The position numbers were made by a program, and so were the translations under genes. The notes beneath the pieces are model-generated. The model was not told where the DNA came from and searched no databases. It worked only from the letters and a program-made list of their open reading frames with translations. From positions 10,000 through 73,999 of IMG/VR virus record IMGVR_UViG_3300014836_000691: a DNA stretch of 64,000 nucleotides; one strand, written 5' to 3'. Shown here piece by piece: positions 1 through 64,000 of this stretch (the first letter of the stretch is position 1; each line of letters begins with the position of its first letter). This DNA comes from a virus.

Positions 1-2
1 TT

Positions 3-317
3 ATCGTAGGCGGTGCGGCTCGCCCTGCGTTCCCAGAATTGCCAACCTCAGAGGGCAACTGGAATGTTCCCATTACCGTTATGCTTATGTCCTCGATTGA
101 CGATACAACGGTGGACTCGCACAACGAAATGTCCCACACGATTAGCAACGCCCTTGCCCGAAGCGATGCTAGGCACAAGTCCAAGGTGCAAGGCTTGGTG
201 ATTTACGATGTGATACAGGGGTCGATGGGGGAAGAGAACGAGGGCAGAAAGTTCATCACCGTCCACAACTACGAGGTGCTGGTTAACTACCAGCCAACCC
301 CTCCGCTGGCTGACTGA
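3..317 (+). CDS. 5'-truncated virion protein, possibly tail completion/terminator
   Basis: Frame open from the window edge; beta-rich pattern; lies upstream of the tail module. Confidence 0.4.
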   Translation: MVGGAARPAFPELPTSEGNWNVPITVMLMSSIDDTTVDSHNEMSHTISNALARSDARHKSKVQGLVIYDVIQGSMGEENEGRKFITVHNYEVLVNYQPTPPLAD

Positions 318-323
318 GCCTCT

Positions 324-686
324 TTAGAGGGGCTTCATACCCAGAGGGTAGACCTTGCCGTTAAAGTGGTCAGACACCCGCCCAGCGTAGGACAAATCGT
401 CCTCCAGCGTCTTGCAGAGGATAGCCAACTCAGAGGCGAGCAGGATGTGGTCGGCTTCGACCCTTTCGAGCCTACGCTTGGCTTCATCCACGACCTCTTG
501 TGACCCATCCTCGTCCTTGCTGTTGAGCAGGTCGAGTTCGTGTTCCAAGTCCTCACGGTAGAACTTGAGGTCTTTGTCGCAGTCTTGGTATTCCTTAGCC
601 TTTTCGAGAGCCTTGTCCAAGGAGTGCTTGGAGGAGGCGAGGAAGGAAACGATTTTGTTGATGTTGGAGTCGGCTTGGGTTTTCAT
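324..686 (-). CDS. hypothetical coiled-coil protein
   Basis: ATG at 686 in ACGACCTATG context, downstream of a TTGACA-N16-CATACT promoter. Confidence 0.7.
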   Translation of the reverse strand: MKTQADSNINKIVSFLASSKHSLDKALEKAKEYQDCDKDLKFYREDLEHELDLLNSKDEDGSQEVVDEAKRRLERVEADHILLASELAILCKTLEDDLSYAGRVSDHFNGKVYPLGMKPL

Positions 687-749
687 AGGTCGTGCTTGAA
701 TATAAGTCAGTATGGGCAACTTGGGGTTGGTGTCAATAGCAAAGACAAA

Positions 750-872
750 TTAATTCTTCTTAGTCAGAAGCCAGTAAGCGAACCAGCCAGCCCCGATGCC
801 ACAGACGATAGTATGGGCATTGTCGAGGAACACGCCGAGTTCAGCGTCCGTGAATGCGAGTAGGATATTCAT
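750..872 (-). CDS. 40-aa small membrane protein (MNILLAFTDAELGVFLDNAHTIVCGIGAGWFAYWLLTKKN)
   Basis: Translated by hand; AC-rich leader CAACAACACACACACTATG; hydrophobic segment followed by KK. Confidence 0.6.
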   Translation of the reverse strand: MNILLAFTDAELGVFLDNAHTIVCGIGAGWFAYWLLTKKN

Positions 873-896
873 AGTGTGTGTGTTGTTGGAGATTGA

Positions 897-1148
897 TTAG
901 CCGATGCTGTTGAAGGCATCCACGATGGACTGAGCCAACTTGCGACAGCGGGAAGCCTCGTAGTGTTGACCCTTCTCATCATAGTTCTTGGCGGCTTCAA
1001 GGAAGCACTTGGAGGCGAAGGTGAGTTTGTTCCCACCGTCCTTGAGGATTTCCCAAGCCGTCTCCTTGTATGAATCGGCAACGGCGTTGCTCTTGGGGGT
1101 GAAGTCAGCCTCAGTCAGTTGTTTCATAGGTTCGTGTTTCATACCCAT
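897..1148 (-). CDS. hypothetical protein
   Basis: ORF directly after a TTGACT-N16-TAGGGT promoter. Confidence 0.6.
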   Translation of the reverse strand: MGMKHEPMKQLTEADFTPKSNAVADSYKETAWEILKDGGNKLTFASKCFLEAAKNYDEKGQHYEASRCRKLAQSIVDAFNSIG

Positions 1149-1239
1149 CACCCTAGACAATCTTTTGCGTAAGTCAACAAGATTTTGTCTATGCTATGTT
1201 TTTAGTTGAATCTCAACGGTTTATTGGAACGATAGGGGT

Positions 1240-1820
1240 ATGGAAAAGAACACGGTTATCAAGCAACTCAAAGACAGCCTTCGGGAAACCGAACAGCAAA
1301 ACACCTTCTTAAAGGAGAGGGTTGATATGCTGGAAAAGTCGAACGAGGAACATACGCAGTATTATCTTCGTCAGATTGACGACCTTAGAAGCCAATTGAA
1401 GAAGGCTTACAAGACCGCATAATCTTATGCCCGAAACAACCCCGACAACTCAGAATATAACCATCCTGTCGTTTGAGCAGGTGTATGAGGTAAGCAGGAT
1501 GCGTGAAACAATAACGGCTCTTGAAGCCGAGAACAAGGCTCTCTGGTCGATAGTCGAAGCCCAGAAAAGCCAAATCCATAACCTCAAAAACTACTCCACC
1601 GATGGACAAGCCTAATAAACTGGATGAGGCTTTTGCTCTGCTGAGCAGGGAAGTCGAGGAATTGCGTAACGACAACGAGTCGCTTCGCACCCTTGTCAAA
1701 GGGCTTACAGCCCGCCTTGAGTCGGAGAAGAACGCAGATGCAGATAGGGAATGGGCTACGGAGTTGGCTCACCAAGTAGCGGAAGTTGTGGTGAAGCGTA
1801 TTTCTGGCTTGCAAAAGTAA
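1240..1820 (+). CDS. three tandem small coiled-coil proteins (1240-1422, 1427-1615, 1602-1820)
   Basis: Closely packed ORFs with heptad patterns. Confidence 0.65.
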
Positions 1821-1843
1821 AAGCGGTTGGCTATCCTGTCTCT

Positions 1844-1957
1844 ATGAATAAAGAACATTGAATGCCTGTGGCAAACCCGCCGAAGGCGTAAAGACTGGTG
1901 ACGACCAGTCGAGGGGCTAGTATCCACAGGGTTAGTGGGCTAGCCCCTTCTAATTTT
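1844..1957 (+). ncRNA. candidate structured small RNA or attenuator
   Basis: TTGCAA-N17-TATCCT upstream; CCTGTGG/CCACAGG stem enclosing two hairpins; GAGGGGCTAG/CTAGCCCCTT terminator followed by a T-run. Confidence 0.4.
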
Positions 1958-1995
1958 TACCTTGACCCAAACTAATCGAAACCTAAATTGATTGT

Positions 1996-2799
1996 ATGAA
2001 AGACAAAGACATTGATGGGCTACTTGCTAGCCTAGTTGAACTAGACGACTTGCGAGCCGAGAACGCCCGCCTAAAGGCCGAGGTCGAGCGGCTGAAGGAA
2101 GGCAACGACTGCCTCGACAAGATGCACGAAAAGGAAATGGAAAGGTCGGCTTACCTTTGCGAAGAAGTCAATCGCACCACCGCTTGGGGTCGTGGGCTTG
2201 AGTCCGACCTGTCCCACGCAAGGGTCGAAATCTCGTTCCTCAAAGCCGAGGTCGAGCGGCTCCGTGCCTCGTCCTTCGTGACCGCCGTCCCTGTCGAGGA
2301 ATATGAGAAACTCAAGGCCGAGGTCGAGCGGCTGAAGGCAGAGCGTGTTCACGACCTTAACCAGATTGGTGGCTTGCAGGAAGAGGTCGCCAGTCTTACC
2401 GAGAGCCTAAACAGGCATCGTGAGATAAATGACGAACTTGATGCTCGTTGCAATCAACTCAAAGCCGAGGTCGCTGAATTAAAGAACCAGCCAGACCCGC
2501 TGACCGCCTATCTTTACGCCGCCGAGTTAGGCAAGCAGGACAAGAAGATACTTAAGGCAGAAGTGGAGCGACTTAAAAACAACTGCGACTACCTTGACCA
2601 AAAACTGGATGAGGAAATCGACAAGTCTGCGATGCTTTGTGGGCAGGTTGAGCGACTCCGCAAGGCTGGGGATGCGGTTGCGTTGGACTACGCTGAACGC
2701 ATCGAGATTGAGGCAGGAGAAACAGCCAAGACGCTAATGAAGACCCTCCCTGTTCTGCGTGACTGGAACGCCGCCAAGGAGGGCAAGCCGAGCGTATGA
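1996..2799 (+). CDS. modular coiled-coil protein with LKAEVERL repeats
   Basis: Six (L)KAEVERL-like repeats separated by variable segments. Confidence 0.8.
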   Translation: MKDKDIDGLLASLVELDDLRAENARLKAEVERLKEGNDCLDKMHEKEMERSAYLCEEVNRTTAWGRGLESDLSHARVEISFLKAEVERLRASSFVTAVPVEEYEKLKAEVERLKAERVHDLNQIGGLQEEVASLTESLNRHREINDELDARCNQLKAEVAELKNQPDPLTAYLYAAELGKQDKKILKAEVERLKNNCDYLDQKLDEEIDKSAMLCGQVERLRKAGDAVALDYAERIEIEAGETAKTLMKTLPVLRDWNAAKEGKPSV

Positions 2800-3208
2800 G
2801 CCTCAACATACCTAGGTATAAAATCAATACTCTGTGGGGCTTTTGGGGGTTCGTTCAAGACAACAAGGAAGGTAAGTTTTGCGAATACCGAGACTATGTT
2901 AGACTTCAGCGGGAGATGGATAAACAGCGTCTTGTGCTGGTTTCCCATCACGACTACGCAATCAGATTGGAAACTGAAAATCAGAAACTGAAAGAGGAAC
3001 TTAAGAAATACAAGGTATGAAAACCAAGCCAGCAAAGAAGCGGACTTGGCAAAGACCAGCCCACGGCGGGGGAAATATTGTGGCTGGACTGAAGAATCAA
3101 ACACCCTCTGAGTTCGCCACGACACAGCGATACTTTACGGACGCTAAAGCCAGATGGGAATGGCTGTTTGACCCTGTTCGCAACAAGTGGAAGCCTCCTG
3201 TTAAGTAA
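2796..3208 (+). CDS. two small hypothetical proteins (2796-3020, 3017-3208)
   Basis: ATGA overlaps chain them into the operon. Confidence 0.65.
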
Positions 3209-4128
3209 TGCCAAAGGGAGTAGACATAGTTGCCAGAACCAAGTCCTACGACAAGGGGCATTGTTGGCAGTATGACATTCGGGTTAAGAACCGAAATAGG
3301 GACTTGTTTGAGTCCGTTCTGACTGAGGGGGAGGTGTCGAAACTGAAGGTTTCCGATTTCATCTTTAAGCGTCTGACCTCAAAGGAGGAAAAGGAGGCGG
3401 CAACCGCCTTCATCCAACGCCACGAATGGTTGGGCAATTTGTCCCAATACACTACCCATTGGTTTGGTGCGTTCCTACACAATCCAAAGTCTGGTCTTTT
3501 CGGGGAGGATATTATGGCAGGGGTGATTTTGATGAATCTGCCAAACGCATTCTCCAAGTTGCTTGGCGAGGAAACCAGCGACCTTGAAAGACTCATTAGC
3601 CGTGGTGCTTGTGTTTCTTGGAGTCCGAAGAACTTGGCTAGTTCGTTCTTGATGTGGTGCGTCAATTGGATGGTCAAGAACACCCGCTACAGGCTCTTCA
3701 CCGCCTACTCCGACCCAACGGCAAAGGAACTTGGAACTATCTACCAAGCCTGTAATTTCTACTATCTTGGACAGGATGCGGGGACAATGAGTCGTTATGT
3801 GAATCCATACACAGGGAAGGTGGTTAGCGATAGGTTCTTCCGACAGCGTAGTGCCTACAAGAAGTTCGCCAAGGAACTTGGCATTTACTGGGAGAAAGAG
3901 TGGAGCGACAACAAGGGCGTTCTCTGGGCTAATATTCCGAAGGATGTTGAAACCGCCCTTCGCACCCATTCCAAGAAAAAGCAAGCCGAGTCCCAGCGTG
4001 TCTCAATGCCAAGTAAGCACAAATACGCTTTCGTGCTAGGCAAAAACAAGGCTGAAACAAAGCGTCTCAGAAAAGATTTCGAGCAACGCAACAAAGTGCT
4101 TCCCTTTCCCAAGGAGAGGGGTAAATGA
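3208..4128 (+). CDS. Mom-like GNAT DNA (adenine) modification enzyme
   Basis: Motifs FIQRHEWLG, KNLASSFL, AYSDP..ELGTIYQACNFYYLG and SKHKYAF, typical of Mom-like proteins. Confidence 0.7.
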   Translation: MPKGVDIVARTKSYDKGHCWQYDIRVKNRNRDLFESVLTEGEVSKLKVSDFIFKRLTSKEEKEAATAFIQRHEWLGNLSQYTTHWFGAFLHNPKSGLFGEDIMAGVILMNLPNAFSKLLGEETSDLERLISRGACVSWSPKNLASSFLMWCVNWMVKNTRYRLFTAYSDPTAKELGTIYQACNFYYLGQDAGTMSRYVNPYTGKVVSDRFFRQRSAYKKFAKELGIYWEKEWSDNKGVLWANIPKDVETALRTHSKKKQAESQRVSMPSKHKYAFVLGKNKAETKRLRKDFEQRNKVLPFPKERGK

Positions 4129-4134
4129 GGTCTT

Positions 4135-4536
4135 ATGATTTACGAGTTTCGCAATCCTATCCCAGTAAAGACCGCCATCGGCTATGGTTGGCTGATGTAT
4201 GTCCGAGACGGAGGCACTTGGTCTAACGACATTTTCGCCGTGGTTCTAGAGAAGGATGGGGTAATTAGGCATATGCGAACTGACCAGTTTTCCGTCTTGC
4301 GGAACGACACCTTCGACATAGAAAACACGGAAGAATCTTAACCTATGGAAACACCAAACGCAGAAGAACTGGCTAAAAAGTGTGACGAGTTAACCAAGGA
4401 AGTCCGAGACTTACGGATTGAACTCAAGATTTCCTACCTTGAACGAACCGTCCTTCAGTTGAAGATGGAAAACAACTCCTTGATTGGTCAGAACAAGGCC
4501 TTGAAGGAACAACTTGAAAACCCTCCCCTCCGATGA
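4135..4536 (+). CDS. two small hypothetical proteins (4135-4341, 4345-4536)
   Basis: Packed ORFs in the operon. Confidence 0.65.
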
Positions 4537-4868
4537 TTAATGCTGGATGGGTTCGTGGGAAGAGCAAGATTGGCTACGGCAAGACCAAGCAGACGGTCTT
4601 AGAGGCCTCCAAGAAAGGTCTTACATTGAAAGAGGTCGTAGCCCTTTCTGGGCTGACCGAGGCGGCTGTCAGAAGTGCCGCCGTAAAATACAAGGTGGTT
4701 ATCAAGACAGATTCTGGTCGTGGTAAATACGGCGTGTCTAAGGAGGCGGTAGAATGGGCGATAAAGAACAACGCATCCTGCAAGGAAGCCGCCAAGAAGT
4801 TCAAGGCTAAGGTGAACACGGTCTATCGTGTAGGTCTTGACTTAGGAGTGAAACTCCGCAAGATTTGA
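4533..4868 (+). CDS. tandem HTH-like basic DNA-binding protein
   Basis: Two repeats of YGxxKxxV...LTLKEVxxxxGLTxxAV; paralogous to 5084-5470. Confidence 0.6.
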   Translation: MINAGWVRGKSKIGYGKTKQTVLEASKKGLTLKEVVALSGLTEAAVRSAAVKYKVVIKTDSGRGKYGVSKEAVEWAIKNNASCKEAAKKFKAKVNTVYRVGLDLGVKLRKI

Positions 4869-4874
4869 ACGCTA

Positions 4875-5114
4875 ATGAAAATACGAGCAAAACACAAACA
4901 AGTCAAAAACGCAGTCCTCGACCACTACGAAACCCATACAGCCCCAGAGATTGCCGTTCTGACTGGATTGGATAAGCGTAGCATCTATATCGCCGCCAAG
5001 TATCTTGGTGTCCAGATGAAGCCAGCGAAGCGTGGCGGTATCCGCATCAAGGGGCAGAAGTGTTCCTGTGGTGCAAATGGGGTATGCCAAGAATCGCAGG
5101 GCGAGGTCGTGTAA
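4875..5114 (+). CDS. small HTH-like protein
   Basis: TAPEIAVLTGLDKRSIYIAAKYLGV. Confidence 0.55.
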   Translation: MKIRAKHKQVKNAVLDHYETHTAPEIAVLTGLDKRSIYIAAKYLGVQMKPAKRGGIRIKGQKCSCGANGVCQESQGEVV

Positions 5115-5470
5115 AGAAACTCTTAGAAGTCGCTAAGCGAAAGGGACAAACCATACAGTTTCTCCTTCGCAAGAATAGGTGGCTCACTAAGGGAAGCCTT
5201 TACAAAAGCATCAGTTTCTACGGCATTCGGATTAAGTCTGAATCTGGAAGGGCTGACTATGGCTCAGCAAAAGAAGCCGTCTACGATGCCCATCAGCGGG
5301 GCATATCACTAGCCCACTATTCTAGGAAAAGCCGTTTTAGTTACAGCACCCTACGCTCGATTGCCAGCAGACTTGGCATCGAAACCGTTAACGCTTGGAA
5401 ATATAGCAGAGAGAATGGGATAAGGAGAACTAAAAGGTGGGGTATGGTTGACACACGCCAAAAATCGTGA
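5084..5470 (+). CDS. HTH-like basic protein, paralog of 4533-4868
   Basis: Shared IKSESGRADYGSAKEAV / IKTDSGRGKYGVSKEAV. Confidence 0.6.
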   Translation: MPRIAGRGRVKKLLEVAKRKGQTIQFLLRKNRWLTKGSLYKSISFYGIRIKSESGRADYGSAKEAVYDAHQRGISLAHYSRKSRFSYSTLRSIASRLGIETVNAWKYSRENGIRRTKRWGMVDTRQKS

Positions 5471-5682
5471 GGCTTTCCAAATCCAAGGTTAACCTAATCC
5501 TTGCCAATGTAATCTGGAAGTTCGGTCATACCTTCTTCAAAATCGGTGATTTTGTGGGTGGTTACAGGTTGCTGTGCTGGCAACAGAAGGGATGGGATAA
5601 GGCGGGAGACTTCCTTATGAACCTTTCTGCCAAATACGCTCTTCGTGGTTATATGATTAAAAAGGGTCACAACGACTGGTAA
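5467..5682 (+). CDS. hypothetical protein
   Basis: GTG start 19 nt after TTGAC-N6-CAAA. Confidence 0.5.
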   Translation: MRLSKSKVNLILANVIWKFGHTFFKIGDFVGGYRLLCWQQKGWDKAGDFLMNLSAKYALRGYMIKKGHNDW

Positions 5683-5716
5683 GTTGACAAGCGTCCAAGG
5701 AAAACCGTAGACAACT

Positions 5717-6112
5717 ATGCCTAACCCTCCTACCCCGCTTACGCAGACTGACAGCCCTATCACCTACGGCACTATCTTACAGTATGGTCTTGGTGACCTC
5801 TCTGTTGCTGGCATTATCATCGACTCTTACAGACGAGATGGGTCGTATGCGGACACGCAGGAAGTTACCAACCAAGTTGGTCTTACGGTTGGCGTTCGTA
5901 TGCAGGATTTCCGAGCCAATGTCTCGCTTGATGGTCGAGTCCTTCAAGACACACCCTTCACGGTCAAGGCTGGTGCTACGCTGGAAGTGAATGGGGATAC
6001 TATTGTTATTACCCAAGTTTCCTACTCTGGACAGGCTAGAGGCTTCCACAGCCTCTCGATTTCTGGAACAGCCTACGAAGGTGTGACTGGACTTGAAGCC
6101 GCTGGCTTCTAA
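5717..6112 (+). CDS. putative tail tube (major tail) protein
   Basis: 131 aa, beta-rich; first gene of a tube-chaperone-tape measure order. Confidence 0.6.
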   Translation: MPNPPTPLTQTDSPITYGTILQYGLGDLSVAGIIIDSYRRDGSYADTQEVTNQVGLTVGVRMQDFRANVSLDGRVLQDTPFTVKAGATLEVNGDTIVITQVSYSGQARGFHSLSISGTAYEGVTGLEAAGF

Positions 6113-6126
6113 GCCTTAATCAAAAT

Positions 6127-6762
6127 ATGGACGGTCGATTTTTGACCGCCTTCGTCCTTCCTCCAGACAGGAAGATAATGGGATACAAGTTGAAGCCTTA
6201 CACGCTTCGACATTCCCTTTATCTTATTGCTCTGCAACATCCTATGGTTGTGGGTAAGGAGAAGGAAACAAGTCCGCAGGACTTGCTCGCCTTCCTTCGT
6301 ATCTGCTCATCTGAGCGTCCAGACCTAGCCTTTCGGAAGCCGACTATTATGGACATTTGGAGGATAGCCAGAATGCAATCCGACATACGATACTTTTACA
6401 GGGCTATGAAGGACATACTTATTTATATGAATGAGTCGTGTTCGTCACCGCTGGTTTACACCAAGGAGGAGGGTAAGGAGAAAAAGAAGGACGGCATTCC
6501 TAGCCCTCTAGTTATGGCTACCGCCCTAATGTCCAGACTGCATATGACACCAGAAAGGGCTTGGAATACGCCTGTTGGACAGGCGGTCTGGTATCTTACC
6601 GCATTTTCAGCATCCGAAGGGGCAGACATTAAGATTCTGTCTACGGAAGATGAGCAACGAGCAGACTTTGAAAAGGAGTTCCTTCAGAAGTTACAAGCCG
6701 AAGAGTTGGCAAAACTCAAAGAGAAGATGCGTAACAAAATGAACAAGAAAGGAGGCGACTAA
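6127..6762 (+). CDS. putative tail assembly chaperone
   Basis: Between tube and tape measure; LHMTPERAWNTPVGQAVWY motif like chaperone C-termini. Confidence 0.6.
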   Translation: MDGRFLTAFVLPPDRKIMGYKLKPYTLRHSLYLIALQHPMVVGKEKETSPQDLLAFLRICSSERPDLAFRKPTIMDIWRIARMQSDIRYFYRAMKDILIYMNESCSSPLVYTKEEGKEKKKDGIPSPLVMATALMSRLHMTPERAWNTPVGQAVWYLTAFSASEGADIKILSTEDEQRADFEKEFLQKLQAEELAKLKEKMRNKMNKKGGD

Positions 6763-9413
6763 TGCCTCCCTCATCTGGCGGTGGTGCTGGCGGTGGCGGG
6801 CAGGTTACGGTCAATGTTAATGTCAATACACGCAACGCCCAACAGCAAATAACCTATCTTGGGGCTATGATGAACGAGTTTGGTCGCCAAGTGACCTCTC
6901 GTCTGACTAGTATGTTCTCCGCTGTCGCCGTAGTCACAATGGCGTTCCAGAAGGTGACGCAAGCGATGCAACAGAACATCGCCACGGCTAAGCAAATTGG
7001 TCAGTTGTCGGCTAAGTTCCATATCGACCCCAAGGAGGTGCATTCCCTGCTCCTGTCGGCTAATGACGCTGGAGTATCGGTTCGTGCCTTGCTTATGTCG
7101 ATGAAGCAACTTGGGGCGGCTGCTGGCAAGGCATCGTTCAGCAAGGATTTCCGTGAAACATTCAAGATGCTGGGCATTGATGCTTCCAAACTTTCTGAGA
7201 TGGCATCGAAGCCAGCCAAACACTTTGCGGAGGTTGCGAAGCAACTAATGCAGATTGGCTCTGAGACTACAAGAGGGGCAATGGGGGCGAGGCTTCTGGG
7301 AAGACAATACCAGAATATGCTTCCGCTTATCGAGAAACTTGGAAAATCCGAAGAAGAGCGACAGAAGTTCTTAAACAACGAGAACGCACTCGGTAAGCGT
7401 GAGGTCGATAGTGCAAAGGCTAACGCCAAGGCTCAAGCGGAGATGAATGAGTCTTTCAACAAGTTGATTGCGACATTGATGCCTCTTGGCACAATCCTTA
7501 CTAACCTCTTCCAATTGATTATCCTTGGGTTAAAGCGTATTGCCATCCAGTTTGGAGACTATGACGACAACCGAAAGGGGTCGGATAGTTTTGCCATAGG
7601 TGGAAGGAAGGCACAACTTGCTTCACTTGTTGAAGGGCATTTAAAATCCAAAGAAAGACCAGACATATACAAAGGCCATTCTTACGATGAACTGGTTTCA
7701 TCCTACGGAAAAGACGCAATCGACAAAGAAATTAAGTTGCAACAAGTCGGAGGTCTTCGCCTTGGTAACAAATTGAGTTTGGAGGGGCTTGGCCCTAACG
7801 AAGCAGCCTTTGCAAGAGGGATGGAAGGAGTGCATATGGGAATATATGCAACTCCTGGGGCCAGCGGAAGGGATGAATACAAATCTCTTTTTGAAAAACT
7901 TGGCTTAGAGGACGAAGGCAAGACTATGCACGCTGGCTTTTATAGACAACGACATAACGGACAAAATATTTTTGAAAATGAAGGCTTTGTTCAAGCCTAT
8001 GTTAAGTTTTCTAAAACACTAGATGATGTTTCTGAAAAGAAAATTGCTTCTTTAACAAAAGATGAACGCAATATTTTAAATAGGTTAAAACAGTTAAAGT
8101 CAGCAAGCGGCAAGTTCAGCCTTTCTGCGAACTCTGCCATCAACTCTCCCCAAGAACAAATCGCTGGGAAACAGGAATTGATAAATTATAACATTCAAAG
8201 GCAAAGAGAGGCTGGTGCTACAATTGATGCCAAGGAGGATGCTGCTAATAGAAATGCGGTGGAAGTTCAAAAGGTAATAGCACAATTTAAAACCGCCGCC
8301 TCTGCGATGACTGATTCGCCAAAGAATTATAGGTTTAACGAAAAAACTGGCGAAGTGGAAGAGTTTGACCCCACTCAAGCCCGCCAAGGTGGGGCTTTAC
8401 AGTTTTTCCGTGACCCTGCGGCAGAGGAGAAGGCAAAGAAAAAGCAAGAGAAGTTGGACAGAGCCGCAAGGCGGGCTGAAGCCGAACTTGAAATTGCTGG
8501 ATTAGACAGGGAAGACCCAACCTATCAGCAAAAGAAAATCGCAATCCAGATGGATTTGGCAAGCGAAGAGGAAGAGGATGCTCAAAAGGAGGCTACTAAG
8601 AAGCGTGATGAGTTGGAGGGCAACATAACTGGCGTAAGTATGTCTGCCAATGTAAAGAAACTTTACTCTCAGTTTGAGTATGCCAAGGTGATGCACGAAC
8701 AGGATTTGGGTAGCGAAGAAAAAGCAAACAGAGCGTCACAGGCGTATGACGCTTACCTTACGGCAGTTCAAGCGTTAGAAACAACTACGGCTGAAGTCTC
8801 TCAGCACGAAACCAATGTTACCAAGGCTAAGGCTAAGCAGTTAGAACTGGCTGAGCAACTTAAGCAGGTTGAGGAAAAGCGTTTTTGGAAGAATAAAAAG
8901 GAGAATGAGGAAATTGCCAAGGACGACAACGACAGAAAGCGAAAGACCCACGAACGGAAAATCAAGGATATGAAACTTGAGGGGAAGAGCCAAAAGGAAA
9001 TCGACAAGGCTAACTTTGATTTCGAGGTCGAGGAACTTGAGCGTCTTGCCGAAGAACACGACAAGGCGTTGCTGGAGGCAAACGAAGATGGGAAGATAAC
9101 AGACGAGGAGCGAGCCGATGTTCGCTCCAAGGAGGAGGCTGTGGACGCTCAATACGATAGGGTTCAAGATTCCATATACGCTATGGCAAACAAGGGAACT
9201 GGTGCTGTTTCCGACCTCAGAAAAGTGGGTGGCGGTGGTCTTGCTTATGCAATCGCAGACGATGTGGCTAAGCAGGAGTTGGATGAGGTGCGTAGGCAGA
9301 CAGGTATTCTTGGCAAGATTGAGGCGAATACTGCGGTTGGCGAAAGAGGTCAGCGTGGTCTTAAGGGTCTTATTGATAAAGGAGTCTATGGCGACGACAA
9401 TACTCCCGACTAA
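6762..9413 (+). CDS. tail tape measure protein
   Basis: 883 aa helical, A/K/E-rich; FKMLGID...GARLLGRQYQNMLPLI motif; position in module. Confidence 0.85.
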   Translation: MPPSSGGGAGGGGQVTVNVNVNTRNAQQQITYLGAMMNEFGRQVTSRLTSMFSAVAVVTMAFQKVTQAMQQNIATAKQIGQLSAKFHIDPKEVHSLLLSANDAGVSVRALLMSMKQLGAAAGKASFSKDFRETFKMLGIDASKLSEMASKPAKHFAEVAKQLMQIGSETTRGAMGARLLGRQYQNMLPLIEKLGKSEEERQKFLNNENALGKREVDSAKANAKAQAEMNESFNKLIATLMPLGTILTNLFQLIILGLKRIAIQFGDYDDNRKGSDSFAIGGRKAQLASLVEGHLKSKERPDIYKGHSYDELVSSYGKDAIDKEIKLQQVGGLRLGNKLSLEGLGPNEAAFARGMEGVHMGIYATPGASGRDEYKSLFEKLGLEDEGKTMHAGFYRQRHNGQNIFENEGFVQAYVKFSKTLDDVSEKKIASLTKDERNILNRLKQLKSASGKFSLSANSAINSPQEQIAGKQELINYNIQRQREAGATIDAKEDAANRNAVEVQKVIAQFKTAASAMTDSPKNYRFNEKTGEVEEFDPTQARQGGALQFFRDPAAEEKAKKKQEKLDRAARRAEAELEIAGLDREDPTYQQKKIAIQMDLASEEEEDAQKEATKKRDELEGNITGVSMSANVKKLYSQFEYAKVMHEQDLGSEEKANRASQAYDAYLTAVQALETTTAEVSQHETNVTKAKAKQLELAEQLKQVEEKRFWKNKKENEEIAKDDNDRKRKTHERKIKDMKLEGKSQKEIDKANFDFEVEELERLAEEHDKALLEANEDGKITDEERADVRSKEEAVDAQYDRVQDSIYAMANKGTGAVSDLRKVGGGGLAYAIADDVAKQELDEVRRQTGILGKIEANTAVGERGQRGLKGLIDKGVYGDDNTPD

Positions 9414-9444
9414 CCCCATTAGAGGCTGACAAAAACACAATAGT

Positions 9445-10242
9445 ATGGCTGACGAAACTAAGAAAGTCGAAGCGTATGGTGGCCTGCTCACTTACGGCGT
9501 GATAGGGGCCCCAGAAGCCCAACCAGATTGGACGATGAGTGTGGATGTGAGAGGCTTGCTTGAGGGCAACTTCAAGCAATACTACCCCACGCTTCAGAAA
9601 AACACAGCCGCCCCCCAGAAGGGCGACCCGCATCCTATGGATGCTCGGCTTAGATGCTACAAGTCTTCTGCCCAGTTTACGAAGATGAATGGGGCATACA
9701 TTACGGCTGATTATATCGGTCTTTCCAAAGACCCCACCGAAGCGGAGTGGGAGGTCACTTCCGCTACTTCGGAAACCAGCATTATCTTTCACCCGCAGTT
9801 CCCACTATGGACTTTTTCTCAGTTTCCGACCAAGGAGAATAAGTATCAGTTCCGATACAACGAGAAATATGTCGAAACTGACCCCAATGACTCGTTGAAG
9901 TTCGTCCGATTCAAACTTTCCGCACCCTACGGCTTTGGCGGTGTCGAATCCTACTTCGTCCCAAGAGGCACTATCAGAGCGACCTTTTACACAGGCAAGA
10001 AGTCGCTGGTTGGCGACATACTTGGAAACCTCGGCAAGTGGCGTAAGACCCCATTATATGTCCCCGAAGATGTGCTTCCCAAGGCTGGTGACGCATCTTG
10101 GCTTTTGGTTAACGCTGGCATCACCGAATACGGCCCAGTCTACAAAGTCCAAACAGAGTGGATGCAGTCCGAACACGGACAGCCTTGGAACATTTACATC
10201 TACTCGGAATACGAAAGCACCTTTAAACCAAGACCTCTCTAA
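9445..10242 (+). CDS. tail tip / distal tail-like protein
   Basis: Immediately after the tape measure gene; beta-rich. Confidence 0.55.
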   Translation: MADETKKVEAYGGLLTYGVIGAPEAQPDWTMSVDVRGLLEGNFKQYYPTLQKNTAAPQKGDPHPMDARLRCYKSSAQFTKMNGAYITADYIGLSKDPTEAEWEVTSATSETSIIFHPQFPLWTFSQFPTKENKYQFRYNEKYVETDPNDSLKFVRFKLSAPYGFGGVESYFVPRGTIRATFYTGKKSLVGDILGNLGKWRKTPLYVPEDVLPKAGDASWLLVNAGITEYGPVYKVQTEWMQSEHGQPWNIYIYSEYESTFKPRPL

Positions 10243-11447
10243 TGTCTGCATCCCCATTTGGTAGCGGTAGAGTCCCCTCCAATCATATCTCGCCTAGGGT
10301 TGGCGGTGGTCAATCCATTAAGCCCAGCCACATCAACAAACTATCTGAGGCTGTAGACAGGTCTGCAATCAGCGGTGGTAAGGGGATTCGGGTGTCAAAG
10401 ACACCCCTCTCCACCAGTATTGTAATTCCCGAAAAGACTAACCTTTCTTCCGTTTCTTGGTATGCTAGACGAGCCGATGAAAAAATCGTCTTCAATGTGG
10501 GCAAGTTTTTTTACGGTGATGGAGATTCCAATGGGAACAGCCAGAACCAATGGTTTTCTAACAAGTTCTACAACTGGTCTGCCACCAGATACTACGAAAA
10601 TCCTACTACGGACGGTGAGCATATGCAGGGTGCTGAAATCTTTTTTGACCTCCCAGAAGCCAACTATCTGACCAACACGCAGATTAAGAATGGGTCTATC
10701 CCCTTGGAGTGTAAGTTACAGCAAGGTCTTTACTACATCGAGGTATCGGCGTGGTCTGGTAAGCAAATGACCAATCCGTTTGCTGGCGTTGAGAATAAGA
10801 CGGACAATATGAACGATTTTATCAACGAACTTCCAGAGTGGAACTCCCACTCGCAGGAAATGAGTGGTGAAAATGTGCCTATTTTGAAATACGCCCCAAA
10901 AGACAAGATGAAGACGCTGGGGAATGCAGTTTACCCAATCTGCACGGTAGACCAAGACGGCTTTGTTTTCAGAGGGATAACCACGGACATTTTTGCCAAT
11001 TCGTCCAGCAACAAGCACCCCTACAAACTGACGGTCTACAAGTATGATGACACTTGGTATATTGATGTGGCTTTTGGCACGGTTAATAACAAAATCCCAA
11101 CATATGAAGACGGCTATGAAGTCGGAGATTTTGATGGCGGTATTGAAATCGGAAGTGGAAACACTCTTTCCGAGACTACCCACAATGTCATTCTTCAACT
11201 TGATTATGTCGAGGAAGAACCGTTCCCCTCGCCCCCCTCTACGGTCTTTGCAAGCGAAGAGGATGTTGAAGACAACACGGACGACACAGGCTATGTTCTT
11301 ATTGGGCGTGTCACGGTGGCTATGGAGGGCCAAGGGCAGGAAGCCCGCCCAGTATTCGATATTGAGCAAGCGGTCACAGGGTCGCTATGGGTTGAGAGAT
11401 TCAAGTGTGGTAAAGAAGACGCACTTTACTGGACTACTCGCATTTAA
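10242..11447 (+). CDS. tail tip / baseplate-associated protein
   Basis: Translationally coupled within the tail operon. Confidence 0.55.
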   Translation: MSASPFGSGRVPSNHISPRVGGGQSIKPSHINKLSEAVDRSAISGGKGIRVSKTPLSTSIVIPEKTNLSSVSWYARRADEKIVFNVGKFFYGDGDSNGNSQNQWFSNKFYNWSATRYYENPTTDGEHMQGAEIFFDLPEANYLTNTQIKNGSIPLECKLQQGLYYIEVSAWSGKQMTNPFAGVENKTDNMNDFINELPEWNSHSQEMSGENVPILKYAPKDKMKTLGNAVYPICTVDQDGFVFRGITTDIFANSSSNKHPYKLTVYKYDDTWYIDVAFGTVNNKIPTYEDGYEVGDFDGGIEIGSGNTLSETTHNVILQLDYVEEEPFPSPPSTVFASEEDVEDNTDDTGYVLIGRVTVAMEGQGQEARPVFDIEQAVTGSLWVERFKCGKEDALYWTTRI

Positions 11448-13282
11448 TGGCTGACGAAAATTACATTCACGAAGGAATCCCCCTTCGGGTTGGTGCTACA
11501 CGCTGTGTCCTTGGGACACTCAGAAGCGACCCAGATACGGTTGAGGCTACGAACGAAACTACGGACTACGAGCAAGTCACAGGGTGTTCTCCTAGAAACC
11601 CTAAGCACGAAATCTTGACGGACGACACGGACGATAAGGTAACGCAAATGGGGTGCTGGCTTTCCTATCCAGCAAAACTCCCACAGTCTTTGGAGAATCC
11701 AGATACGCACTTGGTGATTAAGGCGAGAGGGCCTTTGACGCTTGATGATGAAGGAGAGTGGATACTTCCTAAAATAACTCTTACTTTAAGACCCCTAAAG
11801 TCAGCCTTGGACTACAAGTGGGTTAGAGACTTTACATCTCAGATGCCAGTTGCACCTGTTTATTGGTATGGTGCGGAGAATAAGCATTCTACATACGCTG
11901 AAAATAGTGATGGGGAAATGGTTGTAAACGATTTTGTAATCAACTACGATTATTACGGCGAAACACACCCTCCAGCAACGCTTGTAAGTGATGGAAATGG
12001 TCGCTGGATTCCATCTGACACTTATTATGCGGGAATTGATGGCTACTACACCAACCAAGGGATAGCCGCTAACGCATTTGACGAAACTGGTGCTGGCAGT
12101 CCAATGTATCTTAAGGCAGACTTTTACTGGAAAACTGAGGATAAGCCCTCCACTATCCCATCGCACTACGCCCCGCCCCTTCAGCCAGAGGAGATAGACT
12201 TGACGCTTTACCCAAGGGCTGAGGGCGAGGAAGCCTATGATTTTAAGAGAAATGAGTCTTGGGATTTGCGTTATCGCTTTCCTTATTGGTGGCAAACGAG
12301 GGGTGGTTATCCTTGGTTAAATACGGATAGGGACAAATACATCTGGAACGCCCCTACCGATTCAATGTTGAACAACCCCTTTAACCAATCCTTTTTTATT
12401 GGTGGTTTACCAGAAACCCTAGTGCCTGTCGGAAAGTTTATGCGGGTGCGTGACCCATCTGCCTTTCCAATTTCAATAGGAACAGACCCCAGAGAGAAGT
12501 TTTACAAAATCAGAAACCTCTTTGCCTTAAAGCAAATCGAGTCCTGCACCAAAATCCGCAAGCGATACCCATATTCCTTTTCAATTTATCCCGCACTTTA
12601 CAACAGGCGTATCGTTTCGGTTATAGACTGGAATCCAGAAAATTACAGCGAGTATGAAGAGCCGCCTTTTGGCGACAGCACTACATACACCAAGGGAACT
12701 TCATACGACCAATATACGGTCACTTACCCTGCCGAAAAAGACCCGCCTTGGGGAAACGAAGAGGCTGCTCCGCACTACAAGTGTGACTCTTGGTGGCGTA
12801 TGGAAATCGAACTAAATAAGTGCGAATGGAACTTCTCCGAGTCGCTTGATAAAGGCTGGAAGATTAAGGGCATTATTAAGTATGGGAGTAAGCAAGTAAT
12901 TGGAACTGTTAGCGAGGCCCCAAATTACAACCTTGGTTGGCGATGGACAGGGGAGGGGCAAATAAGCCCCTTCAATCAAAATAATCCCACAAGCAACTAT
13001 TACATAAGAAATGGGATATGGATGAACCAATGTTTTGGCTTCAATTCAAACACCGACGAACCAGACTCTTTTGAAGATGCTGGTCAGACGGAGTTTGAGG
13101 TTGAGGTGACGACAAGAAATGCGAAGGGTAAAAAAATAAAAGTTCTCGACTTCCCCATTGGTGGCAAAGCCATCGCACCTTGGAACGAAGAGGAGGTTCA
13201 GTTTGGCAACGAACCAAACTCTAGCATCAACTTTATCACCGACTTTTACATAACAGAAATCATCCCGCCATCAGCGGAGTGA
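11447..13282 (+). CDS. tail-associated structural protein
   Basis: 611 aa, aromatic-rich, within the tail operon. Confidence 0.55.
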   Translation: MADENYIHEGIPLRVGATRCVLGTLRSDPDTVEATNETTDYEQVTGCSPRNPKHEILTDDTDDKVTQMGCWLSYPAKLPQSLENPDTHLVIKARGPLTLDDEGEWILPKITLTLRPLKSALDYKWVRDFTSQMPVAPVYWYGAENKHSTYAENSDGEMVVNDFVINYDYYGETHPPATLVSDGNGRWIPSDTYYAGIDGYYTNQGIAANAFDETGAGSPMYLKADFYWKTEDKPSTIPSHYAPPLQPEEIDLTLYPRAEGEEAYDFKRNESWDLRYRFPYWWQTRGGYPWLNTDRDKYIWNAPTDSMLNNPFNQSFFIGGLPETLVPVGKFMRVRDPSAFPISIGTDPREKFYKIRNLFALKQIESCTKIRKRYPYSFSIYPALYNRRIVSVIDWNPENYSEYEEPPFGDSTTYTKGTSYDQYTVTYPAEKDPPWGNEEAAPHYKCDSWWRMEIELNKCEWNFSESLDKGWKIKGIIKYGSKQVIGTVSEAPNYNLGWRWTGEGQISPFNQNNPTSNYYIRNGIWMNQCFGFNSNTDEPDSFEDAGQTEFEVEVTTRNAKGKKIKVLDFPIGGKAIAPWNEEEVQFGNEPNSSINFITDFYITEIIPPSAE

Positions 13283-13326
13283 GATAAATGGGGCTTGGGC
13301 ATCGTTGACAAGAAGCCAAAGACAAG

Positions 13327-15846
13327 ATGCCTTCGCCCTCGCTAGTCCTTTGGGTTGACTCCGCAAAATCCAACTTTGTTGCCGAATGGCAGTCCACTTT
13401 GGATGCCGCCGACCTTACCCTACGCCAAGGCGACAATCTTGGCATCGAACTCCATTGGGTCAAGCGAGTCTCCACGACAGGTAGCATTATGGACGAGGTG
13501 GAATGGCCTGCCTCTGCCAATATCACTATGGCTGTGGGTCGCCTCGATGCCCCGCCCACCGCTGGCACATTCGCTCTCTCATACGCCTCTGAGACGACTT
13601 CTGAATTGCCCTATAACGCTACGGCTCAACAGGTAGAAGATGCCTTAAATCTCCTCACAGGCATCTCTACGGATGGTGGCGTAACGGTCACCAAGATTGC
13701 GACCACTTATAGAATCGTATGGGATGAGGACGGTGTGCCTTCCAGCACTCTTACGGTTGATTCCAACGACCTTACGCCAACCAGCACCGTTGCCATCGGC
13801 AACGCCAGAACTGGCACTTCTACGCTTCGCCAGATTTATCAGATTCACATCAAGCAGTCCCCTGTTGCCGTTTGCACAGAATGGGAGAATCAGACGGAAG
13901 CCTCGGTGAGCATCGAGCAGACCCACATCCCCGCCTATTCGGGTGATTACAGGGTCTGGAGAATGACTATTGAGCCAGCACCTAAGTCTGGTTCGTTCAG
14001 AATTGGCAAAACGGTCAATTCCACGGTTGTTTGGTCTACTCCGATTATCGCCACCAGCATCGGGGCTGGAACGCTTGAGACGGCACTAGGAATGAGTGTC
14101 ACGCAGGTCGCTCCATACAAGTTCGACATTTTCCAAACGCAACTTACTGGCGATATCACTAATGTTACCGCCCTTCAAGCGGACGACAGCGGTATTATCA
14201 GTTTCTCGGCTAAGTATGGGGTTCTTAATCTTAACACGCTGGACTTAGAACTTCTGCTTGGCGGTGCGGCTTCTGCCAAGGCTAAGATTGAAATCGAGGT
14301 CGAAGTGAACGGTGCAAGACAGACGATTGTCCAAAAGGAGATTACCATTGTAAACGACCTTATCGACACAGATGCTTATGAATTGGTGGAATGGGGAGAT
14401 GTGATTCCTGCGGATTCTGTGGTTCGCTTTGATACCAGCCAAGCCCTTACAAACCCTCAGAAACTTCAAGCCAGAACCAATATCGGGGCTATTTCGTTGA
14501 ATGAGGTTGGGGATATTACCGACACCACGGACGACCACGAATCTCGCATTCTTACATTAGAGACAACCACCCTTACATCCAACCAAAAGGCGGCTGTTGC
14601 AGGTGCTTCCACTCCCTCTGGCTCTAATGTATTAATCAGCACTTCGGCTCTCACAAGTGCATTGGCTGGGTATAGCCCGACAGGGCATAGCCATACAATC
14701 GCTGATGTTACTGGTCTTCAAACGGCGTTAAATGGGAAGGCAAGCACAACGCACACACACGCTATTGAGGACATTACCGACCTCGCCACCGAACTGTCCG
14801 ACCTTTCACTTGAACTTACTGGCAAGGCAAACACATCGCATACTCACACGCTCTTAAATATTACGGACTGGGCTTCTACCTACACCTCAATCAATAATGC
14901 TATCGCTGAAAAGGCTGATGAGATTCATACCCACGCCGTTTCCGACATTTCTGGGCTTCAAACAGCCATAAACGGCATTAATAGCGACATTTCTGGCTTA
15001 GATAGCAGGGTTGTGAGCCTTGAAAACACCTTGTATGTCACCGAAGCACCAATAGATGGTCTTTCTTACGCAAGAGTAGATGGGAATTGGACTAATTCTC
15101 CGACTTTTGATTCTATTATCTTTGGTGATTTGAGCGAACAAACTTCCGCCGCAGTTCCCGCCACAGGCGGTTCTTTCTCTGGTCGTGTGGGAATTAACGG
15201 CCCTGTTCCAACAAACGCCAACTACGCACTTGGGGTTTTTGACGGTCACATTGTGACGACTAATGGGTATGGCGTGGCGTTTGGTGACGGCACGACTCAA
15301 ATCACGGCTGGCATTCCGCTTACTGGCGGGACTGCTACTGGGAAAGTTAATTTCACTTCCGTAAGCGGAGCCGCAGGATTGAACATCGGTATCGGTGGAA
15401 CAAGCACTTCGTCTACTACCGCTGGCGATATGTGGATTTCGACTGGCGGTGTTCTCATCAATTATCGTGATGGAAACGGCACTTGGCGAAGCCTTGCGGC
15501 ATTAAACAATGGAAACACCTTTACTGCAAATCAAGTAATTGCCGCCGCCACTACTGGTGCTTTGCTTCGTGTTACCCAGACAGGCACAGGTAACGCATTG
15601 GTAGTCGAGGATACTAACAATCCAGACACTACTCCGTTTGTGATTGATGCCCACGGTAGAGTTGGCGTTGGTATCACCCCAGACGCAACAGCCGCAATTA
15701 CCGTGGACTCCGCTGGCATCAAGTTCGGGGCTAACGCCACGGTTCAATCCGTATCGGCGGTGGTTACCGCAACAGGCACATACAATAGAGAAATCCCTAT
15801 TACAATTGATGGGGTGAATTATAGAATCTCCTGCCGACAAGTCTAA
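13327..15846 (+). CDS. tail fibre protein
   Basis: Four HxH-I-x-D-I/V repeats; foldon-like EAPIDGLSYARVDGNW; FGDGTTQITA motif; Gly/Thr-rich C-terminus. Confidence 0.8.
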   Translation: MPSPSLVLWVDSAKSNFVAEWQSTLDAADLTLRQGDNLGIELHWVKRVSTTGSIMDEVEWPASANITMAVGRLDAPPTAGTFALSYASETTSELPYNATAQQVEDALNLLTGISTDGGVTVTKIATTYRIVWDEDGVPSSTLTVDSNDLTPTSTVAIGNARTGTSTLRQIYQIHIKQSPVAVCTEWENQTEASVSIEQTHIPAYSGDYRVWRMTIEPAPKSGSFRIGKTVNSTVVWSTPIIATSIGAGTLETALGMSVTQVAPYKFDIFQTQLTGDITNVTALQADDSGIISFSAKYGVLNLNTLDLELLLGGAASAKAKIEIEVEVNGARQTIVQKEITIVNDLIDTDAYELVEWGDVIPADSVVRFDTSQALTNPQKLQARTNIGAISLNEVGDITDTTDDHESRILTLETTTLTSNQKAAVAGASTPSGSNVLISTSALTSALAGYSPTGHSHTIADVTGLQTALNGKASTTHTHAIEDITDLATELSDLSLELTGKANTSHTHTLLNITDWASTYTSINNAIAEKADEIHTHAVSDISGLQTAINGINSDISGLDSRVVSLENTLYVTEAPIDGLSYARVDGNWTNSPTFDSIIFGDLSEQTSAAVPATGGSFSGRVGINGPVPTNANYALGVFDGHIVTTNGYGVAFGDGTTQITAGIPLTGGTATGKVNFTSVSGAAGLNIGIGGTSTSSTTAGDMWISTGGVLINYRDGNGTWRSLAALNNGNTFTANQVIAAATTGALLRVTQTGTGNALVVEDTNNPDTTPFVIDAHGRVGVGITPDATAAITVDSAGIKFGANATVQSVSAVVTATGTYNREIPITIDGVNYRISCRQV

Positions 15847-17081
15847 TGTCCAATACCAGACTAGTTCTTTGGATAGAGCCTAGCGAAAACCAACTCTATG
15901 CCGACTGGCAGGTGAACAACTTTGCTGAAGCCCCTGTGTTCAAACAGGGTGATGATGTAGAAGTTGAACTGCATTTAGTCCGAAGGCTTGCCAGCCAGTT
16001 TGGTATTATGGAGGAAATCCCCTTCCCAGCGGGGTGCAATATTCGCTTGGCGATTGGTCAGCAGGACAAGAGTCCGACTGCTGGAACATTTACCGTGGCG
16101 TATGATGGGGAAGTGGCTACGCTGAACTATAACTCGACTGCCCTTGAGGTTCAGACGGCTCTCAATTCGCTATCTACAATCACAGCCGCTGGTGGAGTTG
16201 TGGTGAGCAAGGTTAACACGGTCACCTACAAGGTGGATTTCAACACCGCTGGCGAGAACGAGGCATTACTGGTTAACACCTCCGCACTTGTTCCCCCATC
16301 AGCCAATAAACTAGTCACGCTTCGTGCTGGCTCGTTAAGTCTTTCTGGCTCTTACCTAATCAAAGTCTACCGTTCTCCGTGTGTCTGGCAAGACACTTGG
16401 ACTGACTTAGATACCCCCCAAGCAGTCATTACTGAACTGACTCCAAACAGGGTAAAGCGTGTCACCATATCGCCTCGCCCCAAGGGTGGAAGTTGGTTAC
16501 TAACTAGCACCGCCAATATCACCCCGAAGGTCTTAGATGCTGGGGACGAGGACGACCTCGCAACCTACTGGTCTGAGAGCATAACCCATTCCTTCTCCCC
16601 CACCGCCAAGGATTCCTCGTTCCTCTACGGACAGGACGAGAGCGTATCCTCAAACGCCATCGGAAAGAGTCGCTACCAAGCGACAGCAAGCCTTGTTGAT
16701 GCCTACACTTGGGACTTCCAACTCAGAGATGATTATGACATTCCAGTTGGCTACGCATTTCCCTTCACGGTGGACGATGGCGGTCTGATTGGTTTTAACG
16801 GCAAGACGGCATCCCTCAACCTTAACACGGTAGAAATCGACTATTTGCTGAATGGGGCATCGTCTACGACTGCCGTTATCGAAATCGAACTGGATGTTGG
16901 CGGCAAGAAGTGGACGGTATTGCAAAGGACTTGCACTATCATCAACGATTTAATCGACCAAGAAACCTTCTCTCCTATCTCCTACCAAAACGCCGTCCAA
17001 GAAGCACCTATTGACGGAAAGCAATATGTGCGTAGGGATGGAAACTGGTATGAACTCGAAATTGATGGAGGAACTTTCTAA
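15846..17081 (+). CDS. tail fibre adaptor, paralog of the N-terminal half of 13327-15846
   Basis: Shared LVLW, QGD, PTAGTF, LNLNT and TIxNDLID motifs; C-terminal foldon-like EAPIDGKQYVRRDGNW. Confidence 0.75.
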   Translation: MSNTRLVLWIEPSENQLYADWQVNNFAEAPVFKQGDDVEVELHLVRRLASQFGIMEEIPFPAGCNIRLAIGQQDKSPTAGTFTVAYDGEVATLNYNSTALEVQTALNSLSTITAAGGVVVSKVNTVTYKVDFNTAGENEALLVNTSALVPPSANKLVTLRAGSLSLSGSYLIKVYRSPCVWQDTWTDLDTPQAVITELTPNRVKRVTISPRPKGGSWLLTSTANITPKVLDAGDEDDLATYWSESITHSFSPTAKDSSFLYGQDESVSSNAIGKSRYQATASLVDAYTWDFQLRDDYDIPVGYAFPFTVDDGGLIGFNGKTASLNLNTVEIDYLLNGASSTTAVIEIELDVGGKKWTVLQRTCTIINDLIDQETFSPISYQNAVQEAPIDGKQYVRRDGNWYELEIDGGTF

Positions 17082-17420
17082 ATGAGCATTGATAAACAGT
17101 CTGATAAAAAATTGCCGTTCAAGAACGGCGGGACATTCAAACTTACCTTCAAACTCAAGACCAAGAAGGGGACTATCAACTCGTTTGACGGTCTTACCAT
17201 CAAGGGGTCTATCAGACTGGCAAATGGGTTCAAATGGAACTTGGTTATCGAAGTCGCTGACGATGGACGCTCGTTTACGGCGACCTACAACGGCTCTACC
17301 AATCTCTGGGCGACAGGGGATGCCGAAATGGACTTACTGTTCATCCGTCAGTCGGATGGGTTAATGCGTCACTCAACAACCCTTCCAGTCAAAATTGGCA
17401 AGGGAATCACCCTCAACTAA
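17082..17420 (+). CDS. small baseplate/fibre-associated beta protein
   Basis: Beta-sandwich-like pattern ending IGKGIT. Confidence 0.55.
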   Translation: MSIDKQSDKKLPFKNGGTFKLTFKLKTKKGTINSFDGLTIKGSIRLANGFKWNLVIEVADDGRSFTATYNGSTNLWATGDAEMDLLFIRQSDGLMRHSTTLPVKIGKGITLN

Positions 17421-17563
17421 TGCTCGTAGTAAGCCAAGAACTTTACTTTGAATTGCTGGTGTCCCAAGACGGATACGAGTATGGTCAGATTGTTATGACT
17501 GTCGGGGACGGCAAAACTTTTGACCTTTCGCTTAACGAAGAAGGAGGGGCAAACCGCAACTAA
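17420..17563 (+). CDS. 47-aa hypothetical protein
   Basis: TAATG overlap; fills the gap between tail genes. Confidence 0.5.
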   Translation: MLVVSQELYFELLVSQDGYEYGQIVMTVGDGKTFDLSLNEEGGANRN

Positions 17564-17566
17564 CCT

Positions 17567-19096
17567 ATGACCGTCATACGCCTTAAAAGAGGAACTACAG
17601 AGCCTACAGCCGCCGACTTGGTGACTGGCGAACTCGCCATCAACACCTCTGATGGAAGCGTCTACACGATTACTGACGCTGGGGATGTGGTAAGCATTAA
17701 AGGCTCTACCGCCACGGCATTAGTGGCTACGGTGAGAAATGGGACAGGAGCAACGCTGACAAAGGGAACTGTGGTTTACATCACAGGGGCGAGTGGCAAC
17801 AAGCCCTTAGTGGGGAAGGCACAGGCTAACGCCGAATCCACATCGGCACGAACCTACGGCATCCTGCAAGCAGACATACTTACCAATCATAATGGGACAG
17901 CGGTGCTGGCTGGTCTTTTAAGCGGTCTTGATACATCCTCTTACGCAGAAGGAACGCAACTTTACCTTTCTCCGACTGTGGCTGGTGGCATCGCCACCAC
18001 AAAGCCGTCTGCCCCTAACCACATAGTTTATATTGGCGTAATCTCACGCTCACACGCAAACCAAGGGCAAATTGAAGTCCATATAAGCAATGGGTTTGAA
18101 TTGGAGGAACTCCATAATGTCTCGATTTCGAGCGTTGCGAACAACAACCTTCTTTCATACGAGTCTTCGACCAGCCTCTGGAAGAACAAGACTTTTGCCC
18201 AACTTGGGCTGGCTACCTTAGCAAGTCCGACTTTCACAGGTTCTCCCATTGCCCCCACGCAAACAACTTCAACTAGTGGAAACACGATTGCGAACCTGTC
18301 GTATGTCTACAATGCGATTCAAGCCTACGCAGTAACACCAACCTCTCAAGGGTTTTCGGTAGGCCCTGAGTCTTACATCACCCTAACAAACAATTTAATT
18401 GCCCAAATCTCTATGACTGAGGGGGTTGAATATGGTTCGGTAAACTTCAATTACGGTTCAATGTCTGGTGTGAGTGTTGCTACGGTGATTCAAGTTTCGG
18501 ACGGCAAGATAATTTTTCCTCCCTCCTCGCACCTGCCTAGGTGGGATGCAAGGGCTATGACTGCTGGAACGAACGCCGTTGTTGAAATTAAAAAGATTGG
18601 CGGTTCTATTTACATTAGTGGCGACCTAACATTCTACCCCTATGGATACACTCTGTTTAATGCCTGTGTTGAAAATGTAGACTTGATGGATAATTACGGC
18701 AATCTCTGGACTGGCTACTTCACCCACAGAGAAGTTGTTGCTGATGGGAACGGAGGAGAAATTACTACCGATAATCCAAACTCCAACGGATGCTGGCATC
18801 CTTACGGATTCAACTATTCCTACGAGCAGACCGATGTTCAATCCTTCAATTGGGTGGCTTACGACAATCTTGGGAACGACATTGGAAACGGCATCTTTAA
18901 CTACTCATACAGTTACACAAGCACTTTTGCTGACGGTTCTGGTGGTTCTACAAGCACAGGCGAAACCTATGGTGCTTCGGCTGGAGACGAGATTTATACC
19001 ACAAGTTACTGGGATTCCGCTGGTCAGCAATACATTTACATCAGAGTCTTATACAATGGGTATGCTTCATACTACCAAGAACAATACACTATTTAA
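17567..19096 (+). CDS. tail fibre / receptor-binding protein
   Basis: N-terminal IRLKRGT..P...L..GELAINT.DG; ELEELHNV..YESSTSLWKN; LASPTFTGSPIAPT fibre motifs. Confidence 0.8.
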   Translation: MTVIRLKRGTTEPTAADLVTGELAINTSDGSVYTITDAGDVVSIKGSTATALVATVRNGTGATLTKGTVVYITGASGNKPLVGKAQANAESTSARTYGILQADILTNHNGTAVLAGLLSGLDTSSYAEGTQLYLSPTVAGGIATTKPSAPNHIVYIGVISRSHANQGQIEVHISNGFELEELHNVSISSVANNNLLSYESSTSLWKNKTFAQLGLATLASPTFTGSPIAPTQTTSTSGNTIANLSYVYNAIQAYAVTPTSQGFSVGPESYITLTNNLIAQISMTEGVEYGSVNFNYGSMSGVSVATVIQVSDGKIIFPPSSHLPRWDARAMTAGTNAVVEIKKIGGSIYISGDLTFYPYGYTLFNACVENVDLMDNYGNLWTGYFTHREVVADGNGGEITTDNPNSNGCWHPYGFNYSYEQTDVQSFNWVAYDNLGNDIGNGIFNYSYSYTSTFADGSGGSTSTGETYGASAGDEIYTTSYWDSAGQQYIYIRVLYNGYASYYQEQYTI

Positions 19097-19099
19097 CTT

Positions 19100-19327
19100 A
19101 TGGACACACTACCTCCACTCAAAGAGTTTCCAATCCCGCAGGGATGGAACGCCCTGCTTAACCACGAAAGAAAGACCGCCCTTTTTCTGGGGAGTGTGGT
19201 TAACCCTAACGCCAAGGCAAAGAGCAGACTGGAACTGATTACTAAGGCTACGGAGAATGAGTTAAGAAGTTACATCGCTGAACTTAAATACGAACTTCTC
19301 ACGCTTCCCAAGCAAAAGCAGGTCTGA
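19100..19327 (+). CDS. hypothetical protein, possible fibre chaperone
   Basis: Small ORF directly after the fibre gene. Confidence 0.55.
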   Translation: MDTLPPLKEFPIPQGWNALLNHERKTALFLGSVVNPNAKAKSRLELITKATENELRSYIAELKYELLTLPKQKQV

Positions 19328-19361
19328 CAACCGCTAGGGGTGGACAAGCGTCCACAGATGT

Positions 19362-20162
19362 ATGCGGAGGTTGTCCACACTACTCACAGGGTTACTCACA
19401 GTCCTATTGGTAGGATGCGGCACACCCAAGAAGGAACTCCCTCCACTCCCAGAGCCAGCGGTGACGAATGGGCTTGCTGGTGCGGAGCAAGTCTTGGATA
19501 AGGCTACGGCAGAACGCCTGTCGAAAGCAGCCGCATCTGTCGGGGTCGCACACATCCTTGCGAAGAAGAACCCTCAATCTAAAAACAATGATGTGTTAGT
19601 TAACGAACTTGGACTAGCCAAGTCTCTGACTGGACACGCAGAACCGAAAGACTGGGATGAAGCCAAGAAGCGTTCTGAAGCCGCCATCGGCGGTGACCTT
19701 ACCCAAGTCTATGCCAAACTCAATGAGGAAGCCGTTGCCCTTCGCCAAAAACTGGCAGAAGCGGACAAAAAATACGAAACGGAGAAGGCGAAAAAACAAG
19801 CGGAATACGAAGCCAAACTCAAAGAGAGCGACCAGAAGATTAAGCAGGAGCAGGAAATGCGTAGGCTGGAAGCGGAAGAAGCAAGGAAAGACAAGTTCCT
19901 TTACTTGGGGGGACTTGTTTGCCTTATTGCGGCGGGTATCTTCGTCTTCGGTTCTAAGCAAGATGGGGTTGAAGCCTTCCTTGCTGGCTCGGCAATAGCC
20001 TCCCTTGGCTTCATTTGGGGACACCCCTACTTTATCTACATTGTCGGAGCGTTTGCGTTCTTGGCTTTTATCAAGGTCGCTCTCTTGCTCTTCAAGCATA
20101 AGAAGAAGAAGTCAGACTGCACGAATGGGGCATCCCAAGAGGTCAAGGAGGAGGGTAAGTGA
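19362..20162 (+). CDS. lipoprotein with coiled coil and C-terminal TM helices (spanin-like)
   Basis: Lipobox LLVG-C, long coiled coil, hydrophobic C-terminal segments; adjacent to the holin. Confidence 0.6.
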   Translation: MRRLSTLLTGLLTVLLVGCGTPKKELPPLPEPAVTNGLAGAEQVLDKATAERLSKAAASVGVAHILAKKNPQSKNNDVLVNELGLAKSLTGHAEPKDWDEAKKRSEAAIGGDLTQVYAKLNEEAVALRQKLAEADKKYETEKAKKQAEYEAKLKESDQKIKQEQEMRRLEAEEARKDKFLYLGGLVCLIAAGIFVFGSKQDGVEAFLAGSAIASLGFIWGHPYFIYIVGAFAFLAFIKVALLLFKHKKKKSDCTNGASQEVKEEGK

Positions 20163-20527
20163 GTCCTCCCCCTCCAACGCAACTTAACCCGAACGACCTG
20201 CCTCCAGAGGTCAAAGATGGACTTCTTGGTGCTATCCTAGGCGGGCTGGGGATGGCGGCTCGTATGCTTCTCTCCACAGAGCCTGTGTCATTAGGCTTTG
20301 TTGTTCGCCGTTTCTTAGCCGCCAGCATTACGGCTATGTTTGTGGGACTGGCTACCAAAGACCACTTCCAATCCACAGGACTCTGGTTAGCCACCGCAGG
20401 TGGTAGCGGTTACGCCGCACCAGAAGTCACCGATTACCTCATACGCTATGTAAAGGCTAAGGGGGAAGCAAAAATCAAAGAGGCAAAAGGTCGTGTCAAA
20501 ACGAAATCCAAAAGAGGACGCAAATAA
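20159..20527 (+). CDS. holin
   Basis: About 3 TM segments, GGSGYAAPEV motif, very basic C-terminus. Confidence 0.7.
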   Translation: MSPPPPTQLNPNDLPPEVKDGLLGAILGGLGMAARMLLSTEPVSLGFVVRRFLAASITAMFVGLATKDHFQSTGLWLATAGGSGYAAPEVTDYLIRYVKAKGEAKIKEAKGRVKTKSKRGRK

Positions 20528-20819
20528 CAACCTGCTGTGGATAATCTCCACGCTTATCTTTATCTCTCTCATCTCTTCTGGCTTCACCGCCTACGCCTGT
20601 GATTATGTCCTCAGTTCTTTCCAGAACAGCAATACGATGGTTCTGCTTATCACCGATGCTGGCCTCAAGTCTGATGATGCTAATCTTGAACGCCAACTTA
20701 CTACGGCTACTAAATCGCTTATTTTTCTTCGGGATATCGCTCTTGCGGTCTTAGTCGGAACGGCTATGGTGATTACCACGATGGGGCTTAGGGTGTGGAA
20801 ATCCAAGTCCCAAGGTTGA
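20493..20819 (+). CDS. two-TM membrane protein in the lysis cluster
   Basis: Two hydrophobic helices. Confidence 0.55.
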   Translation: MSKRNPKEDANNNLLWIISTLIFISLISSGFTAYACDYVLSSFQNSNTMVLLITDAGLKSDDANLERQLTTATKSLIFLRDIALAVLVGTAMVITTMGLRVWKSKSQG

Positions 20820-20831
20820 CACGCCCCAAAA

Positions 20832-20919
20832 GGCGTTAGTCGTTTGTGTGTTGTGTCGTGTAAACGGACTAGTCGTGCAGTCCTGTTATGTAGCCGCCGC
20901 AGGGCGGCTGCTTTTTTTT
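20832..20919 (+). ncRNA. candidate GU-rich small RNA
   Basis: TTGAC-N6-CAAAA at 20816; stem 20837-20845/20862-20871 with loop GTGTGTTGTGTCGTGT; ends at a terminator. Confidence 0.4.
20890..20919 (+). terminator. rho-independent terminator ending the tail/lysis operon
   Basis: GTAGCCGCC-GCAG-GGCGGCTGC followed by T8. Confidence 0.85.
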
Positions 20920-22013
20920 AACGCTTCAAGATTCCCCAAGCCACCTCATTATGCTGGTGCGAGGCTTCGATGTGAACCTTGGCGTGAGCCAGCGAACCAG
21001 TCCGCAGGGCTTCCGTTAAGTCCATCTCTGCCTTGGTCAGACGAGCGAACAGAACATCCTGCTGGTCGTCCGAGGGGGCGAACTTGTTGGCGTTCTCCAA
21101 AGCCCATCTAGCATTGTCTGCTTCTTCGGTGATTGCGTAAAGGTTCTGTAGAGCCTTCTTCGCAAGTTCAGCACTCTCAGCCGCCTGTGCGACTGCGATG
21201 TATGCCTCCTTGATTTGGGCTGATGTTATTTTCATACGCTTGGGTATTTGTCAACTTGTAGCCGTTTTGTTCAGTCGAGTCAAGCCCTTGGTTTGGCAAC
21301 CAGACTCTGTGCTTCCTCTACGGACATTTGGCAGTCCTGCATATACCCATTCGTCTTACGCCCTGTGATTAGCATATCACCATAGATAGGAGTAAGCGTC
21401 CCTGCGATACGGCAGAAGGAAACAGGCAGGGGGAAATACTCGTTGAACTGGTCGTCAGAGAACCACAGACGCTCCCCATTCCCTACTTCGTGGCAGTCTA
21501 GGTCTTCATACTCTCCCTTGTTCTTGAACCAGCGTAGCACGAACCTCTGTGCTTGGTCTTCCTTCATCCAGCGGGTGTCGATGATTACTTCCTCAGCCGT
21601 CTTGGTTTCCCCATTGATGTAGATACACCTAGTGGTCTTGAGTTCGTGTGCGGGTCGTCCTCCTTTGGGCATAGTCGTAAGGGTTACTTGTTCTGGGCGA
21701 GCCAGAGTTCAATCGCTTCCGTGAGGGCTTGGCGAAGGGTCGTGTCGTTGACCTTGATAGTGTTCTTGAACTCAGCCACAAGGTCGTTGGGCAGAGGGCT
21801 AGCAACCGTGGTAAGGTTGTTTCGCTTCTTCCACTCCAGTTGGCGAAGGGAGTTCACGGTGGAGGCTTCGCCCGCATCAGCCCTAGACTTTGCGGTTAGC
21901 CCATTAGCCATCCTAGCCCCTTCGTCTTTACCTTTGCTGTAGCCCGCCATATAGGAGTGCTGGCTAGCGTAGAGTCGGGATTCGGGATTTTTGCGGAGGT
22001 CGATTTTTTCCAT
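20918..22013 (-). CDS. three hypothetical proteins (20918-21235, 21280-21672, 21684-22013; the last has a ribbon-helix-helix-like C-terminus)
   Basis: ORF track; ACGACTATG/ACGACCTATG starts; TTLRQALTEAIELWL. Confidence 0.65.
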
Positions 22014-22058
22014 AGGTCGTGTCTATGCTTTATGTTCTATCCGAAGGGTGAACATATG

Positions 22059-22745
22059 TCAAGCATCAATTTCTCCAATGGCTTCCTTACGCTCTTTGGT
22101 GAGTCGATAGACAGTCCAACTTGAAACATCGTAGTCCTCAGAAATCTCTTTGACGGAGCATCCGTCTACCTCACGGAGACGAATCCACTCGTCTACGACT
22201 TCTGGCTTAACTTGGTTATGCCCATTCACAAACTCGTAAATGTCCTGCACCTTGGCAATCTTACCCCAAGCCCGCCCGCCGAGGTTAGGGATAGGCGAGC
22301 CAGCCTTACGGCAACGCTTGATGTTGCCCCAGATAGTTGCCACAGGCAGACCGTAGCGTTCAGAGAGGGTGTCCACGCCATCCCCATTCACAAACTGATG
22401 AAGCAGGGTGTCGAACATCTGACCGAACTCCTTGGTTTGCTGTTCTTCGTGCGTAGCAGGAACAACCCAATACTTGTAACCACTAGCGGGGTCAAACTTG
22501 TTGGACTTAAAGCCCCCATTCTTAGCAGGGATAACCAGTCCCACTCTACGCAGGTAGCGTTTGACGCTATCGAACGACTTTTCGTTCACGCCGTGCATAC
22601 GGCAAGCCTCCGAGTGCATCTTACCGTTGTCGATAATATCAATCAGAACAAGGTCGTAAGCCTTGGCTCGCTCTTGATTGAAGCCCCGCCAATCCTGCAA
22701 GGCAAGGGGAGGCATTTGGAAGTATTTGTATTGTGTGTCGTGCAT
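22059..22745 (-). CDS. multi-HTH DNA-binding protein
   Basis: Three HTH-like segments: HSEACRMHGVNEKS, VDTLSERYGLPVATIW, VKEISEDYDVSSWTVYRL. Confidence 0.65.
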   Translation of the reverse strand: MHDTQYKYFQMPPLALQDWRGFNQERAKAYDLVLIDIIDNGKMHSEACRMHGVNEKSFDSVKRYLRRVGLVIPAKNGGFKSNKFDPASGYKYWVVPATHEEQQTKEFGQMFDTLLHQFVNGDGVDTLSERYGLPVATIWGNIKRCRKAGSPIPNLGGRAWGKIAKVQDIYEFVNGHNQVKPEVVDEWIRLREVDGCSVKEISEDYDVSSWTVYRLTKERKEAIGEIDA

Positions 22746-22783
22746 CGGGTTATGTTATGAATGGGTAGTGAACGCCTGTCAAC

Positions 22784-22990
22784 TTAATTCTTGTGGCACA
22801 GATGCCACCAGCCGTTTTTGGCTACACACCAGCGAGCGAGAGCCACGACCATCCGTCCACCCTTCCCATCGTCCGCACAGACGACAGCAGAGGGCGACAG
22901 GGGCATCAGCCCCTTCGGGGTGAGCGTGTGAACCTTTCCTTGGAAACCAAGGACGACAGGCATCGGGTTGAATAGTCTAAGGTGCTTCAT
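22784..22990 (-). CDS. hypothetical protein
   Basis: ORF track. Confidence 0.5.
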   Translation of the reverse strand: MKHLRLFNPMPVVLGFQGKVHTLTPKGLMPLSPSAVVCADDGKGGRMVVALARWCVAKNGWWHLCHKN

Positions 22991-23077
22991 TACCCATTAC
23001 TCTATCACAAACATTTGTCTTTGCAACAACTATTTCTGAACGCTTGTATTTTTTATCGTTGACTTCTCAACCTGCTT

Positions 23078-25191
23078 GTGAATGCTAGGTCTACTGTGAC
23101 CTTCCTAATCAAAACGGCTATCTTCGATTCGACCTCTCCCGCCCCCTTCACGAACAAGGAGGACGGACGCAACTTTGTGGTAGATGCTGATACCTATGAC
23201 CACGCCTTTGTCAAGGTAACTGCCTTCCTTACGGCTAACCAGCCCGCCCTTGCTAGGAATAATCTGGATGGGGAGAAGATTGAGTTCCCTATTTACGACT
23301 CTAACGCCGAGGCGTTCATCAACGCCAGCCACGCCATCTTGGAGATTGCCGAGGACAAGCGTTGCGAAAACATCCGACTCTGACCACAAGACACAAATGA
23401 CCATCGAACAAGCCAACAAAGTCGCACAGACCGCCAGTCGCCTCGCCAGCCTTCTGCAAGTCTGGGAGCAGGTGAACGGAATCAATAAGAGTCTTAGGGC
23501 TGACGCTTCCCCTGCTACCCATCAGCAATCCGTTACCCTCTTGGCTTCCATCTGTGGCGACATTATCAAGACCAAGGATGAACTCGACTCGCTTGAAGGC
23601 AGGAAAGAAGAAAAGGACGCTTGACAAAGCCAAGAGGTTGCATAGGATACATCGTATGAAAGCAAAAATCTCCAACGCCGAAGTTGCTAAAAGCATTCGC
23701 AAGATGGGTAACCGTCCTTCTATTGCCTTTACCTCTAAGGTCAAAAAGTTCAACCGCACCGCTTGGAAGCGGGAAGCCGAGTGAGCGAGTTTGTCTGTGC
23801 ATTACTAACCGTCCTTCTATTCTACAAAATCTTCCGTATATAACCAAATGAGCAAAGCACTATACCGCCGTCTCCACACCTTCAAAAAGGCTTACCACCT
23901 TGCGAAGCACCACGCCAAGAACGCCGTCAACGATGCCTACGACCAGCGACAGATGGAATACTACAAGTCGCTCGCCAAGGCTTGGGCTAAGTCCCCATCC
24001 GAACTGGCAAAGGTCGAGGCTCTTGTTGTCGCCTAATTTTCCAACCCAAACACACACACAATGAAAAAGAAGCAAGTCAACGAAGTCGTATCCATCAAGC
24101 GATACATCAAGTCGGTTAAGTCCAAACTGAAGGTCGCTAAGGTGGTTCGCAAGCACCGCCCCGCCATCCTCCTCATTCGCTTCAAGGCGGGTGAAGAAGC
24201 CTACAAGGTTCGGAACTTCCTGTCCGAAATCCGCAACCGTGGTGGTCGCAAGGTGTCCGCACACTTCCTTCGCCAAGCGGTTTTCGAGGCTATCGAGAAG
24301 GTCAAGGCTCTCTGAGCCTACCTTCCGTAGTCCAGTCAATGCAATGGGGCTTGCAGGGTGGTTGACACTTTGCAAGCACTTGCAAACACACACGCTATGA
24401 AAAAGTCTCTTAGAGATACCGAAAAGACCGAAGCCCAAAAGGAAGCCATCCGCAAGGCGGCTAAAATCCTTGGTCGAATGGGTGGTATGGCTGGCACAGG
24501 TGAAGCCAAGCGTAGACCTTCCGAGGTCTGCCGAGCCGCCGTCAATAAGCGGTGGGATGCTTACCGCCTCCAAAAAGGAAACAGCGACAAGATTAAGTCC
24601 TAATGTATATCTGGGATGTATTCTGTCAAATCGCCTTGGCGATTGGCTTAACCACCTTTCTCTTGGTTTCTGTAATGGGGGTTATCTACACGATATCCGT
24701 CTGGAAGTCCTACCTTGAACTGTGGAAGGCTCGAAAGATTTGGATTAGATTCACCAAGCAGGACGAAAGATTCCAGCAACACGCACGATACAATGACGCA
24801 GACGAAGAAGAAAGAGCGAGTAAGAAAGATTAAGGAGTCCGCTAGGGCTTATGGATACTGGTTGGTTAACCCAACCTTCTCCAAGACCGAAGTTTGCAAC
24901 TTCTTCAAGGTTCAGTTGGACGACCTTGCCTACTGGATGAAGGTGAATGGGAAGCCACGCCCAGACGGTAAGGTTGTCGGTAAGGGGTCGCCTAGGCAGG
25001 TCGCCCTTCGCCACGCCTACGAGTCTGCAATCGAGCAGAAACAGGACTTGGAATGGGCATTGGCATTAGCCAAGAAGTCCTTTAGTTCTATCAGTAGAGG
25101 CGATATCTGCTACTACTGGATTAAGAACGAACTCGCACCACTTCCCGAAGGCACTCGCCTCAACCGACTTTCCGCAACAAAATATGGCTAA
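23078..25191 (+). CDS. cluster of about 8 small early-type hypothetical genes (23078-23383, 23397-23624, 23655-23784, 23848-24036, 24061-24315, 24397-24603, 24603-24833, 24793-25191)
   Basis: Tandem ORFs with AC-rich leaders and sigma70-like promoters. Confidence 0.6.
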
Positions 25192-25507
25192 TACAAACGA
25201 AGACCCCGCAAACAATGATGTATTCACGCAGGGCGGTGAACACGGCTTCATTGGCAAACCAGTAATCGCCTACAACATTATCTTTGATGAGGAGGCAGAA
25301 CTTAAGACATTCTACGCCTTTATCAGAGCGTTGAAAAAGCGTTACCCGCAGACGAGGATTATTGGTTCTCGCATCAACCAGTATCTCAAGGACGAGTTCT
25401 TTAAGGAACAAGCCCAAGACCTCATTCCTGCAACCCCGAAGAAGCGTGGTCGCAAGCCCAAGGTCGTGGAGGCTACTGAGCCAGCCGAAGAACCCTCTCA
25501 GCCGTGA
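25184..25507 (+). CDS. protein resembling the C-terminal domain of phage ParB-like modification proteins
   Basis: YNIIFDEEAELKTFYAFIRALKKRYP...IGSRINQYL; resemblance recalled, not searched. Confidence 0.45.
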   Translation: MANTNEDPANNDVFTQGGEHGFIGKPVIAYNIIFDEEAELKTFYAFIRALKKRYPQTRIIGSRINQYLKDEFFKEQAQDLIPATPKKRGRKPKVVEATEPAEEPSQP

Positions 25508-25743
25508 GCGACAACCTTCAGCGGATGAAGGAAGCCCAGTATGAATGGGCTATGAAGGAGAATGTTAGGCTCAACGAAACTCGCCACAAGTGGGAGAAGC
25601 GTGTTGAAAGTCTCCTTGAGGCTGGCAACTCCCTTGCCCTGCGACTGCAAGACTTTGAGCCAGACAATCCCGCTATTCAGATGTGGATTAGATTCGCATC
25701 TGGCGAACAGAAACCCATTGACAATAACCATCATAACAACTAA
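25504..25743 (+). CDS. hypothetical protein
   Basis: VESLLEAGNSLA resembles the C-terminus of 1996-2799. Confidence 0.55.
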   Translation: MSDNLQRMKEAQYEWAMKENVRLNETRHKWEKRVESLLEAGNSLALRLQDFEPDNPAIQMWIRFASGEQKPIDNNHHNN

Positions 25744-25755
25744 AACCTTAGCACG

Positions 25756-25974
25756 ATGAACAGACGACCAATCACGCAACGCCAAATCGTTGCTCTTGAA
25801 GTAATCAAGAATTACACCCAGAAGAAGGGATACCCGCCCTCTGTGCGTGATATCTGTGAGCAAATGGGTAATATTTCGCCCAACGCCGTCCAGAAATATC
25901 TGGTTGGCTTGGAGCAAATCGGCAAGATTCGCCGTAGCCCCAAGATTGCTCGCTCCATCGTTGTCGTTTCTTAA
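25756..25974 (+). CDS. LexA-type winged-HTH DNA-binding domain only
   Basis: ITQRQ..LEVI..Y..KKGYPPSVRDICEQMGNISPNAVQKYLVGLEQIGKIRR...ARSI. Confidence 0.85.
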   Translation: MNRRPITQRQIVALEVIKNYTQKKGYPPSVRDICEQMGNISPNAVQKYLVGLEQIGKIRRSPKIARSIVVVS

Positions 25975-27142
25975 TGGACACCGTTCAGAAGAGACAACAA
26001 AAGTTTGGACAGCAAAAGGATGGACTTGAGTCCAAGTTGCTGGAGAGCAGTTTTGTGAATGGGGGTTCTTACAAGGACTACCAAATGTTTTTTAAGCCGT
26101 TCTACGGAGAGGGCGAAAGCCCTACCGTGACCTATTGCTGGGTCGCCTTTAACTACGATAGGATGGAGCGTTTTGAACGCTTCGTAAATTGTGGGAGCAA
26201 CACCAACACCGTCCACAACGAGGGATTGGTGTATGGGGACTTTTTCCGAACCATAAATAATAAAATCCAATGAACGAAAATCCCGAATACAAAGATTCCA
26301 TCAAAACCCCCTACAACAAGATGCAAAAGTTCAAGGAATACAATGAGTTCAGAGAGCCTTCCTTTTCGGACAAGTTCCGCATCAGAGAGCGACTCTTTAC
26401 CTTCCTGCATTTCGTTATCGGCTTCTACATCGGCAATAACTTCGACCAACTGAAGTCGAACTGGGAACTCATCGCCCTTGCCGTTGTGTCCTCGCTTTAC
26501 GCACAGAAGTTGTGGAAGTAAGCCCAGACCGTAAAAGGTTCTGGGGTTTTATAAAAAAGCGTATGCTCAAGTGGAACTTTAAAACTCAACTTGAGAATGG
26601 GGTGGAGTATGTTCAAGTGGAAGAAGCCGATGCTGTGGTTAACAGGCTTATCGAACTTGGTGACGCTATGTCGCTAGAGATGATGACTGCTATGCTACAG
26701 GGTTACATCGAGCCACGCTTCGTTTCAGCCCACGACCAATACCAGAAGTTTGTGTATTCTGAGGGCTTTGTAAAAGCCCCCTCCCCCAAAACGCTACCTC
26801 CTTTCTCAATTAAAAAGAAATCAACCAACCCCATCAATGTCTCCAAAGGAATACCAACCCAAAACAACAGGAATAGACCGTCTAAGGCGGTCAGTAGGCG
26901 TATCGACAAGAAGGCTTAAAAAGAATCCTAACGGATACGGCGACAACTGGAATGTCTGTATGCCCCATTCAGCCGCCGAAGAAGCCGTCCGTGAGGTGGA
27001 CGAACTGAACAATCGCATCAAGAACTTGAAGGTTCTTGGGAACATCCTTTGGACACACCTCGCCAACCTACCCGAACCCCAAATTAACGAACAGATGAAA
27101 TGGGACTTGAAGTATTGGGTAGAACTGTGCAATAAACGCTAA
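25974..27142 (+). CDS. four hypothetical proteins (25974-26273, 26270-26521, 26512-26919, 26837-27142)
   Basis: Overlapping or abutting ORFs. Confidence 0.55.
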
Positions 27143-27153
27143 CCAACCCTACT

Positions 27154-28254
27154 ATGGCTCGATACAAACAGTTTGTCGGAAAGAATGTCCTTGATGCCGC
27201 CAAGGAGCGACTGCACCACATACACGATATCTTCGATACGCCTGTGGTTTGCTTCTCTGGGGGCAAGGATAGCCAAGCCCTAATCCACCTTGCGTGGGAG
27301 GTAGCCCAAGAGCGAGGGCTGAAGTATGTTAATGCAATTTACTATCACGAAGAGTTTACGATGAATGAGATAGTCGGTGTGGTTAGGCATTATGCCGCTA
27401 TGCCGTGGGTGCGTATGCACCACTTGTGCATCCCTGTTCCCTCTACGGTGATGATTTTCAACAAGCAGATTCAATACACGATGTGGGATAAGAATCGTGA
27501 GACTATTCGACCTCTGCCCGATTACTCCATTCGTCCAGATGCGGCGAACTGGAATCGCAATTGGTATGCCGAAGAAATCGAAGAATACCAGACCCAGTTT
27601 TTCCGTGGCAAGGTAGCCCTAATGACAGGCATACGGTCACAGGAAAGCAGAATGCGTTGGCGAGCCAGCGTATGCAAACTGGTGGAGAACTACATCAACA
27701 AGTCGGCTCACAAGAAGAGCCAGATTTGCAAGCCCATCTACGACTGGCTAGAGAAGGATGTTCTGAAATACCTTTACGACAACAAGATTCCCTACGCCAA
27801 GGTCTACGACTCGCTTCTGTTCTGTAAGCGTAAGTTGAGAACTGGTGCGTTTATGAACCCGCAGACACAGGATGGGTTGCAGTTCCTTCGTAGAATTGAC
27901 CCTGTGTTCTACGACCAGATGCTTAAGATTTTCCCAGAGCAAATGCTTTCCGAGAAATACAGCAAGCACTTGGACAGGGATGCCTTGGTAGAGAAGTATG
28001 GGCATTCAATTGCTGGCATTGAGCAATACATCAAGGAGCATTACCAAGAAGGTCGCCCTCGCATTATCGCCCTCAACAGGCTCTACGAAATCTACAAGAT
28101 GAAGCAAGCCGACCAGCACAAGTCGGCAAATGTAATCTCAGAGGAGGGCAGTTTCCCCCTCTGGTATGTCCTTCGCTACTTCATCCGTGGCAACACAGCC
28201 CATCGCCTCCTGTCCTGTCCCAAGAACTTGGCAAAGTTCAAGGGGATGGTTTGA
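27154..28254 (+). CDS. PAPS reductase-family (IbrA/DndC-like) protein
   Basis: PP-loop VVCFSGGKDS, MTGIRSQESRMR, KPIYDWLEKDV. Confidence 0.9.
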   Translation: MARYKQFVGKNVLDAAKERLHHIHDIFDTPVVCFSGGKDSQALIHLAWEVAQERGLKYVNAIYYHEEFTMNEIVGVVRHYAAMPWVRMHHLCIPVPSTVMIFNKQIQYTMWDKNRETIRPLPDYSIRPDAANWNRNWYAEEIEEYQTQFFRGKVALMTGIRSQESRMRWRASVCKLVENYINKSAHKKSQICKPIYDWLEKDVLKYLYDNKIPYAKVYDSLLFCKRKLRTGAFMNPQTQDGLQFLRRIDPVFYDQMLKIFPEQMLSEKYSKHLDRDALVEKYGHSIAGIEQYIKEHYQEGRPRIIALNRLYEIYKMKQADQHKSANVISEEGSFPLWYVLRYFIRGNTAHRLLSCPKNLAKFKGMV

Positions 28255-28294
28255 GCGTTGACAAAACCTCAATTTTAAGGCTCTATTGCTAAAT

Positions 28295-28365
28295 AGACCT
28301 GTGGTGTAACGGTAGCACAAGTGATTTTGGTTCACTTTGTCTAGGTTCAAATCCTAGCAGGTCTA
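28295..28365 (+). tRNA. tRNA-Gln(TTG)
   Basis: AGACCTG/CAGGTCT acceptor stem, anticodon loop TTTTGGT. Confidence 0.9.
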
Positions 28366-28391
28366 TGGGGGTCTTTGACAGTCTGTCTTTT

Positions 28392-28463
28392 GCCTTGGTA
28401 GCACAATGGTTGTGCGTCTGTTTTGTAAACAGGTGGCTGTCGGTTCAACTCCGACCCAAGGCT
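28392..28463 (+). tRNA. tRNA-Thr(TGT)
   Basis: GCCTTGG/CCAAGGC, loop TTTGTAA. Confidence 0.9.
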
Positions 28464-28471
28464 CGTTTGTA

Positions 28472-28545
28472 GGGGGCTTCTTTCAATGGTAGGAAACCTC
28501 GTTTGCACCGAGGCAATGGGAGTTCGATTCTCCCCGCCTCCACCA
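28472..28545 (+). tRNA. tRNA-Ala(TGC)
   Basis: G3:U70 pair, loop TTTGCAC, encoded CCA. Confidence 0.9.
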
Positions 28546-28549
28546 ATTT

Positions 28550-28624
28550 GGGATTGTAGTTAAACGGTTATAACACACGGTTTTCATCCGTGTATTCGGA
28601 GTTCGATTCTCCGCAGTCCCGCCA
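28550..28624 (+). tRNA. tRNA-Glu(TTC)
   Basis: GGGATTG/CAGTCCC, loop TTTTCAT, encoded CCA. Confidence 0.9.
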
Positions 28625-28635
28625 GTTTTGACAGA

Positions 28636-28706
28636 TGGGAAGAAGTGTTACGGTAGCACAGAAGTCTCCAAATCTTCGGGCGTGGGTTCGACTCCCTCCT
28701 TCCCAG
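28636..28706 (+). tRNA. tRNA-Trp(CCA)
   Basis: TGGGAAG/CTTCCCA, loop CTCCAAA. Confidence 0.85.
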
Positions 28707-28713
28707 CATTTTT

Positions 28714-28786
28714 ACGATGGTAACTCAGTTGGTAGAGTGCTTGACTGTTACTCAAGTTGTCGGTGGTTCGACCCCACCCCATCGTG
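28714..28786 (+). tRNA. tRNA-Asn(GTT)
   Basis: ACGATGG/CCATCGT, loop CTGTTAC. Confidence 0.9.
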
Positions 28787-28793
28787 CCTTGCC

Positions 28794-28866
28794 CAGCCAG
28801 TATCTCAATTGGTAGAGTCCCTGCTTTGGGAGCAGGGTGTTGCAGGTTCAAGTCCTGTCTGGCTGA
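28794..28866 (+). tRNA. tRNA-Pro(TGG)
   Basis: CAGCCAG/CTGGCTG, loop TTTGGGA. Confidence 0.9.
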
Positions 28867-28871
28867 TTTAC

Positions 28872-28946
28872 GCACCTGTAGTTCAACGGATAGAACACCC
28901 GCCTTCTAAGCGGGTTATCTAGGTTCGATTCCTAGCAGGTGTGCCA
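28872..28946 (+). tRNA. tRNA-Arg(TCT)
   Basis: GCACCTG/CAGGTGT, loop CTTCTAA, encoded CCA. Confidence 0.9.
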
Positions 28947-28950
28947 CTTC

Positions 28951-29023
28951 GGGGGTGTAACTCAATGGTTAGAGTAGTCGCCTTTTAAGCGATTGGTTCT
29001 GGGTTCAAATCCCAGCACCCCCA
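28951..29023 (+). tRNA. tRNA-Lys(TTT)
   Basis: GGGGGTG/CACCCCC, loop CTTTTAA. Confidence 0.9.
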
Positions 29024-29028
29024 TTCCT

Positions 29029-29109
29029 GCGGATGTGGTGAAACGGTAAACACGACTGACTTAAAATCAGTTGCCCTACGGCTTGCGGGTTCAAGTCCCG
29101 CCTTCCGCA
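29029..29109 (+). tRNA. tRNA-Leu(TAA)
   Basis: Long variable arm, loop CTTAAAA. Confidence 0.9.
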
Positions 29110-29116
29110 CCCTTTC

Positions 29117-29189
29117 TGGCGTGTAGTTCAAAGGTTAGAACACTCTGCTCATAACGGAAGAAACGCTGGTTCAAATCCAGCCACGCCAA
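29117..29189 (+). tRNA. tRNA-Met or Ile2 (CAT)
   Basis: TGGCGTG/CACGCCA, loop CTCATAA. Confidence 0.85.
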
Positions 29190-29248
29190 CTTTCTAGTTG
29201 CATCGAAAAACTAAAACCAAACAGTTGTATGGGTAACGCACCGCAACT

Positions 29249-29872
29249 ATGAACAAACCCCTAGAGCCAGTAGAAAACATTAAGTGGATTGACGCTTCTG
29301 AACTGAAGGCGAACCACTACAATCCGAACCGAGTGATGAACGCCGAGATGAACCTCATCGAGCGTTCCATCCTAAAGACAGGCTGGATTCAACCGATTCT
29401 GGTGAACGCCAACAATGTAATCATAGACGGCTTCCACCGATGGACGCTCTCTCAAGTCTCTCATCAACTTAAAGAGAAGTATCACGGCAAAGTTCCGTGC
29501 TGTGTTCTTAATGTCTCCGACATTGAGGCGATGGTTATCACCGTCCGCATTAATCGTGCAAAGGGAACGCACTTGGCATTCCGAATGAGCGAGTATGTGA
29601 GAGAACTTGTCGAGAAGCACAGAGTCCCACTTGAGCAACTCGCTACGGACATTGGTGCTACCGTGGACGAGGTGATGCTTCTGATGAAGGCAGATGTGTT
29701 TGAAGCCAAGGACATTCAGAACTGGGCATACAGCGAGTCTTGGATTCCCGCTGAGTCTGGTCGGACGAGAGTCCCGACCCTGTTCGACTTCGTGGACGGC
29801 AAGGAGATTATCAACAACAAGGAAAAGCAAACCTTGATGACTGATAAGTTCTTCGACAACGAAGAGGACTAA
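29249..29872 (+). CDS. ParB/sulfiredoxin-like (IbrB-like) protein
   Basis: ANHYNPNRV, GWIQPILV, IIDGFHRW, TVRINRAKGTH. Confidence 0.9.
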   Translation: MNKPLEPVENIKWIDASELKANHYNPNRVMNAEMNLIERSILKTGWIQPILVNANNVIIDGFHRWTLSQVSHQLKEKYHGKVPCCVLNVSDIEAMVITVRINRAKGTHLAFRMSEYVRELVEKHRVPLEQLATDIGATVDEVMLLMKADVFEAKDIQNWAYSESWIPAESGRTRVPTLFDFVDGKEIINNKEKQTLMTDKFFDNEED

Positions 29873-30482
29873 GACTTCTTACGCTTCACCTTAATCGGAA
29901 CGACAGGCGTGTAGGCGTTTGTCTCACCGATTCCAAGCCACAGGTTCTTGAAGCACCTCTCTGCCTCATCAGAGAATCTACGCTTCTTTTCCAAGTAGTG
30001 AAAGAACACCTCTTGGATAACATCCCAATCGTGAGGGTCGATTTCCACGCTCTGGGCTTTCGTTATGAAAGTCCTAGGGACTTCGTTCTTAGGAGGCATT
30101 GTCGATTTGAAAACAAAAATCTAAGACCTTCTGGTTATCCCATTCAGCAATCTTTGGCAGTTGGTTGCGGAAGTGGTTGATTGCTTCCGCTACCCGCAAG
30201 GGGTGGGCGTTCTTCTGTCGAGCCAACTGGACGACCCAAGTCGCCATCCGCTTTATCTCATTCCTCTTCTCAGACAGACTTGCCATCTGGATTGATGTTC
30301 AGTTCATCGCACTTCGCTCGATACACGGCAGAGGCGATAACCAGTTGCTCTTTGATGCGATTAACTTCCAACCCATTCTTGTTGCCCACCGTGCCTCCTT
30401 GCGAAAGCATATGCTCCAACGATTGGATGTAGGTGTGGAGTTCGTCAATGTCCCGCAGGGACGATTCGTCTTGGTTGCTCAT
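29869..30482 (-). CDS. three small hypothetical proteins (29869-30099, 30089-30286, 30270-30482)
   Basis: Overlapping minus-strand ORFs. Confidence 0.6.
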
Positions 30483-30826
30483 TAGCCCTGTATGCCCTCT
30501 TTGTTGCTCTGGTCAACTACGGACTGCCTGTCGCCATCAGAAAGCACCTTAGAGAACATTATGAAGTCTTTGACAAGGGGGTTACACCCCTTGAACTTCA
30601 CTTTGCGACCCTCAGCGATTTCGCTCCAGATAGGAACAAAGAAAGCGTGGCAGAAAGAATCCGTCATAGATTCTATCCCATTCATATCTATCTCCAAGGC
30701 TAGTTCCTTGTCGGCATCCAACAGAGGCTTAACGGAGTTGCGGAAGAATGCACCAGAGCGAGAGCCATCGCCCCCGAAGGACATTCCCTCGTTGAACTCC
30801 AACATATTAATCGTGTGTGTTTTCAT
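30482..30826 (-). CDS. STAS-like (DUF4325-type) protein
   Basis: SRSGAFFR...IDMNGIESMTDSFCHAFF. Confidence 0.65.
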   Translation of the reverse strand: MKTHTINMLEFNEGMSFGGDGSRSGAFFRNSVKPLLDADKELALEIDMNGIESMTDSFCHAFFVPIWSEIAEGRKVKFKGCNPLVKDFIMFSKVLSDGDRQSVVDQSNKEGIQG

Positions 30827-31002
30827 ACCTGCTTAAGTTCCAACTCCTTGATTTTGTTTTGGACGGCAACGAGGTTTGCACGGAGCGTGATGCCCATAGC
30901 GATTGCTTCTGGGGCGAGAGCCGTATCCAAAAGGGCAATCGACTTGGTGAGTCGCTCGGCGTGAGCCGTGAGATTTTTGATTTCCGAAGATTCAGTATTC
31001 AT
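30823..31002 (-). CDS. 59-aa hypothetical protein
   Basis: Hand-translated MNTESSEIKNLTAHAERL...; stop overlaps the next ATG. Confidence 0.5.
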   Translation of the reverse strand: MNTESSEIKNLTAHAERLTKSIALLDTALAPEAIAMGITLRANLVAVQNKIKELELKQV

Positions 31003-31142
31003 ACTTTTTGTTTATGTAAAAATAAAACTGTATTGCAAGCAAAATCTTTGTGCTTGGACTAAAATGCACTACCGCAAGGCGTTGTGGAATGAGGCTTTTA
31101 GCGAGGTTGTCAGAAGGTTGACACCCTTACAGACCGCCGACT

Positions 31143-31616
31143 ATGAAACCCTTTAACTGCACTATTACAGCCGCCGCATACTCACTTGGTGTTAGCCCCG
31201 AAGAACTCGCCCTTTGGGTTGAGCAAAAGAATCCGACCATCAAGGCGAAGCCCCAGACGGTAAATGATGTTGGCGAAGAGATGGCGAAGGTCTTAGAATC
31301 GACCAATCCACTTCTTGCACATCGCTGGAGACTGGTTAGCGTCAGCGGTCTTCCTAGACCCCAAGCCTCCTAATCTCCGAATATGATTATCCCCCAAACC
31401 TGCCCATACTGTAAATCTGACTTGAAGGGGGATTTAATCAAGGACGAGGAAAGAGCCTTGGTCTATGACGACAAATCCTTCTGGAGTAGGGTCAAGGTGG
31501 TCGTTGACGACAACAAGCCAGCCGCTTGGATGTGTCCAGATTGTGGTAAGGAATGGGCTATTGGATGGCTGAGCAAACCACTCTCTTCCGAACAGGATAA
31601 GCACCTTACGGATTAG
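31143..31616 (+). CDS. small HTH-like protein (31143-31373) and CxxC zinc-ribbon protein (31383-31616)
   Basis: AAAYSLGVSPEEL; CPYC...WMCPDCGKEW. Confidence 0.6.
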
Positions 31617-31650
31617 TTGACAGCCCTCAAAGGGCATCTGAACCGCATCA

Positions 31651-32373
31651 ATGGCTACGAGAAGCACCAAAGCCTCTGCTGGTAGTGTCCAAGACACTAT
31701 TACCGCAGAAAAGAATGTAAGAACCGACTTTGATACATACGAAGGTCGCTTCAATGTTTCGGCGGCTAATGCGTATGACTTCACAAAGACAGACCCCAAG
31801 GAAGGCATCGAAGCCGTTGCTAAGAGAGACGGTCAAGCCCCTACTAGGGAAGAAGTTACGATTGCTGAGCGTGTCTTTGATGGGGTTTCCTCTCTAGTTG
31901 ATAAGGGACTTCTCAAGTCCCACGCTGACGAGACTACCAATACGGATATTGGCAACGGCACTCGCCCCCAAATCTACAGCAGAGAGATTAATGGGGGTAG
32001 AGATGTTGAGTTTTACGCCGTTCAGATGGAAAAGAACCCTATCGCTGGTAGAGCCGTTATGGATAAGGCTTACTTCCTGTTCAAGATTCCGAACACGAAG
32101 TTCAGCCAAGACGATATGGTTTCTACGCCACAATGGGTGGAGGGGGTGGCAAACGAAGTTCTCTTCTCTGCCTCCAAGACCGCCTCGACCACACAGGCTA
32201 ATATCCCGAATCGAACCCCAGATTACATCGACAAGGTTGAGAGAGCCAGACAGACGGCTATCAGCCTTGATACAAACAGAGCAAGGAATGAGGGTGCAAG
32301 TGACGACTTCTTTGCCGACAGAAATCGTGAATTGAATCTTTCCAAGGTTCGCCAAAGACAACTCGCTGGTTAA
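31651..32373 (+). CDS. MATRS-leader protein 1, unknown cargo
   Basis: MATRSTKAS...VRTD (variant site). Confidence 0.8.
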   Translation: MATRSTKASAGSVQDTITAEKNVRTDFDTYEGRFNVSAANAYDFTKTDPKEGIEAVAKRDGQAPTREEVTIAERVFDGVSSLVDKGLLKSHADETTNTDIGNGTRPQIYSREINGGRDVEFYAVQMEKNPIAGRAVMDKAYFLFKIPNTKFSQDDMVSTPQWVEGVANEVLFSASKTASTTQANIPNRTPDYIDKVERARQTAISLDTNRARNEGASDDFFADRNRELNLSKVRQRQLAG

Positions 32374-32381
32374 CTACATTT

Positions 32382-33056
32382 ATGGCTACTCGTTCTACAG
32401 GTCAAACAACAGGGCAGGGACTGCAAAGCGATGTTCAGTATCGAAGAGGCAACCCCGCTTTTGACAATCTTCCCCAAAGTCCGTTGGATAAGATTTCTGA
32501 CCGCATTCCCCAAAAAGCCAATCTTATGAGCAAGGAAGAATACGATTCTATGCCCAAAGACTACAAGGCTACCATAGATGGGAAGAAGTTTGTTCTGGTT
32601 ATGGATTCTAGGGGCGGTGCGGCTCTCGCTCCTTGGATTGAGCGTGATGCTCGCATTCCCAAGGGCAAGTCCGCTTGGGACATTGGTCGTGATGAAGGTA
32701 GACAGTATGGACTGGACGATGAAGCCCTCCAGAATGCCCAGCGACTTGAGGCTGGTGGTCTTGGCAACGGACTTCTTACCGTCAATTCCTCGATGGGCGA
32801 CCCAGAGTTTGGTGGTTTCAAGGTTCGCTATCCAGACGCTTACCAACAGGCATACGACAGTTTCTTAATTGATAGCCGAAACCCAAAGAGCGTCAAACTC
32901 GCCGCCGTCGAAGCCCTCGATAAACTTAGCCGTAAGAATATTGATGGGATGAGTAGCACCCAAATCCAGACTGCCGTTACAGAGTATGTCCAAGATAAAC
33001 TTGGAGCGAAGTTTAAGGGCAGGGTTAAGTGGAATATGAAGTCTTACCCAGACTAA
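32382..33056 (+). CDS. MATRS-leader protein 2
   Basis: MATRSTGQTTGQGLQSD. Confidence 0.85.
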   Translation: MATRSTGQTTGQGLQSDVQYRRGNPAFDNLPQSPLDKISDRIPQKANLMSKEEYDSMPKDYKATIDGKKFVLVMDSRGGAALAPWIERDARIPKGKSAWDIGRDEGRQYGLDDEALQNAQRLEAGGLGNGLLTVNSSMGDPEFGGFKVRYPDAYQQAYDSFLIDSRNPKSVKLAAVEALDKLSRKNIDGMSSTQIQTAVTEYVQDKLGAKFKGRVKWNMKSYPD

Positions 33057-33112
33057 CCCCTGTGAATGTGGACTTGCCACACTCCGAAAACCTAGGAGGC
33101 GGGCTTATTATT

Positions 33113-34437
33113 ATGGATATAGCCCCTGCGAGGGGCTGTCTTGAGTGTGGTAAGTGTGAATGGGGCTTTTCGTTGATGGATACAAATGAAAGGTTCGATT
33201 TACTTACTAACAAGCCCTTAAAGTTCTGGAATGCTAGGTCTGACTGCCTATCGTGCGGAACGGAATACAGATGGAAAGTAGACCCCGATAAACCTTACCC
33301 CGAATCCTACAAATGACACCTTCACAATCCAAACGAATCCAAAACATCTTCAACCTTGTTCAAAACATCCGTAGGGCGTTAGACAAGGAAGCCTCCACAG
33401 GAGGCATCGGTGGAGTTGCAAAAGACTTCGGAACTCATATCGACTTAGACGATGCTATCTTTGGTATCCTCTACACCGAAAAAGCCCTCTCCAGAATCTA
33501 CGAGAGAGAGTCCTTCATCCGTGAACTCCCAGAGCGAAGCAAAGCCCGCTTAAAAGTCATTAAGCATATCTAGCCTATTATGCCTCGCCGTAAACCAAAG
33601 CCTCGGATTATAGAACGAAAACTCGGAAAGGAACAAGCGTGGGGACAGGCATTCCCCCATTCCTCCCGCCCGAAGATTGAGATAGACCCCCGCCTATCGG
33701 CACAAAGACACCTTGAGGTGATGTGCCACGAAGCCCTCCATATCGCCCTGCCAGACCTCGTAGGCAAGAAGGGTGAGGCAGAGGTAGACCGCATCGGTAA
33801 GGTAGTCAGCGATGCCCTCTGGCGTGGCTCATACAGGAAAGTCGTCCTGCACAACCCGCACACGACTCCTGTTCGCATTTCCCGCAAATCCAAAAAGAAA
33901 AACAGATGACAGCAAAAGAACTGATTGATAATGCCGTAAAGGGTGCTATCGTCCTTGAACCACAATCTACATTCAACACCGCCCTTGTGGGTGTGTCGAG
34001 CGATGGCAGACTGGTTTACTCCGAAGACAAAATCCTAATCGCCCTCCAAGAGAAAGACGGAATGGACTATGAAGAAGCCCTTGAGTGGTATCAATACAAC
34101 ACGGTCAGAACGCTCGACTACCAGAAGGGGCGTTACGCCCCGATTATCCTTACGCACACCCTGTAAGGTAGAGTTCTTCGATTGTGTTACGAGGTTCTTG
34201 GTTTCCTCCGAATCAAGACCAGATGAGGTGCATCTAGTTGACTTAGATGCGGACGACAGGGGACGCTACGAGTGTTCCTGCGAAGACTTCACCTTCCGTA
34301 ACCCAGACTGGACGCTAGCCCAAGTCTTCTACGAGTGTAAGCACATCCACGCCGCCAAGCAGTTCGTGCTAGCGGAGGCTAGCAAGTGTCCTAAGTTCAG
34401 ATTAAAGTCCGCACCAGACTTTCAAGACGAGTTGTAA
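33113..34437 (+). CDS. small genes: Zn-finger (33113-33316), hypothetical (33313-33573), HExxH metallopeptidase-like (33580-33909), hypothetical (33906-34166), SWIM Zn-finger (ending 34437)
   Basis: CLECGKC..CLSCG; CHEALH; CSCEDF...CKHIHA. Confidence 0.6.
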
Positions 34438-34529
34438 GTCGTTGCCCATCAGTCGTTTGTAAAAGTTTTGCCTTTGGTGTTGACTTATGTCCACCAATCA
34501 GTAAAACATTAGGAACAGACACGACCTAT

Positions 34530-37500
34530 ATGCACGACCTCAACGCACTCAAACAGTCCGCTAAGGACACCCTCGCCAGCCGAGGCATCGACCCTAACAG
34601 TAAGTCCGCTTACGAAGTCTGGTTTCGCCACTTTGAAAGCGACACTAAGGATATCCTCGCCTACGCCGAACAGCACAATGGGGACATTCTGCCGTGGCTC
34701 TACGACACGGCTGATATCTACGCTGACCCCTCCACCAACTACGCCGAACCCTCTGGTCGCCGTATCGCCCGCAAACTCGTCAAACAGTTCTCCTAATCTT
34801 ATGGACGCACAACCCGAACCCACCCCTACTCCCGCCCCTGTCCGCACGACTAGGGCTGAGAAGCACAGGCTGTATATGCAGACCTACAACCGAAAGTATA
34901 TCCGCAAGTCTGAGCAGAAGCGAACCCTTGAAGGGCAGACCTACGACAGCATCTACAAACTTGCGAAGGCTACGGCTGACCGCAGGGCGGCTAACGGAGG
35001 TTCGCTCAAGCGGGAGAATGGGGTAATCACTAGCCCCGACACTCTCCGCTACAAGGAGTATCTCGCCCGCCACAACCGCAAGGCGTTCATCACCCACATT
35101 GACGCTGAGATTCGCAAGGCGTTCACCGATGCTTGCAAGGAAAGCGGTGAACCCATCAACAAGGTCGTGGAGCATCTGATGGAAAAGTATATCGGTAGCA
35201 AAGTGAAAAAAGAAGGTTGACATACTCAACCGACTGACTAAATTGTAGAGCATAAGGTAAATCCTTAGCCAACCACAACACCACCCAACACTATGCGTAT
35301 CGACTATTACAGCCGTCCGAATCACGCCACCTCGCTTGCCGAGTTGCTTGACCTCGCCCGCCTCAATCGGGAGAACATCAACTACGCTCGCAAGTATTGC
35401 CGTAAGAACGAGGGCAACCTCTCTAGGGCTTACGAGATGCAGAATATGCGGGAAGTGATTTGCGACAACCGAGTTCACTACTCCAGCATCCTGCGGAACA
35501 TTGACCGCCTCCTTGCGGAAGGCTGTCCCGACAAGCGGTCTGCCCGCCTTGCTAGGGCTATCTGCGAGAAGGGCTACAACTCCAACCCTCACGCCCGCTA
35601 ATATGAACGCTGAGTTCGACAACATCGAGGTCGATGGACGCTACTTCTCTGCCGAAGTTGACTTCGATGTTGAATGGGATAACGATGGTATTGGCTCTTA
35701 CGAATACTGGGGTGCTAAGGGCTTTGACAAGGGACACGACTACGCTGTGCTAGGCGACTATGGTGCGACCATCACGGAGCATCTGGTTGACGGCACGGAA
35801 GTCGAAATCCCAGAGTCCGACCCTATCTACAAGTCCGTCCTGTCCGCTGTGGAATCCAAACTGGATAAGCACATCGAGAACCTTGAACTGGATAAGGATG
35901 ATGGGGACTATGACGACCCTAGGGACTACGACCCGCCCGAACCCGACTACGACTAATCTCCGCAAACTTGCGGACTTTAACCTCCGCTAATCTCCGCACA
36001 ATCTCCACACGATGAAATCAATCCTAATGCAAGAAGGCGACCACAAGTTCACCTTGGAGGTCTTTGACGACAACGGTGTTTGGCTGATGGGCATCAAGCA
36101 TACGCCCGAAGCCGACTTCACCTCTGACCTTGAACGCCAAGCGTCTCAATGGAAGAAGACCGACCCAGACATTTACGAAGCCATCCGAAAGGAAATCGCA
36201 AAGGCTTACTTCACTCTCCACAAACACTATGAGTAATAATATGAAGAAAATCACAATCAAGGACTGCACCACAAAGGGCGGTCGAGTCTATCACGATGGC
36301 TGTGTCGCCGTCTTGGTTTCAAGAGGCTACGGTGCTGGCTGGTATACTTGGAATCAAAACACCCCATCTATGCTCTTCTGCCCGAAGATGGTCGAAGCCG
36401 TCCTCGATGAAAAGTCCACAGACGAATTGGTAGACCTCGCCAACGCTCTCTACCCAGATGCCTACGCTGGAGGCGTTGACAGCCTTGATGTTCAATGGGT
36501 CAAAGAGGGAGGCAAGTTCCGAGTCCACGAATACGATGGAGCAGAGAGCATCTACCTTCTGGAAGAAGAAAAGTGGTTTGTCGCTTGACAACCTCTTGCC
36601 TATCTGACAACCTGCTATCCAACAACAAAACGACTATGCCCGAATACACCAAAGAAGAACACGAAGAAGTCAGCCAGATGCTCGCCAGCCAACTCATCGA
36701 AGAGAAGGCTGAATGGGACGAACAGGCGAAGTATATCGCCAACCTTCTGGAAGACCTCCTCGAAACCAAAGTGCCTCTCAAGGTTCTCGCTGAACCCGAC
36801 ATTGATGCGTTCGGTAAGATTATGCATAAGTTAGACCACCTCTACCACGCCCGCCGTGCCGTCCTGTTCACCGAAAACGAAATCAAGATGCACAAGAAGG
36901 TCGTCCCTACGGACGCTTAACACCCTCTCACTAACACAACACAACTACGACTATGACGACTCAACCCGAACTGGACTTGGTTAACGGACTCAAGACCCTC
37001 ACGCCTGTTAAGCAGGAAGATGGGGAGTTGGCTCTGGAGGTCTGTCAGACCTTCAACAACCCTGCGTCCAAGTGCCGTATCACGAAGATTGAACTCCGTA
37101 GCCAACCTTGGAGCAAGAAGGGTCGCACGACCCTTAGCATCTGGATTGACCATAAGGACAAGGAGAAGAACAGCGTTATCGCCCAGTATGCGGCTCGCCA
37201 TCTCGACTCGATGGACGGACGGATGCAGGAGTATCGCTCGCAGTTCCCCGCCATCGTGAAGACGCTGTGGGCGAATGGGCAACTGGATGCAAGCAAGTGG
37301 CAGGGCAAGTCCCGCCCGACCATCACGCTAGCCGATATGGACACCGCCAAGGGCTTCCGCTGGGGGCAGAAGGCTGGTTGCCGATGCGGATGCTCGCCCG
37401 CCTTCTATGTGCCTCAATGGGTCGAAGAGCAGTTGCCCCTCTGGGTCAACCATATCAGCGTCACCTTGGAGGAGGTCGAGGAGGTCGCCCTTGCGGTCAA

Positions 37501-37567
37501 CCCAGACCGCCTCAAGTCGGTCACGCAGAACTTCCCCTCGCTGGTCGGTCAGCAAATCACGGCTTGA
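34530..37567 (+). CDS. early-type hypothetical genes (34530-34796, 34801-35220, 35293-35601, 35603-35956, 36012-36236, 36229-36588, 36636-36920, 36953-37567)
   Basis: Sigma70-like promoters at 34480 and 35217; AC-rich leaders; 36229 carries the common phage motif VAVLVSRGYGAGWYTWN. Confidence 0.65.
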
Positions 37568-37600
37568 CGAAACCCCATTCATCTGCTATAACATCTTCCT

Positions 37601-37804
37601 ATGTCCAACACCAAACTGAACTACATCAAGTCTAGCACCATCCGCAAGTTCGTCAAACTGCACGGCAAGCGAACCTCCAAGGATTTCCTTGAAGCCCTTG
37701 ACCGCTACATCGAGGCGAAACTTCTGGTTGCCACACAGGAACACAACGCTGGCAAGAAGACCCTCGATTCGGGTGTCGCTGGTTACATCTTCGGCAACCG
37801 CTAA
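37601..37804 (+). CDS. histone-fold protein (bacterial histone-like)
   Basis: YIKSSTIRKFVK..GKRTSKDFLEALDRYIEAKLLVA...AGKKTLD. Confidence 0.65.
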   Translation: MSNTKLNYIKSSTIRKFVKLHGKRTSKDFLEALDRYIEAKLLVATQEHNAGKKTLDSGVAGYIFGNR

Positions 37805-37818
37805 TGGGTTGCTAGGGG

Positions 37819-39183
37819 ATGGTAAGACGCAACAGGCTAGGCTGGGGGCTGACAAAGGAAGTTGTCTTGGTTGCCAAGATGAACGACCTGTCAGTTGCCC
37901 AAGCCTCCTATCTTTATCAATGCTCCAAGTCTTCGGTAAGCCGTAGGGCAAGGCAAATGGGCATCGTGCTTAAGGGGTCGGACTCCAAGTTGACTCAACG
38001 CCAAGGGCGTGGAGCAACATAACCTTAAGATAGACCTAGAGTGGTCGGCTGTAAGAGCCGAAGACTACCCTGTGTCTAGGACGGTCAAGGTCTACCGAGA
38101 CATTATCTATCGGGACTTTGACGATGCGATGCTCAGCAGGGATAAATGGGTAAGCCCAGACTACTTCACCGCATCCAGTTACGATGCCGAGGTGGAAACC
38201 AAAGCGGAGTTGCTGTCCATCGCCAGCGACAGGCAGTTCAAGATGTTCAACTGGCTGAACGCCAATCGCCAGTATCCGCAAGTCATTCCCTACTTTGGCA
38301 ACCCAGAGCAAGCCACCAAGCGTATCTTTGACCTTATGGATTCCTTTGGTCGAGCCTTACGGTCAGCGTCCGAGCCAGTCGAGAAGAGAGAGCGACTGGT
38401 TAACGACTTCTTAGAGCGACTGAGAAACGATTTAACCCAATGGGGAACTTGGTGGTCTTTGAAGACCGACCTTATGGCATCCGTTGAGGATGCACACGCC
38501 GTAGCACACAAAGATTGGCACGGAGTCCCAAAGAAAACCAACGAGCCGTTGACATAACCCCACCTAAAACTATGAGCAAAGTCTGCGAACGCTGTGGCGA
38601 CCCCGAATGCACCTGCCCCGAAGGTGAGTGCAAATGCACCCCCAAGGCGGCTAAGACCCAGCCTTCGGACAAGTATTTGCCCAAGCAGAACAAAGATGAC
38701 ATTAAGGATGGTTTCCTTATCGGAACTGCCGTGAATCCCTATAAGCCGAAAACCTGCCCTATGCAGGGCGAAACCTACGCCGAACTGGAGAAGAAGGCTG
38801 GCACATCCATTTCTAGCCTCGCTGAAGAGGAAGTGGTCAAGCAGGGTGTTCAGAACATCCAAGAGTATTTTGCCTACGCACAGGAGAATGCGAATGAGTT
38901 AAATAAGTTCTCGTTCGGTCAATGCTTCACCTCCAGAGCGAGAGACGGCTACTACGACAATCGTTATCAGTATTCGATGGAGCATATCCAGCCTTTCGCT
39001 ACCCACTCCCAATTTGGGAATGAGGAAAGAAAGTTCCAGTCGAGCGTGTTCAAGCAACACGACTTTATCGTTTCGAGACACAGGGACGAGGTTTCTGCCC
39101 GATTAGCCTGTGCTGACTATAACATTTTTCTTGCAGTTAAGCCCGCTGGGGCTGACCATCCTGTTCTCAAACTTCGCAAATAA
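37819..39183 (+). CDS. HTH-like protein (37819-38022) and hypothetical proteins (38009-38557; 38572-39183 with Cys-rich N-terminus)
   Basis: ORF track; TTGAC motifs at 37990 and 38549. Confidence 0.6.
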
Positions 39184-39190
39184 TACAACT

Positions 39191-39880
39191 ATGGCTACTC
39201 GCTCTTCTTCTCAAGGACTCGCCTCTGATGCCGTCGGAGGTGGTTACACCCCCAAGTTTAAAGGATGGGAGGCAGGTCTTAACGCTGCTCACAATCGTAG
39301 CATTGAAAAGGCTGACGAAAGATATGAAAAGGCACAAGACAACCGCTACGATGCGGCTGGCTCTGAGGATGAACATATGAAATCGAAGAGCATCGCCAAT
39401 TACGCATACAATCTTGCGGTAGATGCCTCTAGACTGAACGAAAAGGCAGAAAACGACTACATCCGTGGTGATGGGTCTACAGATGCGATTAAGGGAAGAG
39501 TCTTCAAGGATGCCTTAGACCAACTTTTGGGTTCTGACTTAAAGGATAAAGACGGCCCTAGAACCTTCGATTCCGAACGGCAAACGCTTATGTCTGCTTA
39601 CAGACGAAGTGCTGGTAGTGCAACTGACGAACAGGTTGAAACGGCATTCAATGATGAGGTGCTTACTGTCGTCCAAAGATTTGCTACTCAAATTGATGCT
39701 GTCTTAACGGCGAGGAAGCCTAGTGCAGATGCGTATCAAGATTTCAGAGGGGCTGTTAGTGCTTCTTGGGATGAATCTTTTGACAATGACTACAACGAAG
39801 GCGTAGTCCAAGCCGCATTAAGCATTATCGAAAAGACTTTCAAACTTACTAACGCAAAACTCACAGGAGAAGCACTCTAA
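39191..39880 (+). CDS. MATRS-leader protein 3
   Basis: MATRSSSQGLASD. Confidence 0.85.
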   Translation: MATRSSSQGLASDAVGGGYTPKFKGWEAGLNAAHNRSIEKADERYEKAQDNRYDAAGSEDEHMKSKSIANYAYNLAVDASRLNEKAENDYIRGDGSTDAIKGRVFKDALDQLLGSDLKDKDGPRTFDSERQTLMSAYRRSAGSATDEQVETAFNDEVLTVVQRFATQIDAVLTARKPSADAYQDFRGAVSASWDESFDNDYNEGVVQAALSIIEKTFKLTNAKLTGEAL

Positions 39881-39883
39881 CCT

Positions 39884-40684
39884 ATGGCTACTCGTTCCAA
39901 CAAGCAGGGCTTAGCCTCTGATATTTCAAACTACGAAAAAAGCGATGCCTCGTCTGCCCTTATGGGCAACTCGCTCTCTGCTGGAACTCAAGCCGCTGAG
40001 TTGCTGAGTGCCGACTCCAGTTCCAGAAGATATCGTGAGTCTCTGAGAGAGGCTGAGGTTGAAGCCGAAAACGGTAGCGAGTTTGAATACCTTGCCACCA
40101 CCGCCCTTAGAGATTACATCAAGGAGCAGGGGCTTGAGAACCAACTGTCGTCTGAAACAAAGGCGAAGATTAAAAAGTTTGATGAGATGGTTGAGAAGGG
40201 ACAAATGTCTTCTTCTACTGGTGGCTTAGAGCCTAGAGGCTTTGACAGGGTTGGAAACAACTTCTCCGTTTTTTCCAGAGATGTGGCTGACTCAATCAAA
40301 CTGGATACCCGCCACTTTATGAACAAGTCGCTCAGCAAATTGACGGGCTACAAGGAAGATGAGGCTAAGGGCTACGACCCTGTTGAAAGCCTTGGTAGGT
40401 TCTACCTTGGCAAGCGTGTTGCCCTTGTCGCCACAAGAGACGATGGCGTGAAGGCTGTTATTATGGATGAGAGCAGAGGCGAATCCAAGTTCAAGAAGGG
40501 CGATATCGTTGGCAACGCTGATTCCGGCCCTAACAACAGAGGCTGGACTGGCTCGGTTGTGAAAGTCATAAACTTTACCCCGCAAGACGCTCGGTTAGTT
40601 ATGGACAAATACAAGGCTGAGTGGTTTACTGACCCCTATCCCACCGTCAGAGACGGCAAGACAACCTTAGATACTACAGACTAA
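39884..40684 (+). CDS. MATRS-leader protein 4
   Basis: MATRSNKQGLASD. Confidence 0.85.
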   Translation: MATRSNKQGLASDISNYEKSDASSALMGNSLSAGTQAAELLSADSSSRRYRESLREAEVEAENGSEFEYLATTALRDYIKEQGLENQLSSETKAKIKKFDEMVEKGQMSSSTGGLEPRGFDRVGNNFSVFSRDVADSIKLDTRHFMNKSLSKLTGYKEDEAKGYDPVESLGRFYLGKRVALVATRDDGVKAVIMDESRGESKFKKGDIVGNADSGPNNRGWTGSVVKVINFTPQDARLVMDKYKAEWFTDPYPTVRDGKTTLDTTD

Positions 40685-40687
40685 TTT

Positions 40688-41401
40688 ATGGCAACTCGCT
40701 CTTCCAACCAAGGCACAGCCGCTTCCCTCGGAAGCGATTACAACTATGCCCAGTCGCAAAGACTTGAAAATAGAACTAATGAGGTGTTCAATGCCGAAGA
40801 CTTCCCGAAGTCGGCTAACGCCCCTACGATGAAGGCTTACAAGAACATCGCCACGAACATCGCCAAGTTCAGATTTGAGGGCGTTCCTAACGATGCTGAG
40901 GCTATGGAGCGATTCTTGGGCGAATGGCCTGCCGTCTTGAAGAGCCTTCAGATGGTCAGCCCCGATTTAAAACCAGATGAGGCTTTGTTTGCCTTCGGAA
41001 ATATTAACAAGGAACTTGGCAACACGGTTCGTAATGTCGAGGGTGCTAAGAACGGACAAGTGGTTTATGTTGGCGACAACATCAAATACAACGCAGGCCC
41101 AAAGGGTTCTGGTCTTAGACAGGGCATCTCGACCAAAAAGGATGCTGTGGTTGTCGCACAGGCGACTTCTGCCAACGGAGATAAATGGGTCAAAGTTGTT
41201 TCCAACACTCGGTTTTATATCGAAGACGGCAGAGAGCAGTCTTCCTCCGTCCTGTGGATTAGCGACAAGGGACAGGCTTTAACAAGCACCCTTGAAGCCG
41301 AAAAACTTAATCTTGAGGGTGATGGCAAGAAGACTCCTACGGCTGAGTTTGTTCAGTCCTTCTTTGAGTTCCATAAGCCGAAGGTTTGGCAAATCGGTTG
41401 A
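40688..41401 (+). CDS. MATRS-leader protein 5
   Basis: MATRSSNQGTAASLGSD. Confidence 0.85.
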   Translation: MATRSSNQGTAASLGSDYNYAQSQRLENRTNEVFNAEDFPKSANAPTMKAYKNIATNIAKFRFEGVPNDAEAMERFLGEWPAVLKSLQMVSPDLKPDEALFAFGNINKELGNTVRNVEGAKNGQVVYVGDNIKYNAGPKGSGLRQGISTKKDAVVVAQATSANGDKWVKVVSNTRFYIEDGREQSSSVLWISDKGQALTSTLEAEKLNLEGDGKKTPTAEFVQSFFEFHKPKVWQIG

Positions 41402-41409
41402 AAAACTGA

Positions 41410-42252
41410 ATGGCTACGAGAAGCAAGTCGAGTGGCAAACTTGAGTCGGACGATGATAAGTTGACCCGCTTGCTTGCGGGCGATGTTGAAGCCATCTTGG
41501 AGAAGAGTCTGAAGGGTGGCAATCTTTCGGACAAGCAACTGGCAAAGTATTTTGGCGTTTCCGAAGCGGAAATTGCCAAGGCTAAGTCCGACTTGGAGGC
41601 TTGGAAGAAGCAGAATGAGGGAAAGCAAGTGCCTCCGATGCCCGATGCGGGACAAGATTTTAATAATCTTTTAGACGGACAGGGCGTGGTTGCCGTTTGG
41701 AACGAGTTATACGGTAAGACGCATAATCCAGATGGGACTCCAAAGACGGCAGGTTCTCAACCCGCTGGACAAACCCCTGCGACAGCCCCGCAAACCAATC
41801 CAGTCACACAGGCTACCCAGACTAAGGGTCAGCCTACAACCCCAGCCCAAGCAGCCGCCCAAGCCCAACAACAGGCTTCTGGTGCTAAGCCCGCCAAAGC
41901 GGGCAAGGGTGGTAAAGGCGGTAAGGGTGGTAAAGGTGATGAGGCTCAAGCGAAGGGTGAAAAGAAGTCCATCCCTTGGTATATGAAGCGAGGCTCTGGC
42001 TTTGCTCGTCTTGTTTTTGGCGGTGGTCGTGGTTCTGTTGACCCGCTTTATTCGACCTACGGAACATCTGGCGGTGGCTCTGGTGTCATTGCTGGCGGTG
42101 CGGCTTCCCTTCCAGAATCCGTCCAAGCCCTTATTGACAAGGGCAGAAGGCGTAGGGGCGGTTCTCCGTCCAAACCCTCCGCACCCTCCGCACCCGCTTC
42201 TGGTGGTGGTGGTGGTGGCTCAGCCCCTTCGGGCGGTGGCGGTTCTAAGTAA
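41410..42252 (+). CDS. MATRS-leader protein 6, low-complexity (Q/A/P/G, GKG repeats)
   Basis: MATRSKSSGKLESD. Confidence 0.85.
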   Translation: MATRSKSSGKLESDDDKLTRLLAGDVEAILEKSLKGGNLSDKQLAKYFGVSEAEIAKAKSDLEAWKKQNEGKQVPPMPDAGQDFNNLLDGQGVVAVWNELYGKTHNPDGTPKTAGSQPAGQTPATAPQTNPVTQATQTKGQPTTPAQAAAQAQQQASGAKPAKAGKGGKGGKGGKGDEAQAKGEKKSIPWYMKRGSGFARLVFGGGRGSVDPLYSTYGTSGGGSGVIAGGAASLPESVQALIDKGRRRRGGSPSKPSAPSAPASGGGGGGSAPSGGGGSK

Positions 42253-42289
42253 GCCCCATTAGTCCTGTTGACAACGAGCAACATTACAA

Positions 42290-42703
42290 ATGGAAGCCTG
42301 TTCGGAAGCCACGGAACATATCCTTAACCTTACCCACACGGTGGCTAGGTTGAAGCAACTTGCCAGCACGGAGCAAATCCAGCGTGGCAAGATTATCGAC
42401 ATTGGAGAAGATATGCTGAAGGCTTGGATGAACGGCGAACCGTATTCCGAAGTCTATCACGCTAGATGGGCTGAGGCAACTGACCCGAAGTCGCTCGAAA
42501 AGAAGTTCAAGCAAATCAACAAAGAGTTCGACAGGAAAGAACAGGAACAGCGTGAGCAGATGCAGATGACTGCTGAACAGAAGGCTAATCAGCAGAAGGA
42601 AAAGGAAGCAGAGGCGATTAACGCCGATGCCAAACTTCAGAAGGCTAAGAACTCGCTCAAGGACGCTGAGGACAAGGCTAACAAGAAGAAAGAGGGCAAG
42701 TAA
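42290..42703 (+). CDS. hypothetical coiled-coil protein, no leader
   Basis: ORF after TTGAC-N6-CAA at 42268. Confidence 0.65.
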   Translation: MEACSEATEHILNLTHTVARLKQLASTEQIQRGKIIDIGEDMLKAWMNGEPYSEVYHARWAEATDPKSLEKKFKQINKEFDRKEQEQREQMQMTAEQKANQQKEKEAEAINADAKLQKAKNSLKDAEDKANKKKEGK

Positions 42704-42705
42704 TC

Positions 42706-43629
42706 GTGGCTACAAGAGGCACATCCGCATCAATGGGGTCGGCGGTAACTCTTGCTTCTGATGCCAAATCGCTAGGCAAGGTGGTTGGCGATTACACCAA
42801 GTCCAAGGACTTGTTTGACCAATTTATTGCTAGGCAGGAAAAGATTGAGGAACGCAAACTGAACAAGGGCGAAGTCCTTAAAATCTTAGGCAACATCCTA
42901 GAGGATATCGACAATCACGAAGATAGGATGGAAAGATGGGAAAAGGAACTGAGAGACACCAAGTTTTACAACGATTACACCCGCAAGGAGGGTAGAGGGG
43001 GTAAGGACATTCCCGAAAGCGAATGGAAGCCCGCCAAGCCCCTCCCGACTAAGCCAGAACCGCTTTCTGGGACTGTTGCAGAGGTGGCTGATAAACTTAA
43101 TGAGTTCTTGGGTCGAGTCGCACACCACCAGTCTAACGATTCATCTTTCGCCAAGAATCCAGACGCTTTGGTTGAGGCTTTCAACGACCTCCCAGAAGTG
43201 ATTAAGCCGTTCGTGTTAGCCCCTAGGGGGCTGATTAAGAGGCTGTATAGGGGTGATGAGGCTGGCAAGTCTGAGATTGTGCAGGGTAGAGGGGTGGCAT
43301 CCTTTGCTACCACGCCTCGAAATGTAGGCTTCTGGGGTAGGTATGTTTATAAAGGCTCAGATATAGAGTCATTTGCTGGCATCATCGACACAGGTCGTAT
43401 CGTCAAGAACTTCGACTCTTACTCCAAGATTGGCGAACTGCTTGGCACTATCGCTAGAAACTCTATCGAAATAGGGGATGATGAGGACGAGAAGATTGTG
43501 TTTGGCATTAAGTGGAAGAAGAATGTCGGTGACCGAGATTGGATGGACAAAAACGGCAGAAAATCCGACACTTTTAAGGAAAAATACTACGAAAATCCAA
43601 GGTTAAAGGAAAACAGGTTTGACGACTGA
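42706..43629 (+). CDS. MATRS-leader protein 7, ADP-ribosyltransferase-like (R-S-E)
   Basis: MATRG...LASD; LYRG, VASF, DDEDEKIV. Confidence 0.7.
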   Translation: MATRGTSASMGSAVTLASDAKSLGKVVGDYTKSKDLFDQFIARQEKIEERKLNKGEVLKILGNILEDIDNHEDRMERWEKELRDTKFYNDYTRKEGRGGKDIPESEWKPAKPLPTKPEPLSGTVAEVADKLNEFLGRVAHHQSNDSSFAKNPDALVEAFNDLPEVIKPFVLAPRGLIKRLYRGDEAGKSEIVQGRGVASFATTPRNVGFWGRYVYKGSDIESFAGIIDTGRIVKNFDSYSKIGELLGTIARNSIEIGDDEDEKIVFGIKWKKNVGDRDWMDKNGRKSDTFKEKYYENPRLKENRFDD

Positions 43630-43635
43630 TGAATG

Positions 43636-43662
43636 GGGGCGTGAAAAACGCCCCTTCTTTTT
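43636..43662 (+). terminator. rho-independent terminator
   Basis: GGGGCGT-GAAAA-ACGCCCC followed by TTCTTTTT. Confidence 0.8.
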
Positions 43663-43702
43663 GCTCGTTGACAAACATTCAAAGATAACCACTATTTTAG
43701 TT

Positions 43703-44443
43703 ATGGCAACTCGCTCAACCAATGCTGGATTAGGTTCTGATTTTAGACCTAGAGGCTCTTTTTCCTACGGAACAGGAATCGCCGCACAGGTCGAGGCTGG
43801 CATCGACAAGGCACACAAGAACCGTGTTGGTGCAGATTCTTACGCTAAGTCCCTTTCGGACGATGCTCTTGCTAAGGCGTGGGAGGCTACAAGCAGAGAG
43901 TATGATAGAATGTCTAGGGGTGCGGACGAGTTTGATAAGGAGAACCCCGAAGCGGGCAACTTTGGCTCTGCTGACTCGTATGTAAGAATGGGTGCGGACA
44001 GTTACCACGACACCTACTACAAGCCAATCATCAATGAACTTTCTCGCAGATGGCTCAACACAGACGGAAAGCCCTTCTGGTTGGAATCTAGCGAACAGAA
44101 GAAATACAAAAGCCAAGGGGTTCAATACAGCGGTGAAAAACCTTGGGATTTACTACAGTATTATATGAACTATGAGGTGTCCCCTTCCGTTTCAATTAGT
44201 ATGCGAAGAGATGTTTCCAGAGGGTCTGGAAGCAAGGTTGATTTTAGCGGAGTCAGCGATGAAATTATCGCTAGGTCTGTCAAGATAGCCGAACAGGGGC
44301 TTGATGAGATTCGTAGAGAGTCGATTGAGCGTGATAAAAAGATTGGCAAAGACAACTATTACGAATCCAATTACCCCAAGGATTGGAAAGAGAACATCCT
44401 CGACCCTCTGGTTAACGAACTTAACAGACGCAAAAACAAATAA
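43703..44443 (+). CDS. MATRS-leader protein 8
   Basis: MATRSTNAGLGSD. Confidence 0.85.
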   Translation: MATRSTNAGLGSDFRPRGSFSYGTGIAAQVEAGIDKAHKNRVGADSYAKSLSDDALAKAWEATSREYDRMSRGADEFDKENPEAGNFGSADSYVRMGADSYHDTYYKPIINELSRRWLNTDGKPFWLESSEQKKYKSQGVQYSGEKPWDLLQYYMNYEVSPSVSISMRRDVSRGSGSKVDFSGVSDEIIARSVKIAEQGLDEIRRESIERDKKIGKDNYYESNYPKDWKENILDPLVNELNRRKNK

Positions 44444-44450
44444 TTAATTT

Positions 44451-45203
44451 ATGGCTACTCGCTCTCCAAAGGCTTCCACAGCCGCAGAACTTGGTTCGGA
44501 CATTCCTCGTAAGTCCGGCCCTGAGAACTTCAATGAGAACATTGAATATATGAAGAAGCGTTACTTTGGCGAAAACCAAGGTGCTTCCGCAAAGAAGGCT
44601 ACCGCTATCGTGGAAGGCATTGATGTTTCGTCTAAGACGAATGTTGACCTTAACCCCCTTCTTTACGCTAAGGCTATTACCAGAGTCCTTATGGACGACC
44701 TTGAGACGAAGAGTGGCAGAAATGTAGAACCTAATGGGCTAGTGGAAGTTGACGCTGAAGCGATGAAATACAATGTTGATATGATTTACACTAGCAGAAT
44801 CCACAATCAACTGGCTTCCAGCCTTGCTTTCAAGTTAACCACCGAACTTTTCAATACCGTTGGTGGCAATCAAAAGGAGGACAGTCCGTTTGCTATTGCT
44901 CCTTACAAGGAGAATGGGGTTAGAGTTGACCCGATGCAGATGTATCAAGACATTAGAAGCGTCCTTATGCAGTATGCGTCCGTCCACAGGGTTGTCAACA
45001 ACCTTGGCTTTGACGAGGGAGAGGACTCCGATAACAATCCAGTCCAGTTTGCCAGAGATACGATGCAACGCATCTACCAAGAGGTGAACAACTACGGTCA
45101 ATACGGTAAGGGTCAATTTGCTGAGATGTTCGATAAGGCTATGACTTCGTTCAAGTCCACACTTGAAAGCCCCGACTTCGACAGGAGAATCGGCAACGCT
45201 TAA
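44451..45203 (+). CDS. MATRS-leader protein 9
   Basis: MATRSPKASTAAELGSD. Confidence 0.85.
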   Translation: MATRSPKASTAAELGSDIPRKSGPENFNENIEYMKKRYFGENQGASAKKATAIVEGIDVSSKTNVDLNPLLYAKAITRVLMDDLETKSGRNVEPNGLVEVDAEAMKYNVDMIYTSRIHNQLASSLAFKLTTELFNTVGGNQKEDSPFAIAPYKENGVRVDPMQMYQDIRSVLMQYASVHRVVNNLGFDEGEDSDNNPVQFARDTMQRIYQEVNNYGQYGKGQFAEMFDKAMTSFKSTLESPDFDRRIGNA

Positions 45204-45212
45204 TGCAACTTT

Positions 45213-45905
45213 ATGGCAACTCGTTCCAATAAACAGGGTCTGGCTTCCGATGTTTCCTCGACTGGTCGAGGTGGCTTCTCCGCTGGTCGTGACCAAGCCG
45301 AATTGCTTGGCTCTATCACTCAAGCAAATGGGGCTAAGGACAAGGAAAGGACAAACATTTTCCGTGAAATTAGGGCTGGTCAAAGCGACAGAGTGTTTGA
45401 AAGCGTGACTTTCCCACAGGCGGTCACAAAACTGCTTGGCGACAACCTTGCATTTGAGGACTACGGCTACATTCTACAGTCTTTAAACTCTAGCGAAAGA
45501 ATGGGAAGTGGCACAGGCTATCAAGACAACGCATTAAATAGCGATGATTTTGAAGTAATCCTCAAACAAAGAGACAAATCTCTTGGACTGGTTGAAAACT
45601 TGCTCGATTATAACAACGGAAACATTGGTTATTCCGTTATTACGGATGCGGGAGCGTTTCCAAAGGGAGGCAATCCCAACAACGAGGCATCTGCCAAGGT
45701 CAGAAATGCCTTGTTTGATATGTATGAGGCTGGACAAAAAATGGAAAAGGCTATTAAAACCTACGAAGAGGTCAGAGATATGTCGGAAAGCCAGAAACTC
45801 AGAAGGGCAGACGGAACAGCCCTTTGGGGCAGGGCAAGAAAAGACCTTGCAAACGCATTAATTGATTTCAGAGAGGCAAGAAACTCCGTTAAGGAACAAG
45901 CGTAA
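45213..45905 (+). CDS. MATRS-leader protein 10
   Basis: MATRSNKQGLASD. Confidence 0.85.
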   Translation: MATRSNKQGLASDVSSTGRGGFSAGRDQAELLGSITQANGAKDKERTNIFREIRAGQSDRVFESVTFPQAVTKLLGDNLAFEDYGYILQSLNSSERMGSGTGYQDNALNSDDFEVILKQRDKSLGLVENLLDYNNGNIGYSVITDAGAFPKGGNPNNEASAKVRNALFDMYEAGQKMEKAIKTYEEVRDMSESQKLRRADGTALWGRARKDLANALIDFREARNSVKEQA

Positions 45906-45909
45906 TTTT

Positions 45910-46524
45910 ATGGCAACTCGTTCTAATAAGCAAAGTTTGGCATCTGATTCCGGCCCTTACGGTGGGGCTGAGTGGCGGGCTATGGAGGCTAAGCGTAGCG
46001 GTAGCGTTCCAGATTTCTCCGTTGCTGATATTCGTGAAATCGTAAGATTTTCCGATAGGCGTGAACAGGATAATTTTGAGGGGGTTGCCAACGAAATCAA
46101 AAACACCACCGCAAAAACAAGCCAAGATTTGCTGGATAATTTCTTGCATAGCGATTTTGCCAACAAGCAGTATAATTACCGTAAGGGATTCGGGGCCCTT
46201 GATTCCTACGATGTTTTCAACGGAACACAGGAAAACTACAATGTCCTTCTGGCATACAGGGACTTGCTTGCAAATGGGAACAGCAACTCTGGGACTGCGT
46301 TTGTGAAGTCCAAGGAAGAGATTGCTCAACTTGACGAAGCAATACTCAACTATGCTGAAAAAGCACGAACCGCCTATGAAGCCCTTGAGTATGGTCGTAG
46401 CGGAACTGAAGGCTCTGCCGAAGCACTTGAAAACTATAACAGGGCTGTTGCCTATGTGAGAAATACCTTTGCTGACATTATTCTCCCAACTAAGCGTGGC
46501 CCTAGAGTTGGCAGAGTGGAATAA
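45910..46524 (+). CDS. MATRS-leader protein 11
   Basis: MATRSNKQSLASD. Confidence 0.85.
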   Translation: MATRSNKQSLASDSGPYGGAEWRAMEAKRSGSVPDFSVADIREIVRFSDRREQDNFEGVANEIKNTTAKTSQDLLDNFLHSDFANKQYNYRKGFGALDSYDVFNGTQENYNVLLAYRDLLANGNSNSGTAFVKSKEEIAQLDEAILNYAEKARTAYEALEYGRSGTEGSAEALENYNRAVAYVRNTFADIILPTKRGPRVGRVE

Positions 46525-46527
46525 CCT

Positions 46528-47277
46528 ATGGCTACTCGCTCAACAGTCCAAGGTCTTCAGAGCGACCTTTCTAGAAAACTCAGAGACAAGGCTTCTGCAC
46601 TTAGAGAAGAAAATGAGAAGGAAAAGCAGGAGGTAGCCAAGACCGAGCAGGAATACAACGATACGGTTGAACAGGAGCGTATTCGCATTGAGGAAGAAGT
46701 GATGAAGGAGATGAAAGACCGTAAGTGGTCTGTTGATAGAGAAGCCCAAGAAAAGCGAGAAGCGGAAGCGAAACTGGCTGAAGAACAGGCAGTCGCAGAG
46801 GAAAAGCGTGAGCGTGAATTGAAATACAAATGGGAGGGGATGGTGGAGGGCATCGAAAGCAAGATTAAGAAAAACAATAATAAGATTAAGGAAGACTTCC
46901 TTACATTTGGAAGTAAAAACCTCCTTAATAAAGAATTAAAGTTCCCTATCGCTTGGAGTGATACTTTTATGAGAAAAGTTATGAAGGATGTTCCCGATGA
47001 AATAAGGAGTGCTGTGTCCCACTTATTTGAATCAACTTCTGAAGACCGCTTTGATTTTTCTAAGGCTTCTCAAATTGCTTACGCTAATGGGTCTGGAAAA
47101 TCAACGAGCCTTGACGAGCGTATTGAAAACCTTTCCGAGAAGGATGTTCCTTCGGCAGAGGAACACAAAGCAGGTCTTAAGAGCGTCCAAACCTTTGAAA
47201 AGTTCGTTCGTAAGATGCTTGCGTCCACCAAGGAGAAGGATTTGGCTTGGGACGAGGACGGCAATTACAGAGACTAA
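46528..47277 (+). CDS. MATRS-leader protein 12, E/K-rich coiled coil
   Basis: MATRSTVQGLQSD. Confidence 0.85.
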   Translation: MATRSTVQGLQSDLSRKLRDKASALREENEKEKQEVAKTEQEYNDTVEQERIRIEEEVMKEMKDRKWSVDREAQEKREAEAKLAEEQAVAEEKRERELKYKWEGMVEGIESKIKKNNNKIKEDFLTFGSKNLLNKELKFPIAWSDTFMRKVMKDVPDEIRSAVSHLFESTSEDRFDFSKASQIAYANGSGKSTSLDERIENLSEKDVPSAEEHKAGLKSVQTFEKFVRKMLASTKEKDLAWDEDGNYRD

Positions 47278-47281
47278 GTAA

Positions 47282-47708
47282 ATGATGGGCAACAAGACGG
47301 TAGAGCGTCTAAGAGGTATGAACAACAGCGAGTTGAACGCCGTTAGGCGTTCTCTTTCTGAGGTTGTAGCCGAACTCAAACTGGTAGAAAAGAACCTTCG
47401 GGTTTTGGTTAACCAGAACACCCTTGACTTGACACCCACCCTTCTCTCTCATCAAGATACTGGCAAACAAGAACGGCAACACGCCGCCGAGCAGACCTAC
47501 GAGGGCGTTCTAAGAGTCCGAGAGCAGGTCAAGGCACTCCTTATTGACAATCCACAACAATAAATACACAATGAGCAAAAAGAAAGACAACGGCGACAAG
47601 ACTCGCTATGTGATTGACGACACCTCTATCACAAACATCCAAAAAATCCTCAAGGCTATCCAAGAGGGCGTTAAGTCCCCGCCCAAGCCCGACAAGCCCA
47701 AGAAGTAA
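47282..47708 (+). CDS. two small hypothetical proteins without the leader (47282-47563, 47571-47708)
   Basis: ORF track plus hand translation MSKKKDNGDKTRY... Confidence 0.55.
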
Positions 47709-47742
47709 GCGAGGAGCGTCTGGTTGACTAAGCACCAAAAAG

Positions 47743-48810
47743 ATGGCGACCAGAGGCGTTAAAACATCATTCTCTATCCCCAATGTCTTGGCTTCGGATA
47801 CCGTCCAGCCCAAGGACATTAAGGATATGTCGTGGAAAGAGTGGAGTGCCTTAAAGAAGAGTATGGAAGGTCGAGTCTGGCTCGACTATCCCAGCCCCGA
47901 TAATCCCGACCAACAGAAGGCTAGAATGGATGCCTTCAATAAAATTGAGAAAATGGACAGGGAATGGGAGAAGGCAAAGCGTGATAAGGAGAAAGCCGAG
48001 AAAGCGGCTAGAAAGGCTGAGCGTGAGGGCAAGAAGAACGCCAAGGAGCAGGAGCGTAACCGCATCGAGAACCTTGGTAAGACGCTCTCCGAAGAACTGC
48101 TACCCAACGAGGTGGCGTTATCCCAGAACTATTACGACTATCATAAGGGTCAGCAGAGATACTTTGAAGGCACAGTCAGCGATTTAGGAAACGACAGCGT
48201 TAGCAAGGAAGTCAGAGAAAAACTCTATGTAGGGAGCAAATACGGCAATCATACCTACAAGGATAAGGACGGCAATCCTGTCCGTGAAATAATGTATGAG
48301 GTAAGACCCGGCCTCAAAGACTGGTTTGATGTTCAGCCCGATGGAGGCTTTTCGGGTAAACTGAGCAGGGAAGAATTAGCGGCAAAAGCCAAGTCCGCAG
48401 GAATGGAACTGGTTTACCACTATGGTCGTGATTACTATGCCATAATTACCAAGTTGCCGAATGGGACAATACAGAAGGAACTATTCCCGCCAGAAACTTT
48501 CACAAAGAACCAGAAGAAGAGCGATGTTCAAATCGCCCAAGAAGCGGACAGGGACGCCGCAATCAATGTGCAGATGTTCGTGAACAAACTTATCAGCAAG
48601 ACCGAAGAACTGGCTGGTAAGGGCGAGAAGGTTGGCTCAGTCAGATGGGTCGGAGCAGATTCGGGCGACCCTTGGGACGAAAGCACTATCCAAATCGAAC
48701 TGAACGATAAGCGAGTCACTTGGAAGACCAAGATGATTGATAATCGCTCCAAACTGGACAATCACTTTAACCAATGGCCGACCAGACTGGTTGGCGTATC
48801 GGAGATTTAA
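47743..48810 (+). CDS. MATRS-leader protein 13
   Basis: MATRGVKTSFSIPNVLASD. Confidence 0.85.
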   Translation: MATRGVKTSFSIPNVLASDTVQPKDIKDMSWKEWSALKKSMEGRVWLDYPSPDNPDQQKARMDAFNKIEKMDREWEKAKRDKEKAEKAARKAEREGKKNAKEQERNRIENLGKTLSEELLPNEVALSQNYYDYHKGQQRYFEGTVSDLGNDSVSKEVREKLYVGSKYGNHTYKDKDGNPVREIMYEVRPGLKDWFDVQPDGGFSGKLSREELAAKAKSAGMELVYHYGRDYYAIITKLPNGTIQKELFPPETFTKNQKKSDVQIAQEADRDAAINVQMFVNKLISKTEELAGKGEKVGSVRWVGADSGDPWDESTIQIELNDKRVTWKTKMIDNRSKLDNHFNQWPTRLVGVSEI

Positions 48811-48813
48811 TAA

Positions 48814-49680
48814 ATGGCATCGAGAAGTTCATCGTCAACCTTAGCGTCTGATGTTCGTGAAGAGCAGAACAAGAATCCTGCTATTCAGAAAATGCGGAAC
48901 GCATTTAGCACCGTCTTGGGCGAAAAGGATACCGAGGGTAATCGCAACGGTAGGCTGACGGTAAAGATGAGTGCGGAGGAGAGGACTGGTAATCCTAGTT
49001 GGTATCCAGACTCTGATTTGATGGAAAAGGAGTTAGGAGGCGAAATCAAGCCCCTCACCAACCCGAACTTCAAGAATGAGGGCGAGGATTCTATGCACAA
49101 ACTCGCTATGTCTTGGCGAAAGAACGAGTTTGAAAGCATCGCATTTTTCACGAAGGACGGAAAGTTCCTAGGTAAGACGCAATCGGCGTTTGACGACCCT
49201 CATCGGGTCGAAGTTCCCAATCGTCTTGCTTACCGTCTGAGCAAGGAGGACGGCGTTTCCATCCACAACCACCCGCAGAGCGACCTTTCGTTCTCGCACA
49301 CGGACATTCAGACTTGGCTTCAAGAGAATGTAAGTGAAATGATGGTTGTGAGTAAGAACTTTATTTATTCCATCCGACAGAAGGAAGACAACTCTGGTCG
49401 TGGGGCCCCTGTGGGCAAGCGAGACACCGGCCCTAGACCCTACCAGATTGCCAAAGAGTTTATCGACTCTCTGGGTGACGAGGCTGAAATCCGTAAGACG
49501 GTAGACTCTATTGCTAGGGCTGGCTGGATTGAAAAGGGCAAGAAGGTGTATGGGGACGAGGGTGGTGTCCCCAAGCAGATTGTGCCTTTCGCACATTGGA
49601 ACAGAATGTTGCAGAACCTTTCTGAGAAGCACGGCTTCGTCTACAAGGTCTACAGACTGCCCAAAGAACAGCCCGCCTAA
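48814..49680 (+). CDS. MATRS-leader protein 14, JAB/MPN metalloenzyme-like
   Basis: MASRSSSSTLASD; E...SIHNHPQSDLSFSHTD. Confidence 0.75.
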   Translation: MASRSSSSTLASDVREEQNKNPAIQKMRNAFSTVLGEKDTEGNRNGRLTVKMSAEERTGNPSWYPDSDLMEKELGGEIKPLTNPNFKNEGEDSMHKLAMSWRKNEFESIAFFTKDGKFLGKTQSAFDDPHRVEVPNRLAYRLSKEDGVSIHNHPQSDLSFSHTDIQTWLQENVSEMMVVSKNFIYSIRQKEDNSGRGAPVGKRDTGPRPYQIAKEFIDSLGDEAEIRKTVDSIARAGWIEKGKKVYGDEGGVPKQIVPFAHWNRMLQNLSEKHGFVYKVYRLPKEQPA

Positions 49681-49701
49681 GCACCTCATTGGTGCTTCTT
49701 T
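49679..49701 (+). terminator. probable terminator
   Basis: AAGCACC-TCATT-GGTGCTT followed by CTTT. Confidence 0.6.
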
Positions 49702-49741
49702 GCTCTATTGACAAGAACCAAAGGGCAAACCAGCATTCTTT

Positions 49742-50470
49742 ATGGCAACCCGAAGCACAGGTCAAAGTCTTGCGAGCGACATTGGTGGTCTTAACTACAC
49801 CAAGAAATACGAAGATAATCCGTATTCGTCTCCCAGAACCAATACGATTATGCGTATTGCTAGGGCTTCTGACGGTCTTACCCTTGGAAATACGGCGTAT
49901 GACGCTAGAGGAAATCGGGTAGGTTTTATTCGTGAGGATGGAACGATTGATAGTTCCGTTGCCGTCCCCCAGCAATCCCCGAAGGAGTTTGCGGCTACCG
50001 ACAAGGCTATCAAGGCTATGGCTGGCTCGTTTGTGGCTCTAGATAAGGGGATGAGGGTTGGAACACCTCTGGAATTACAGAAACTTGCGGTCAAACTGGC
50101 TAACGATTCTCAGAAGGTCTTGAGAAGCCTTGGATACGGTCTTGATACGGTTTCTTGGAACGACCCTCAGAGTGCTTCGGACTTTATCGCAAGGGTTAAC
50201 AGAGACGGCTTTACCTATGCAAAGGAGGCTTTGAGAAATTACTTTTGGTCGCAAGCAACAGGTCACGCGGCTTACGGACGAGAAATCTATGATGAGCAAG
50301 AGAAGAGTGTAACATTGGCTTCTGGTGCAGGGTCGGCAAGCGACCCAGAGGGTAATGTTGAAATCTACGAAAGCACAATCAACAATCCCAAGGCTAGAGC
50401 CGAGTATGAGTCTACCGTAAGACAGCAAAAGAAGTTCAACAACTACCGAGGTATGGTCAAGGAGGACTAA
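49742..50470 (+). CDS. MATRS-leader protein 15
   Basis: MATRSTGQSLASD. Confidence 0.85.
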   Translation: MATRSTGQSLASDIGGLNYTKKYEDNPYSSPRTNTIMRIARASDGLTLGNTAYDARGNRVGFIREDGTIDSSVAVPQQSPKEFAATDKAIKAMAGSFVALDKGMRVGTPLELQKLAVKLANDSQKVLRSLGYGLDTVSWNDPQSASDFIARVNRDGFTYAKEALRNYFWSQATGHAAYGREIYDEQEKSVTLASGAGSASDPEGNVEIYESTINNPKARAEYESTVRQQKKFNNYRGMVKED

Positions 50471-50473
50471 CCT

Positions 50474-51118
50474 ATGGCAACCCGAAGCACACCACAGGCT
50501 TTAGCAAGTGATGCCGTTCCACGGCAACCAAAGGAAAAGAAGATTTCCGTAGCAGAAAAGCGTCTGGCTTTCAAAAAGATGTATGACTTTTCTGGCGACA
50601 AGGAAACGCAGGGGGTCGCACAAAAACTTGCGGAAGCACCTCAGTCCGAAAGAAAGTTGTTTGTTGATTTCGTCAAAACCATCAAAGCCTATCAAGGCGA
50701 CCAGCATTTCAGAAAGAAGGGGTATCTTGAACGCCGTGAGGCTATTTACAAGGCATACGATGCCCTCCCCCAGTATGCCAAAGATGTCATTGGTAGACCC
50801 GAAGAATCCATAAAAGATTTGGTTCGTGGTGCTACCACAAAGGCTGAGGCTGGATTAAACGGAAAGGTTAACGCTTCTTTTGAGTTAAAGATTACATCCA
50901 CAGGTGTATGGGGCAACGACACAGGAACTCGAAAGGAATACACCGCTAACGAAATCAAATCTTTTGACGATATTATTTCCTTCCACAAGGCTTGGGAAAT
51001 AGCCAGCAATCTAAGTGATACAAGAGTGGTAAAGGGCAGTTCTCTGGACAGAACTGACGAATCTTACCAAAACGAGTTCTTGGTTACCAACATCAAGTGG
51101 AAAGACGGAGTTGTGTAA
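50474..51118 (+). CDS. MATRS-leader protein 16, ART-like
   Basis: MATRSTPQALASD; LVRG, NASF, YQNEFLV. Confidence 0.65.
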   Translation: MATRSTPQALASDAVPRQPKEKKISVAEKRLAFKKMYDFSGDKETQGVAQKLAEAPQSERKLFVDFVKTIKAYQGDQHFRKKGYLERREAIYKAYDALPQYAKDVIGRPEESIKDLVRGATTKAEAGLNGKVNASFELKITSTGVWGNDTGTRKEYTANEIKSFDDIISFHKAWEIASNLSDTRVVKGSSLDRTDESYQNEFLVTNIKWKDGVV

Positions 51119-51121
51119 TTT

Positions 51122-51793
51122 ATGGCTACCCGAAGCACAAACAAGTCGCTTCAATCTGACATTCAAGAACCCATCAGACTTACAGGCAGGTTTGTTCATA
51201 GAACAGTAGGCGAAGAGCCTAACAGAAATGCCGAGCAAGCCGTCAGAACAGATAACGCAATTAGCGAGTTGGAGTCATTAGGCACTCCTAACCCAAACAT
51301 TTCCGCTGAAGACTACGGCAAGCACTTTGATTTTTACACGGAAGACGGCTCTAAGGCTACCTTTGCCGTATCTCGTAATGCGTGGGATGACTCTTTCTAT
51401 CTGAGAACAATTGAAAGCGTATCTGGTAAGGGGGCAGGAACTGCCTTTATGAAAAAGATGGTAGAGATTGCCGACAAATACAATGTCCCGATTAGCCTTA
51501 ATGTAGAGCCGTTTACTAGAGATAGAAATGTTGAATCCACTCAAAAAGCCAGAGAAAGGGCTAATGAGGCTATAAAAAAGAACCGTGAAGAAGCGAAGGC
51601 TAGGGGCGAACTCCCCAAGCCGATGAAAATAGATTTTTCTGGTGGAGTAAAGGTAGTCTCCACGCCTTCATTTGATAAGATTGTAGCGTTCTACGAGCGT
51701 TTTGGCTTTAAGCACACGCCAAAAAGCAAAACTAAGGTGTCTGGCGACTATGTTATGATTCGCCAGCCTAATGGGGGCGAGGAAGAGGCTTGA
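51122..51793 (+). CDS. MATRS-leader protein 17, GNAT acetyltransferase-like
   Basis: MATRSTNKSLQSD; GKGAGTAFMKKMVEIADKY..ISL; VAFYERFGF. Confidence 0.75.
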   Translation: MATRSTNKSLQSDIQEPIRLTGRFVHRTVGEEPNRNAEQAVRTDNAISELESLGTPNPNISAEDYGKHFDFYTEDGSKATFAVSRNAWDDSFYLRTIESVSGKGAGTAFMKKMVEIADKYNVPISLNVEPFTRDRNVESTQKARERANEAIKKNREEAKARGELPKPMKIDFSGGVKVVSTPSFDKIVAFYERFGFKHTPKSKTKVSGDYVMIRQPNGGEEEA

Positions 51794-52281
51794 TGGCGAC
51801 ACGAAGCACACAGGCTAACTTGCTCCGTTCGGACATTAAGGGCTTTGATGCAGTCCCAGTAGAGCGAGGAACATCCAAGGTGAAAGACGGCTATGTAAGG
51901 GTCTATCACCAAACATCCCCAGAGAACATAGAGTCTATTCGCAAGACTGGTTTGCTTGTGGAGAAATCAAGGTCGTCCTCCGAATCCAGAGGAGTTTCCG
52001 TATCTGACACCCCATTCTACGGAAATAACCCTAATCTTGTTACTATCGAACTTCAAATCCCAAAGGAAGTTAAGGCAAAATCCCAAGGTCTTGCCCTTCA
52101 GCAAGACATTCCAGCAAGCGACATACTGGCTATTCACGAACCTTGGCACGACAAGGTTAGATACATTGAACAGAATCCAGTTACGCTGAAAGAAGTTCTA
52201 AACGGAGACTTTGACTATCTTCTTAATGACGAAGAATATGGCAGGGCTGTTCGTTATATTAAAGGAAAGGAACAGGCTTAA
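51793..52281 (+). CDS. MATRS-leader protein 18, His-type ART-like
   Basis: MATRSTQANLLRSD; VYHQTSPENIESIRKTGL; DIPASDI. Confidence 0.65.
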   Translation: MATRSTQANLLRSDIKGFDAVPVERGTSKVKDGYVRVYHQTSPENIESIRKTGLLVEKSRSSSESRGVSVSDTPFYGNNPNLVTIELQIPKEVKAKSQGLALQQDIPASDILAIHEPWHDKVRYIEQNPVTLKEVLNGDFDYLLNDEEYGRAVRYIKGKEQA

Positions 52282-52916
52282 TGGCGACCAGAAGCACAAG
52301 CAAATCCCTCAATTCCGACCTTCCTAGTTCTGGGAGTGAAACATTGTTCAATCTGGCAAACGCAGTTTATTTACACATAAGGGGCAACTGGGGGTATAGA
52401 ACACAGGCAAACCTAGATAGGTTAATCGAAAACAAAAAGGACATAGTGAGGCTGTTCAAGCAACTTCCAGAAGACATAAAGAAGGCGTGTTCTGGCGAAG
52501 CGGATGGGAAGCCTCTTTATCGTGGCGTGAGCGTGGATACCCTTAAAGAGTTTGGGGAGTGGAATAACGGAAAGTTTGTTTATGGATTCACGGACAGCCT
52601 TAACACGGCTAGAAGGTTTGCCAACGGACACACGGAAAACGGCTCAAGAGTCCTTACATTTGACGACATAGACTCGTATGGGGGCGTTATTGACCTCAAA
52701 AAACTGTCGAATGTAATCAAAGACTACAACAAAGATAAGCCGTTAGGCGACCATATCAAGGATTTTGGTGGATTTTCCGATGCCTACGGAGAGACTGAAT
52801 ACTTGGTTTACGACATTAAGTTTAAGACCAGACCAGACGGCAAGTTCTACTCAGATAAACCGTATGAGCAAGGGGCTTGGGATAACTACGAAAGGTTCAA
52901 CCCCTTGAACGCTTGA
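52281..52916 (+). CDS. MATRS-leader protein 19, ART-like
   Basis: MATRSTSKSLNSD; LYRGV, FTDSLNTARRFA, GETEYLV. Confidence 0.7.
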   Translation: MATRSTSKSLNSDLPSSGSETLFNLANAVYLHIRGNWGYRTQANLDRLIENKKDIVRLFKQLPEDIKKACSGEADGKPLYRGVSVDTLKEFGEWNNGKFVYGFTDSLNTARRFANGHTENGSRVLTFDDIDSYGGVIDLKKLSNVIKDYNKDKPLGDHIKDFGGFSDAYGETEYLVYDIKFKTRPDGKFYSDKPYEQGAWDNYERFNPLNA

Positions 52917-52919
52917 TTT

Positions 52920-53549
52920 ATGGCGACTAGAAGCGGGAACAGAAACGGAAGCGAGTCCCTTCGCTCTGACCTTTCTCAAGGCGGTGACTCGGATGCAAGG
53001 ATGAGAGAGCGAGTGCTTCGTTCTGCAATAGGTAGCAAGGCTGAGGCTAAGAGCATTAGCGACTTCACCAAGGAACTGGAATACTACCAGTCCAACCGCA
53101 GAAACAGGGATAAAAGCCGTGTTATTAAGGCTTTCAATGAACTCCCATCAGCCGTTCAGAAATACATTTCTGAGCCAGCCAATAAGATTAAAGAACTCTA
53201 CCGTGGCTTTGACAATAATCCCGACAGGCAGGGCGTAGCGTCCTTTACGGACAACTACCAAGCGGCTCTCAACTTCGGAAGCAAGGTCATTAGGTCAAAA
53301 GACTTAGAAAAGTTTGACGGAATAATCAACACGCAGAAGTTTATGAAACTGCTGGATACGAGTGGCAAGGCGGGCGGTTCGCTTGCCGATTTGGTCGCCC
53401 CAGAGCATAGGTTGCGTAGGGACGAGGGTGAATATATAGTGTATGGGGGAGTATATAAAAAGAACATTGGAGACAAAGACTGGATGGAAGAAAACTCCCG
53501 CTTTATGATGGAAAACTACGGCGTTAAAACCCCAAAGGTTAAGCCGTAG
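52920..53549 (+). CDS. MATRS-leader protein 20, ART-like
   Basis: MATRSGNRNGSESLRSD; LYRGF, ASFTDNYQAALNFG, DEGEYIV. Confidence 0.7.
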   Translation: MATRSGNRNGSESLRSDLSQGGDSDARMRERVLRSAIGSKAEAKSISDFTKELEYYQSNRRNRDKSRVIKAFNELPSAVQKYISEPANKIKELYRGFDNNPDRQGVASFTDNYQAALNFGSKVIRSKDLEKFDGIINTQKFMKLLDTSGKAGGSLADLVAPEHRLRRDEGEYIVYGGVYKKNIGDKDWMEENSRFMMENYGVKTPKVKP

Positions 53550-54045
53550 GCAACTTCCGCAGTAGCGGGTTGTGGACATTGAAATACCAGTCGGCTAGCA
53601 GGAGTGCGTCTGCGGTCTGACCAGTCAAGTCCTTCCGAACCCCATATGTCTGCTTGGCGTATTCCGTAAGGAGACGCTTCCACTCGCTGTGCTTCATCTC
53701 GCCACGCTTAATGCCCTTCTCGTCTCTTATGTGCCGTTGCCAGTCCTGCGGGGTAACCTCGATAGGCTTAATGTCCTTAGCCGCCAGATAGCCCAAGGTG
53801 ATGCCAAAGGCTTCAAACAAGACCGCTATGCGGGAAGACGGAATCATAGTCCCCATAAACCTTGGGGGACGCTCGATAACCACGCTACTGATTTCTTTGG
53901 TTTCCGCAAAATGCCTGTCCAAGACAGGCTTCAAGGTTTCCATCGTATCCCCTGTGAGTTTCTCTAAGACGAACTTATTGGTTTCCAAGTCCCAGACACA
54001 GATGCCTCCGTTAGCCCCAGAGTCGATGCAGATTAACTTACTCAT
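53539..54045 (-). CDS. RuvC-like Holliday junction resolvase
   Basis: ICIDSGANGG, VVIE, VTPQDWQ, ADALLLA. Confidence 0.85.
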   Translation of the reverse strand: MSKLICIDSGANGGICVWDLETNKFVLEKLTGDTMETLKPVLDRHFAETKEISSVVIERPPRFMGTMIPSSRIAVLFEAFGITLGYLAAKDIKPIEVTPQDWQRHIRDEKGIKRGEMKHSEWKRLLTEYAKQTYGVRKDLTGQTADALLLADWYFNVHNPLLRKLPTA

Positions 54046-54510
54046 TTATCGTGGCAGGGTTTCTTTGAGTTGGGATGCGATTACCGAAATAGCCCTATGC
54101 GTCCGCTTCGGCAAGGACGAATACCTGCAATCGTGTTCTTCGATGAAGCACGAAGGGCCTCTGGCATAAGCCGCATAAACTTCCCAGTAAGTGGGCTTTC
54201 TTCCTAGGTGCTTTTCTAAGACCCATCCACACCACCGAAGATAATCTATGGCGTATTGTTTGGAAACAAACCTGTCGTGGGCGTAAGACCACGGATACCG
54301 ATAACGCTTTTCCTTGGCACGAAGGGTGTTTACCTGCTTCCAAGCGATTTCCCACATCTGATAAGCCCCTCTAGCCTTGCCAGAGTCGCCCACAGCCTGT
54401 GGGTCATTATTGGATTCTGCAACAGCCACCGCATCAGCAAGGCTGTGATAATTAACACCTTGGCAAATCAAGGGGATAAAGAAGAAGATACTAGTTAGGT
54501 AGGTCTTCAT
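54046..54510 (-). CDS. lysozyme-fold / lytic transglycosylase with signal peptide (candidate endolysin)
   Basis: MKTYLTSIFFFIPLICQG signal; AESNNDPQAVGDSGKARGAYQM. Confidence 0.75.
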   Translation of the reverse strand: MKTYLTSIFFFIPLICQGVNYHSLADAVAVAESNNDPQAVGDSGKARGAYQMWEIAWKQVNTLRAKEKRYRYPWSYAHDRFVSKQYAIDYLRWCGWVLEKHLGRKPTYWEVYAAYARGPSCFIEEHDCRYSSLPKRTHRAISVIASQLKETLPR

Positions 54511-54796
54511 CGCCTTCTGTTTCTTCAAAAGCGTCTTGGATACGCTCCAATGAGGCATCTAAGTCCTCTTCGGAACTTCCTTCACACTCGATAACTAGAA
54601 TTGCCTCAACCATCCGTGCAAGCCTCTGGGCTTCTTGACGATTGTTCTGGGCAAGGGCGATATTCAGAGCGAACCAGATAAGGTTTGTGGCGGCCGCTAC
54701 TGAGCAGGAAATGTTATTGTCGTCTACTGGAGAGCAGAGGGGTTCGACTGTTCGACCACCAATTTCTTGGTTCTCAAAGACGGAAATCTGTTTCAT
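54491..54796 (-). CDS. hypothetical protein
   Basis: ORF track. Confidence 0.55.
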   Translation of the reverse strand: MKQISVFENQEIGGRTVEPLCSPVDDNNISCSVAAATNLIWFALNIALAQNNRQEAQRLARMVEAILVIECEGSSEEDLDASLERIQDAFEETEGDEDLPN

Positions 54797-54868
54797 AGTG
54801 AAGAGGTTAGGGGTTTCTTGGGCTAAGACAAGATTAAAGATTGACGACAGTCAACCCTGTGTTAGCGT

Positions 54869-55075
54869 ATGGGGATGGACAACGACACAAACGACAACCC
54901 GCTAGCACCCGACCAGAACCTCACCCTCAAAGGCAAAGGCATCTGGGTAAACCCTGTCGCAAAGCGACTTGCCCTTGGCTGGGCTAGGGACTTGTCCAAC
55001 GAACTGGCTTGGGAAATTGAAAATATCAAAGAGAACGAAAGAATCCGCTTGACTGGTGACTCGGACAAGGCATAA
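54869..55075 (+). CDS. hypothetical protein
   Basis: ORF after the TTGAC motif at 54841. Confidence 0.5.
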   Translation: MGMDNDTNDNPLAPDQNLTLKGKGIWVNPVAKRLALGWARDLSNELAWEIENIKENERIRLTGDSDKA

Positions 55076-55096
55076 CACGACCTCCCACAACACACT

Positions 55097-55909
55097 ATGA
55101 ACCCAGATAACAACGAAATCATCGAGGTCAGCAACAACGCTGTCCTATCCAACAGCAACGCTATCTACAACAAGATTACCGACCCCATTCAAGCGATTGA
55201 AAAGTTGGGCGAGATGATTTGGGGTAGCGGTATGTTCGGTTGCGTGAAGCCCGAACAGGGGATGGTGCTGGCTATGACCTGTCTCGCAGAAGGCAAAGCC
55301 CCGCTGGAACTCGCCAAGACCTACCATATCATCGAAGGTAAACTGACGATGCGTTCAGACGCTATGCTGGGACGCTTCCTGTCTACTGGTGGTAAGGTGA
55401 AGTGGCTGGTTCGCACCGACAAGGAAGTGAAGGCTCTCTGGTCTAAGGACGACTCGGAGATTGAGATTGGCGTTACGCTGGACGAAATGACGAAGAACGG
55501 CGTGGCTATTGGCAAGGACAACAAACTCAAGGTCAACTGGCAGAGATTCCCTCGCCAGATGCTTACGGCTCGTTGCATCAGCGAAGCGGTGCGTCTCCTT
55601 GCTCCTCAAATCGTCTCTGGTATCTATACGCCCGAAGAGGTGCAGGACTTCTCGTCCGCAAACCAGTCTCTCCCCGCTAAGGTCGTCCAAGCCCTTCCTG
55701 CTCCTGTGCAGGAGGTCAGCGACCCCAAGGCAGAGGTGGTTAGCCGTCTCTCGGCTTTGCTCGACAAGTATGAACCCAAGGCAACTGAATACCTCATTGT
55801 CAAAGGCTACATTAAGAACGGTCAGACCTATCGTGACCTTGACGCAATCACGGCTCAGCGTATACTAGGCAACCCCTCCAAGATTATTGGTATTCTGGAG
55901 GCGGTCTAA
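55097..55909 (+). CDS. RecT/Red-beta-like single-strand annealing protein
   Basis: SGMFG, YHIIEGKL, NWQRFPRQMLTARCISEAVR, GIYTPEEVQDF. Confidence 0.8.
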   Translation: MNPDNNEIIEVSNNAVLSNSNAIYNKITDPIQAIEKLGEMIWGSGMFGCVKPEQGMVLAMTCLAEGKAPLELAKTYHIIEGKLTMRSDAMLGRFLSTGGKVKWLVRTDKEVKALWSKDDSEIEIGVTLDEMTKNGVAIGKDNKLKVNWQRFPRQMLTARCISEAVRLLAPQIVSGIYTPEEVQDFSSANQSLPAKVVQALPAPVQEVSDPKAEVVSRLSALLDKYEPKATEYLIVKGYIKNGQTYRDLDAITAQRILGNPSKIIGILEAV

Positions 55910-55948
55910 TTTCCACAACACACGACACACACACAACACGCACTAACT

Positions 55949-56887
55949 ATGTCCGAAACCGAACTCTACAAGACCCAGACGGAGGTCACCGAACGCCAGA
56001 CCAAGCAGGATGCTCCTGCTATCGCACAGGGGGTGTATGACAACATCCAAGCAGATGATTACCACCGTATCTTCGGTCTAACAAAATCTGGTCTTATGGA
56101 AATCCGCAAGTCCCCCGCCCACTTCTGGCATTGGATGAACTCTCCAGCCGCCGAAAGCACTAGGGCTATGAACATTGGCACGGCTTGCCACACGCTCGTC
56201 TTTGAACCCCATAAGTGGAACGAAGAGATTTCGGTTATTCCTGCTGATGCTCCCAAGAAGCCCACCAAGGCTCAACTGGAAGCCAAGAAGCCTAGCGAAG
56301 ACACGCTTGCCGCCATCAAGTGGTGGGAGGACTTCCGTTCGACCTCCAAGGGTCGTGCCACTATCACGGCTGAAGAAGAAGTCCAATGCCGTGCCTTGGC
56401 TGAGGCTGTGAGAACGAATGAGGAAGTGGCGAGTCTGCTTTCCCACCCCGAAGCGAAGGCTGAGGTGTCTATCGTCTCTGTTGAGAACATCAAGGGACTC
56501 GACCTAGTGTGCAAAGGTCGTTGCGACCTTCTGACCAAGGATAAGGACGGCAACCTTGTGATGGTTGACCTCAAGACCACGGAGGATGCCTCGCCAGACG
56601 GTTTCGGTAAGAGTTTTATGAAGATGGGATACTGGATGCAGGCCGCACACTATCTTGCCATCGCTCACAAGTCTGGTCTGGATGTTAAGAAGTTCATCTT
56701 CGTTGCGGCTGAGAAGAACCCGCCCTACTCCACCGCCCTCTACTCGCTCACGCAAGCGGACTTGGAAAAGGCTTGGCGTATCAGAACTCGTCTGATGGAG
56801 ACACTTTCTGATTGCATCGCTCGCAATAACTTCCCAGCCTACTCGAAAGGCGTTCACGAATTGTCGATGCCCTCTTGGATTTCCTAA
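55949..56887 (+). CDS. RecE/ExoVIII-like PD-(D/E)xK exonuclease (DUF3799 type)
   Basis: YH..GLTKS, GTACHTLVFEP, KGRCD, VDLKTT, YWMQAAHY. Confidence 0.9.
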   Translation: MSETELYKTQTEVTERQTKQDAPAIAQGVYDNIQADDYHRIFGLTKSGLMEIRKSPAHFWHWMNSPAAESTRAMNIGTACHTLVFEPHKWNEEISVIPADAPKKPTKAQLEAKKPSEDTLAAIKWWEDFRSTSKGRATITAEEEVQCRALAEAVRTNEEVASLLSHPEAKAEVSIVSVENIKGLDLVCKGRCDLLTKDKDGNLVMVDLKTTEDASPDGFGKSFMKMGYWMQAAHYLAIAHKSGLDVKKFIFVAAEKNPPYSTALYSLTQADLEKAWRIRTRLMETLSDCIARNNFPAYSKGVHELSMPSWIS

Positions 56888-56921
56888 CCAACCCAGATAA
56901 ACAACCAACCCAACAAAGCAA

Positions 56922-57338
56922 ATGAGCAAGTTCAAAGTAGACCTCAATTCCTCTGACCGTCCCGAAAGGTTCACGGACGAAGGCGAATACACCGTGACCA
57001 TCCAGAGCGTGGAGCGTAACCTCACCCCGCAGGGTATCGAGAAAGCCCTTATCATCTTCTCTGACGACAGGAATCGCTCCTGCAAGGACGACCTTCTGAA
57101 CAAGGATACCGTCTACTGGCGACTCAATCAACTGATTGTCGCTACTGGTATGAAAGTGCCTCACGGCACGGAGTTCGATTTCTCCAAGTCGGGTGAGTTC
57201 TTCAACTTCGTCAAGTCGTTCGTTGGTATGCGTCTCGCTGTGACGCTCAAGAAGGACTCCTACGAGAAGAACGGCGAAACCAAGACCTTCCTCAAGGTCG
57301 CCAAGTATTCCAAGCCGAAGGAAGACAACCCCTTCTAA
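56922..57338 (+). CDS. putative single-stranded DNA-binding protein (DUF669-like)
   Basis: EGEYTVTI motif, acidic C-terminal EDNPF, follows RecET-like genes. Confidence 0.7.
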   Translation: MSKFKVDLNSSDRPERFTDEGEYTVTIQSVERNLTPQGIEKALIIFSDDRNRSCKDDLLNKDTVYWRLNQLIVATGMKVPHGTEFDFSKSGEFFNFVKSFVGMRLAVTLKKDSYEKNGETKTFLKVAKYSKPKEDNPF

Positions 57339-57367
57339 TTTGTTGGTTGGCATAGTCGTTGTTGGCT

Positions 57368-57398
57368 GGAGGGCGGTGCGAAAGTGCCGCCCTCCTTT
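57368..57398 (+). terminator. rho-independent terminator
   Basis: GGAGGGCGGTGC-GAAA-GTGCCGCCCTCC followed by TTT. Confidence 0.75.
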
Positions 57399-57439
57399 AT
57401 GCCCATTCACTACGGTTGACTTGCGACAAGGTTGCAAGG

Positions 57440-57856
57440 ATGCCCTGCACTTGCATAAATTGTCAAAAGGACTTCAAGACAAAGCACAGGGCTGTTGCTA
57501 AATATTGCTCTAACGCTTGCCAAGCGGACTTTCAGCGTAAGAAGATAATCAAGGACTGGCTGGAGGGTAGGTTTAGTGGGAACAGGGGAAACAACGCCAC
57601 GGTTTCTCGCTCGGTTAAATACTATATGTTTGAACTTAATAGGCACAAGTGCCAGAAGTGTGGATGGGGCGTGAAACATCCAAAGAGTGGCAAACCACCG
57701 CTTCAAGTTCACCACAAGGACGGCAACTCTCAGAACTCAAAGATATCTAACCTTGAATTGCTCTGCCCGAACTGTCATTCCCTTACCGACAACTTTGGTA
57801 GTCGCAATCGTGGTCGAGGTCGCCACTCTCTGCGTAGGTTGACTAGACCCAAATAA
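57440..57856 (+). CDS. HNH endonuclease
   Basis: CQKCG, LQVHHKDGN..N..ISNLELLCPNCHS. Confidence 0.9.
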   Translation: MPCTCINCQKDFKTKHRAVAKYCSNACQADFQRKKIIKDWLEGRFSGNRGNNATVSRSVKYYMFELNRHKCQKCGWGVKHPKSGKPPLQVHHKDGNSQNSKISNLELLCPNCHSLTDNFGSRNRGRGRHSLRRLTRPK

Positions 57857-57860
57857 TACC

Positions 57861-58553
57861 GTGGCTACCAGAAGCGTATCACAGACCGCCTTGCAATCGG
57901 ACAAGATTGGAGTGATGACACTTCCAGATGGAAGCACACAGCAAATCAGAGTTCCTGCTGGCATTATGAAGGCTGTTTTTGGTGGCAGAGTCGTGGAGTT
58001 GCCAGCGAAGCCTATCGTTAAAGTCCCCAAGAAGGGTGATGCAAAGGTGTTAAATGACTCCCTAGGCAAAGAGGTCAAGGAAGTTAACCGAATTATTGGA
58101 TTGTCCAGAGTCGAGAACGCTATTATCTATCTGAACGGAAAGCAAGTCCTGCTTCGGCAGGGCAACGACACCACTATCAAGTTTACCAAAGCAGAGATGA
58201 AGATGATGAAGGGTGCTTTAGTCACCCACAACCACCCTTACGGCACATCCTTTTCGAGAGCAGATGTGCTTATGGTTCGCCAAAACGGAATCAAGGAACT
58301 CCAAGCCGTCTCCACCAGAGAGGGTTTGCTCTACAGGATGAACCCACCCAAGGACGCTAAGTTCTGGAAGACGGATATGGAAACCATCTTTGCCGACCAC
58401 GAACTCTTCCGTGCGGCTATCTATAAGACTTATGGGTATGAAGGGGAGAACATTTCCAACGCTCCGACTGAAGTCCACGCCGCGGCAATCAATCAGTCGA
58501 TAAAAGCACTTGACTTGAAATACCAACTCGGCTACACAATCGAAAACCTATGA
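57861..58553 (+). CDS. MATRS-leader protein 21, JAB/MPN-like
   Basis: MATRSVSQTALQSD; VENA...VTHNHPYGTSFSRAD. Confidence 0.75.
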   Translation: MATRSVSQTALQSDKIGVMTLPDGSTQQIRVPAGIMKAVFGGRVVELPAKPIVKVPKKGDAKVLNDSLGKEVKEVNRIIGLSRVENAIIYLNGKQVLLRQGNDTTIKFTKAEMKMMKGALVTHNHPYGTSFSRADVLMVRQNGIKELQAVSTREGLLYRMNPPKDAKFWKTDMETIFADHELFRAAIYKTYGYEGENISNAPTEVHAAAINQSIKALDLKYQLGYTIENL

Positions 58554-58714
58554 GCATACCCAAGAAGTTCAATCCAAACAAACTGGATACTAAGCAAGAC
58601 CTGTTCCCAAACAAGAAGCAGAAGCAGGAAGTCCCGATTAAGAACCTTCCTCCGAAAATGAGTCCGCAGGAAATCCTGCGTAATTGCGACCCTAAGAAAA
58701 AGGACTGCAAGTAA
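58550..58714 (+). CDS. 54-aa basic hypothetical protein
   Basis: ATGA overlap; translated by hand. Confidence 0.45.
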   Translation: MSIPKKFNPNKLDTKQDLFPNKKQKQEVPIKNLPPKMSPQEILRNCDPKKKDCK

Positions 58715-58717
58715 AAC

Positions 58718-58739
58718 GAGGGGCGAAAGCCCCTTTTTT
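58718..58739 (+). terminator. rho-independent terminator
   Basis: GAGGGGC-GAAA-GCCCCTT followed by TTTT. Confidence 0.85.
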
Positions 58740-58787
58740 GTGCCTTGCGTTCCAGTTGACAACAGGCAAAAACATAACCCTACGAAT

Positions 58788-59567
58788 ATGGCTACCCGCA
58801 CATCTTCTAACCAGTTAGGCTCTAACCCGCTTCCCCCGCCCCCAGCCCCGCCTACGCCCGAAGAACTGGCTGAACTTCGCCGTAAGGGTCTTATTGGCTC
58901 TGGTGAGGCTACGGAGATTATGATGCGAACCGAAGGCCCTGCTCGCAACCCCGAAAGACCAACAGGCACTACTATCGAGGTTGACGGCCCTCTTCGCACT
59001 CCCAACAACGACCCGACTATCGAAGTTGACGGCCCTCTTCGTATCCCCAGAGAGCCTATCGACCCGACTGTTGAGACACGCTATCCAACGGCATTTGAAT
59101 TAGGCTCGGATACCAGCGGTGGCTGGCGACCCTCCAAGCAACTGGAAGAAATCTACACTCGCAGACTTGAGGCTGATGGGCTTAGCCGTTCTGACGCTCA
59201 GTCGGCTATGGAGGCTATCCTTTTGACCAAGAAGCCGACCCCGCCAGAGCGTGTCAAAGAAATCGCTACGGAAACCTTCCGTCAACTTGGCGGTGGCAGA
59301 CTGCGTATGATTACAGGTGCTAAGGACATTTATTCCCAAGACTTGGGTGATGGCGATGCCGCCTTAACCTTTGCCCTGCCCGCTGGTAAGGGTAATCGCT
59401 ACGATGTTACCGTTCCTTACAATAGCAAAGATGACACTTACGGTCTGACCATCACAAAGAGAAATCGTGTGGTTTACGACAACGAGAAGGGCTTTGATAT
59501 CGGTCAAGTTATGGACACCATCGAAAGGGAAACCAAGGTCTACCTTACGCTGGGAAGAAGGGGCTAA
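58788..59567 (+). CDS. MATRS-leader protein 22, Pro-rich N-terminal region with internal LGSD
   Basis: MATRTSSNQLGSN; two TIEVDGPLR repeats; C-terminal IATETFRQLGGGRLRMITGAK domain. Confidence 0.8.
   Translation: MATRTSSNQLGSNPLPPPPAPPTPEELAELRRKGLIGSGEATEIMMRTEGPARNPERPTGTTIEVDGPLRTPNNDPTIEVDGPLRIPREPIDPTVETRYPTAFELGSDTSGGWRPSKQLEEIYTRRLEADGLSRSDAQSAMEAILLTKKPTPPERVKEIATETFRQLGGGRLRMITGAKDIYSQDLGDGDAALTFALPAGKGNRYDVTVPYNSKDDTYGLTITKRNRVVYDNEKGFDIGQVMDTIERETKVYLTLGRRG
58971..59048 (+). repeat. 45-nt-period direct repeat in coding sequence
   Basis: ACTATCGARGTTGACGGCCCTCTTCG at 58971 and 59016. Confidence 0.85.
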
Positions 59568-59573
59568 TAACCG

Positions 59574-61070
59574 ATGGCGAGCCGAAGCGGTAGCAAGGCT
59601 ATGACAGCCAGTCTGATGGCTGATATCGCCGTTATGAACGCCCAGAAGGGCGTTATGGAGTTCCCTACTGCATCCCGAATCCCAAGGGTGACAATCGAAA
59701 CGGCTGAGGAGAGGCAGGAGTGGCCGGGCTTGCTTGATAGGATTTACAAGCAGTTAGACGGCCCTATGTTTGATTCGGACTTCCAAATCACGGATGAGGT
59801 TCGGGAAGACTTTAAAGAAATGTTTGGTTCTTTTAAGTTAGAATCCGAAGAATACAAAAAGAGCCTAAGAGACAACCCAGACCCAAGCATAAAGTCTTGG
59901 GACAGACCGCATAGGTGGGACGGCAAGACCTACGATTTTACAGGTCACCCTCAAGACAAGGCCACGGACGAGCAAATAAGAGAGTTTATTGGTTATTTGC
60001 GAGATGAGTTAGAGAAAGAGGCGAGTAATGTTCTCGATATTATTGCCAGAGAAGAAAAGGGAGAATCTTTGCCTGTATACTTGCTTGGAAGAGACAGGAG
60101 TTCGGCAGAAAGAAAAGAAGCGTTGGAGAAACTTCGCAACGAATCGGAAGTCAAGGAACTGATTTACCGTGGGCAGGATGCGTATGAGGTCTTAGATGCC
60201 AAGAAAGCGGCTGAGAAAATTAAAGCCGATAGGCGGGAAGACCGTTCGTCTGGCGGTGAACACTACAAGAGAGGTGTTGGATACACAGGCTCTGAGGGTG
60301 ACGGACTTTACCACCTCACGCCTCACGGCGGTTATGCCGCTGGCTACGCATCCAGTTCAGAGCAACCCACTACAGGTGTCATTGAGGGCGTTCTTGTTTC
60401 CAAGCGTCTGTTAGACCTTACTCCAATCACCGCTAGCAACCATATTGATTACAGCAGGGGTAATCGCAAGTTCTGGGATAGGTGGGAAAAGTATTACGGC
60501 AAGGGCAACGCCCCTAGCATTGACCATAGTTGGGAAAGAAGTGATGCGGCTCGACCTGCTTGGGATGATGTGACAGCGTTTGGTAAGCAGAAATACACAG
60601 GCAAAGCCTTTGGTGTATATTCGGAAAAAGAGCCTTGGTCTGGTGGTGGTGCTAACGGATACACAATGAGGGAAGCCTTTGGCATTAAAGACGCAGAGTC
60701 TCTGTCGAAGTGGAAGTGGTCTGAGAAAATCGCAAAAACTATCGGTGAGAACTACCAGCGTATTCACGGCAAACCAATGCCAGAGAATCTTGGAGTTCCC
60801 AAGGGTTCTGATTACACCTTGCAGGAGAGTATATACAACGATTTGCAGAAGCGTAGTGGTCTTACCTACCAACTTCTTAAGACCCCCACCTTTAAGCGGG
60901 TTATGAAAGAGGCTAAGTTTGATGCCGTTAAGTATTTGGACTATGGGGTTGGAAGAACGACTCCACTTGGAACTCCTGCTTACGGTGCGACCAAGCCTTC
61001 CCAGTTTAAGTCTTACTTTGGCGACAAGAAGGTGGATGAAAAGTCGCCTAATATGTTTGACGCTGACTGA
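59574..61070 (+). CDS. MATRS-leader protein 23, ART-like (polyvalent-protein type)
   Basis: MASRS...LMAD; IYRGQ, GDGLYHLTP..YAAGYA, LLDLT, FDAVKY, PSQFKS. Confidence 0.65.
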   Translation: MASRSGSKAMTASLMADIAVMNAQKGVMEFPTASRIPRVTIETAEERQEWPGLLDRIYKQLDGPMFDSDFQITDEVREDFKEMFGSFKLESEEYKKSLRDNPDPSIKSWDRPHRWDGKTYDFTGHPQDKATDEQIREFIGYLRDELEKEASNVLDIIAREEKGESLPVYLLGRDRSSAERKEALEKLRNESEVKELIYRGQDAYEVLDAKKAAEKIKADRREDRSSGGEHYKRGVGYTGSEGDGLYHLTPHGGYAAGYASSSEQPTTGVIEGVLVSKRLLDLTPITASNHIDYSRGNRKFWDRWEKYYGKGNAPSIDHSWERSDAARPAWDDVTAFGKQKYTGKAFGVYSEKEPWSGGGANGYTMREAFGIKDAESLSKWKWSEKIAKTIGENYQRIHGKPMPENLGVPKGSDYTLQESIYNDLQKRSGLTYQLLKTPTFKRVMKEAKFDAVKYLDYGVGRTTPLGTPAYGATKPSQFKSYFGDKKVDEKSPNMFDAD

Positions 61071-61112
61071 TTTTGAGGTTGAAACACACCCTGTTCTGGG
61101 TAGAACCTTTTA

Positions 61113-61544
61113 ATGAACTTAGGCGAGAGTAGTGTAAGTGCTAGCACACCGCTTTTCCAAAGCGGAAGTGGCGGTTCAACTCCGACCCTCTCGCACCAAT
61201 TGATTGAAAAGATAAAGCGTTGCCTAAGCCCAGATTTGCTTAAGAAACAATACAGGGCAAAGAATGCGGACAATCCCACCTACGGTCATTGTTATATTGC
61301 AACGGAAGCCCTGTTTTACTCGCTGAACGATAGTAGGTATGCCCCCGCTAGGGGCAGGGACGATTCTGGCGTGGTGCATTGGTGGATTGTAGATAGGGCG
61401 ACAGGTGAAATCCTAGACCCGACAGCAGAACAATACACAAGCCAAGGGCTGACTCCTCCCTACGCACAGGGACGGTGTGGTGGCTTTCTGACCAAGACAC
61501 CTTCTCAGCGGTGCAAGACCTTGCTTGCTAGAATGCGAGAATGA
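61113..61544 (+). CDS. Cys-His-Asp (papain/transglutaminase-like) small protein; true start uncertain
   Basis: GHCYIATEAL, VHWW, ILDPTAEQY; the first about 29 codons overlap the tRNA. Confidence 0.6.
   Translation: MNLGESSVSASTPLFQSGSGGSTPTLSHQLIEKIKRCLSPDLLKKQYRAKNADNPTYGHCYIATEALFYSLNDSRYAPARGRDDSGVVHWWIVDRATGEILDPTAEQYTSQGLTPPYAQGRCGGFLTKTPSQRCKTLLARMRE
61123..61198 (+). tRNA. atypical tRNA-Gly(TCC)
   Basis: GCGAGAG/CTCTCGC acceptor, loop TTTCCAA, encoded CCA; no D-loop GG; bulged A in the T-stem. Confidence 0.75.
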
Positions 61545-62182
61545 GCAAGGAAAAAGAAAATAAAGGATTGGCGATACAGTCCTTCCTCACCTTGGCTGAC
61601 CAGCCGACAGGATACTTTGTCAGAGAGGTTTCCTTGGACGAAACCAAGCAGTTTATCCTCAAGATACATTACGCCAGACGAATGCCTGTGGTTAGCCACG
61701 CATTTGGCTTATTGCACAACGGCGAATTGGTAGGCATAGTAACCTACGGCATCCCCGCCAGCAGTCATTTGTGCAGGGGTGTGTGCGGAGACGACAAAAA
61801 GGGCATCGTAATCGAACTGAACAGGCTATGCTTGCTCCACAACAGGAAAAACGAAGCCTCTATGCTCGTTTCCAGAAGTATGCAGATGCTTCCCAAGCCC
61901 AAAGTGGTCGTTTCCTACGCCGACACCGAGCAGGGTCATTTGGGCATCGTCTATCAAGCCTGTAACTTTCTCTTTACTGGAAGCACAAGAGAACGGACGG
62001 ACATAGCGTCAGCGGACGGCAAGCATAGCCGTCACCACCTTGGCGACTTGACCAAGCGACAGAAGCGTAGTTCCAAGCACAGATACATTTACTTCGTGGG
62101 CAACAAGAATGAGGTAAGGGAATTGAAGGGGCTTTTAAGATATAAAGTTCAACCATTCCCGACACGAAAACAGGCTGGTTGA
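61541..62182 (+). CDS. mom: Mom-like GNAT adenine-modification enzyme
   Basis: FILKIHY, VGIVTYG, IELNRL, NEASMLVSRS, VVSYADTEQGHLGIVYQACNFLFTG, SKHRYIY. Confidence 0.8.
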   Translation: MSKEKENKGLAIQSFLTLADQPTGYFVREVSLDETKQFILKIHYARRMPVVSHAFGLLHNGELVGIVTYGIPASSHLCRGVCGDDKKGIVIELNRLCLLHNRKNEASMLVSRSMQMLPKPKVVVSYADTEQGHLGIVYQACNFLFTGSTRERTDIASADGKHSRHHLGDLTKRQKRSSKHRYIYFVGNKNEVRELKGLLRYKVQPFPTRKQAG

Positions 62183-62204
62183 CTAGCGTCAAAGGTTGCT
62201 AGGT

Positions 62205-62642
62205 ATGGCGACACGAAGCGACAGACAACGGCTTGCTAGAGCCGATTTTAACTATTCTGGACTATCAGTCCGTTCTACTACCTCATTCCAACAGGAATTG
62301 AACAGAGAACAACAGGGCAATCGAGATAAGTTCAGATTCCCTTCCTTTTCTGCCGTCCCTTCGGCTACGCCGAATCTGGATGTTGGTGGTTTCCTTCGGA
62401 GCAATCCAGAGGGGTCGCTAGGCGACATTGTGGCAAGCGGTGATACCTTTATATCGTCTAAGGATAGGGCTACCTATGTCGTAGAGGATGTAGGGAACAG
62501 GAAACTTACGGCAAGGCGTGTGTCCGCTAATGAGAGCGAGGGGGCGACTGTCGGCTATGTCGTAGAGCGAGATGCCAACGGTCAGCCTGTAGGACTTAGG
62601 GAGAAGGGCGTAAGACCGCCCAACAGAGCCGTATTCGGTTAA
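62205..62642 (+). CDS. MATRS-leader protein 24
   Basis: MATRSDRQRLARAD, after TTGAC-N6-CAAA at 62179. Confidence 0.8.
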   Translation: MATRSDRQRLARADFNYSGLSVRSTTSFQQELNREQQGNRDKFRFPSFSAVPSATPNLDVGGFLRSNPEGSLGDIVASGDTFISSKDRATYVVEDVGNRKLTARRVSANESEGATVGYVVERDANGQPVGLREKGVRPPNRAVFG

Positions 62643-63721
62643 GAGCCTAGCGGACGGTGCATCTTGGGGGTCTGCTCTTCCATCGTCCTGTCTGGGTCAA
62701 TCAGCCAGTTCGTGTGGTTCTTGCACACCAAGCACAGCGTCTTGCCACGCCAGAGTTTTGCCTTGTAGGGCGTTTGAAAGGTCGTAACTCCCTCCCATTT
62801 AGTTGCGTAGCACTTCGGACAAGCAAACCTAGGAAAGACTGGCTGAACGCTAATCTTCTCCTCTGGCGAGTATTCCCCCGCCGAGTATCCTTCGTTGTTT
62901 GAATCCACGACTCTTAGACAAACCGTCTTGCCTGTAGTCGCAAGTCGAAATGCTCTCCTGTTATGCGAACCACAATCTTCCCTAGTTCGCAAGAGGGGGT
63001 TACTTCGCAATCTACGCCAGCGTCACGCATTCGTTCTTTGAACAGACGCACGGATTCTTCCGTGTGCGATTTAGCATCGCCCGACAGGGACTCATCCAGC
63101 ATAAGTTGCGAACCTGCTATATCTTCCGACAGGTTGGCTACCGCATTGGCAACCGAACCGTAGACACCCTCTACGAGCGTCCACCGATACTGGTGGTTCA
63201 CGATTAGGAGTCGTGAGGCTTGATACGCATAAGGCAATACTTGGTCTTGTATTTCTTAGACCAGAGAACCCTAGGGTAGCCCATCTCAGCGAGATGTTCG
63301 TTCGTAAACTTCTGCCAAGAGTCGGGCAAGGGCATCTTGCCCTCACGGAGCATAGCCAAGAAGGTGTCTTCCTTGACCTTGGGAGCGTCCTTGGTCGTAA
63401 GGTCTACCACCAGAGGCTCGACCTTCTTGACCTGCGTCCTGTTCGGATTGGAATTGAACTTAAAGATGCTCATTTGGATTCCAGCCCAAGATTGAACGCT
63501 CTGAGGATTCGGACAGCCTCGACCTTATCCCTAGGGTAGAGCATAACCACCCTGTCGGTCTTGAAGAAGAGGGTCAACTTGAAGCCGTTAGGCTCTCCCT
63601 CAAACATAACATCAATCCCACGCTTGGAGATTTCCTTGGACAGTTCCTTGCGGAGCGTGGTCAGTTCCTTGTCGCCAAGGTGCGTGTCTAACTCAAGCCC
63701 ATTCCATTTTTGTTCGTTCAT
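62639..63721 (-). CDS. four small hypothetical proteins (Zn-finger ending 62639; 62914-63237; 63204-63473; 63470-63721)
   Basis: Minus-strand ORFs; CPKC...CLVC. Confidence 0.55.
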
Positions 63722-63808
63722 AGTGCGTGTGTGCGATTTGTTTTTAACCAAGCAGTCGTGTATTGCAAGAAAGAAAAAGGGGCGAGGTTTTACCCCCGCC
63801 CCAGTTGC

Positions 63809-64000
63809 TCAGTTCATCTTGACCAGCAGGGAGTCCAGCGAGCCTCCCTTGCGGGCGATGCGGGCGAAGGCGTTAAGGACACCGCTGTTGACTCGCTCAG
63901 CGAGTTCAAACTTCGGACGGCGACTGTTGCCTTCCACATCGTGAGTGAGGTGCTGCGTAAAACTGTTGTAGAGATTCCACAGGTTACGCTCACGGTCTTC
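63809..64000 (-). CDS. C-terminus of a DUF932-like protein, truncated at the window edge
   Basis: RNLWNLYNSFTQHLTH motif; followed by a terminator near 63773-63803. Confidence 0.6.
   Translation of the reverse strand, partial: EDRERNLWNLYNSFTQHLTHDVEGNSRRPKFELAERVNSGVLNAFARIARKGGSLDSLLVKMN

Follow-up and report, generated by a model that had tools for sequence, protein, structure and literature searches.

A short N-terminal leader shared by about 25 diverse proteins of an uncultured freshwater phage is a candidate head-targeting propeptide

Results and Discussion

In an uncultured freshwater phage, 26 genes that together take up 26% of the 74-kb contig encode proteins with a common short N-terminal leader, which in most cases is followed by unrelated sequence. 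The leader could be a head-targeting propeptide similar to the CTS of phage T4 and cleaved by an S49 prohead protease, a reading to which we give about an even chance. The strict N-terminal placement of the leader, its peptide-level selection, its modularity across cargos and phages, the genomic and motif links of the leader genes to the head module, and the protease gene are direct observations.

A leader common to otherwise unrelated proteins

The window analyzed here is a stretch of 64,000 nt (record positions 10,000-73,999), and coordinates refer to it unless designated as genome coordinates, which refer to the whole contig of about 74 kb. The original prediction listed 24 ORFs sharing an MA(T/S)R(S/G/T)...L-x-S-D leader, with four variants, and translation of all 24 starts bore this out. 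Each product begins with (M/V)A(T/S)R(S/G/T), and continues through a polar linker to L-x-S-D or one of its variants; L-x-S-D is found inside the first 19 residues of 20 proteins, and the other four end their leaders in VRTD, LGSN, LMAD or LARAD. Two of the genes (42706 and 57861) start with GTG. Similarity among the proteins stops at the Asp (alignment A5), as had been claimed. The system is real and larger than originally described: two additional members are located just beyond the window, in the head module, one directly after the capsid gene (genome 7894-8601, MATRGTSEKALKSD) and the other, the pre-capsid gene, immediately ahead of it (genome 5294-5944, MATRRQAG...). The leader consists of 9-19 residues, and its last residue is D in 24 of the 25 tagged proteins of this phage (the pre-capsid protein left out) and N in the remaining one. 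An AF2 model depicts the leader as disordered, with pLDDT below 50 for residues 4-28 vs a model mean of 82. A literature search found no earlier published description of this leader system.

The sharing of the leader is not due to chance. Pattern-free clustering of N-termini, in which at least 5 of the 7 residues at positions 2-8 had to be identical, gave a largest cluster of 24 members in this phage and of 21 and 13 in two relatives, vs only 2 members in each of four control records. Of the 23 six-frame matches to the leader pattern, 22 directly follow the start codon; ATRCVLGTLRSD is also found internally in one tail protein. There are 10 internal copies of L.SD vs an expectation of 8.2 +/- 2.9 from whole shuffled proteins, with N-terminal occurrences counted. 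Synonymous leader codons vary freely (Ala: GCT 11, GCA 8, GCG 6; Arg: AGA 9, CGC 6, CGA 6, CGT 4), and selection therefore acts at the level of the peptide.

In contrast to the leader, the cargos do not make up one full-length paralogous family, in line with the original prediction: all-against-all comparison (blastp; hhalign, 325 pairs) linked only 5 of the 26, all of them ART-like. Across this phage and the related uncultured phages G001 and G005, 35 of 62 cargos are singletons. The cargo pI values are mixed (median 6.4) and not uniformly basic.

The two relatives possess their own dialects of the leader, MARGYSQSRSE in 20 genes of G001 and MARG..GRAARSE in 14 genes of G005, each with E as the last residue, uniform within the genome; at least six other leader types were detected. 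Non-acidic ends are represented by LGSN in this phage, ARSS in G005 and SRSN in G001. A tblastn search against 50,697 phage records found no cultured relatives with the leader system. Comparison of the three phages using blastp showed that orthologous cargos wear the dialect of their own phage, for example, in the case of gene 51122 and G005 gene 7063, the cargos of which are 58.6% identical. This is the pattern expected of an address matched to a phage-specific receptor. Of the 142 representative clusters of the ART-like cargo family, 61 possess a leader (52 MARG, 6 MPTR, 2 MARS and 1 MATR). All 61 leaders stop precisely at the first acidic residue, at position 8-19, with Ser at P2 in 29 clusters and a mean net charge of +2.6 ahead of the acid; most of the other 81 clusters consist of a short domain standing alone or have the domain within proteins of more than 1000 aa.

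Organization of the leader genes

Most leader genes are arranged in arrays (Table 1), and at 15 junctions the genes are separated by -1 to 9 nt and lack an obvious Shine-Dalgarno sequence. In the nine-gene array, where intergenic gaps range from -1 to 61 nt, the cargos include three ART-like proteins (50474, 52281, 52920), a protein with an HxH..S..D motif (48814) and a GNAT-like protein (51122). For the 137-aa gene embedded in the arrays, no Pfam family was found. In a strain variant from lake water, the 51793 gene is absent exactly, from its start codon to the next start codon; the deletion joint (51792->52281) is contained in one DNA contig (run X3), and 8 letters are common to both sides.

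Table 1. Leader genes, interspersed genes and examples of the upstream motif (window coordinates)
Feature	Coordinates	Strand	Remarks
TTGAC-N6/7-CAA before tail-module gene 5717	5684..5698	+	
Leader gene, MATRS...VRTD variant, 240 aa	31651..32373	+	translation; upstream motif at 31617
Leader gene, MATRSTGQTTGQGLQSD, 224 aa	32382..33056	+	translation
Array, 4 leader genes (39191, 39884, 40688, 41410), gaps 3-8 nt	39191..42252	+	
137-aa gene without leader, inside arrays	42290..42703	+	conserved in G001 and G005; motif at 42268
Array, 7 leader genes (42706 GTG, 43703, 44451, 45213, 45910, 46528 and neighbours)	42706..47277	+	42706 ART-like
93-aa gene without leader	47282..47563	+	conserved in G001 and G005
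TTGAC-N6/7-CAA, example	47724..47738	+	end 4 nt ahead of 47743 ATG
Array, 9 leader genes (47743, 48814, 49742, 50474, 51122, 51793, 52281, 52920 and neighbours)	47743..53549	+	
Leader gene, 162 aa	51793..52281	+	lost in lake-water strain variant
Leader gene, GTG start, 230 aa, second HxH..S..D candidate	57861..58553	+	motif at 57839
Leader gene, LGSN variant then proline-rich stretch, 259 aa	58788..59567	+	motif at 58756
Leader gene, MASRS...LMAD variant, 498 aa	59574..61070	+	
Leader gene, LARAD variant, 145 aa	62205..62642	+	motif at 62179

The motif TTGAC-N6/7-CAA is present in 28 copies in the window vs 5.65 +/- 2.19 expected, a number reached in 0 of 100 shuffles. It precedes the seven leader genes for which this had been proposed (31651, 43703, 47743, 49742, 57861, 58788 and 62205); in addition to the copies in Table 1, those at 43668 and 49708 lie before leader genes. 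The copy at 13305 precedes the tail-fibre gene 13327, and in all three phages, the motif is found 48-60 nt ahead of the capsid gene and 61 nt ahead of the protease gene. Among the family genes of the three phages, 8 of 26, 3 of 21 and 4 of 15, respectively, have the motif upstream. It is also found before the tRNA array, and one copy precedes the RecT/nuclease operon, and therefore the motif is no proof of late expression.

Link to the head module

This phage has a lambda-like head module, in which genes for the portal, an S49 head-maturation protease and the capsid were identified, and a long tape-measure gene is present. In this phage, G001 and G005, tagged genes occupy the space between the genes for the capsid and for head completion. 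The prohead protease, to be sought in the rest of the genome according to the original prediction, was found there as a match to phrog_53 (head maturation protease; E = 1e-51). Sequence motifs and the 'Clp protease-like' label of the P8625 homologue suggest an S49/ClpP-like enzyme; no gp21-type (herpesvirus-assemblin-like) prohead protease was identified in that role. We found no cleavage specificity in print for an S49-type prohead protease. The expectation of LxSD sites elsewhere in the head proteins failed: L.SD, x-S-D and x-S-E are absent or occur at about the chance level in the portal, scaffold, protease and capsid.

The product of the pre-capsid gene shares the first residues of the leader, starting with MATRR in this phage, with MATRG, MATRS or MPTRSGGS in the 'xTR' subclade, and with MARGG in the MARG subclade. 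This sharing is not universal: in four MARG-leader loci (L009, L011, L012 and L018), the pre-capsid protein starts with MP. The pre-capsid protein yielded no fold match, its model having a pLDDT of 57.5.

Candidate identities of the cargos

The original prediction described cargos as ART-like, JAB and GNAT, and as written, these labels were not confirmed by the profile searches, in which none of the 24 listed leader proteins matched a Pfam family at E <= 0.01. R-S-E ADP-ribosyltransferases are defined by a conserved Arg, a Ser-x-Ser region and a (Q/E)-x-E motif, and all three elements are recognizable in the five ART-like cargos (42706, 50474, 52281, 52920 and genome 7894): in 18 sequences, R182, S199-F200, E260 and E262 show little or no variation. 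Against Pfam, these cargos match only DRAT (E = 0.14, in one of six sequences); a PDB profile search produced no match, and PF03496 was not found in this genome. The top Foldseek matches are mostly ARTs but weak (ExoS, E = 0.054), and VIA-align gives Z of about 4.0-4.1 for residues 128-287. The R / S-F / E-x-E pattern and these weak fold matches are the basis of the designation 'ART-like'.

The motif HxH-x(6-7)-S-xx-D is present in both 48814 and 57861, for which the sub-threshold JAB/MPN profile matches (RadC, E = 0.31; Prok-JAB, 13.2 bits vs a cut-off of 25) weakly suggest a possible JAB relationship. As a lead only, 48814 resembles MuF and minor-capsid clusters structurally (TM 0.50-0.57, Atlas). 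Similarly weak, sub-threshold hints point to GNAT for 51122: Acetyltransf_7 is matched with E = 0.024 across just 12 residues, and Atlas feature matches to GNAT clusters reach 0.90-0.92, with 10 of 10 in the same clan; PF00583 was not found in this genome. Several cargos look like protein-modifying enzymes.

Comparison with known systems

The closest parallel is the T4 CTS. According to the accounts in PMC9026906 and PMC3012670, the otherwise diverse T4 internal proteins have only the CTS in common, with targeting residing in its N-terminal part (the first 10 residues of IPIII suffice) and processing at its L/I-x-E end, where Asp in the cleavage position blocks processing. Alt is described as a packaged ART, and T-even relatives as carrying further CTS-like proteins (PMC9026906, PMC3012670, PMC5694885). 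Like the propeptides of 10-20 residues that gp21 removes from IPI-III and Alt, the leader is a short N-terminal sequence common to otherwise unrelated proteins, as established by translation, blastp, hhalign and clustering, and on the level of sequence pattern, it is likewise a two-part element, opening with the invariant MATRS or MARG and closing at the first D or E. The differences are substantial. The protease is of the S49 type (ClpP/SppA-like, phrog_53) in place of gp21, and the site is x-S-D/E, with Asp at P1 in this phage, in place of L/I-x-E; an Asp-directed site needs a specificity different from that in T4. Furthermore, there are about 25 tagged genes on 26% of the contig compared to a handful in T4, and the leaders accompany a lambda-like head module with a long tape-measure gene and come in many lineage-specific dialects. 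Of the proposed T4-like address and cleavage site, the leader, the head-module linkage and the protease gene stand, whereas the T4 parallel does not extend to the protease, which is S49-type and no homologue of T4 gp21.

Encapsulin cargo-loading peptides are also short conserved peptides that bring diverse cargo into an HK97-fold shell; unlike the leader, they are usually C-terminal and uncleaved and belong to a system without DNA or a protease. The inner-head and ejection proteins of phiKZ and SPN3US are reported to have propeptides cut after an acidic residue, at S/A/G-x-E, as in phiKZ gp93, cut at SLE-13, and SPN3US gp53/gp54, which have the same 15 residues at the N-terminus, with AXE-12 and SXE-15, despite a protein identity of only 34% (PMC5694885). 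However, the proteases of these jumbo phages are of the gp21 type, most of the propeptides are longer than 100 residues vs 9-19 here, and the families are true paralogues whereas most cargos here are unrelated. MuF polymorphic toxins of temperate phages, as described in PMC5576092, similarly combine a constant head-linked N-terminal module with variable enzymatic or toxic C-terminal modules. The constant part in MuF proteins is a folded domain, in contrast to the short peptide here, and profile searches of this genome detected neither PF04233 nor PF06152, which places the leader proteins outside the MuF toxins. Polyvalent proteins are said to be comparable as well; the ART-like domain here also occurs inside proteins of more than 1000 aa, a likeness to both MuF and polyvalent proteins.

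Alternative explanations

The leader could be a virion tag that is not a protease-removed propeptide, that is, a permanent docking peptide (on the portal, tail or surface) or a peptide cut by another enzyme, such as an HxH..S..D (JAB-like) cargo. Linkage to the head module fits this possibility equally well, as do the lack of matching sites in other head proteins, the non-acidic leader ends and the internal occurrence in the tail protein, and outer decoration is a possible role of the pre-capsid protein. We nevertheless consider it unlikely because the leader end is as conserved as the head, with the last residue uniform per genome, and the stop at the first acidic residue in 61 of 61 tagged clusters is typical of a cleavage site. 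Comparably improbable is a role in the infected cell, unrelated to the virion, either as an N-terminal degron or as an inhibitory pro-sequence that restrains potentially toxic enzymes, limiting or timing their activity; the reader would be a host protease or, outside the prohead, the phage ClpP/SppA-like protease. A short, disordered, basic N-terminus, the resemblance of several cargos to protein-modifying enzymes, the S49 affiliation of the protease and the presence of the upstream motif beyond late genes are all compatible with such a role, which, however, leaves unexplained both the place of tagged genes inside the head module and the leader head shared by the pre-capsid gene and co-varying by subclade; phage-specific dialects are unexpected for a host-read degron.

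A non-classical signal for export or localisation (to the envelope, medium, nucleoid or a phage-made compartment) appears highly unlikely, even though the placement of a single conserved N-terminal signal on different cargos is described as a hallmark of secretion and polymorphic-toxin systems (PMC5576092). By inspection, the leaders are polar throughout, with neither a hydrophobic core after the basic N-region nor a twin-arginine pattern, and thus do not qualify as Sec/Tat signal peptides; secretion genes were not observed in the contig, the dialects are phage-specific, and there is the linkage of tagged genes to the head module. The least probable option, with hardly any weight, is that the peptide itself is inert and that cassette shuffling, or the optimisation of translation starts in tightly coupled genes lacking a Shine-Dalgarno sequence, left the genes with a common 5' end. 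The short junctions without an obvious Shine-Dalgarno sequence and the natural variant lacking exactly one cassette between two leader starts, with its 8 shared letters, would be accounted for, but the peptide is fixed while codons vary synonymously, the conserved site is located 10-17 residues downstream, beyond any start-context effect, and whole dialects are swapped on orthologous cargos.

A possible mechanism and its implications

Under the preferred reading of the leader as a cleaved head-targeting propeptide, the invariant head (MATRS; MARG, MPTR or MARS in relatives) would dock the newly made protein on a component of the assembling prohead; an acidic scaffold-like protein and the pre-capsid protein, which seems to use the leader-head feature too, are candidate receptors. 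The linker, acid-free and positively charged, would present an end consisting of a small and an acidic residue (L-x-S-D; x-S-E in relatives), at which the S49-type prohead protease would cut, freeing about 25 different mature proteins within the head. These proteins would then exit with the DNA at infection. We infer this sequence of packaging, cleavage and injection from the comparisons above; the docking step and any anti-defence or takeover role of the cargos are likewise conjectural.

More broadly, and with somewhat less than even confidence, we envisage a clade of freshwater phages, possibly infecting Verrucomicrobia, in which a protein-addressing code of N-terminal tags of 9-19 residues, with its dialects, co-evolves with the head machinery and the S49 protease of each lineage, and about 20-25 enzymes are loaded into the head and injected. 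If so, the cargos, several ARTs among them, would be swapped as cassettes at the leader boundary, and the system would be a convergent and much expanded counterpart of the T4 CTS in a mid-sized long-tailed phage. The mutually distinct dialects would then make up a natural set of orthogonal packaging tags.

The N-terminal tag and the genes that carry it

All 24 start positions of the original prediction translate to (M/V)A(T/S)R(S/G/T), and L-x-S-D is present within the first 19 residues in 20 of these proteins, the other four having VRTD, LGSN, LMAD and LARAD. Two extra members located just outside the window (see the table) bring the family to 26 genes that occupy 19,425 nt, or 26% of the contig, and encode 6,449 aa. 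Most of these genes lie close together in tandem arrays, and at 15 junctions the distance between neighbors is only -1 to 9 nt. The source is a single, incomplete virus contig of 73,999 bp (CheckV completeness 72%), of which the window covers positions 10000-73999 and from which the large terminase gene, present in five relatives, is absent. A recognizable Shine-Dalgarno sequence is missing at most genes of the whole contig, and many leader genes begin 3-9 nt past the preceding stop codon (TAA-N3-ATG). Two small leader-free genes inside the arrays, which match no Pfam family, are kept in the uncultured relatives G001 and G005, unlike the surrounding tagged genes; these could be helpers of the tag system.

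Pattern-free clustering of N-termini yielded largest clusters of 24 proteins in the studied phage and 21 and 13 in two relatives, whereas the largest in each of the four controls had only 2. Six-frame matches to the leader pattern lie directly after a start codon in 22 of 23 cases in the studied phage and without exception in G001 (18 of 18) and G005 (12 of 12), and internal L.SD was observed 10 times against 8.2 expected from whole shuffled proteins. The sole non-N-terminal match in the genome, ATRCVLGTLRSD, spans residues 17-28 of a 611-aa tail-module protein and could be a chance occurrence (rough estimate about 0.04). Because the leader codons vary synonymously (AGA 9, CGC 6, CGA 6 and CGT 4 for Arg, with Ser drawn from both codon families), the conserved entity is the peptide, not the DNA, and a DNA-level repeat as the source of the shared 5' ends was rejected. 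AGA, the Arg codon used most often in the leaders (9 of 25), is the one read by the tRNA-Arg(TCT) of the phage. As originally claimed, sequence similarity among the tagged proteins stops at the Asp: blastp and 325 hhalign pairs link only five of the 26 cargos, those of 42706, 50474, 52281 and 52920 (genes are named by their start positions in the window) and of the member at genome position 7894. The cargos therefore do not constitute one paralogous family, and this explanation was rejected as well.

Metagenomes from freshwater and lakes, collected in several studies, contain the studied phage. In one lake variant, gene 51793 is deleted precisely, from start codon to following start codon, and the two sides share 8 letters at the joint; this is a cassette loss at leader boundaries. 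Clean indels in this lake-water variant (run X3) are located at 51792/52281 (the leader cassette just described), 38576/38652 (75 bases skipped), 51535/51668 (132 bases skipped) and 49661/49682 (20 bases skipped, with 68 other letters between). Two metatranscriptome libraries contain patchy contigs over array and non-array parts, a pattern also seen in the study's own low-depth DNA run; these contigs show neither transcription, timing nor 5' ends of the arrays.

Relatives and dialects of the tag

IMG/VR contains 30 relatives of the capsid protein (64-86% identity); the single cultured relative is Verrucomicrobia phage P8625 (35%), which carries portal, Clp-like protease and capsid genes and in which no tag family was found within the 21 kb examined. 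Among genome contigs, the capsid protein matched one contig of a Verrucomicrobia MAG, and no host can be named from this match because 31% identity is too weak. We compared the whole contigs of five relatives (G001-G005), for which the CheckV values conflict with the contigs, G005 being rated 100% yet ending inside an array. G001 encompasses 20 genes starting with MARGYSQSRSE or close variants, and G005 encompasses 14 genes starting with MARG(S/N/Q)N..GRAARSE; no N-terminal tag family was detected in the contigs of G002, G003 and G004. In the distant subclade that includes G002 (80.5 kb), G003 (56 kb) and loci L036-L042, the capsid protein is 64-66% identical, the product of the gene that immediately precedes the capsid gene (hereafter, the pre-capsid protein) begins with MAGRTFY, and there is no N-terminal tag family despite similar contig sizes. 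Additional loci show the tags MARGNNQSQSSVRSE, MARGSSKANSE, MARGQSRAMSE and MARGSLKSD; further locus scans added few new loci.

The 62 cargos of the three tagged phages fall into 10 groups with 27 proteins and 35 singletons, and in every cross-phage group each orthologue carries the leader of its own phage. Database orthologues of the 42706 cargo begin with MARGSSKAD, MARSSNRGLSSSVRSE, MPTRNGSS..SLRAD, ..LGSN or ..LRSE, and MARGGSRAMSE. A full HMM search with this cargo family yielded 145 representative clusters, of which 142 were examined, the other three being already known. A leader-type start is present in 61 of the 142 clusters (52 MARG, 6 MPTR, 2 MARS and 1 MATR), and one further cluster has a mis-called start ahead of its leader. 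The first acidic residue of the 61 tagged clusters is at position 8-19 (median 11), with a mean charge of +2.6 ahead of it and Ser at P2 in 29 of them; of the 81 others, most are free-standing domains of ~150 aa and a few are proteins of >1000 aa. By these counts, the MATR tag of the studied phage is one rare dialect, that is, a lineage's own version, of a widespread tag. Neither a megablast search of phage records with the arrays nor a tblastn search of such records with two MARG-type relatives gave a match, and no cultured phage in the searched collection carries homologues.

Linkage to the head module and a shared upstream motif

All five relatives share the head module, which runs in the order portal, head maturation protease, a long coiled-coil protein that is acidic and rich in Lys, pre-capsid protein and capsid protein. 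It includes the prohead protease that the original prediction proposed looking for in the rest of the genome. The stretch from the capsid gene to the conserved gene that follows is a variable slot, which holds one tagged gene in the studied phage, three in G001 and two in G005. The pre-capsid protein starts with MATRR here; others of its subclade have MATRG, MATRS or MPTRSGGS, and those of the MARG subclade have MARGG. The unusual 'xTR' head thus varies in step in the tags and in this conserved head gene, except at four loci (L009, L011, L012 and L018) that have MARG tags but a pre-capsid protein starting with MP. A fold search with the model of the pre-capsid protein (pLDDT 57.5) returned nothing usable. 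The LxSD-type sites that the original prediction proposed looking for in head proteins showed no enrichment: a rough estimate from composition puts L.SD, x-S-D and x-S-E there at about the chance level. Complex prediction pairing the protease (residues 85-312) with a leader alignment of 30 residues scored 0.00, which is evidence neither way.

The TTGAC-N6/7-CAA motif occurs in 28 copies in the window compared with 5.65 expected, and in 35, 19 and 14 copies in the three genomes compared with 4.6, 4.1 and 1.8 in shuffles. In all three phages, it is located 48-60 nt ahead of the capsid gene and 61 nt ahead of the protease gene; it also precedes 8 of 26, 3 of 21 and 4 of 15 family genes, respectively, and, in agreement with the original prediction, tail genes of the studied phage. 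The motif thus marks shared control of tagged and virion genes; it is not proof of late timing because copies are also found directly ahead of the tRNA array (TTGAC-N7-CAA) and before the RecT/PD-(D/E)XK/DUF669 operon. The motif ends as little as 4-20 nt before the start codon, and one copy ends 4 nt ahead of ATG, so that transcripts would be nearly leaderless or leaderless where it lies this close. Two copies are palindromic and match both strands.

Features of the studied phage genome (genome, numbering of the whole record; window, numbering of the window)
Feature	Coordinates	Location	Match or sequence
Portal		head module, first	phrog_21
Head maturation protease		head module, second	phrog_53, E = 1e-51
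Pre-capsid gene, family member	genome 5294-5944	directly upstream of capsid gene	MATRRQAG...
Capsid protein		head module, last	phrog_283
Tagged member	genome 7894-8601	directly after capsid gene	N-terminus MATRGTSEKALKSD
Two Mom-like DNA-modification genes	window 3208-4128, 61541-62182		phrog_1384, E = 7.9e-16; Pfam Mom, E = 1.5e-36
Internal leader-like stretch	window 11495-11530	inside tail-module gene 11447-13282	leader pattern match
PAPS-reductase-like gene	window 27154-28254		phrog_2302, E = 4e-79
Array of 11 tRNA genes	window 28258-29190		Gln, Thr, Ala, Glu, Trp, Asn, Pro, Arg-TCT, Lys, Leu, Met
ParB_N gene	window 29249-29872		
Small leader-free genes	window 42290-42703, 47282-47563	inside arrays	
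Palindromic motif copies	window 54841-54854, 62179-62192		TTGAC....GTCAA
Recombination module	window 55097-57338	between two leader arrays	RecT-like, PD-(D/E)XK nuclease (DUF3799), DUF669
Lone tRNA-Gly(TCC)	window 61123-61198	overlaps ORF 61113-61544, upstream of Mom-family gene	

Predicted identities of the cargos

Pfam searches at E <= 0.01 assigned no family to any of the 24 in-window tagged genes. A PHROGs search with 20 of these (all but 50474, 52281, 52920 and 58788) produced, for 47743, phrog_4687 (E = 2.8e-8) and the weaker phrog_32961, and, for 51122, the likewise weaker phrog_14082, all three of unknown function, and nothing else; the tagged member next to the capsid gene, searched against PHROGs with the head proteins, had no match. 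Among the cargo labels originally proposed, JAB and GNAT correspond to sub-threshold or weak matches. The ART-like group is probably a divergent ART: the Arg (LYRG), S-F and E-x-E motifs are kept in eighteen sequences, the AF2 model (pLDDT 82, with leader residues 4-28 disordered) has mostly ARTs, albeit weak, as its best Foldseek matches (ExoS, E = 0.054), and VIA-align gave Z of about 4; Pfam and PDB profile searches with this group were negative, with PDB matches at chance level. The 48814 and 57861 proteins share an HxH..S..D motif and have sub-threshold JAB matches. In the ESM Atlas, 48814 (window 48814-49680) is close to Phage_min_cap2 minor-capsid and Mu F clusters (features 0.86-0.87, TM 0.50-0.57), a resemblance that we treat as a lead only and that the HMMs do not support, given that searches with MuF and minor-capsid HMMs across the studied genome found none; if real, it would make one tagged protein a known kind of head-internal protein. 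The GNAT-like 51122 has Atlas features of 0.90-0.92 along with weak Pfam matches. The remaining cargos have no family in Pfam or, for those run, in PHROGs.

Possible function and significance of the tag system

The closest known system is the capsid targeting sequence (CTS) of T4. The first 10 residues of T4 IPIII are described as sufficient for packaging, with the N-terminal part of the CTS responsible for targeting and the L/I-x-E end for processing (PMC9026906, PMC3012670). The T-even internal proteins are diverse outside the CTS (PMC9026906, PMC3012670, PMC5694885), and analogous N-termini, cleaved after S/A-x-E, are reported for phiKZ and SPN3US (PMC5694885). The tag of the studied phage resembles the CTS in its two-part build and differs from the T4 system in the S49-type instead of gp21-type protease, in the Asp at the predicted P1, and in the about 25 cargos per genome and many dialects. 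In the literature searched, in which subscription journals were thinly covered, we found no description of such a leader system, either for uncultured phages or for phages with an S49 protease.

Because of the two-part build and the presence of the prohead protease gene in the head module, we favor, at roughly even probability, the possibility that the tag is a head-targeting propeptide that would be cut after the first acidic residue; by analogy, we infer that the tagged proteins may be packaged, cleaved and ejected, and may have an anti-defense role. In the T4 CTS, an Asp in the last position is described as stopping processing, not targeting (PMC9026906, PMC3012670). Among the alternatives for the present tag, virion targeting without cleavage by the prohead protease appears unlikely. 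The tag might instead act within the cell as a degron or pro-sequence, which we consider improbable, or serve as an export or localization signal, which seems decidedly improbable; the pre-capsid protein of the conserved head module shares the first residues of the tag. A by-product of recombination or translation would be compatible with the loss of a cassette at leader boundaries, and it is the peptide that is maintained across synonymous codons; we regard this explanation as highly improbable.

The tag system is widespread, and its scale is unusually large. Were the tag to prove something other than a packaging signal, a widespread N-terminal signal, carried by 61 of the 142 clusters in a single domain family, would be left to explain, which would be at least equally interesting. 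If the tag is a packaging address, a quarter of the genome would be spent on proteins delivered with the DNA, a share far above that in any described phage of such size, and pre-made injected effectors would be a major strategy beyond T4-like and jumbo phages. The dialects would then supply a ready-made set of short, mutually orthogonal tags with which foreign proteins could be loaded into capsids, and the ~60 cargos of the three genomes, mostly without a family, would provide a labeled catalogue of candidate host-takeover or anti-defense proteins.

Follow-up and report, generated by a model that had tools for sequence, protein, structure and literature searches.

A shared two-part N-terminal leader on JAB-like, GNAT-fold and ART-like cargo proteins of an uncultured freshwater tailed phage

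Twenty-six genes, 26% of the 74-kb (73,999-nt) record of an uncultured freshwater tailed phage, encode very different proteins that have an N-terminal tag in common. The window, that is, the whole stretch of DNA that was analysed, covers 64 kb of this record and contains 24 of the leader ORFs; two more are located in the preceding 10 kb. The leader consists of two parts, M-A-T-R-S and, after a variable linker, L-x-S-D, with a total length of 13-19 residues. A preliminary description had assigned a MATRS-type leader to two JAB-like cargos and one GNAT cargo; all three ORFs exist on the plus strand and carry it, with starts of the form MASRS, MATRS or GTG-ATRS followed by L-x-S-D. The leaders are MASRSSSSTLASD in JAB-like cargo 1 (13 aa; 48814..48852, +), MATRSTNKSLQSD in the GNAT cargo (13 aa; 51122..51160, +) and (GTG)ATRSVSQTALQSD in JAB-like cargo 2 (14 aa; 57861..57902, +). 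The best reading is that 48814, 51122 and 57861 are units of one leader-tagged cargo system.

The occurrence of the leader is far above chance. The pattern ATGGCNACNMGNWSN was found 20 times on the forward strand of the record, and not at all on the reverse strand or in either of the backward-read controls. An L-x-[SA]-D site was present inside the first 25 residues of 22 of the 26 leader proteins, with its Asp at residue 13, 14, 17 or 19. Of the 88 other crude ORFs, 2 had one there; elsewhere in the leader proteins, over 5,799 residues, the site occurred six times. Arg4 was encoded by AGA (8), CGC (6), CGA (6) and CGT (4), and Ser5 by AGC (11), TCT (5), TCC (2), TCA (2) and AGT (1). Since the codons drift (AGA versus CGN, AGC versus TCN) while the peptide is kept, the leader is selected as a peptide. 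It is basic, Ser/Thr-rich and acidic at its end, the N-termini of the leader ORFs lack a hydrophobic core of the Sec or Tat signal type, and it was modelled as disordered (pLDDT <50 at residues 1-16 and 1-32 in the AF2 models of 57861 and 51122).

The main array (39191..53549, +) comprises 18 tandem leader genes with a few small leaderless ORFs between them; the genes start at 39191, 39884, 40688, 41410, 42706, 43703, 44451, 45213, 45910, 46528, 47743, 48814, 49742, 50474, 51122, 51793, 52281 and 52920. Two additional leader genes (31651 and 32382) occupy 31651..33056 (+). A phrog_12251 gene and a Mom-like gene break up a second group (57861, 58788, 59574 and 62205; 57861..62642, +), which lies just upstream of the position of the packaging/head module in relatives. 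The majority of the leader genes sit amid replication and recombination genes (ParB ... RuvC, RecT, Exo, SSB), outside the late operon.

JAB-like cargo 1 (48814..49680, +; 288 aa, ATG start) has its JAB-like domain at about residues 80-281, and JAB-like cargo 2 (57861..58553, +; 230 aa, GTG start) has a JAB/MPN domain at about residues 68-229. The upstream Glu and HNHP-type motifs described previously are present and conserved in both. In 48814, Glu107 precedes the motif HNHPQSDLSFSHTD (residues 151-164; site E107, H151, H153, S161, D164), and E107, H151, H153, P154, F160, S161 and D164 are invariant across 48 aligned relatives. In 57861, Glu85 precedes HNHPYGTSFSRAD (residues 123-135; site E85, H123, H125, S132, D135), and E85, H123, N124, H125, P126, F131, S132 and D135 are invariant across nine relatives.

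The Foldseek check that had been proposed for the JAB prediction was run on the AF2 model of the 57861 family (pLDDT 80.3, pTM 0.74) and found a JAB fold, with PfJAMM1 (5ld9) as the top match (E 2.8e-3, probability 0.98). A second look with VIA returned only JAB/MPN proteins among the top 50 entries (best Z 7.4), as did the top 17 matches of an unbiased search against 48,161 PDB chains. These matches are middling, the best Z values of 7.2-7.4 being under the tool's caution line of 8, and the structure search does not separate the JAB clades (in the 48,161-chain search, JAMM1 7.2, Cap3 6.3, RadC 6.1). The fold of 48814 was supported through its homology to 57861, the two families being aligned by hhalign over 168 columns (probability 99.2%, E 2.4e-19). 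No Pfam JAB or GNAT model attained its gathering score on 48814, 51122 or 57861; RadC, the sole Pfam JAB family touched by the JAB-like cargos and their relatives, matched 48814 below threshold (E 0.31) and did not match 57861. Sequence comparison and modelling support 48814 and 57861 as homologues of each other, both predicted zinc hydrolases of the JAB/MPN fold whose catalytic site is complete and whose closest sequence affinity is to the RadC-like clade. They resemble RadC-like JAB proteins (PF04002; 2qlc) in the HNHP...S..D motif with its upstream Glu, in fold (Z 6.1-6.2, rmsd 3.2-3.4, 93-94 residues) and in being found in phages and mobile elements. They differ from RadC in that F-S replaces P-S before x-x-D, the spacing after the second His is variable (6, 7 or 10 residues), and there is an extra C-terminal helical part with a terminal conserved G-[FY]-x-Y strand.

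The GNAT cargo (51122..51793, +; 223 aa, ATG start) has the expected GKGAGT...FYERFGF motifs, as SGKGAGTA at residues 101-108 and FYERFGF at 190-196; G102-A108, F190, Y191 and F194-F196 are invariant across 12 relatives. All of the top 50 Foldseek matches of its AF2 model (pLDDT 71.5) were GNAT proteins, and VIA gave a Z of 9.1 for 2fl4 (rmsd 3.1, 105 residues) and 8.5 for the anti-CRISPR AcrVA5, in agreement with the earlier assignment. Modelling thus supports a GNAT acetyltransferase fold. The protein resembles GNATs that include AcrVA5 (6iuf) and the N-terminal acetyltransferases Naa50 and RimI in fold (Z 8.0-9.1), in its acetyl-CoA loop of the G-x-G-x-G type and in the C-terminal FYExxGF. 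It differs from them in having about 50 extra residues (about 133-182), inserted as helix after strand 5 and ahead of the last helix and missing in the relatives P0020 and P0021, and a Ser at the acetyl-CoA motif position that is usually Gln or Arg. Acetyltransf_7 was matched below threshold by 9 of the 12 family members.

The GNAT cargo is flanked by ART-like genes of one BLAST paralogue family, directly upstream by 50474..51118 (+; LVRG ... SFE ... QNE) and downstream by 52281-52916 and 52920-53549 (+; YRG ... [SG]FT ... ExE). A further paralogue with a GTG start is located at 42706..43629 (+), and the alignment of the family (A5) has R, S and E-x-E (or Q-x-E) columns. For the pair 52281..53549, DRAT was matched below threshold (E 0.14), and the Atlas structure neighbours DRAT (TM 0.51) and T4 ModB (TM 0.51) are leads only. 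JAB, ART and GNAT domains had been called typical of polyvalent proteins; passages of Iyer et al. 2017 (PMC5512222) list all three, the JAB being of the RadC type, and state that GNAT typically adjoins ART, as it does here.

A profile of 48814 found 58 proteins among 1.84 billion representatives. In the 56 relatives that were scanned, a Phage_Mu_F head-protein domain was present in seven and a Pfam RadC-like JAB in three, and one protein of 1,232 aa (P0024) combined MuF, a DRAT-type ADP-ribosyltransferase and a RadC-JAB; hhalign matched the JAB-like domain to it at 98.8%. No MuF domain was found in the 64-kb window. Because distant JAB-like relatives sit in MuF-fused multidomain proteins, the suggestion that the array acts as a polyvalent protein divided into separately tagged units was strengthened. 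Jamet et al. 2017 reportedly described MuF-fused effectors of phages. Delivery with the DNA is predicted for such proteins and for the present system, which differs in that each domain has a gene and a leader of its own instead of forming part of a single polypeptide.

Related phages (MCP 84-86% identical) carry other leader dialects, all ending in S-E or S-D: MARGYSQSRSE on 23 genes in G001, MARG[SNQ]NSxxGRxARSE on 16 genes in G005, and elsewhere MARGNNQSxSSVRSE and MPTRNG..LQSE (also MPTRNGGRSE). Orthologues of 51122 have the leaders MATRS..LQSD, MPTRNG[GS]RSEA, and MARGYSQARxE or MSMGRAARSE. The leader of 57861 hinges on its GTG start, and the close relatives P0003 and P0004 are called 18 residues later in the database; its orthologues in G001 and G005 have an ATG start and their own leader, MSRGY...ARSE or MSRGS...ARSE. 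Several database homologues (P0002; P0005-P0009) are leaderless as called. The JAB orthologues likewise bear the dialect of their own phage. The leader therefore co-evolves within each genome, which is what one would expect if a partner encoded by the phage recognised it.

Between the scaffold-like and MCP genes lies a gene for a protein whose opening residues match those of the cargo in the respective phage (MATRR/MATRG, MARGF/MARGG, MARSY, MAGRTFY), and additional leader genes are located inside the structural module (h7894). The JAB-like gene is present in all three large-array phages (G000, G001, G005) and in the two distant records with only two leader proteins (G002, G003). In more distant relatives (G002, G003, L019-L031) it is placed between the genes for the large terminase and the portal, and its product starts M[AG]GR[ST]Y, as does their head protein. 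A head-maturation protease is also encoded (Peptidase_S49, E 2.4e-15; phrog_53, E 1e-51). A search of the portal, protease, scaffold-like protein and MCP found no L-x-S-D (G000) or RSE (G001, G005) site, so that no second substrate corroborates the proposed cleavage site.

By analogy, the favoured reading, at about even odds, is that the leader is a T4-CTS-like capsid-targeting propeptide, cut after its acidic residue, that delivers a fast-changing arsenal of enzymes. A capsid address is suggested by the shared N-terminus of the head-module protein, the leader genes in the structural module and the MuF-fused relatives. The first part of the leader would attach to some element of the growing procapsid (scaffold or core, portal, or protease), and the S49 protease would cut the tag off at its acidic end. 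The mature enzymes, retained in the head, would then reach the next host together with the ejected DNA and act there ahead of any phage gene expression; we infer packaging, cleavage, ejection and enzyme substrates alike. If capsid delivery is true, two metal-dependent hydrolases and an acetyltransferase would be among the enzymes entering the next host. Encapsulin cargo-loading peptides and the N-terminal packing signals of PVC/eCIS payloads are likewise short disordered terminal peptides that direct varied cargo into a shell or tube of phage origin; both belong to different machines from the leader system, and most encapsulin signals sit at the C-terminus.

According to passages of the T4 literature (PMC9026906, PMC3012670), internal-protein propeptides have 10-19 residues, of which the N-terminal part does the targeting while cleavage occurs at the far end, behind an acidic residue, and the internal proteins serve early host takeover or anti-defence, the role proposed here. 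As with T4 CTS, IPI-III and Alt, a short two-part propeptide (13-19 aa here) is found on otherwise unrelated, fast-changing proteins, and the ART-like cargo parallels Alt, a packaged ADP-ribosyltransferase. In contrast to T4, the head module belongs to the lambda/P22 type, the leader bears no sequence relationship to the CTS, 26 genes rather than a handful are tagged, close relatives use several dialects, and a head-module protein also carries the tag. Against capsid targeting, most leader genes are outside the late operon, the occupant of the lambda-gpD position might be a decoration protein on the outside of the head, a poor fit to an interior address, and the protease belongs to S49 instead of the T4 gp21 family. 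Cleavage after Asp or Glu is not known to us for S49 head proteases. In T4, Asp at the last CTS position is described as blocking processing (a passage of PMC9026906).

A peptide address or switch for a non-capsid target is unlikely. The leader might mark proteins for degradation or activation by a protease at a set time, the conserved JAB-like metallohydrolase itself being a possible leader peptidase; it might dock onto a phage chaperone; or it might direct sorting within the host cell or out of it. The early or middle-type genes around most leader genes, the JAB-like gene in both large-array and distant phages, the lack of the end motif in head proteins, and the composition and disorder of the leader are consistent with such a function; the missing Sec/Tat core and the features that point to the virion argue against it. 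Characterised JAB peptidases are known to cleave after a Gly-Gly tail, not S-D or S-E, which counts against a JAB leader peptidase. The preliminary description had suggested that the JAB cargos may reverse ubiquitin-like antiphage conjugation. Such a role, the stripping of modifiers attached by host defences of Bil, Bub or CBASS Cap2 type, would be compatible with capsid delivery; it is not favoured and was considered doubtful. The JAMM catalytic site is complete, and Cap3 (9ild, Z 6.3), a bacterial Ubl-deubiquitinase (8tyy, Z 5.5) and BubCD (9ea4, Z 6.3) are among the structural neighbours, but RadC scores equally with the lowest rmsd, the HNHP motif is of the RadC type, and RadC is the only Pfam JAB family matched. 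The RadC clade is argued, in passages of PMC5512222, to have no groove for the ubiquitin tail, and nucleic-acid substrates are predicted for it. A literature search, at the level of titles and abstract openings, showed no phage-packaged JAB reversing Ubl conjugation.

It is very improbable that codons 2-5 are conserved as an enhancer of translation initiation, suited to a host in which Shine-Dalgarno sequences are not used. No Shine-Dalgarno-like sequence was found within 30 nt upstream of 24 leader-gene starts, and the phage encodes tRNA-Ala(TGC), tRNA-Thr(TGT) and tRNA-Arg(TCT); however, leader codon choice is variable, closely related phages have quite different dialects, the conserved L-x-S-D or R-S-E sits 10-19 residues in, and the majority of other phage genes are leaderless. 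It is also improbable, if a little less so, that the common 5' end serves chiefly as a recombination handle at the DNA level for the gain, loss and shuffling of cassettes, with the peptide as a by-product. In favour of a handle, the leader genes are packed stop-to-start (TAA, 2-4 nt, ATG), cargo turnover is high, and a natural variant, a contig of DNA run X3, lacks exactly one whole leader cassette (51793..52281, +; 162 aa). This contig skips from 51792 to 52281 (488 nt), with both flanks read; eight letters fit both sides, and the joint falls within ATGGCGAC, the leader start that the cassettes share. However, no more than about 8-15 nt are common at the joint, synonymous codon differences of the kind seen in the leader would be intolerable for a recombination site, L-x-S-D is kept at a variable distance, and orthologous cargo has different leaders in different phages. 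Half of the leader proteins of four phages (34/68) were singletons; this fast turnover and the missing cassette would fit arms-race effectors such as the T-even internal proteins.

The preliminary description had drawn attention to three leader-bearing genes, the JAB-like 48814 (288 aa) and 57861 (230 aa, GTG start) and the GNAT-fold 51122 (223 aa), and the ORFs, leaders and quoted motifs matched that description exactly. Starts of the form M-A-[TS]-R-[STGR] were identified in 24 ORFs of the window and in two ORFs of the preceding 10 kb, giving 26 leader proteins that were otherwise unrelated, with a single multi-member paralogue family among them. The leader comprised 13-19 aa; a second element, L-x-[SA]-D, was present in 22 of the 26 proteins, with the leader end at residue 13, 14, 17 or 19, and was found within the first 25 residues of just 2 of the 88 other ORFs. 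In the 73,999-nt record the DNA pattern of the leader start occurred 20 times on the + strand, and was absent from the - strand and from the controls. The leader genes totalled 19,425 nt, or 26% of the record. None of the 26 proteins had an NCBIfam match, and neither the leader nor such arrays were found described in the titles, abstract openings and selected passages of the literature searched. Small leaderless ORFs were present within the main array at window 42290-42703, 47282-47563 and 47544-47708; the first of these had a conserved counterpart in the related phage G005 (41266-41634).

The window covers bases 10,000-73,999 of the record, which is that of a tailed phage. Its completeness was estimated at 72% (CheckV), and the complete genome probably measures about 85 kb, since contigs of 84-85 kb encoded proteins that were identical or 87-99% identical to those of the window. 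The head module was located in the first 10 kb of the record (L001) and encoded a lambda-family portal (PF05136, E 4.5e-36), an S49 head-maturation protease (PF01343 Peptidase_S49, E 2.4e-15; phrog_53, E 1e-51), a charged scaffold-like protein of 525 aa and a P22-coat-like major capsid protein (MCP). Leader genes were found between the scaffold-like and MCP genes, the position of lambda gpD (a 216-aa protein, L001 5294-5944), and after the MCP gene (an ART-like paralogue, L001 7894-8601). Tail genes occupied approximately 6.1-19.1 kb of the window, which also contained RecT, exonuclease, SSB, HNH, RuvC and SLT genes. The nearest cultured phage was Verrucomicrobia phage P8625, with an MCP identity of only 35.5%; of its 52 annotated CDS, 24 were translated and searched, and these yielded neither a leader nor a JAB or GNAT relative. 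The array was present in freshwater and lake metagenomes. Short contigs from two freshwater metatranscriptome libraries (X8, X9) were 100% alike to window 44310-47516, 49163-50202, 52414-52640 and 55281-56978 and covered array genes, including the 48814 gene, together with RecT, exonuclease and SSB; these contigs do not amount to proof of transcription, because DNA can occur in such libraries, and the gaps in their coverage carry no information.

The proposal that two of the cargos have a JAB fold was borne out, for 57861 by the structural neighbours of its model and for 48814 through profile comparison. The AlphaFold2 model of 57861 (mean pLDDT 80.3, pTM 0.74) was confident from residue 50, with residues 1-16 below 50. 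Foldseek placed JAMM/MPN proteins first (PfJAMM1 5ld9, E 2.8e-3, probability 0.98, followed by Sst2/AMSH, Rpn11 and RadC), with no row at E 1e-3 or better. In a VIA structure comparison made independently of Foldseek against 48,161 chains, 19 chains had Z values of at least 5 and the top 17 were all JAB/MPN: JAMM1 5ld9 at 7.2 (rmsd 3.6, 102 residues), Rpn11 at 6.6, Sst2 at 6.4, Cap3 at 6.3 and RadC at 6.1. Deaminases, which have their superfold in common with JAB/MPN proteins, came next, with Z values no higher than 5.3. All 50 of the top 50 entries in a second VIA comparison were JAB/MPN, the best being 5lda (Z 7.4, rmsd 3.6 over 102 residues). These Z values are middling by VIA's own standard; the assignment of 57861 to JAB/MPN is sound because the matches were consistent and the catalytic motif was complete. 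In the alignment of the 57861 family, built with seven relatives from databases and two orthologues in related phages, residues E85, H123, N124, H125, P126, F131, S132 and D135 were invariant, and the JAMM motif E...H-x-H-x(n)-S-x-x-D was complete (E85, H123, H125, S132, D135; 9 sequences).

For 48814 just three close relatives were found, and a profile search of 1.84 billion representatives retrieved 58 proteins. When 48 of these were aligned, the sole invariant columns were E107, H151, H153, P154, F160, S161 and D164, so that the JAMM motif was again complete (E107, H151, H153, S161, D164). The spacing after the second His was seven residues in 48814, six in 57861 and ten in the orthologues from G001 and G005. 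Pairwise BLAST found only the motif stretch common to 48814 and 57861. The profile-profile comparison by hhalign gave a probability of 99.2% (E 2.4e-19, 168 columns); because of this match the two are judged homologous over the whole domain, including the C-terminal helical part, and the predicted JAB fold of 48814 is tied to that of 57861 by this route.

Standard searches were less informative. None of the three cargos reached a Pfam gathering score or matched PHROGs above noise. For RadC (PF04002, gathering threshold 22.1 bits) 48814 scored 11.4 bits (E 0.31) and 57861 had no match, and the threshold was passed by three of the 56 distant relatives retrieved with the 48814 profile. Searches of PDB chains with the single proteins 48814 and 57861 gave nothing significant, nor did the profiles of the alignments A1-A5, the best relevant hits being RadC 2qlc (E 0.15, from the 48814 profile and in the motif region only) and RimI 5isv (E 0.72). 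A related-locus search of viral contigs detected no relative of 48814, and with the alignment of the 57861 family detected only G001, G005 and one similar contig; a cluster look-up of 10 relatives returned no informative names. That the JAB cargos are de-ubiquitinases acting against ubiquitin-like conjugation, as suggested in the preliminary description, is possible but not favoured, since their sequence affinity is to the RadC clade and fold searches cannot separate the clades, the Z values for Cap3 (6.3), Rpn11 (6.6) and RadC (6.1) being tied. Hallmarks of the de-ubiquitinase type (Cap3, Rpn11, AMSH) are isopeptidase activity and a groove that accommodates the C-terminal tail of a Ubl.

In the wider JAB-like family, many proteins of unrelated origin likewise began MARG, MARS, MSRGF, MGGR or MAKGSGG. 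Many solo members, among them eight relatives of 48814 (P0030, P0040, P0049, P0063, P0064, P0071, P0074 and P0076), had Gly/Ser/Arg-rich N-termini, e.g. MGGRxxG, MAKGSGGTRG and MGRGRGG. The sequences hint that a short N-terminal tag on the JAB-like family is far more widespread than this phage group.

The GNAT call for 51122 was likewise upheld by the neighbours of its model (pLDDT 71.5). All of the top 50 Foldseek rows were GNAT proteins (best E 1.7e-3, probability 0.99), and VIA returned 23 chains with Z values of at least 8, the best being 2fl4 (Z 9.1, rmsd 3.1 over 105 residues), with the anti-CRISPR acetyltransferase AcrVA5 at 8.5 (94/95 residues aligned) and RimI at 8.0-8.1. The acetyl-CoA binding loop of GNAT proteins has the motif Q/R-x-x-G-x-G/A; the predicted loop of 51122, S-G-K-G-A-G-T-A at 101-108, has Ser in place of Gln or Arg. 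Among the 12 family members G102-A108 (GKGAGTA), F190, Y191 and F194-F196 (FY..FGF) were invariant. The Acetyltransf_7 score of 51122 was 15.5 bits against a cut-off of 27, and this domain was sub-threshold in 9 of the 12 members (best E 1.3e-3). A helical insert of approximately 50 residues, absent in two family members, separated the fifth strand from the last helix. In a variant from the DNA metagenome run X3, a 132-nt block inside this insert (window 51535-51668) was swapped for a diverged sequence of the same length.

The ART-like paralogues had invariant R95, F109 and E171 in six sequences, in the contexts (Y/V/S)RG, [SG]F and (E/Q)-x-E; the triad of R-S-E-type ADP-ribosyltransferases is R, S-x-S/T and E-x-E. 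DRAT was sub-threshold (E 0.14), and hhalign of the family against the DRAT region of the database relative P0024 gave no match; the Atlas structure neighbours DRAT and T4 ModB (TM ~0.5) are leads only.

The leader changed in concert between related phages. Thirty viral contigs encoded an MCP 64-86% identical to that of this phage. The exact MATRS start was absent from five related records, a result that led to the discovery of other leader sequences, or dialects. In G001 (MCP 84% identical) 23 genes began MARGYSQSRSE or nearly so, in G005 (MCP 85%) 16 genes began MARG[SNQ]NSxxGRxARSE, and other loci had MARGNNQSxSSVRSE (four in a row), MPTRNGSNSLQSE, MPTRTGGSSANSLQSE and MARGQSRAMSE; all of these dialects ended in S-E or S-D. 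Orthologues of one cargo each bore the dialect of their own genome, as seen for the GNAT family (MATRSTN..LQSD, MPTRNGNSASQTLRSD, MARGYSQARxE, MPTRNG[GS]RSEA and MSMGRAARSE) and the 57861 family (MSRGY...ARSE and MSRGS...ARSE). The head-module protein encoded between the scaffold-like and MCP genes also began with the dialect of its own phage (MATRR/MATRG, MARGF/MARGG, MARSY, MAGRTFY or MAGGGRTYY), and one to three more leader genes lay directly downstream of the MCP gene.

No large leader array was present in the G002, G003 and G004 records. A regular-expression search found three leader genes in G004, two of them beside a PAPS reductase gene, and two each in G002 and G003. The more distant relatives had only two leader proteins, the head-module protein and the JAB-like protein, both starting M[AG]GR[ST](F)Y, with the JAB-like protein reading M[AG]GR[ST]Y...P-T-E. 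Its gene was located between the large terminase and portal genes (G003 10586-11404, - strand; G002 32465-33376, - strand; also in L019, L022, L023 and L031), an interval often held by MuF/gp7-type minor head proteins. The JAB-like metallohydrolase, located in the head module of basal members, is one of the few cargos that the whole lineage retains. Turnover was otherwise high: 34 of 68 leader proteins from four phages had no BLAST partner, and only four families (ART-like, head-module protein, JAB-like 57861 and 62205) were common to three phages.

By analogy, the leader most likely works like the capsid targeting sequence (CTS) of phage T4, and we give a capsid-address mechanism about an even chance of being correct. 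As described in the consulted passages of two accounts (PMC9026906, PMC3012670), N-terminal propeptides of 10-19 residues direct unrelated internal proteins to the T4 prohead core, the initial residues carrying the address and the acidic end the site of processing. Once packaged, these proteins, which include the ADP-ribosyltransferase Alt, are ejected with the DNA, and they vary among related phages. The leader is similarly a short N-terminal propeptide common to otherwise unrelated proteins of one phage. Its length, two-part build, disorder and acidic end fit the CTS model. So do its occurrence on proteins of the head module, the way it changes in concert from phage to phage, the head protease, the high cargo turnover and the ART-like cargo. 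The putative processing end is a conserved S-D or S-E, and an S49 head protease gene is present. The link to the virion gains strength from the JAB-like domain, since 7 of its 56 relatives have Phage_Mu_F, a domain of head proteins.

Several points stand against the CTS model. Packaging and cleavage of the leader are proposed from sequence and the T4 analogy. The protease is of the S49/phrog_53 type, whereas T4 has a gp21-family protease and a gp22-type core, and the portal and MCP are lambda-type and P22-coat-like; the leader-end motif was absent from the portal, protease, scaffold-like protein and MCP. Most of the leader genes are flanked by replication and recombination genes, and no leader is seen on some database homologues (P0002, P0005-P0009) as they were called. 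The leader protein of the head module, for which the ESM Atlas gave nothing usable, might be a decoration protein on the outside of the head. The system may function like a CTS, but it does not belong to the T4 system.

Other functions of the leader were also considered and are rated less probable. It might be a recombination handle acting at the DNA level. A contig from X3, representing a lake-water strain approximately 97-99% identical, lacked exactly the cassette 51793-52281, with the joint falling within ATGGCGAC, which is common to the two neighbouring leader starts (flanks 51782-51800 and 52270-52288); it follows that entire cassettes enter or leave at the leader. On the other side, Ala2, Thr3, Arg4 and Ser5 were each encoded by three to five codons, including AGA versus CGN and AGC versus TCN, and the leader is conserved at the peptide level. 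The same codon variation speaks against a role as translation enhancer. The leader genes were arranged stop-to-start and had no Shine-Dalgarno-like sequence upstream. A further alternative is another role at the peptide level, such as timed proteolysis or a function of the JAB-like protein as leader peptidase.

The preliminary description had also likened the array to a polyvalent protein split into separately tagged units. In the portion of Iyer et al. 2017 consulted (PMC5512222), RadC-JAB, ART and GNAT are among the polyvalent domains and delivery with the DNA is predicted. The comparison held for this repertoire and for the relatives fused to MuF and DRAT; P0024, which combines MuF, DRAT-type ART and RadC-JAB, qualifies as polyvalent by the usage of that study (PMC5512222). 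It did not hold for the single polypeptide, since polyvalent proteins have two to fifteen effector domains per polypeptide whereas here each domain has its own ORF, with its own start and stop. On that view the array would be the polyvalent arsenal spelled out gene by gene, with an address on each. Taken as a whole, the system works like both the T4 CTS and internal proteins and the polyvalent or MuF-fused effectors, and is best placed in neither class, because of its different head machinery and separate genes. What stands out is its scale, together with leader dialects that co-vary with the head-module protein.

More tentatively, and with the balance leaning somewhat against it, this freshwater phage lineage may use an evolvable peptide address label. 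A propeptide of 13-19 residues would be read by the phage's own head-assembly machinery, and as a lineage diverges the label would change jointly on the head-module protein and on over 20 genes. Any gene gaining the label by recombination at the leader start would join an ejected enzyme arsenal amounting to a quarter of the genome. The JAB-like metallohydrolase may belong to the machinery, for example as a leader peptidase, rather than being an anti-defence effector. Should the tag prove to be a capsid address, the set of virion-delivered proteins would exceed all others outside jumbo and T4-like phages in size and modularity, operating on different head machinery (lambda-type portal, S49 protease), and separately tagged genes would be a natural alternative to polyvalent fusion. 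Each phage would then supply approximately 26 candidate early-acting effectors, mostly without known fold and including the JAB-like, GNAT and ART-like proteins, and the leader would be a short, portable, lineage-specific loading peptide that might be tried as a means of bringing foreign proteins into phage heads. The dialects of close relatives provide a natural experiment for locating the receptor by covariation.

Elsewhere in the window two Mom-like genes (3208-4128 and 61541-62182; PF25680, E 7.7e-12 and 1.5e-36), a PAPS-reductase-like gene (27154-28254; phrog_2302, E 4e-79) and a ParB-like gene (29249-29872; phrog_2159, E 6.5e-63) may belong together as a DNA-modification set. Leader genes immediately adjoined the PAPS-reductase gene in G001 and G004. 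An Rfam search of the sequence returned nothing besides tRNAs. A lone tRNA-Gly (61123-61198) overlapped the 5' part of ORF 61113-61544, which probably starts after the tRNA, because its family match begins only at residue 33. An array of 11 tRNAs (Gln, Thr, Ala, Glu, Trp, Asn, Pro, Arg-TCT, Lys, Leu and Met) was located at 28294-29190; it covers Ala, Thr and Arg(AGA), the residues at leader positions 2-4, a correspondence that may be due to chance.

Follow-up and report, generated by a model that had tools for sequence, protein, structure and literature searches.

A phage tRNA-Gly of unusual build was found upstream of a gene of the Mom family of DNA-modification enzymes, and it is probably the glycine carrier of Mom itself, because the same odd RNA accompanies Mom in more than 100 other phages. 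The DNA analyzed was a stretch of 64,000 nt from a virus record and is called the window throughout the paper. Judged by its sequence, the RNA appears to be a phage-encoded, largely non-translational tRNA-Gly and a candidate private glycyl donor of Mom, a view which we hold with somewhat more belief than doubt. The features of the region are given in Table 1.

Table 1. Genes and RNA of the tRNA-mid-mom region in the window
Feature	Coordinates	Strand	Basis
Non-canonical tRNA-Gly(UCC)	61123..61198	+	ARAGORN; Rfam tRNA, 52 bits; window-free model R2, 71.6 bits
ORF, 143 aa, tRNA-read leader plus mid	61113..61544	+	ORF list
Mom-family GNAT DNA-modification enzyme, 213 aa	61541..62182	+	Pfam PF25680

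The tRNA-Gly of the Window and Its Neighborhood

Using ARAGORN, a tRNA-Gly with the anticodon tcc was identified as the sole tRNA for glycine among the 12 tRNAs of the window, and the whole record (73,999 nt) also yielded 12 tRNA matches with Gly only at this position. The Rfam match (RF00005, E 8.6e-10) exceeded the gathering score of 29, and the cloverleaf was calculated to fold with -28.3 kcal/mol (z -3.18). An earlier sequence-only reading had claimed a single Gly tRNA (TCC) at this site, about 32 kb away from the tRNA array and about 340 nt ahead of a mom-like gene. Both tools bore out the tRNA, which lies 31.9 kb from position 29190, where an array of 11 tRNAs ends; the ATG of Mom (61541) follows 342 nt after it, with one gene, here termed mid, in between. 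The structural peculiarities described at that time were all found in the sequence: Gly-type acceptor pairs (G1-C72, C2-G71, G3-C70), a D-loop (AAGUGCUA) without GG, a single additional A on the 3' side of the T-stem (T-arm GGCGG-UUCAACU-CCG[A]CC), the discriminator A73 and an encoded CCA. In the D-loop G18 is followed by C19, hence G19 is lacking. C35, C36 and A37 are present as well.

The tRNA, mid and mom form an operon-like string, in which the stop codon of mid overlaps the ATG of mom (ATGA); a scan of positions 60800-62800 gave no sigma-70-like promoters. Comparing the tRNA with GenBank phages by blastn, only three chance matches of 23 nt were obtained, and a separate blastn of the region against these phages found no near-relatives. 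The phage itself is uncultured and originates from freshwater. The closest relative was locus L448, where the order tRNA-mid-mom is preserved and the RNA is 91.8% identical over positions 1-73, the flanking genes being 70-74% identical. One G-C pair in the anticodon stem of the window RNA is replaced by A-U in L448, a compensatory change, and G33 is found in place of U33. The term “stand-alone”, used before for the tRNA, did not survive as a trait of the lineage, since in L448 the RNA directly follows two ordinary tRNAs, tRNA-Ser and tRNA-Ile. At a further locus, L319, the RNA lies upstream and carries A73 and CCA as in the window.

The Mom Gene and the Glycyl Donor of Mu Mom

The mom-like gene downstream of the tRNA was confirmed as a member of the Pfam family Mom with 126.4 bits (cut-off 27.1). 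Its product shares 86% identity with the L448 Mom, 56% with the L319 Mom and 29% with Mu Mom. R111 and S124, both essential in Mu Mom (PMC13219725), have equivalents that were invariant in an alignment of 9 sequences including Mu Mom and the window Mom. Deletion of a helix-turn-helix-like insertion of Mu Mom (residues about 175-209) abolishes activity (PMC13219725); as far as the alignment goes, the window Mom shows a long gap opposite to it and this region is much shorter.

The product of Mom is N6-carbamoylmethyladenine. The donor biochemistry given in the sequence-only reading agrees with the published work. In 2026 an aminoacyl-tRNA was shown to be the donor of a DNA hypermodification, namely for Mu Mom, a GNAT which takes the glycine of Gly-tRNAGly and attaches it to the adenine N6 of double-stranded DNA; this was shown for Mu only (PMC13219725). 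All three E. coli tRNAGly isoacceptors work, while Gly-tRNAAla does not (PMC13219725). Mu and the window phage share the enzyme family, including both essential residues. However, Mu has no tRNA of its own and can draw on each of the three isoacceptors of its host, whereas the window phage brings its own deformed tRNA-Gly; phage-encoded or adjacent tRNAs are not mentioned in the main text of PMC13219725.

Linkage of the RNA With Mom Genes

Using the exact T-arm pattern of the window, 90 loci were retrieved from viral contigs. Four of them, one being a duplicate, had an A at the extra position, and all four showed a cloverleaf with a Gly anticodon and adjoined a gene with a Pfam Mom score of 153-178 bits; at the remaining 86 loci no Mom was detected by tblastn. 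A looser pattern for a T-arm with the extra A gave at least 118 new sites, and at 98 of the 118 sites listed a Mom homologue was located at a distance of up to 300 nt. The other 20 listed sites consisted of 11 that were not tRNA, 3 copies of ordinary tRNAs and 6 family-like RNAs, four of the latter lying at locus edges, one having Mom 1.3 kb off and one being without Mom. RNAs of this type are near-exclusively adjacent to Mom.

For a second Mom clade, the best 80 loci were searched with our covariance model R1. Matches were found in 76, and at a 77th locus (L201) the element was seen by eye. The R1 matches were separated from the end of the Mom match by a median of 4 nt; 70 were placed downstream of Mom in its own orientation, 6 downstream in the opposite orientation and 1 upstream, the downstream elements abutting or overlapping the mom stop codon. 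Tandem duplicates of the element were observed in L171, L278, L328 and a Psychrobacter phage. Among the nearest Mom homologues (51-65% identity, 73 loci), in contrast, the RNA was not found once. An absence of linkage with mom in related phages, named in the earlier reading as a refutation, was not what the surveys showed: linkage was seen in the second clade and at most of the listed sites, but not among the closest homologues. It is strong, limited to some Mom clades, and not universal. Two phages in culture with their hosts, Salinibacter phage B2_17 and Psychrobacter phage vB_PmaS_Y8A, carry the module.

The Family of Mom-Linked tRNAGly-Like RNAs

As ARAGORN and Rfam miss most of the family members (ARAGORN detected 8 of 80, and Rfam at its gathering score found none in 20 loci), we built the covariance models R1 and R2 for the Mom-linked tRNAGly-like RNAs. 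R2 consisted solely of Mom-adjacent RNAs of other contigs, with the window left out. On this model the window tRNA scored with an E value of 1.3e-14 (bit score in Table 1), compared to at most 47.9 bits for ordinary tRNAs in 852 kb and 52.3 bits for an ordinary phage tRNA-Gly(GCC), and its score exceeds chance. In the alignment 98.7% of the cells were paired, both sides had changed in 15 of 21 pairs, and none of 500 shuffles matched this covariation; the RNA structure is under selection.

Among 73 distinct sequences, G1-C72 and C2-G71 were kept in all, the NCC anticodon in 72, U73 in 72, the extra A in 71 and A37 in 63, while CCA was encoded in 46. Lost in many were the D-arm, which is reduced, U33 (kept in just 24) and the T-loop UUC (16, with UGC in 30). 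The cloverleaves of the family are full-length, four different Gly anticodons occur among them, and each stem shows compensatory changes. The conserved G1-C72, C2-G71, C35, C36 and U73 correspond to what we take to be the identity set of bacterial GlyRS. Read from the sequences, the family keeps these presumed GlyRS identity positions and loses decoding features.

The extra A of the family adjoins two invariant G-C pairs, which is matched by CCG[A]CC of the window. In one respect the window copy deviates: it carries A73, otherwise found only in L448, L319, L289 and L268, while 72 of 73 distinct members have U73. Family members typically lie within about 300 nt of a Mom gene; the window copy is 342 nt from the mom ATG with mid in between, in an operon-like string whose order recurs in L448. 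The window RNA belongs to the family of Mom-linked tRNAGly-like RNAs.

It is also the least degenerate copy of this family. As U33, the UUC T-loop (U54-U55-C56) and the full D-arm are retained, a role in translation is possible for it, and it would read GGA and GGG, 33% of the Gly codons in 13 large ORFs. These features, the calls by standard tools, the 11 other tRNAs of the phage without one for Gly and the L448 copy directly behind tRNA-Ser and tRNA-Ile are what could be expected of an ordinary phage tRNA-Gly that aids GGA/GGG decoding and lies near mom by chance or through shared late expression. We regard this explanation as very unlikely, given the extra A of the family, a score of 71.6 bits on R2 versus 52.3 for the best ordinary tRNA, the almost constant adjacency of such RNAs to Mom, G33 in the closest relative, and the absence of U33 and elbow nucleotides from most family members.

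In-Frame Elements Upstream of Mom

Among 24 elements in the upstream arrangement, 22 belong to an ORF that reads through them in frame. A start codon preceded the element by 7-52 nt in 20 of the 24, and in 5 cases there was no other start within 149-269 nt. The peptide motif ..PLFQ..GGS(I/T)PTSxLQ recurs among these cases. The in-frame reading of the tRNA proposed earlier for the window was also seen (...STPLFQSGSGGSTPTLSHQ...): the ATG of the ORF lies 10 nt ahead of the tRNA, which forms an in-frame leader (..PLFQSGSGGSTPTLSHQ). A cis-regulatory or dual-coding role would explain this upstream in-frame placement no less well than a carrier role.

Accordingly, a tRNA mimic that controls Mom has to be considered, acting as a processing site for RNase P and RNase Z by which the mom message is destroyed or matured, as a feedback operator for Mom or GlyRS comparable to the thrS leader, or as a decoy restraining a toxic enzyme. 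Mu mom is under unusual translational control by Com, whose annotation reads “translational regulator of Mom”. The frame and start codon counts given above, including the 5 cases without another start, and the contact of the downstream elements with the mom stop codon are in line with such control. However, 6 of the 77 elements of the forward survey are on the strand opposite to mom and are therefore not part of its message, tandem duplicates occur, the window element precedes mid and not mom, and an operator does not need the joint conservation of C35, C36, A37, U73 and an encoded CCA. Known tRNA-shaped elements within or at the end of messenger RNA, such as the thrS operator and the 3' tRNA-like structures of plant viruses, resemble a tRNA only in part or are found at the 3' end of a genome, whereas the family keeps the full cloverleaf, anticodon and CCA and can be located on the opposite strand. 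Control of Mom by a mimic is in our view unlikely.

The open frame, the start codon that precedes 20 of the 24 upstream elements and the recurring motif could alternatively mean that the peptide is selected as an N-terminal tag on Mom or mid, with an incidental cloverleaf. This is highly improbable: in the larger downstream group the sequence follows the stop codon or is carried by the other strand, and the stem halves co-vary as base pairs, which a peptide does not need, the change from G-C in the window to A-U in the anticodon stem of L448 being one example.

A comparable arrangement was described in 2011 for the ssrA islands of Dehalococcoides, where a conserved tRNA-Gly-like “pseudo-tRNA” of 76 bp is embedded in a mom homologue, within its initial 150 bp, and is adjoined by a ParB-domain gene (PMC3146451). 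It resembles the upstream in-frame arrangement reported here; the islands, however, are bacterial, Mom was taken there as a methylation-type enzyme, no role was proposed for the RNA in the account given, and the RNA is inside the mom homologue, whereas the window RNA, with A73, is fused ahead of mid (PMC3146451). The locus was described before our work, without a carrier function. That the Dehalococcoides element belongs to an integration module of genomic islands (PMC3146451) could hint at an integration-site remnant, be it an attP copied from a host tRNA-Gly gene or a scar left by a mobile mom cassette. We give almost no credence to this: the elements form complete cloverleaves, have four different Gly anticodons and show compensatory changes in each of their stems, no integrase adjoins the RNA in the window, and the Dehalococcoides islands integrate at ssrA and not at tRNA-Gly (PMC3146451). 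Attachment-site remnant, peptide tag and chance adjacency were rejected for the reasons given with each.

A Proposed Private Glycyl Carrier for Mom

In the favored explanation, a private glycyl carrier, the RNA would be transcribed together with the mid-mom operon and excised by the tRNA-processing enzymes of the host. Charging by the host glycyl-tRNA synthetase is proposed because the family keeps the acceptor-stem and anticodon positions which GlyRS reads. Tetrameric bacterial GlyRS uses U73 as a determinant; charging of the window copy with its A73 is for this reason the weakest link. The extra T-stem A together with the relaxed features of elbow and anticodon loop would keep the RNA out of translation. 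Three T-stem pairs set the affinity for EF-Tu (PMC3239215), and since the extra A lies among them, the RNA may evade EF-Tu. The window Mom would then take glycine from this RNA as its private donor. Mom in general does not require a private tRNA, as Mu has none and the closest homologues lack it at all 73 loci.

The nearest cellular counterparts are the staphylococcal non-proteinogenic tRNAGly species NP1, NP2 and NEW, which carry UCC, are charged by the ordinary GlyRS and feed the Fem peptidyl-transferases (PMC4574755, PMC7826273). The sequence-only reading had stated that they lack the D-loop GG and bind EF-Tu weakly, and the literature agrees: G18/G19 and U55/C56 are missing and EF-Tu binding is weak (PMC4574755, PMC7826273). 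As dedicated glycine carriers for a non-ribosomal transferase they parallel the role proposed for the window RNA. They differ in being cellular, in having peptidoglycan as acceptor and in lacking an extra T-stem nucleotide, whereas the window RNA is viral and DNA is its proposed acceptor; furthermore, the window copy keeps G18 and U55/C56 and loses only G19, while the staphylococcal type is devoid of all four (PMC4574755).

Among open-access papers and bioRxiv, we found no paper linking a phage tRNA to Mom as donor. Aminoacyl-tRNAs serve as donors in cell-wall, lipid, protein and antibiotic chemistry. If true, the RNA would be the first private carrier of a virus, a tRNA retained for charging instead of decoding and linked to an enzyme of DNA modification, and it would account for many “pseudo-tRNA” calls as well as for odd N- and C-terminal extensions of annotated Mom genes. 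It would also bear on anti-restriction and host range, as a phage with its own donor would rely less on host tRNAs. The extra T-stem A, NCC and GCG...CGC-U-CCA would provide a sequence handle for such systems, and the family is a natural experiment for telling apart the tRNA features that GlyRS, EF-Tu and Mom each read. With B2_17 and vB_PmaS_Y8A, both cultured with their hosts, the carrier idea is testable now.

The mid Protein

The remaining 114 aa of the ORF behind the tRNA-derived leader constitute mid, a Cys-His-Asp protein with a possible start of its own (TTG, 61200). The residues from 61200 on match phrog_12251 (3e-30). The same tRNA-derived leader was also found in 5 of the 22 mid homologues fetched. 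Altogether 46 homologues were identified, and Cys31, His60 and Asp73 were invariant across 16 sequences.

The proposal that mid may be a third component of the system is thinly supported. Few lineages have mid together with the RNA or Mom, among the loci checked only L448, L415/L416, L380 and L382. A tblastn search covering the 73 loci of the closest Mom homologues, the 90 exact-pattern loci and the 118 looser-pattern loci listed found no mid. Single-sequence pattern searches of viral contigs for mid and for the upstream 498-aa protein gave no confirmed relative. Taking RNA, Mom and mid together, virus-encoded non-translational aminoacyl carriers for DNA chemistry might be widespread. In the upstream type the same nucleotides would serve as the first about 25 codons of the enzyme (or mid) and as the carrier, each transcript being either translated or cut, so that the enzyme-to-donor ratio would follow from the share of each fate. 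In the window lineage mid might be a further pathway enzyme acting on the glycyl-RNA or on glycyl/carbamoylmethyl adenine and leading to a modification unlike that of Mu. This joint reading is speculative and we consider it unlikely.

Searching the PDB with Foldseek, the AlphaFold model of mid (pLDDT 94.4) gave nothing at an E value of 0.001 or better. The top VIA-align matches were SseI and LapG (Z 5.0), arylamine N-acetyltransferase (4.5) and protein-glutaminase (4.4), all of them weak values, which leaves a transglutaminase/papain-like fold with the Cys, His, Asp order a candidate. The YunG family (Pfam PF24585) scored 13.7 bits on the 143-aa ORF, below the cut-off of 27, and did not match the 114-aa form at an E value of 0.01. 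One mid homologue, P0017, bears a precomputed PF24585 match.

The tRNA-Gly of the window and its locus

ARAGORN identified 12 tRNA genes in the window, 11 in an array and one lone tRNA-Gly, and no further tRNA in the entire record of 73,999 nt (window, bases 10000-73999; CheckV completeness of the record, 72). The lone tRNA-Gly matched the Rfam tRNA model with 52 bits (E 8.6e-10) and was predicted to fold into a cloverleaf. The traits ascribed to it in the sequence-only reading were confirmed: the pairs G1-C72, C2-G71 and G3-C70, a D-loop (AAGUGCUA) without GG, an additional A on the 3' side of the T-stem, A73 as discriminator followed by an encoded CCA, and an in-frame location within an ORF continuing into mid, the Cys-His-Asp protein preceding mom. 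Residues corresponding to R111 and S124 of Mu Mom are retained in the Mom protein. On either side of the tRNA-mid-mom string, the genes at 59574-61070 and 62196-62642 start with MASRS and MATRS, the latter from ATG 62205. About 40 nt separate the end of a PAPS-reductase-like gene (27154-28254; phrog_2302, 267 bits) from the tRNA array.

tRNA genes and Mom locus of the window
Feature	Position	Strand	Evidence
11-tRNA array	28294-29190		ARAGORN
tRNA-Gly (tcc)	61123-61198	+	ARAGORN; Rfam tRNA model
ORF, start codon 10 nt before tRNA-Gly	61113-61544	+	tRNA read through in frame
Mom-family gene	61541-62182	+	Pfam Mom, 126.4 bits

A family of tRNA-Gly-like elements linked to Mom

The element belongs to a genuine family of Mom-linked RNA genes. 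The co-occurrence proposed in the sequence-only reading was absent from the loci with the closest Mom proteins but was found in a second Mom clade and in reverse searches starting from the RNA. In the closest-Mom sample, 73 viral-contig loci (51-65% identical to the window Mom, plus one at 32%), ARAGORN found no tRNA within up to 5 kb of Mom (0/73), the covariance model of the element described below found no match (0/73), and no neighbour gene was common to these loci and the window.

Viral contigs were also scanned with the window T-arm, its extra nucleotide included, plus the first bases of the acceptor, yielding 90 loci. The variable position was T or G in 86 of these; they comprised ordinary tRNAs and other sequence, and tblastn gave no Mom there. 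The four loci with A (L077 and its duplicate L113, L079, L117; L-numbers designate loci on other contigs) each form a cloverleaf with a Gly anticodon (ACC, UCC or GCC) and adjoin a gene with 153-178 bits on Pfam Mom. Aligning the Mom proteins of these loci gave 344 confirmed relatives among at least 598 pattern matches, and the best 80 were surveyed as the second clade. Nine of the 80 had a tRNA by ARAGORN, of which eight were Gly and located at most 15 nt from the mom end. In the training cloverleaf of covariance model R1 (11 sequences, the window among them) pairing reached 98.7%, and both partners had changed in 15 of 21 pairs, a result equalled by none of 500 shuffles. R1 yielded 77 matches, found in 76 of the best 80 loci; their median distance to the end of the Mom match was 4 nt. 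Of these matches, 70 followed mom on its own strand, 6 followed it in the opposite orientation and one preceded it. A weaker copy was seen by eye in L201, and L233, L236 and L243 showed none. Rfam at gathering thresholds detected no element in the 20 second-clade loci tested.

A looser T-arm pattern gave at least 120 stretches, 118 of them new loci. Among these listed matches, a Mom homologue lay within 300 nt at 98 of the 118 sites, always on the same strand (69 elements downstream of mom, 29 upstream). The remaining 20 comprised 11 sequences that were not tRNA, 3 copies of one ordinary tRNA and 6 family-like sites, four of them at locus edges and not judgeable, one (L277) with Mom 1.3 kb off and one (L262) with none. 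For the Mom proteins most similar to that of the window, the element was upstream in 17 of 18 cases among the listed sites.

Tandem duplicate elements were observed downstream of mom in L171 (3792-3929), L278 (4375-4519), L328 (335-472) and L248 (3162-3302), and tandem pairs of Mom-family genes in L290 (1009-3785) and L243 (about 2870-3730). The first Mom gene of L290 carries an element in its 5' end; a DNA methyltransferase-like gene follows.

Conservation pattern and possible function

Conservation was counted over 73 distinct family sequences. G1-C72 and C2-G71 were invariant (73/73 each), 3-70 was G-C in 67/73 and G-U in 4/73, and the anticodon was NCC in 72/73 (UCC 40, ACC 26, CCC 5, GCC 1). 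Frequent features were A37 (63/73), the extra T-stem A (71/73), U73 (72/73) and an encoded CCA (46/73). Position 33 was U in 24/73, G in 25, A in 17 and C in 7, while U33 is near-universal among decoding tRNAs. The T-loop contained UUC in 16/73 and UGC in 30/73, and many members had a reduced D-arm and a length of 67-70 nt. We take the retained positions to be the bacterial GlyRS identity set, which is reportedly treated in reviews of tRNA identity by Giege and colleagues. Such a pattern would be expected of an RNA that needs glycylation but not decoding. As G3-U70 is the main alanine identity element, some members might take alanine (the four with G3-U70 include L077 3956-4030 and L197 1885-1960).

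Mu Mom takes glycine from Gly-tRNAGly and attaches it to adenine N6 (Silva et al., PMC13219725), in agreement with the donor named in the sequence-only reading. All three E. coli tRNAGly isoacceptors served as donors and Gly-tRNAAla was inactive; the main text makes no mention of phage-encoded or neighbouring tRNAs (PMC13219725). The staphylococcal parallel drawn in that reading was likewise borne out: the non-proteinogenic tRNAGly of S. aureus lacks G18/G19 and U55/C56 and binds EF-Tu weakly (PMC4574755, PMC7826273). The element is best explained as a candidate private glycyl carrier, a role we consider rather probable.

The main rival, a regulatory tRNA mimic, appears unlikely to us, but draws support from the upstream elements, which lie in frame within the following ORF in 22 of 24 cases (window and L215 included). 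A start codon was found 7-52 nt ahead of the element in 20 of the 24, in 19 of these at 7-19 nt; in L319, L329, L268, L298 and L294 the next in-frame start follows 149-269 nt on, within conserved Mom sequence. With the element in frame behind a start codon, gene callers will usually absorb the RNA into Mom. The same in-frame arrangement is known from 16 Dehalococcoides ssrA islands, where a 76-bp tRNA-Gly-like locus lies inside a Mom homologue, within its first 150 bp, with no function proposed for it (McMurdie et al. 2011, PMC3146451). The co-location in one bacterial lineage (2011, PMC3146451) and the donor chemistry for Mu (2026, PMC13219725) were already described, while no paper joining the two was found among open-access papers and bioRxiv.

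Membership of the window copy and its close relatives

Model R2, for which 74 Mom-adjacent matches were used and the window left out, gave 71.6 bits for the window tRNA-Gly; the alignment underlying the model had been made with R1 (window, one of 11 training rows). The array tRNAs of the window did not exceed 47.9 bits, nor did any ordinary tRNA in 852 kb; an ordinary phage tRNA-Gly(GCC) reached 52.3 bits. The order ATG, 10 nt, tRNA, mid, mom recurs in L448, a 1,359-nt metagenome contig whose Mom is 86% identical to that of the window. Identities with the window were 91.8% for tRNA positions 1-73, 70.5% for mid, 73.9% for mom and 63.4% for the 40 nt upstream. The six tRNA differences include a compensatory anticodon-stem pair and U33 to G; A73 is retained and CCA is not encoded. 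A tRNA-Ser and a tRNA-Ile immediately precede this element. The L448 mom contains an in-frame TAG (1263-1265) about 23 codons short of the window's stop, which may reflect genuine truncation or faulty assembly. An upstream element with A73 and CCA was also found in L319 (Mom 56% identical to the window's), and the window copy shares A73 only with L448, L319, L289 and L268.

For the window copy, three points count against the carrier role: its A73, its otherwise almost normal tRNA structure, and the fact that Mu Mom, and presumably the Mom of the 73 tRNA-less relatives, functions with no private tRNA.

The mid protein as an optional companion

The mid protein (114 aa from TTG 61200) matched phrog_12251, which has no assigned function, at 3e-30. 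It has 46 homologues, and Cys31, His60 and Asp73 were invariant in an alignment of 16 sequences. Its predicted structure (pLDDT 94.4) gave weak fold matches (Z at most 5.0), mainly to Cys-His-Asp enzymes of the transglutaminase/papain-like kind, arylamine N-acetyltransferases and protein-glutaminase included. A tRNA-derived leader was present in 5 of the 22 homologues fetched, the closest long ones (P0001, P0002, P0003, P0006, P0007).

Using tblastn, weak to good Mom matches were obtained in 4 of 80 viral loci with mid homologues. In L380 and L382 Mom lies immediately downstream of mid; on Pfam, the L382 Mom scored 120.9 bits, and the 297 nt available upstream showed no element. In L415 and L416 a family element is fused in frame ahead of mid; after mid come a 98-aa ORF and a DruA-like GNAT (30.7 bits). 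The GNAT-like protein of L416 (4978-5682; Pfam DruA, Druantia) carries a G-T-I-Y-K-A motif akin to Mom's. The tRNA-mid-mom order and the leader fused to mid are specific to the window, L448 and L415/L416. The suggestion that mid is a third component was thinly supported: mid recurs with the element or Mom in L448, L415/L416, L380 and L382, but was absent from the 73 closest-Mom, 90 T-arm and 118 looser-pattern loci, tests that left out L168-L247 (80 loci). We read mid as a recurrent but optional companion of the element or Mom. Ordinary tRNA genes occurred within 4 kb of a mid homologue in 10 of the 80 loci (L383, L386, L393, L396, L400, L422, L423, L428, L430, L444), mostly in large-phage arrays, which may reflect a tRNA-related role or a mere genome-size effect.

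Elements in cultured phages

Aeromonas phage pAEv1818, whose Mom is Mu-like, showed no element. Salinibacter phage B2_17 (OR896349.1) carries, in order, a ParB_N gene, a Mom gene annotated as hypothetical (91.8 bits), an annotated tRNA-Gly with G33 (87.3 bits on R2) and an HTH protein. In Psychrobacter phage vB_PmaS_Y8A (OQ059336.1) two elements in tandem, each with a reduced D-arm and scoring 55.0 and 54.4 bits on R2, lie in the unannotated 165 nt that separate a Mom gene (188.2 bits) from the small terminase gene. A ParB_N/sulfiredoxin-domain gene directly upstream of Mom, with terminase genes after the RNA, was observed in L449 (OR896349.1 18633-20274), L248 (OQ059336.1 6521-8327) and L117 (11788-13450). 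In the Dehalococcoides islands, too, a ParB-domain gene stands beside the mom homologue with the tRNA-Gly-like locus (PMC3146451). In unrelated phages the module thus stands at the head of the packaging genes.
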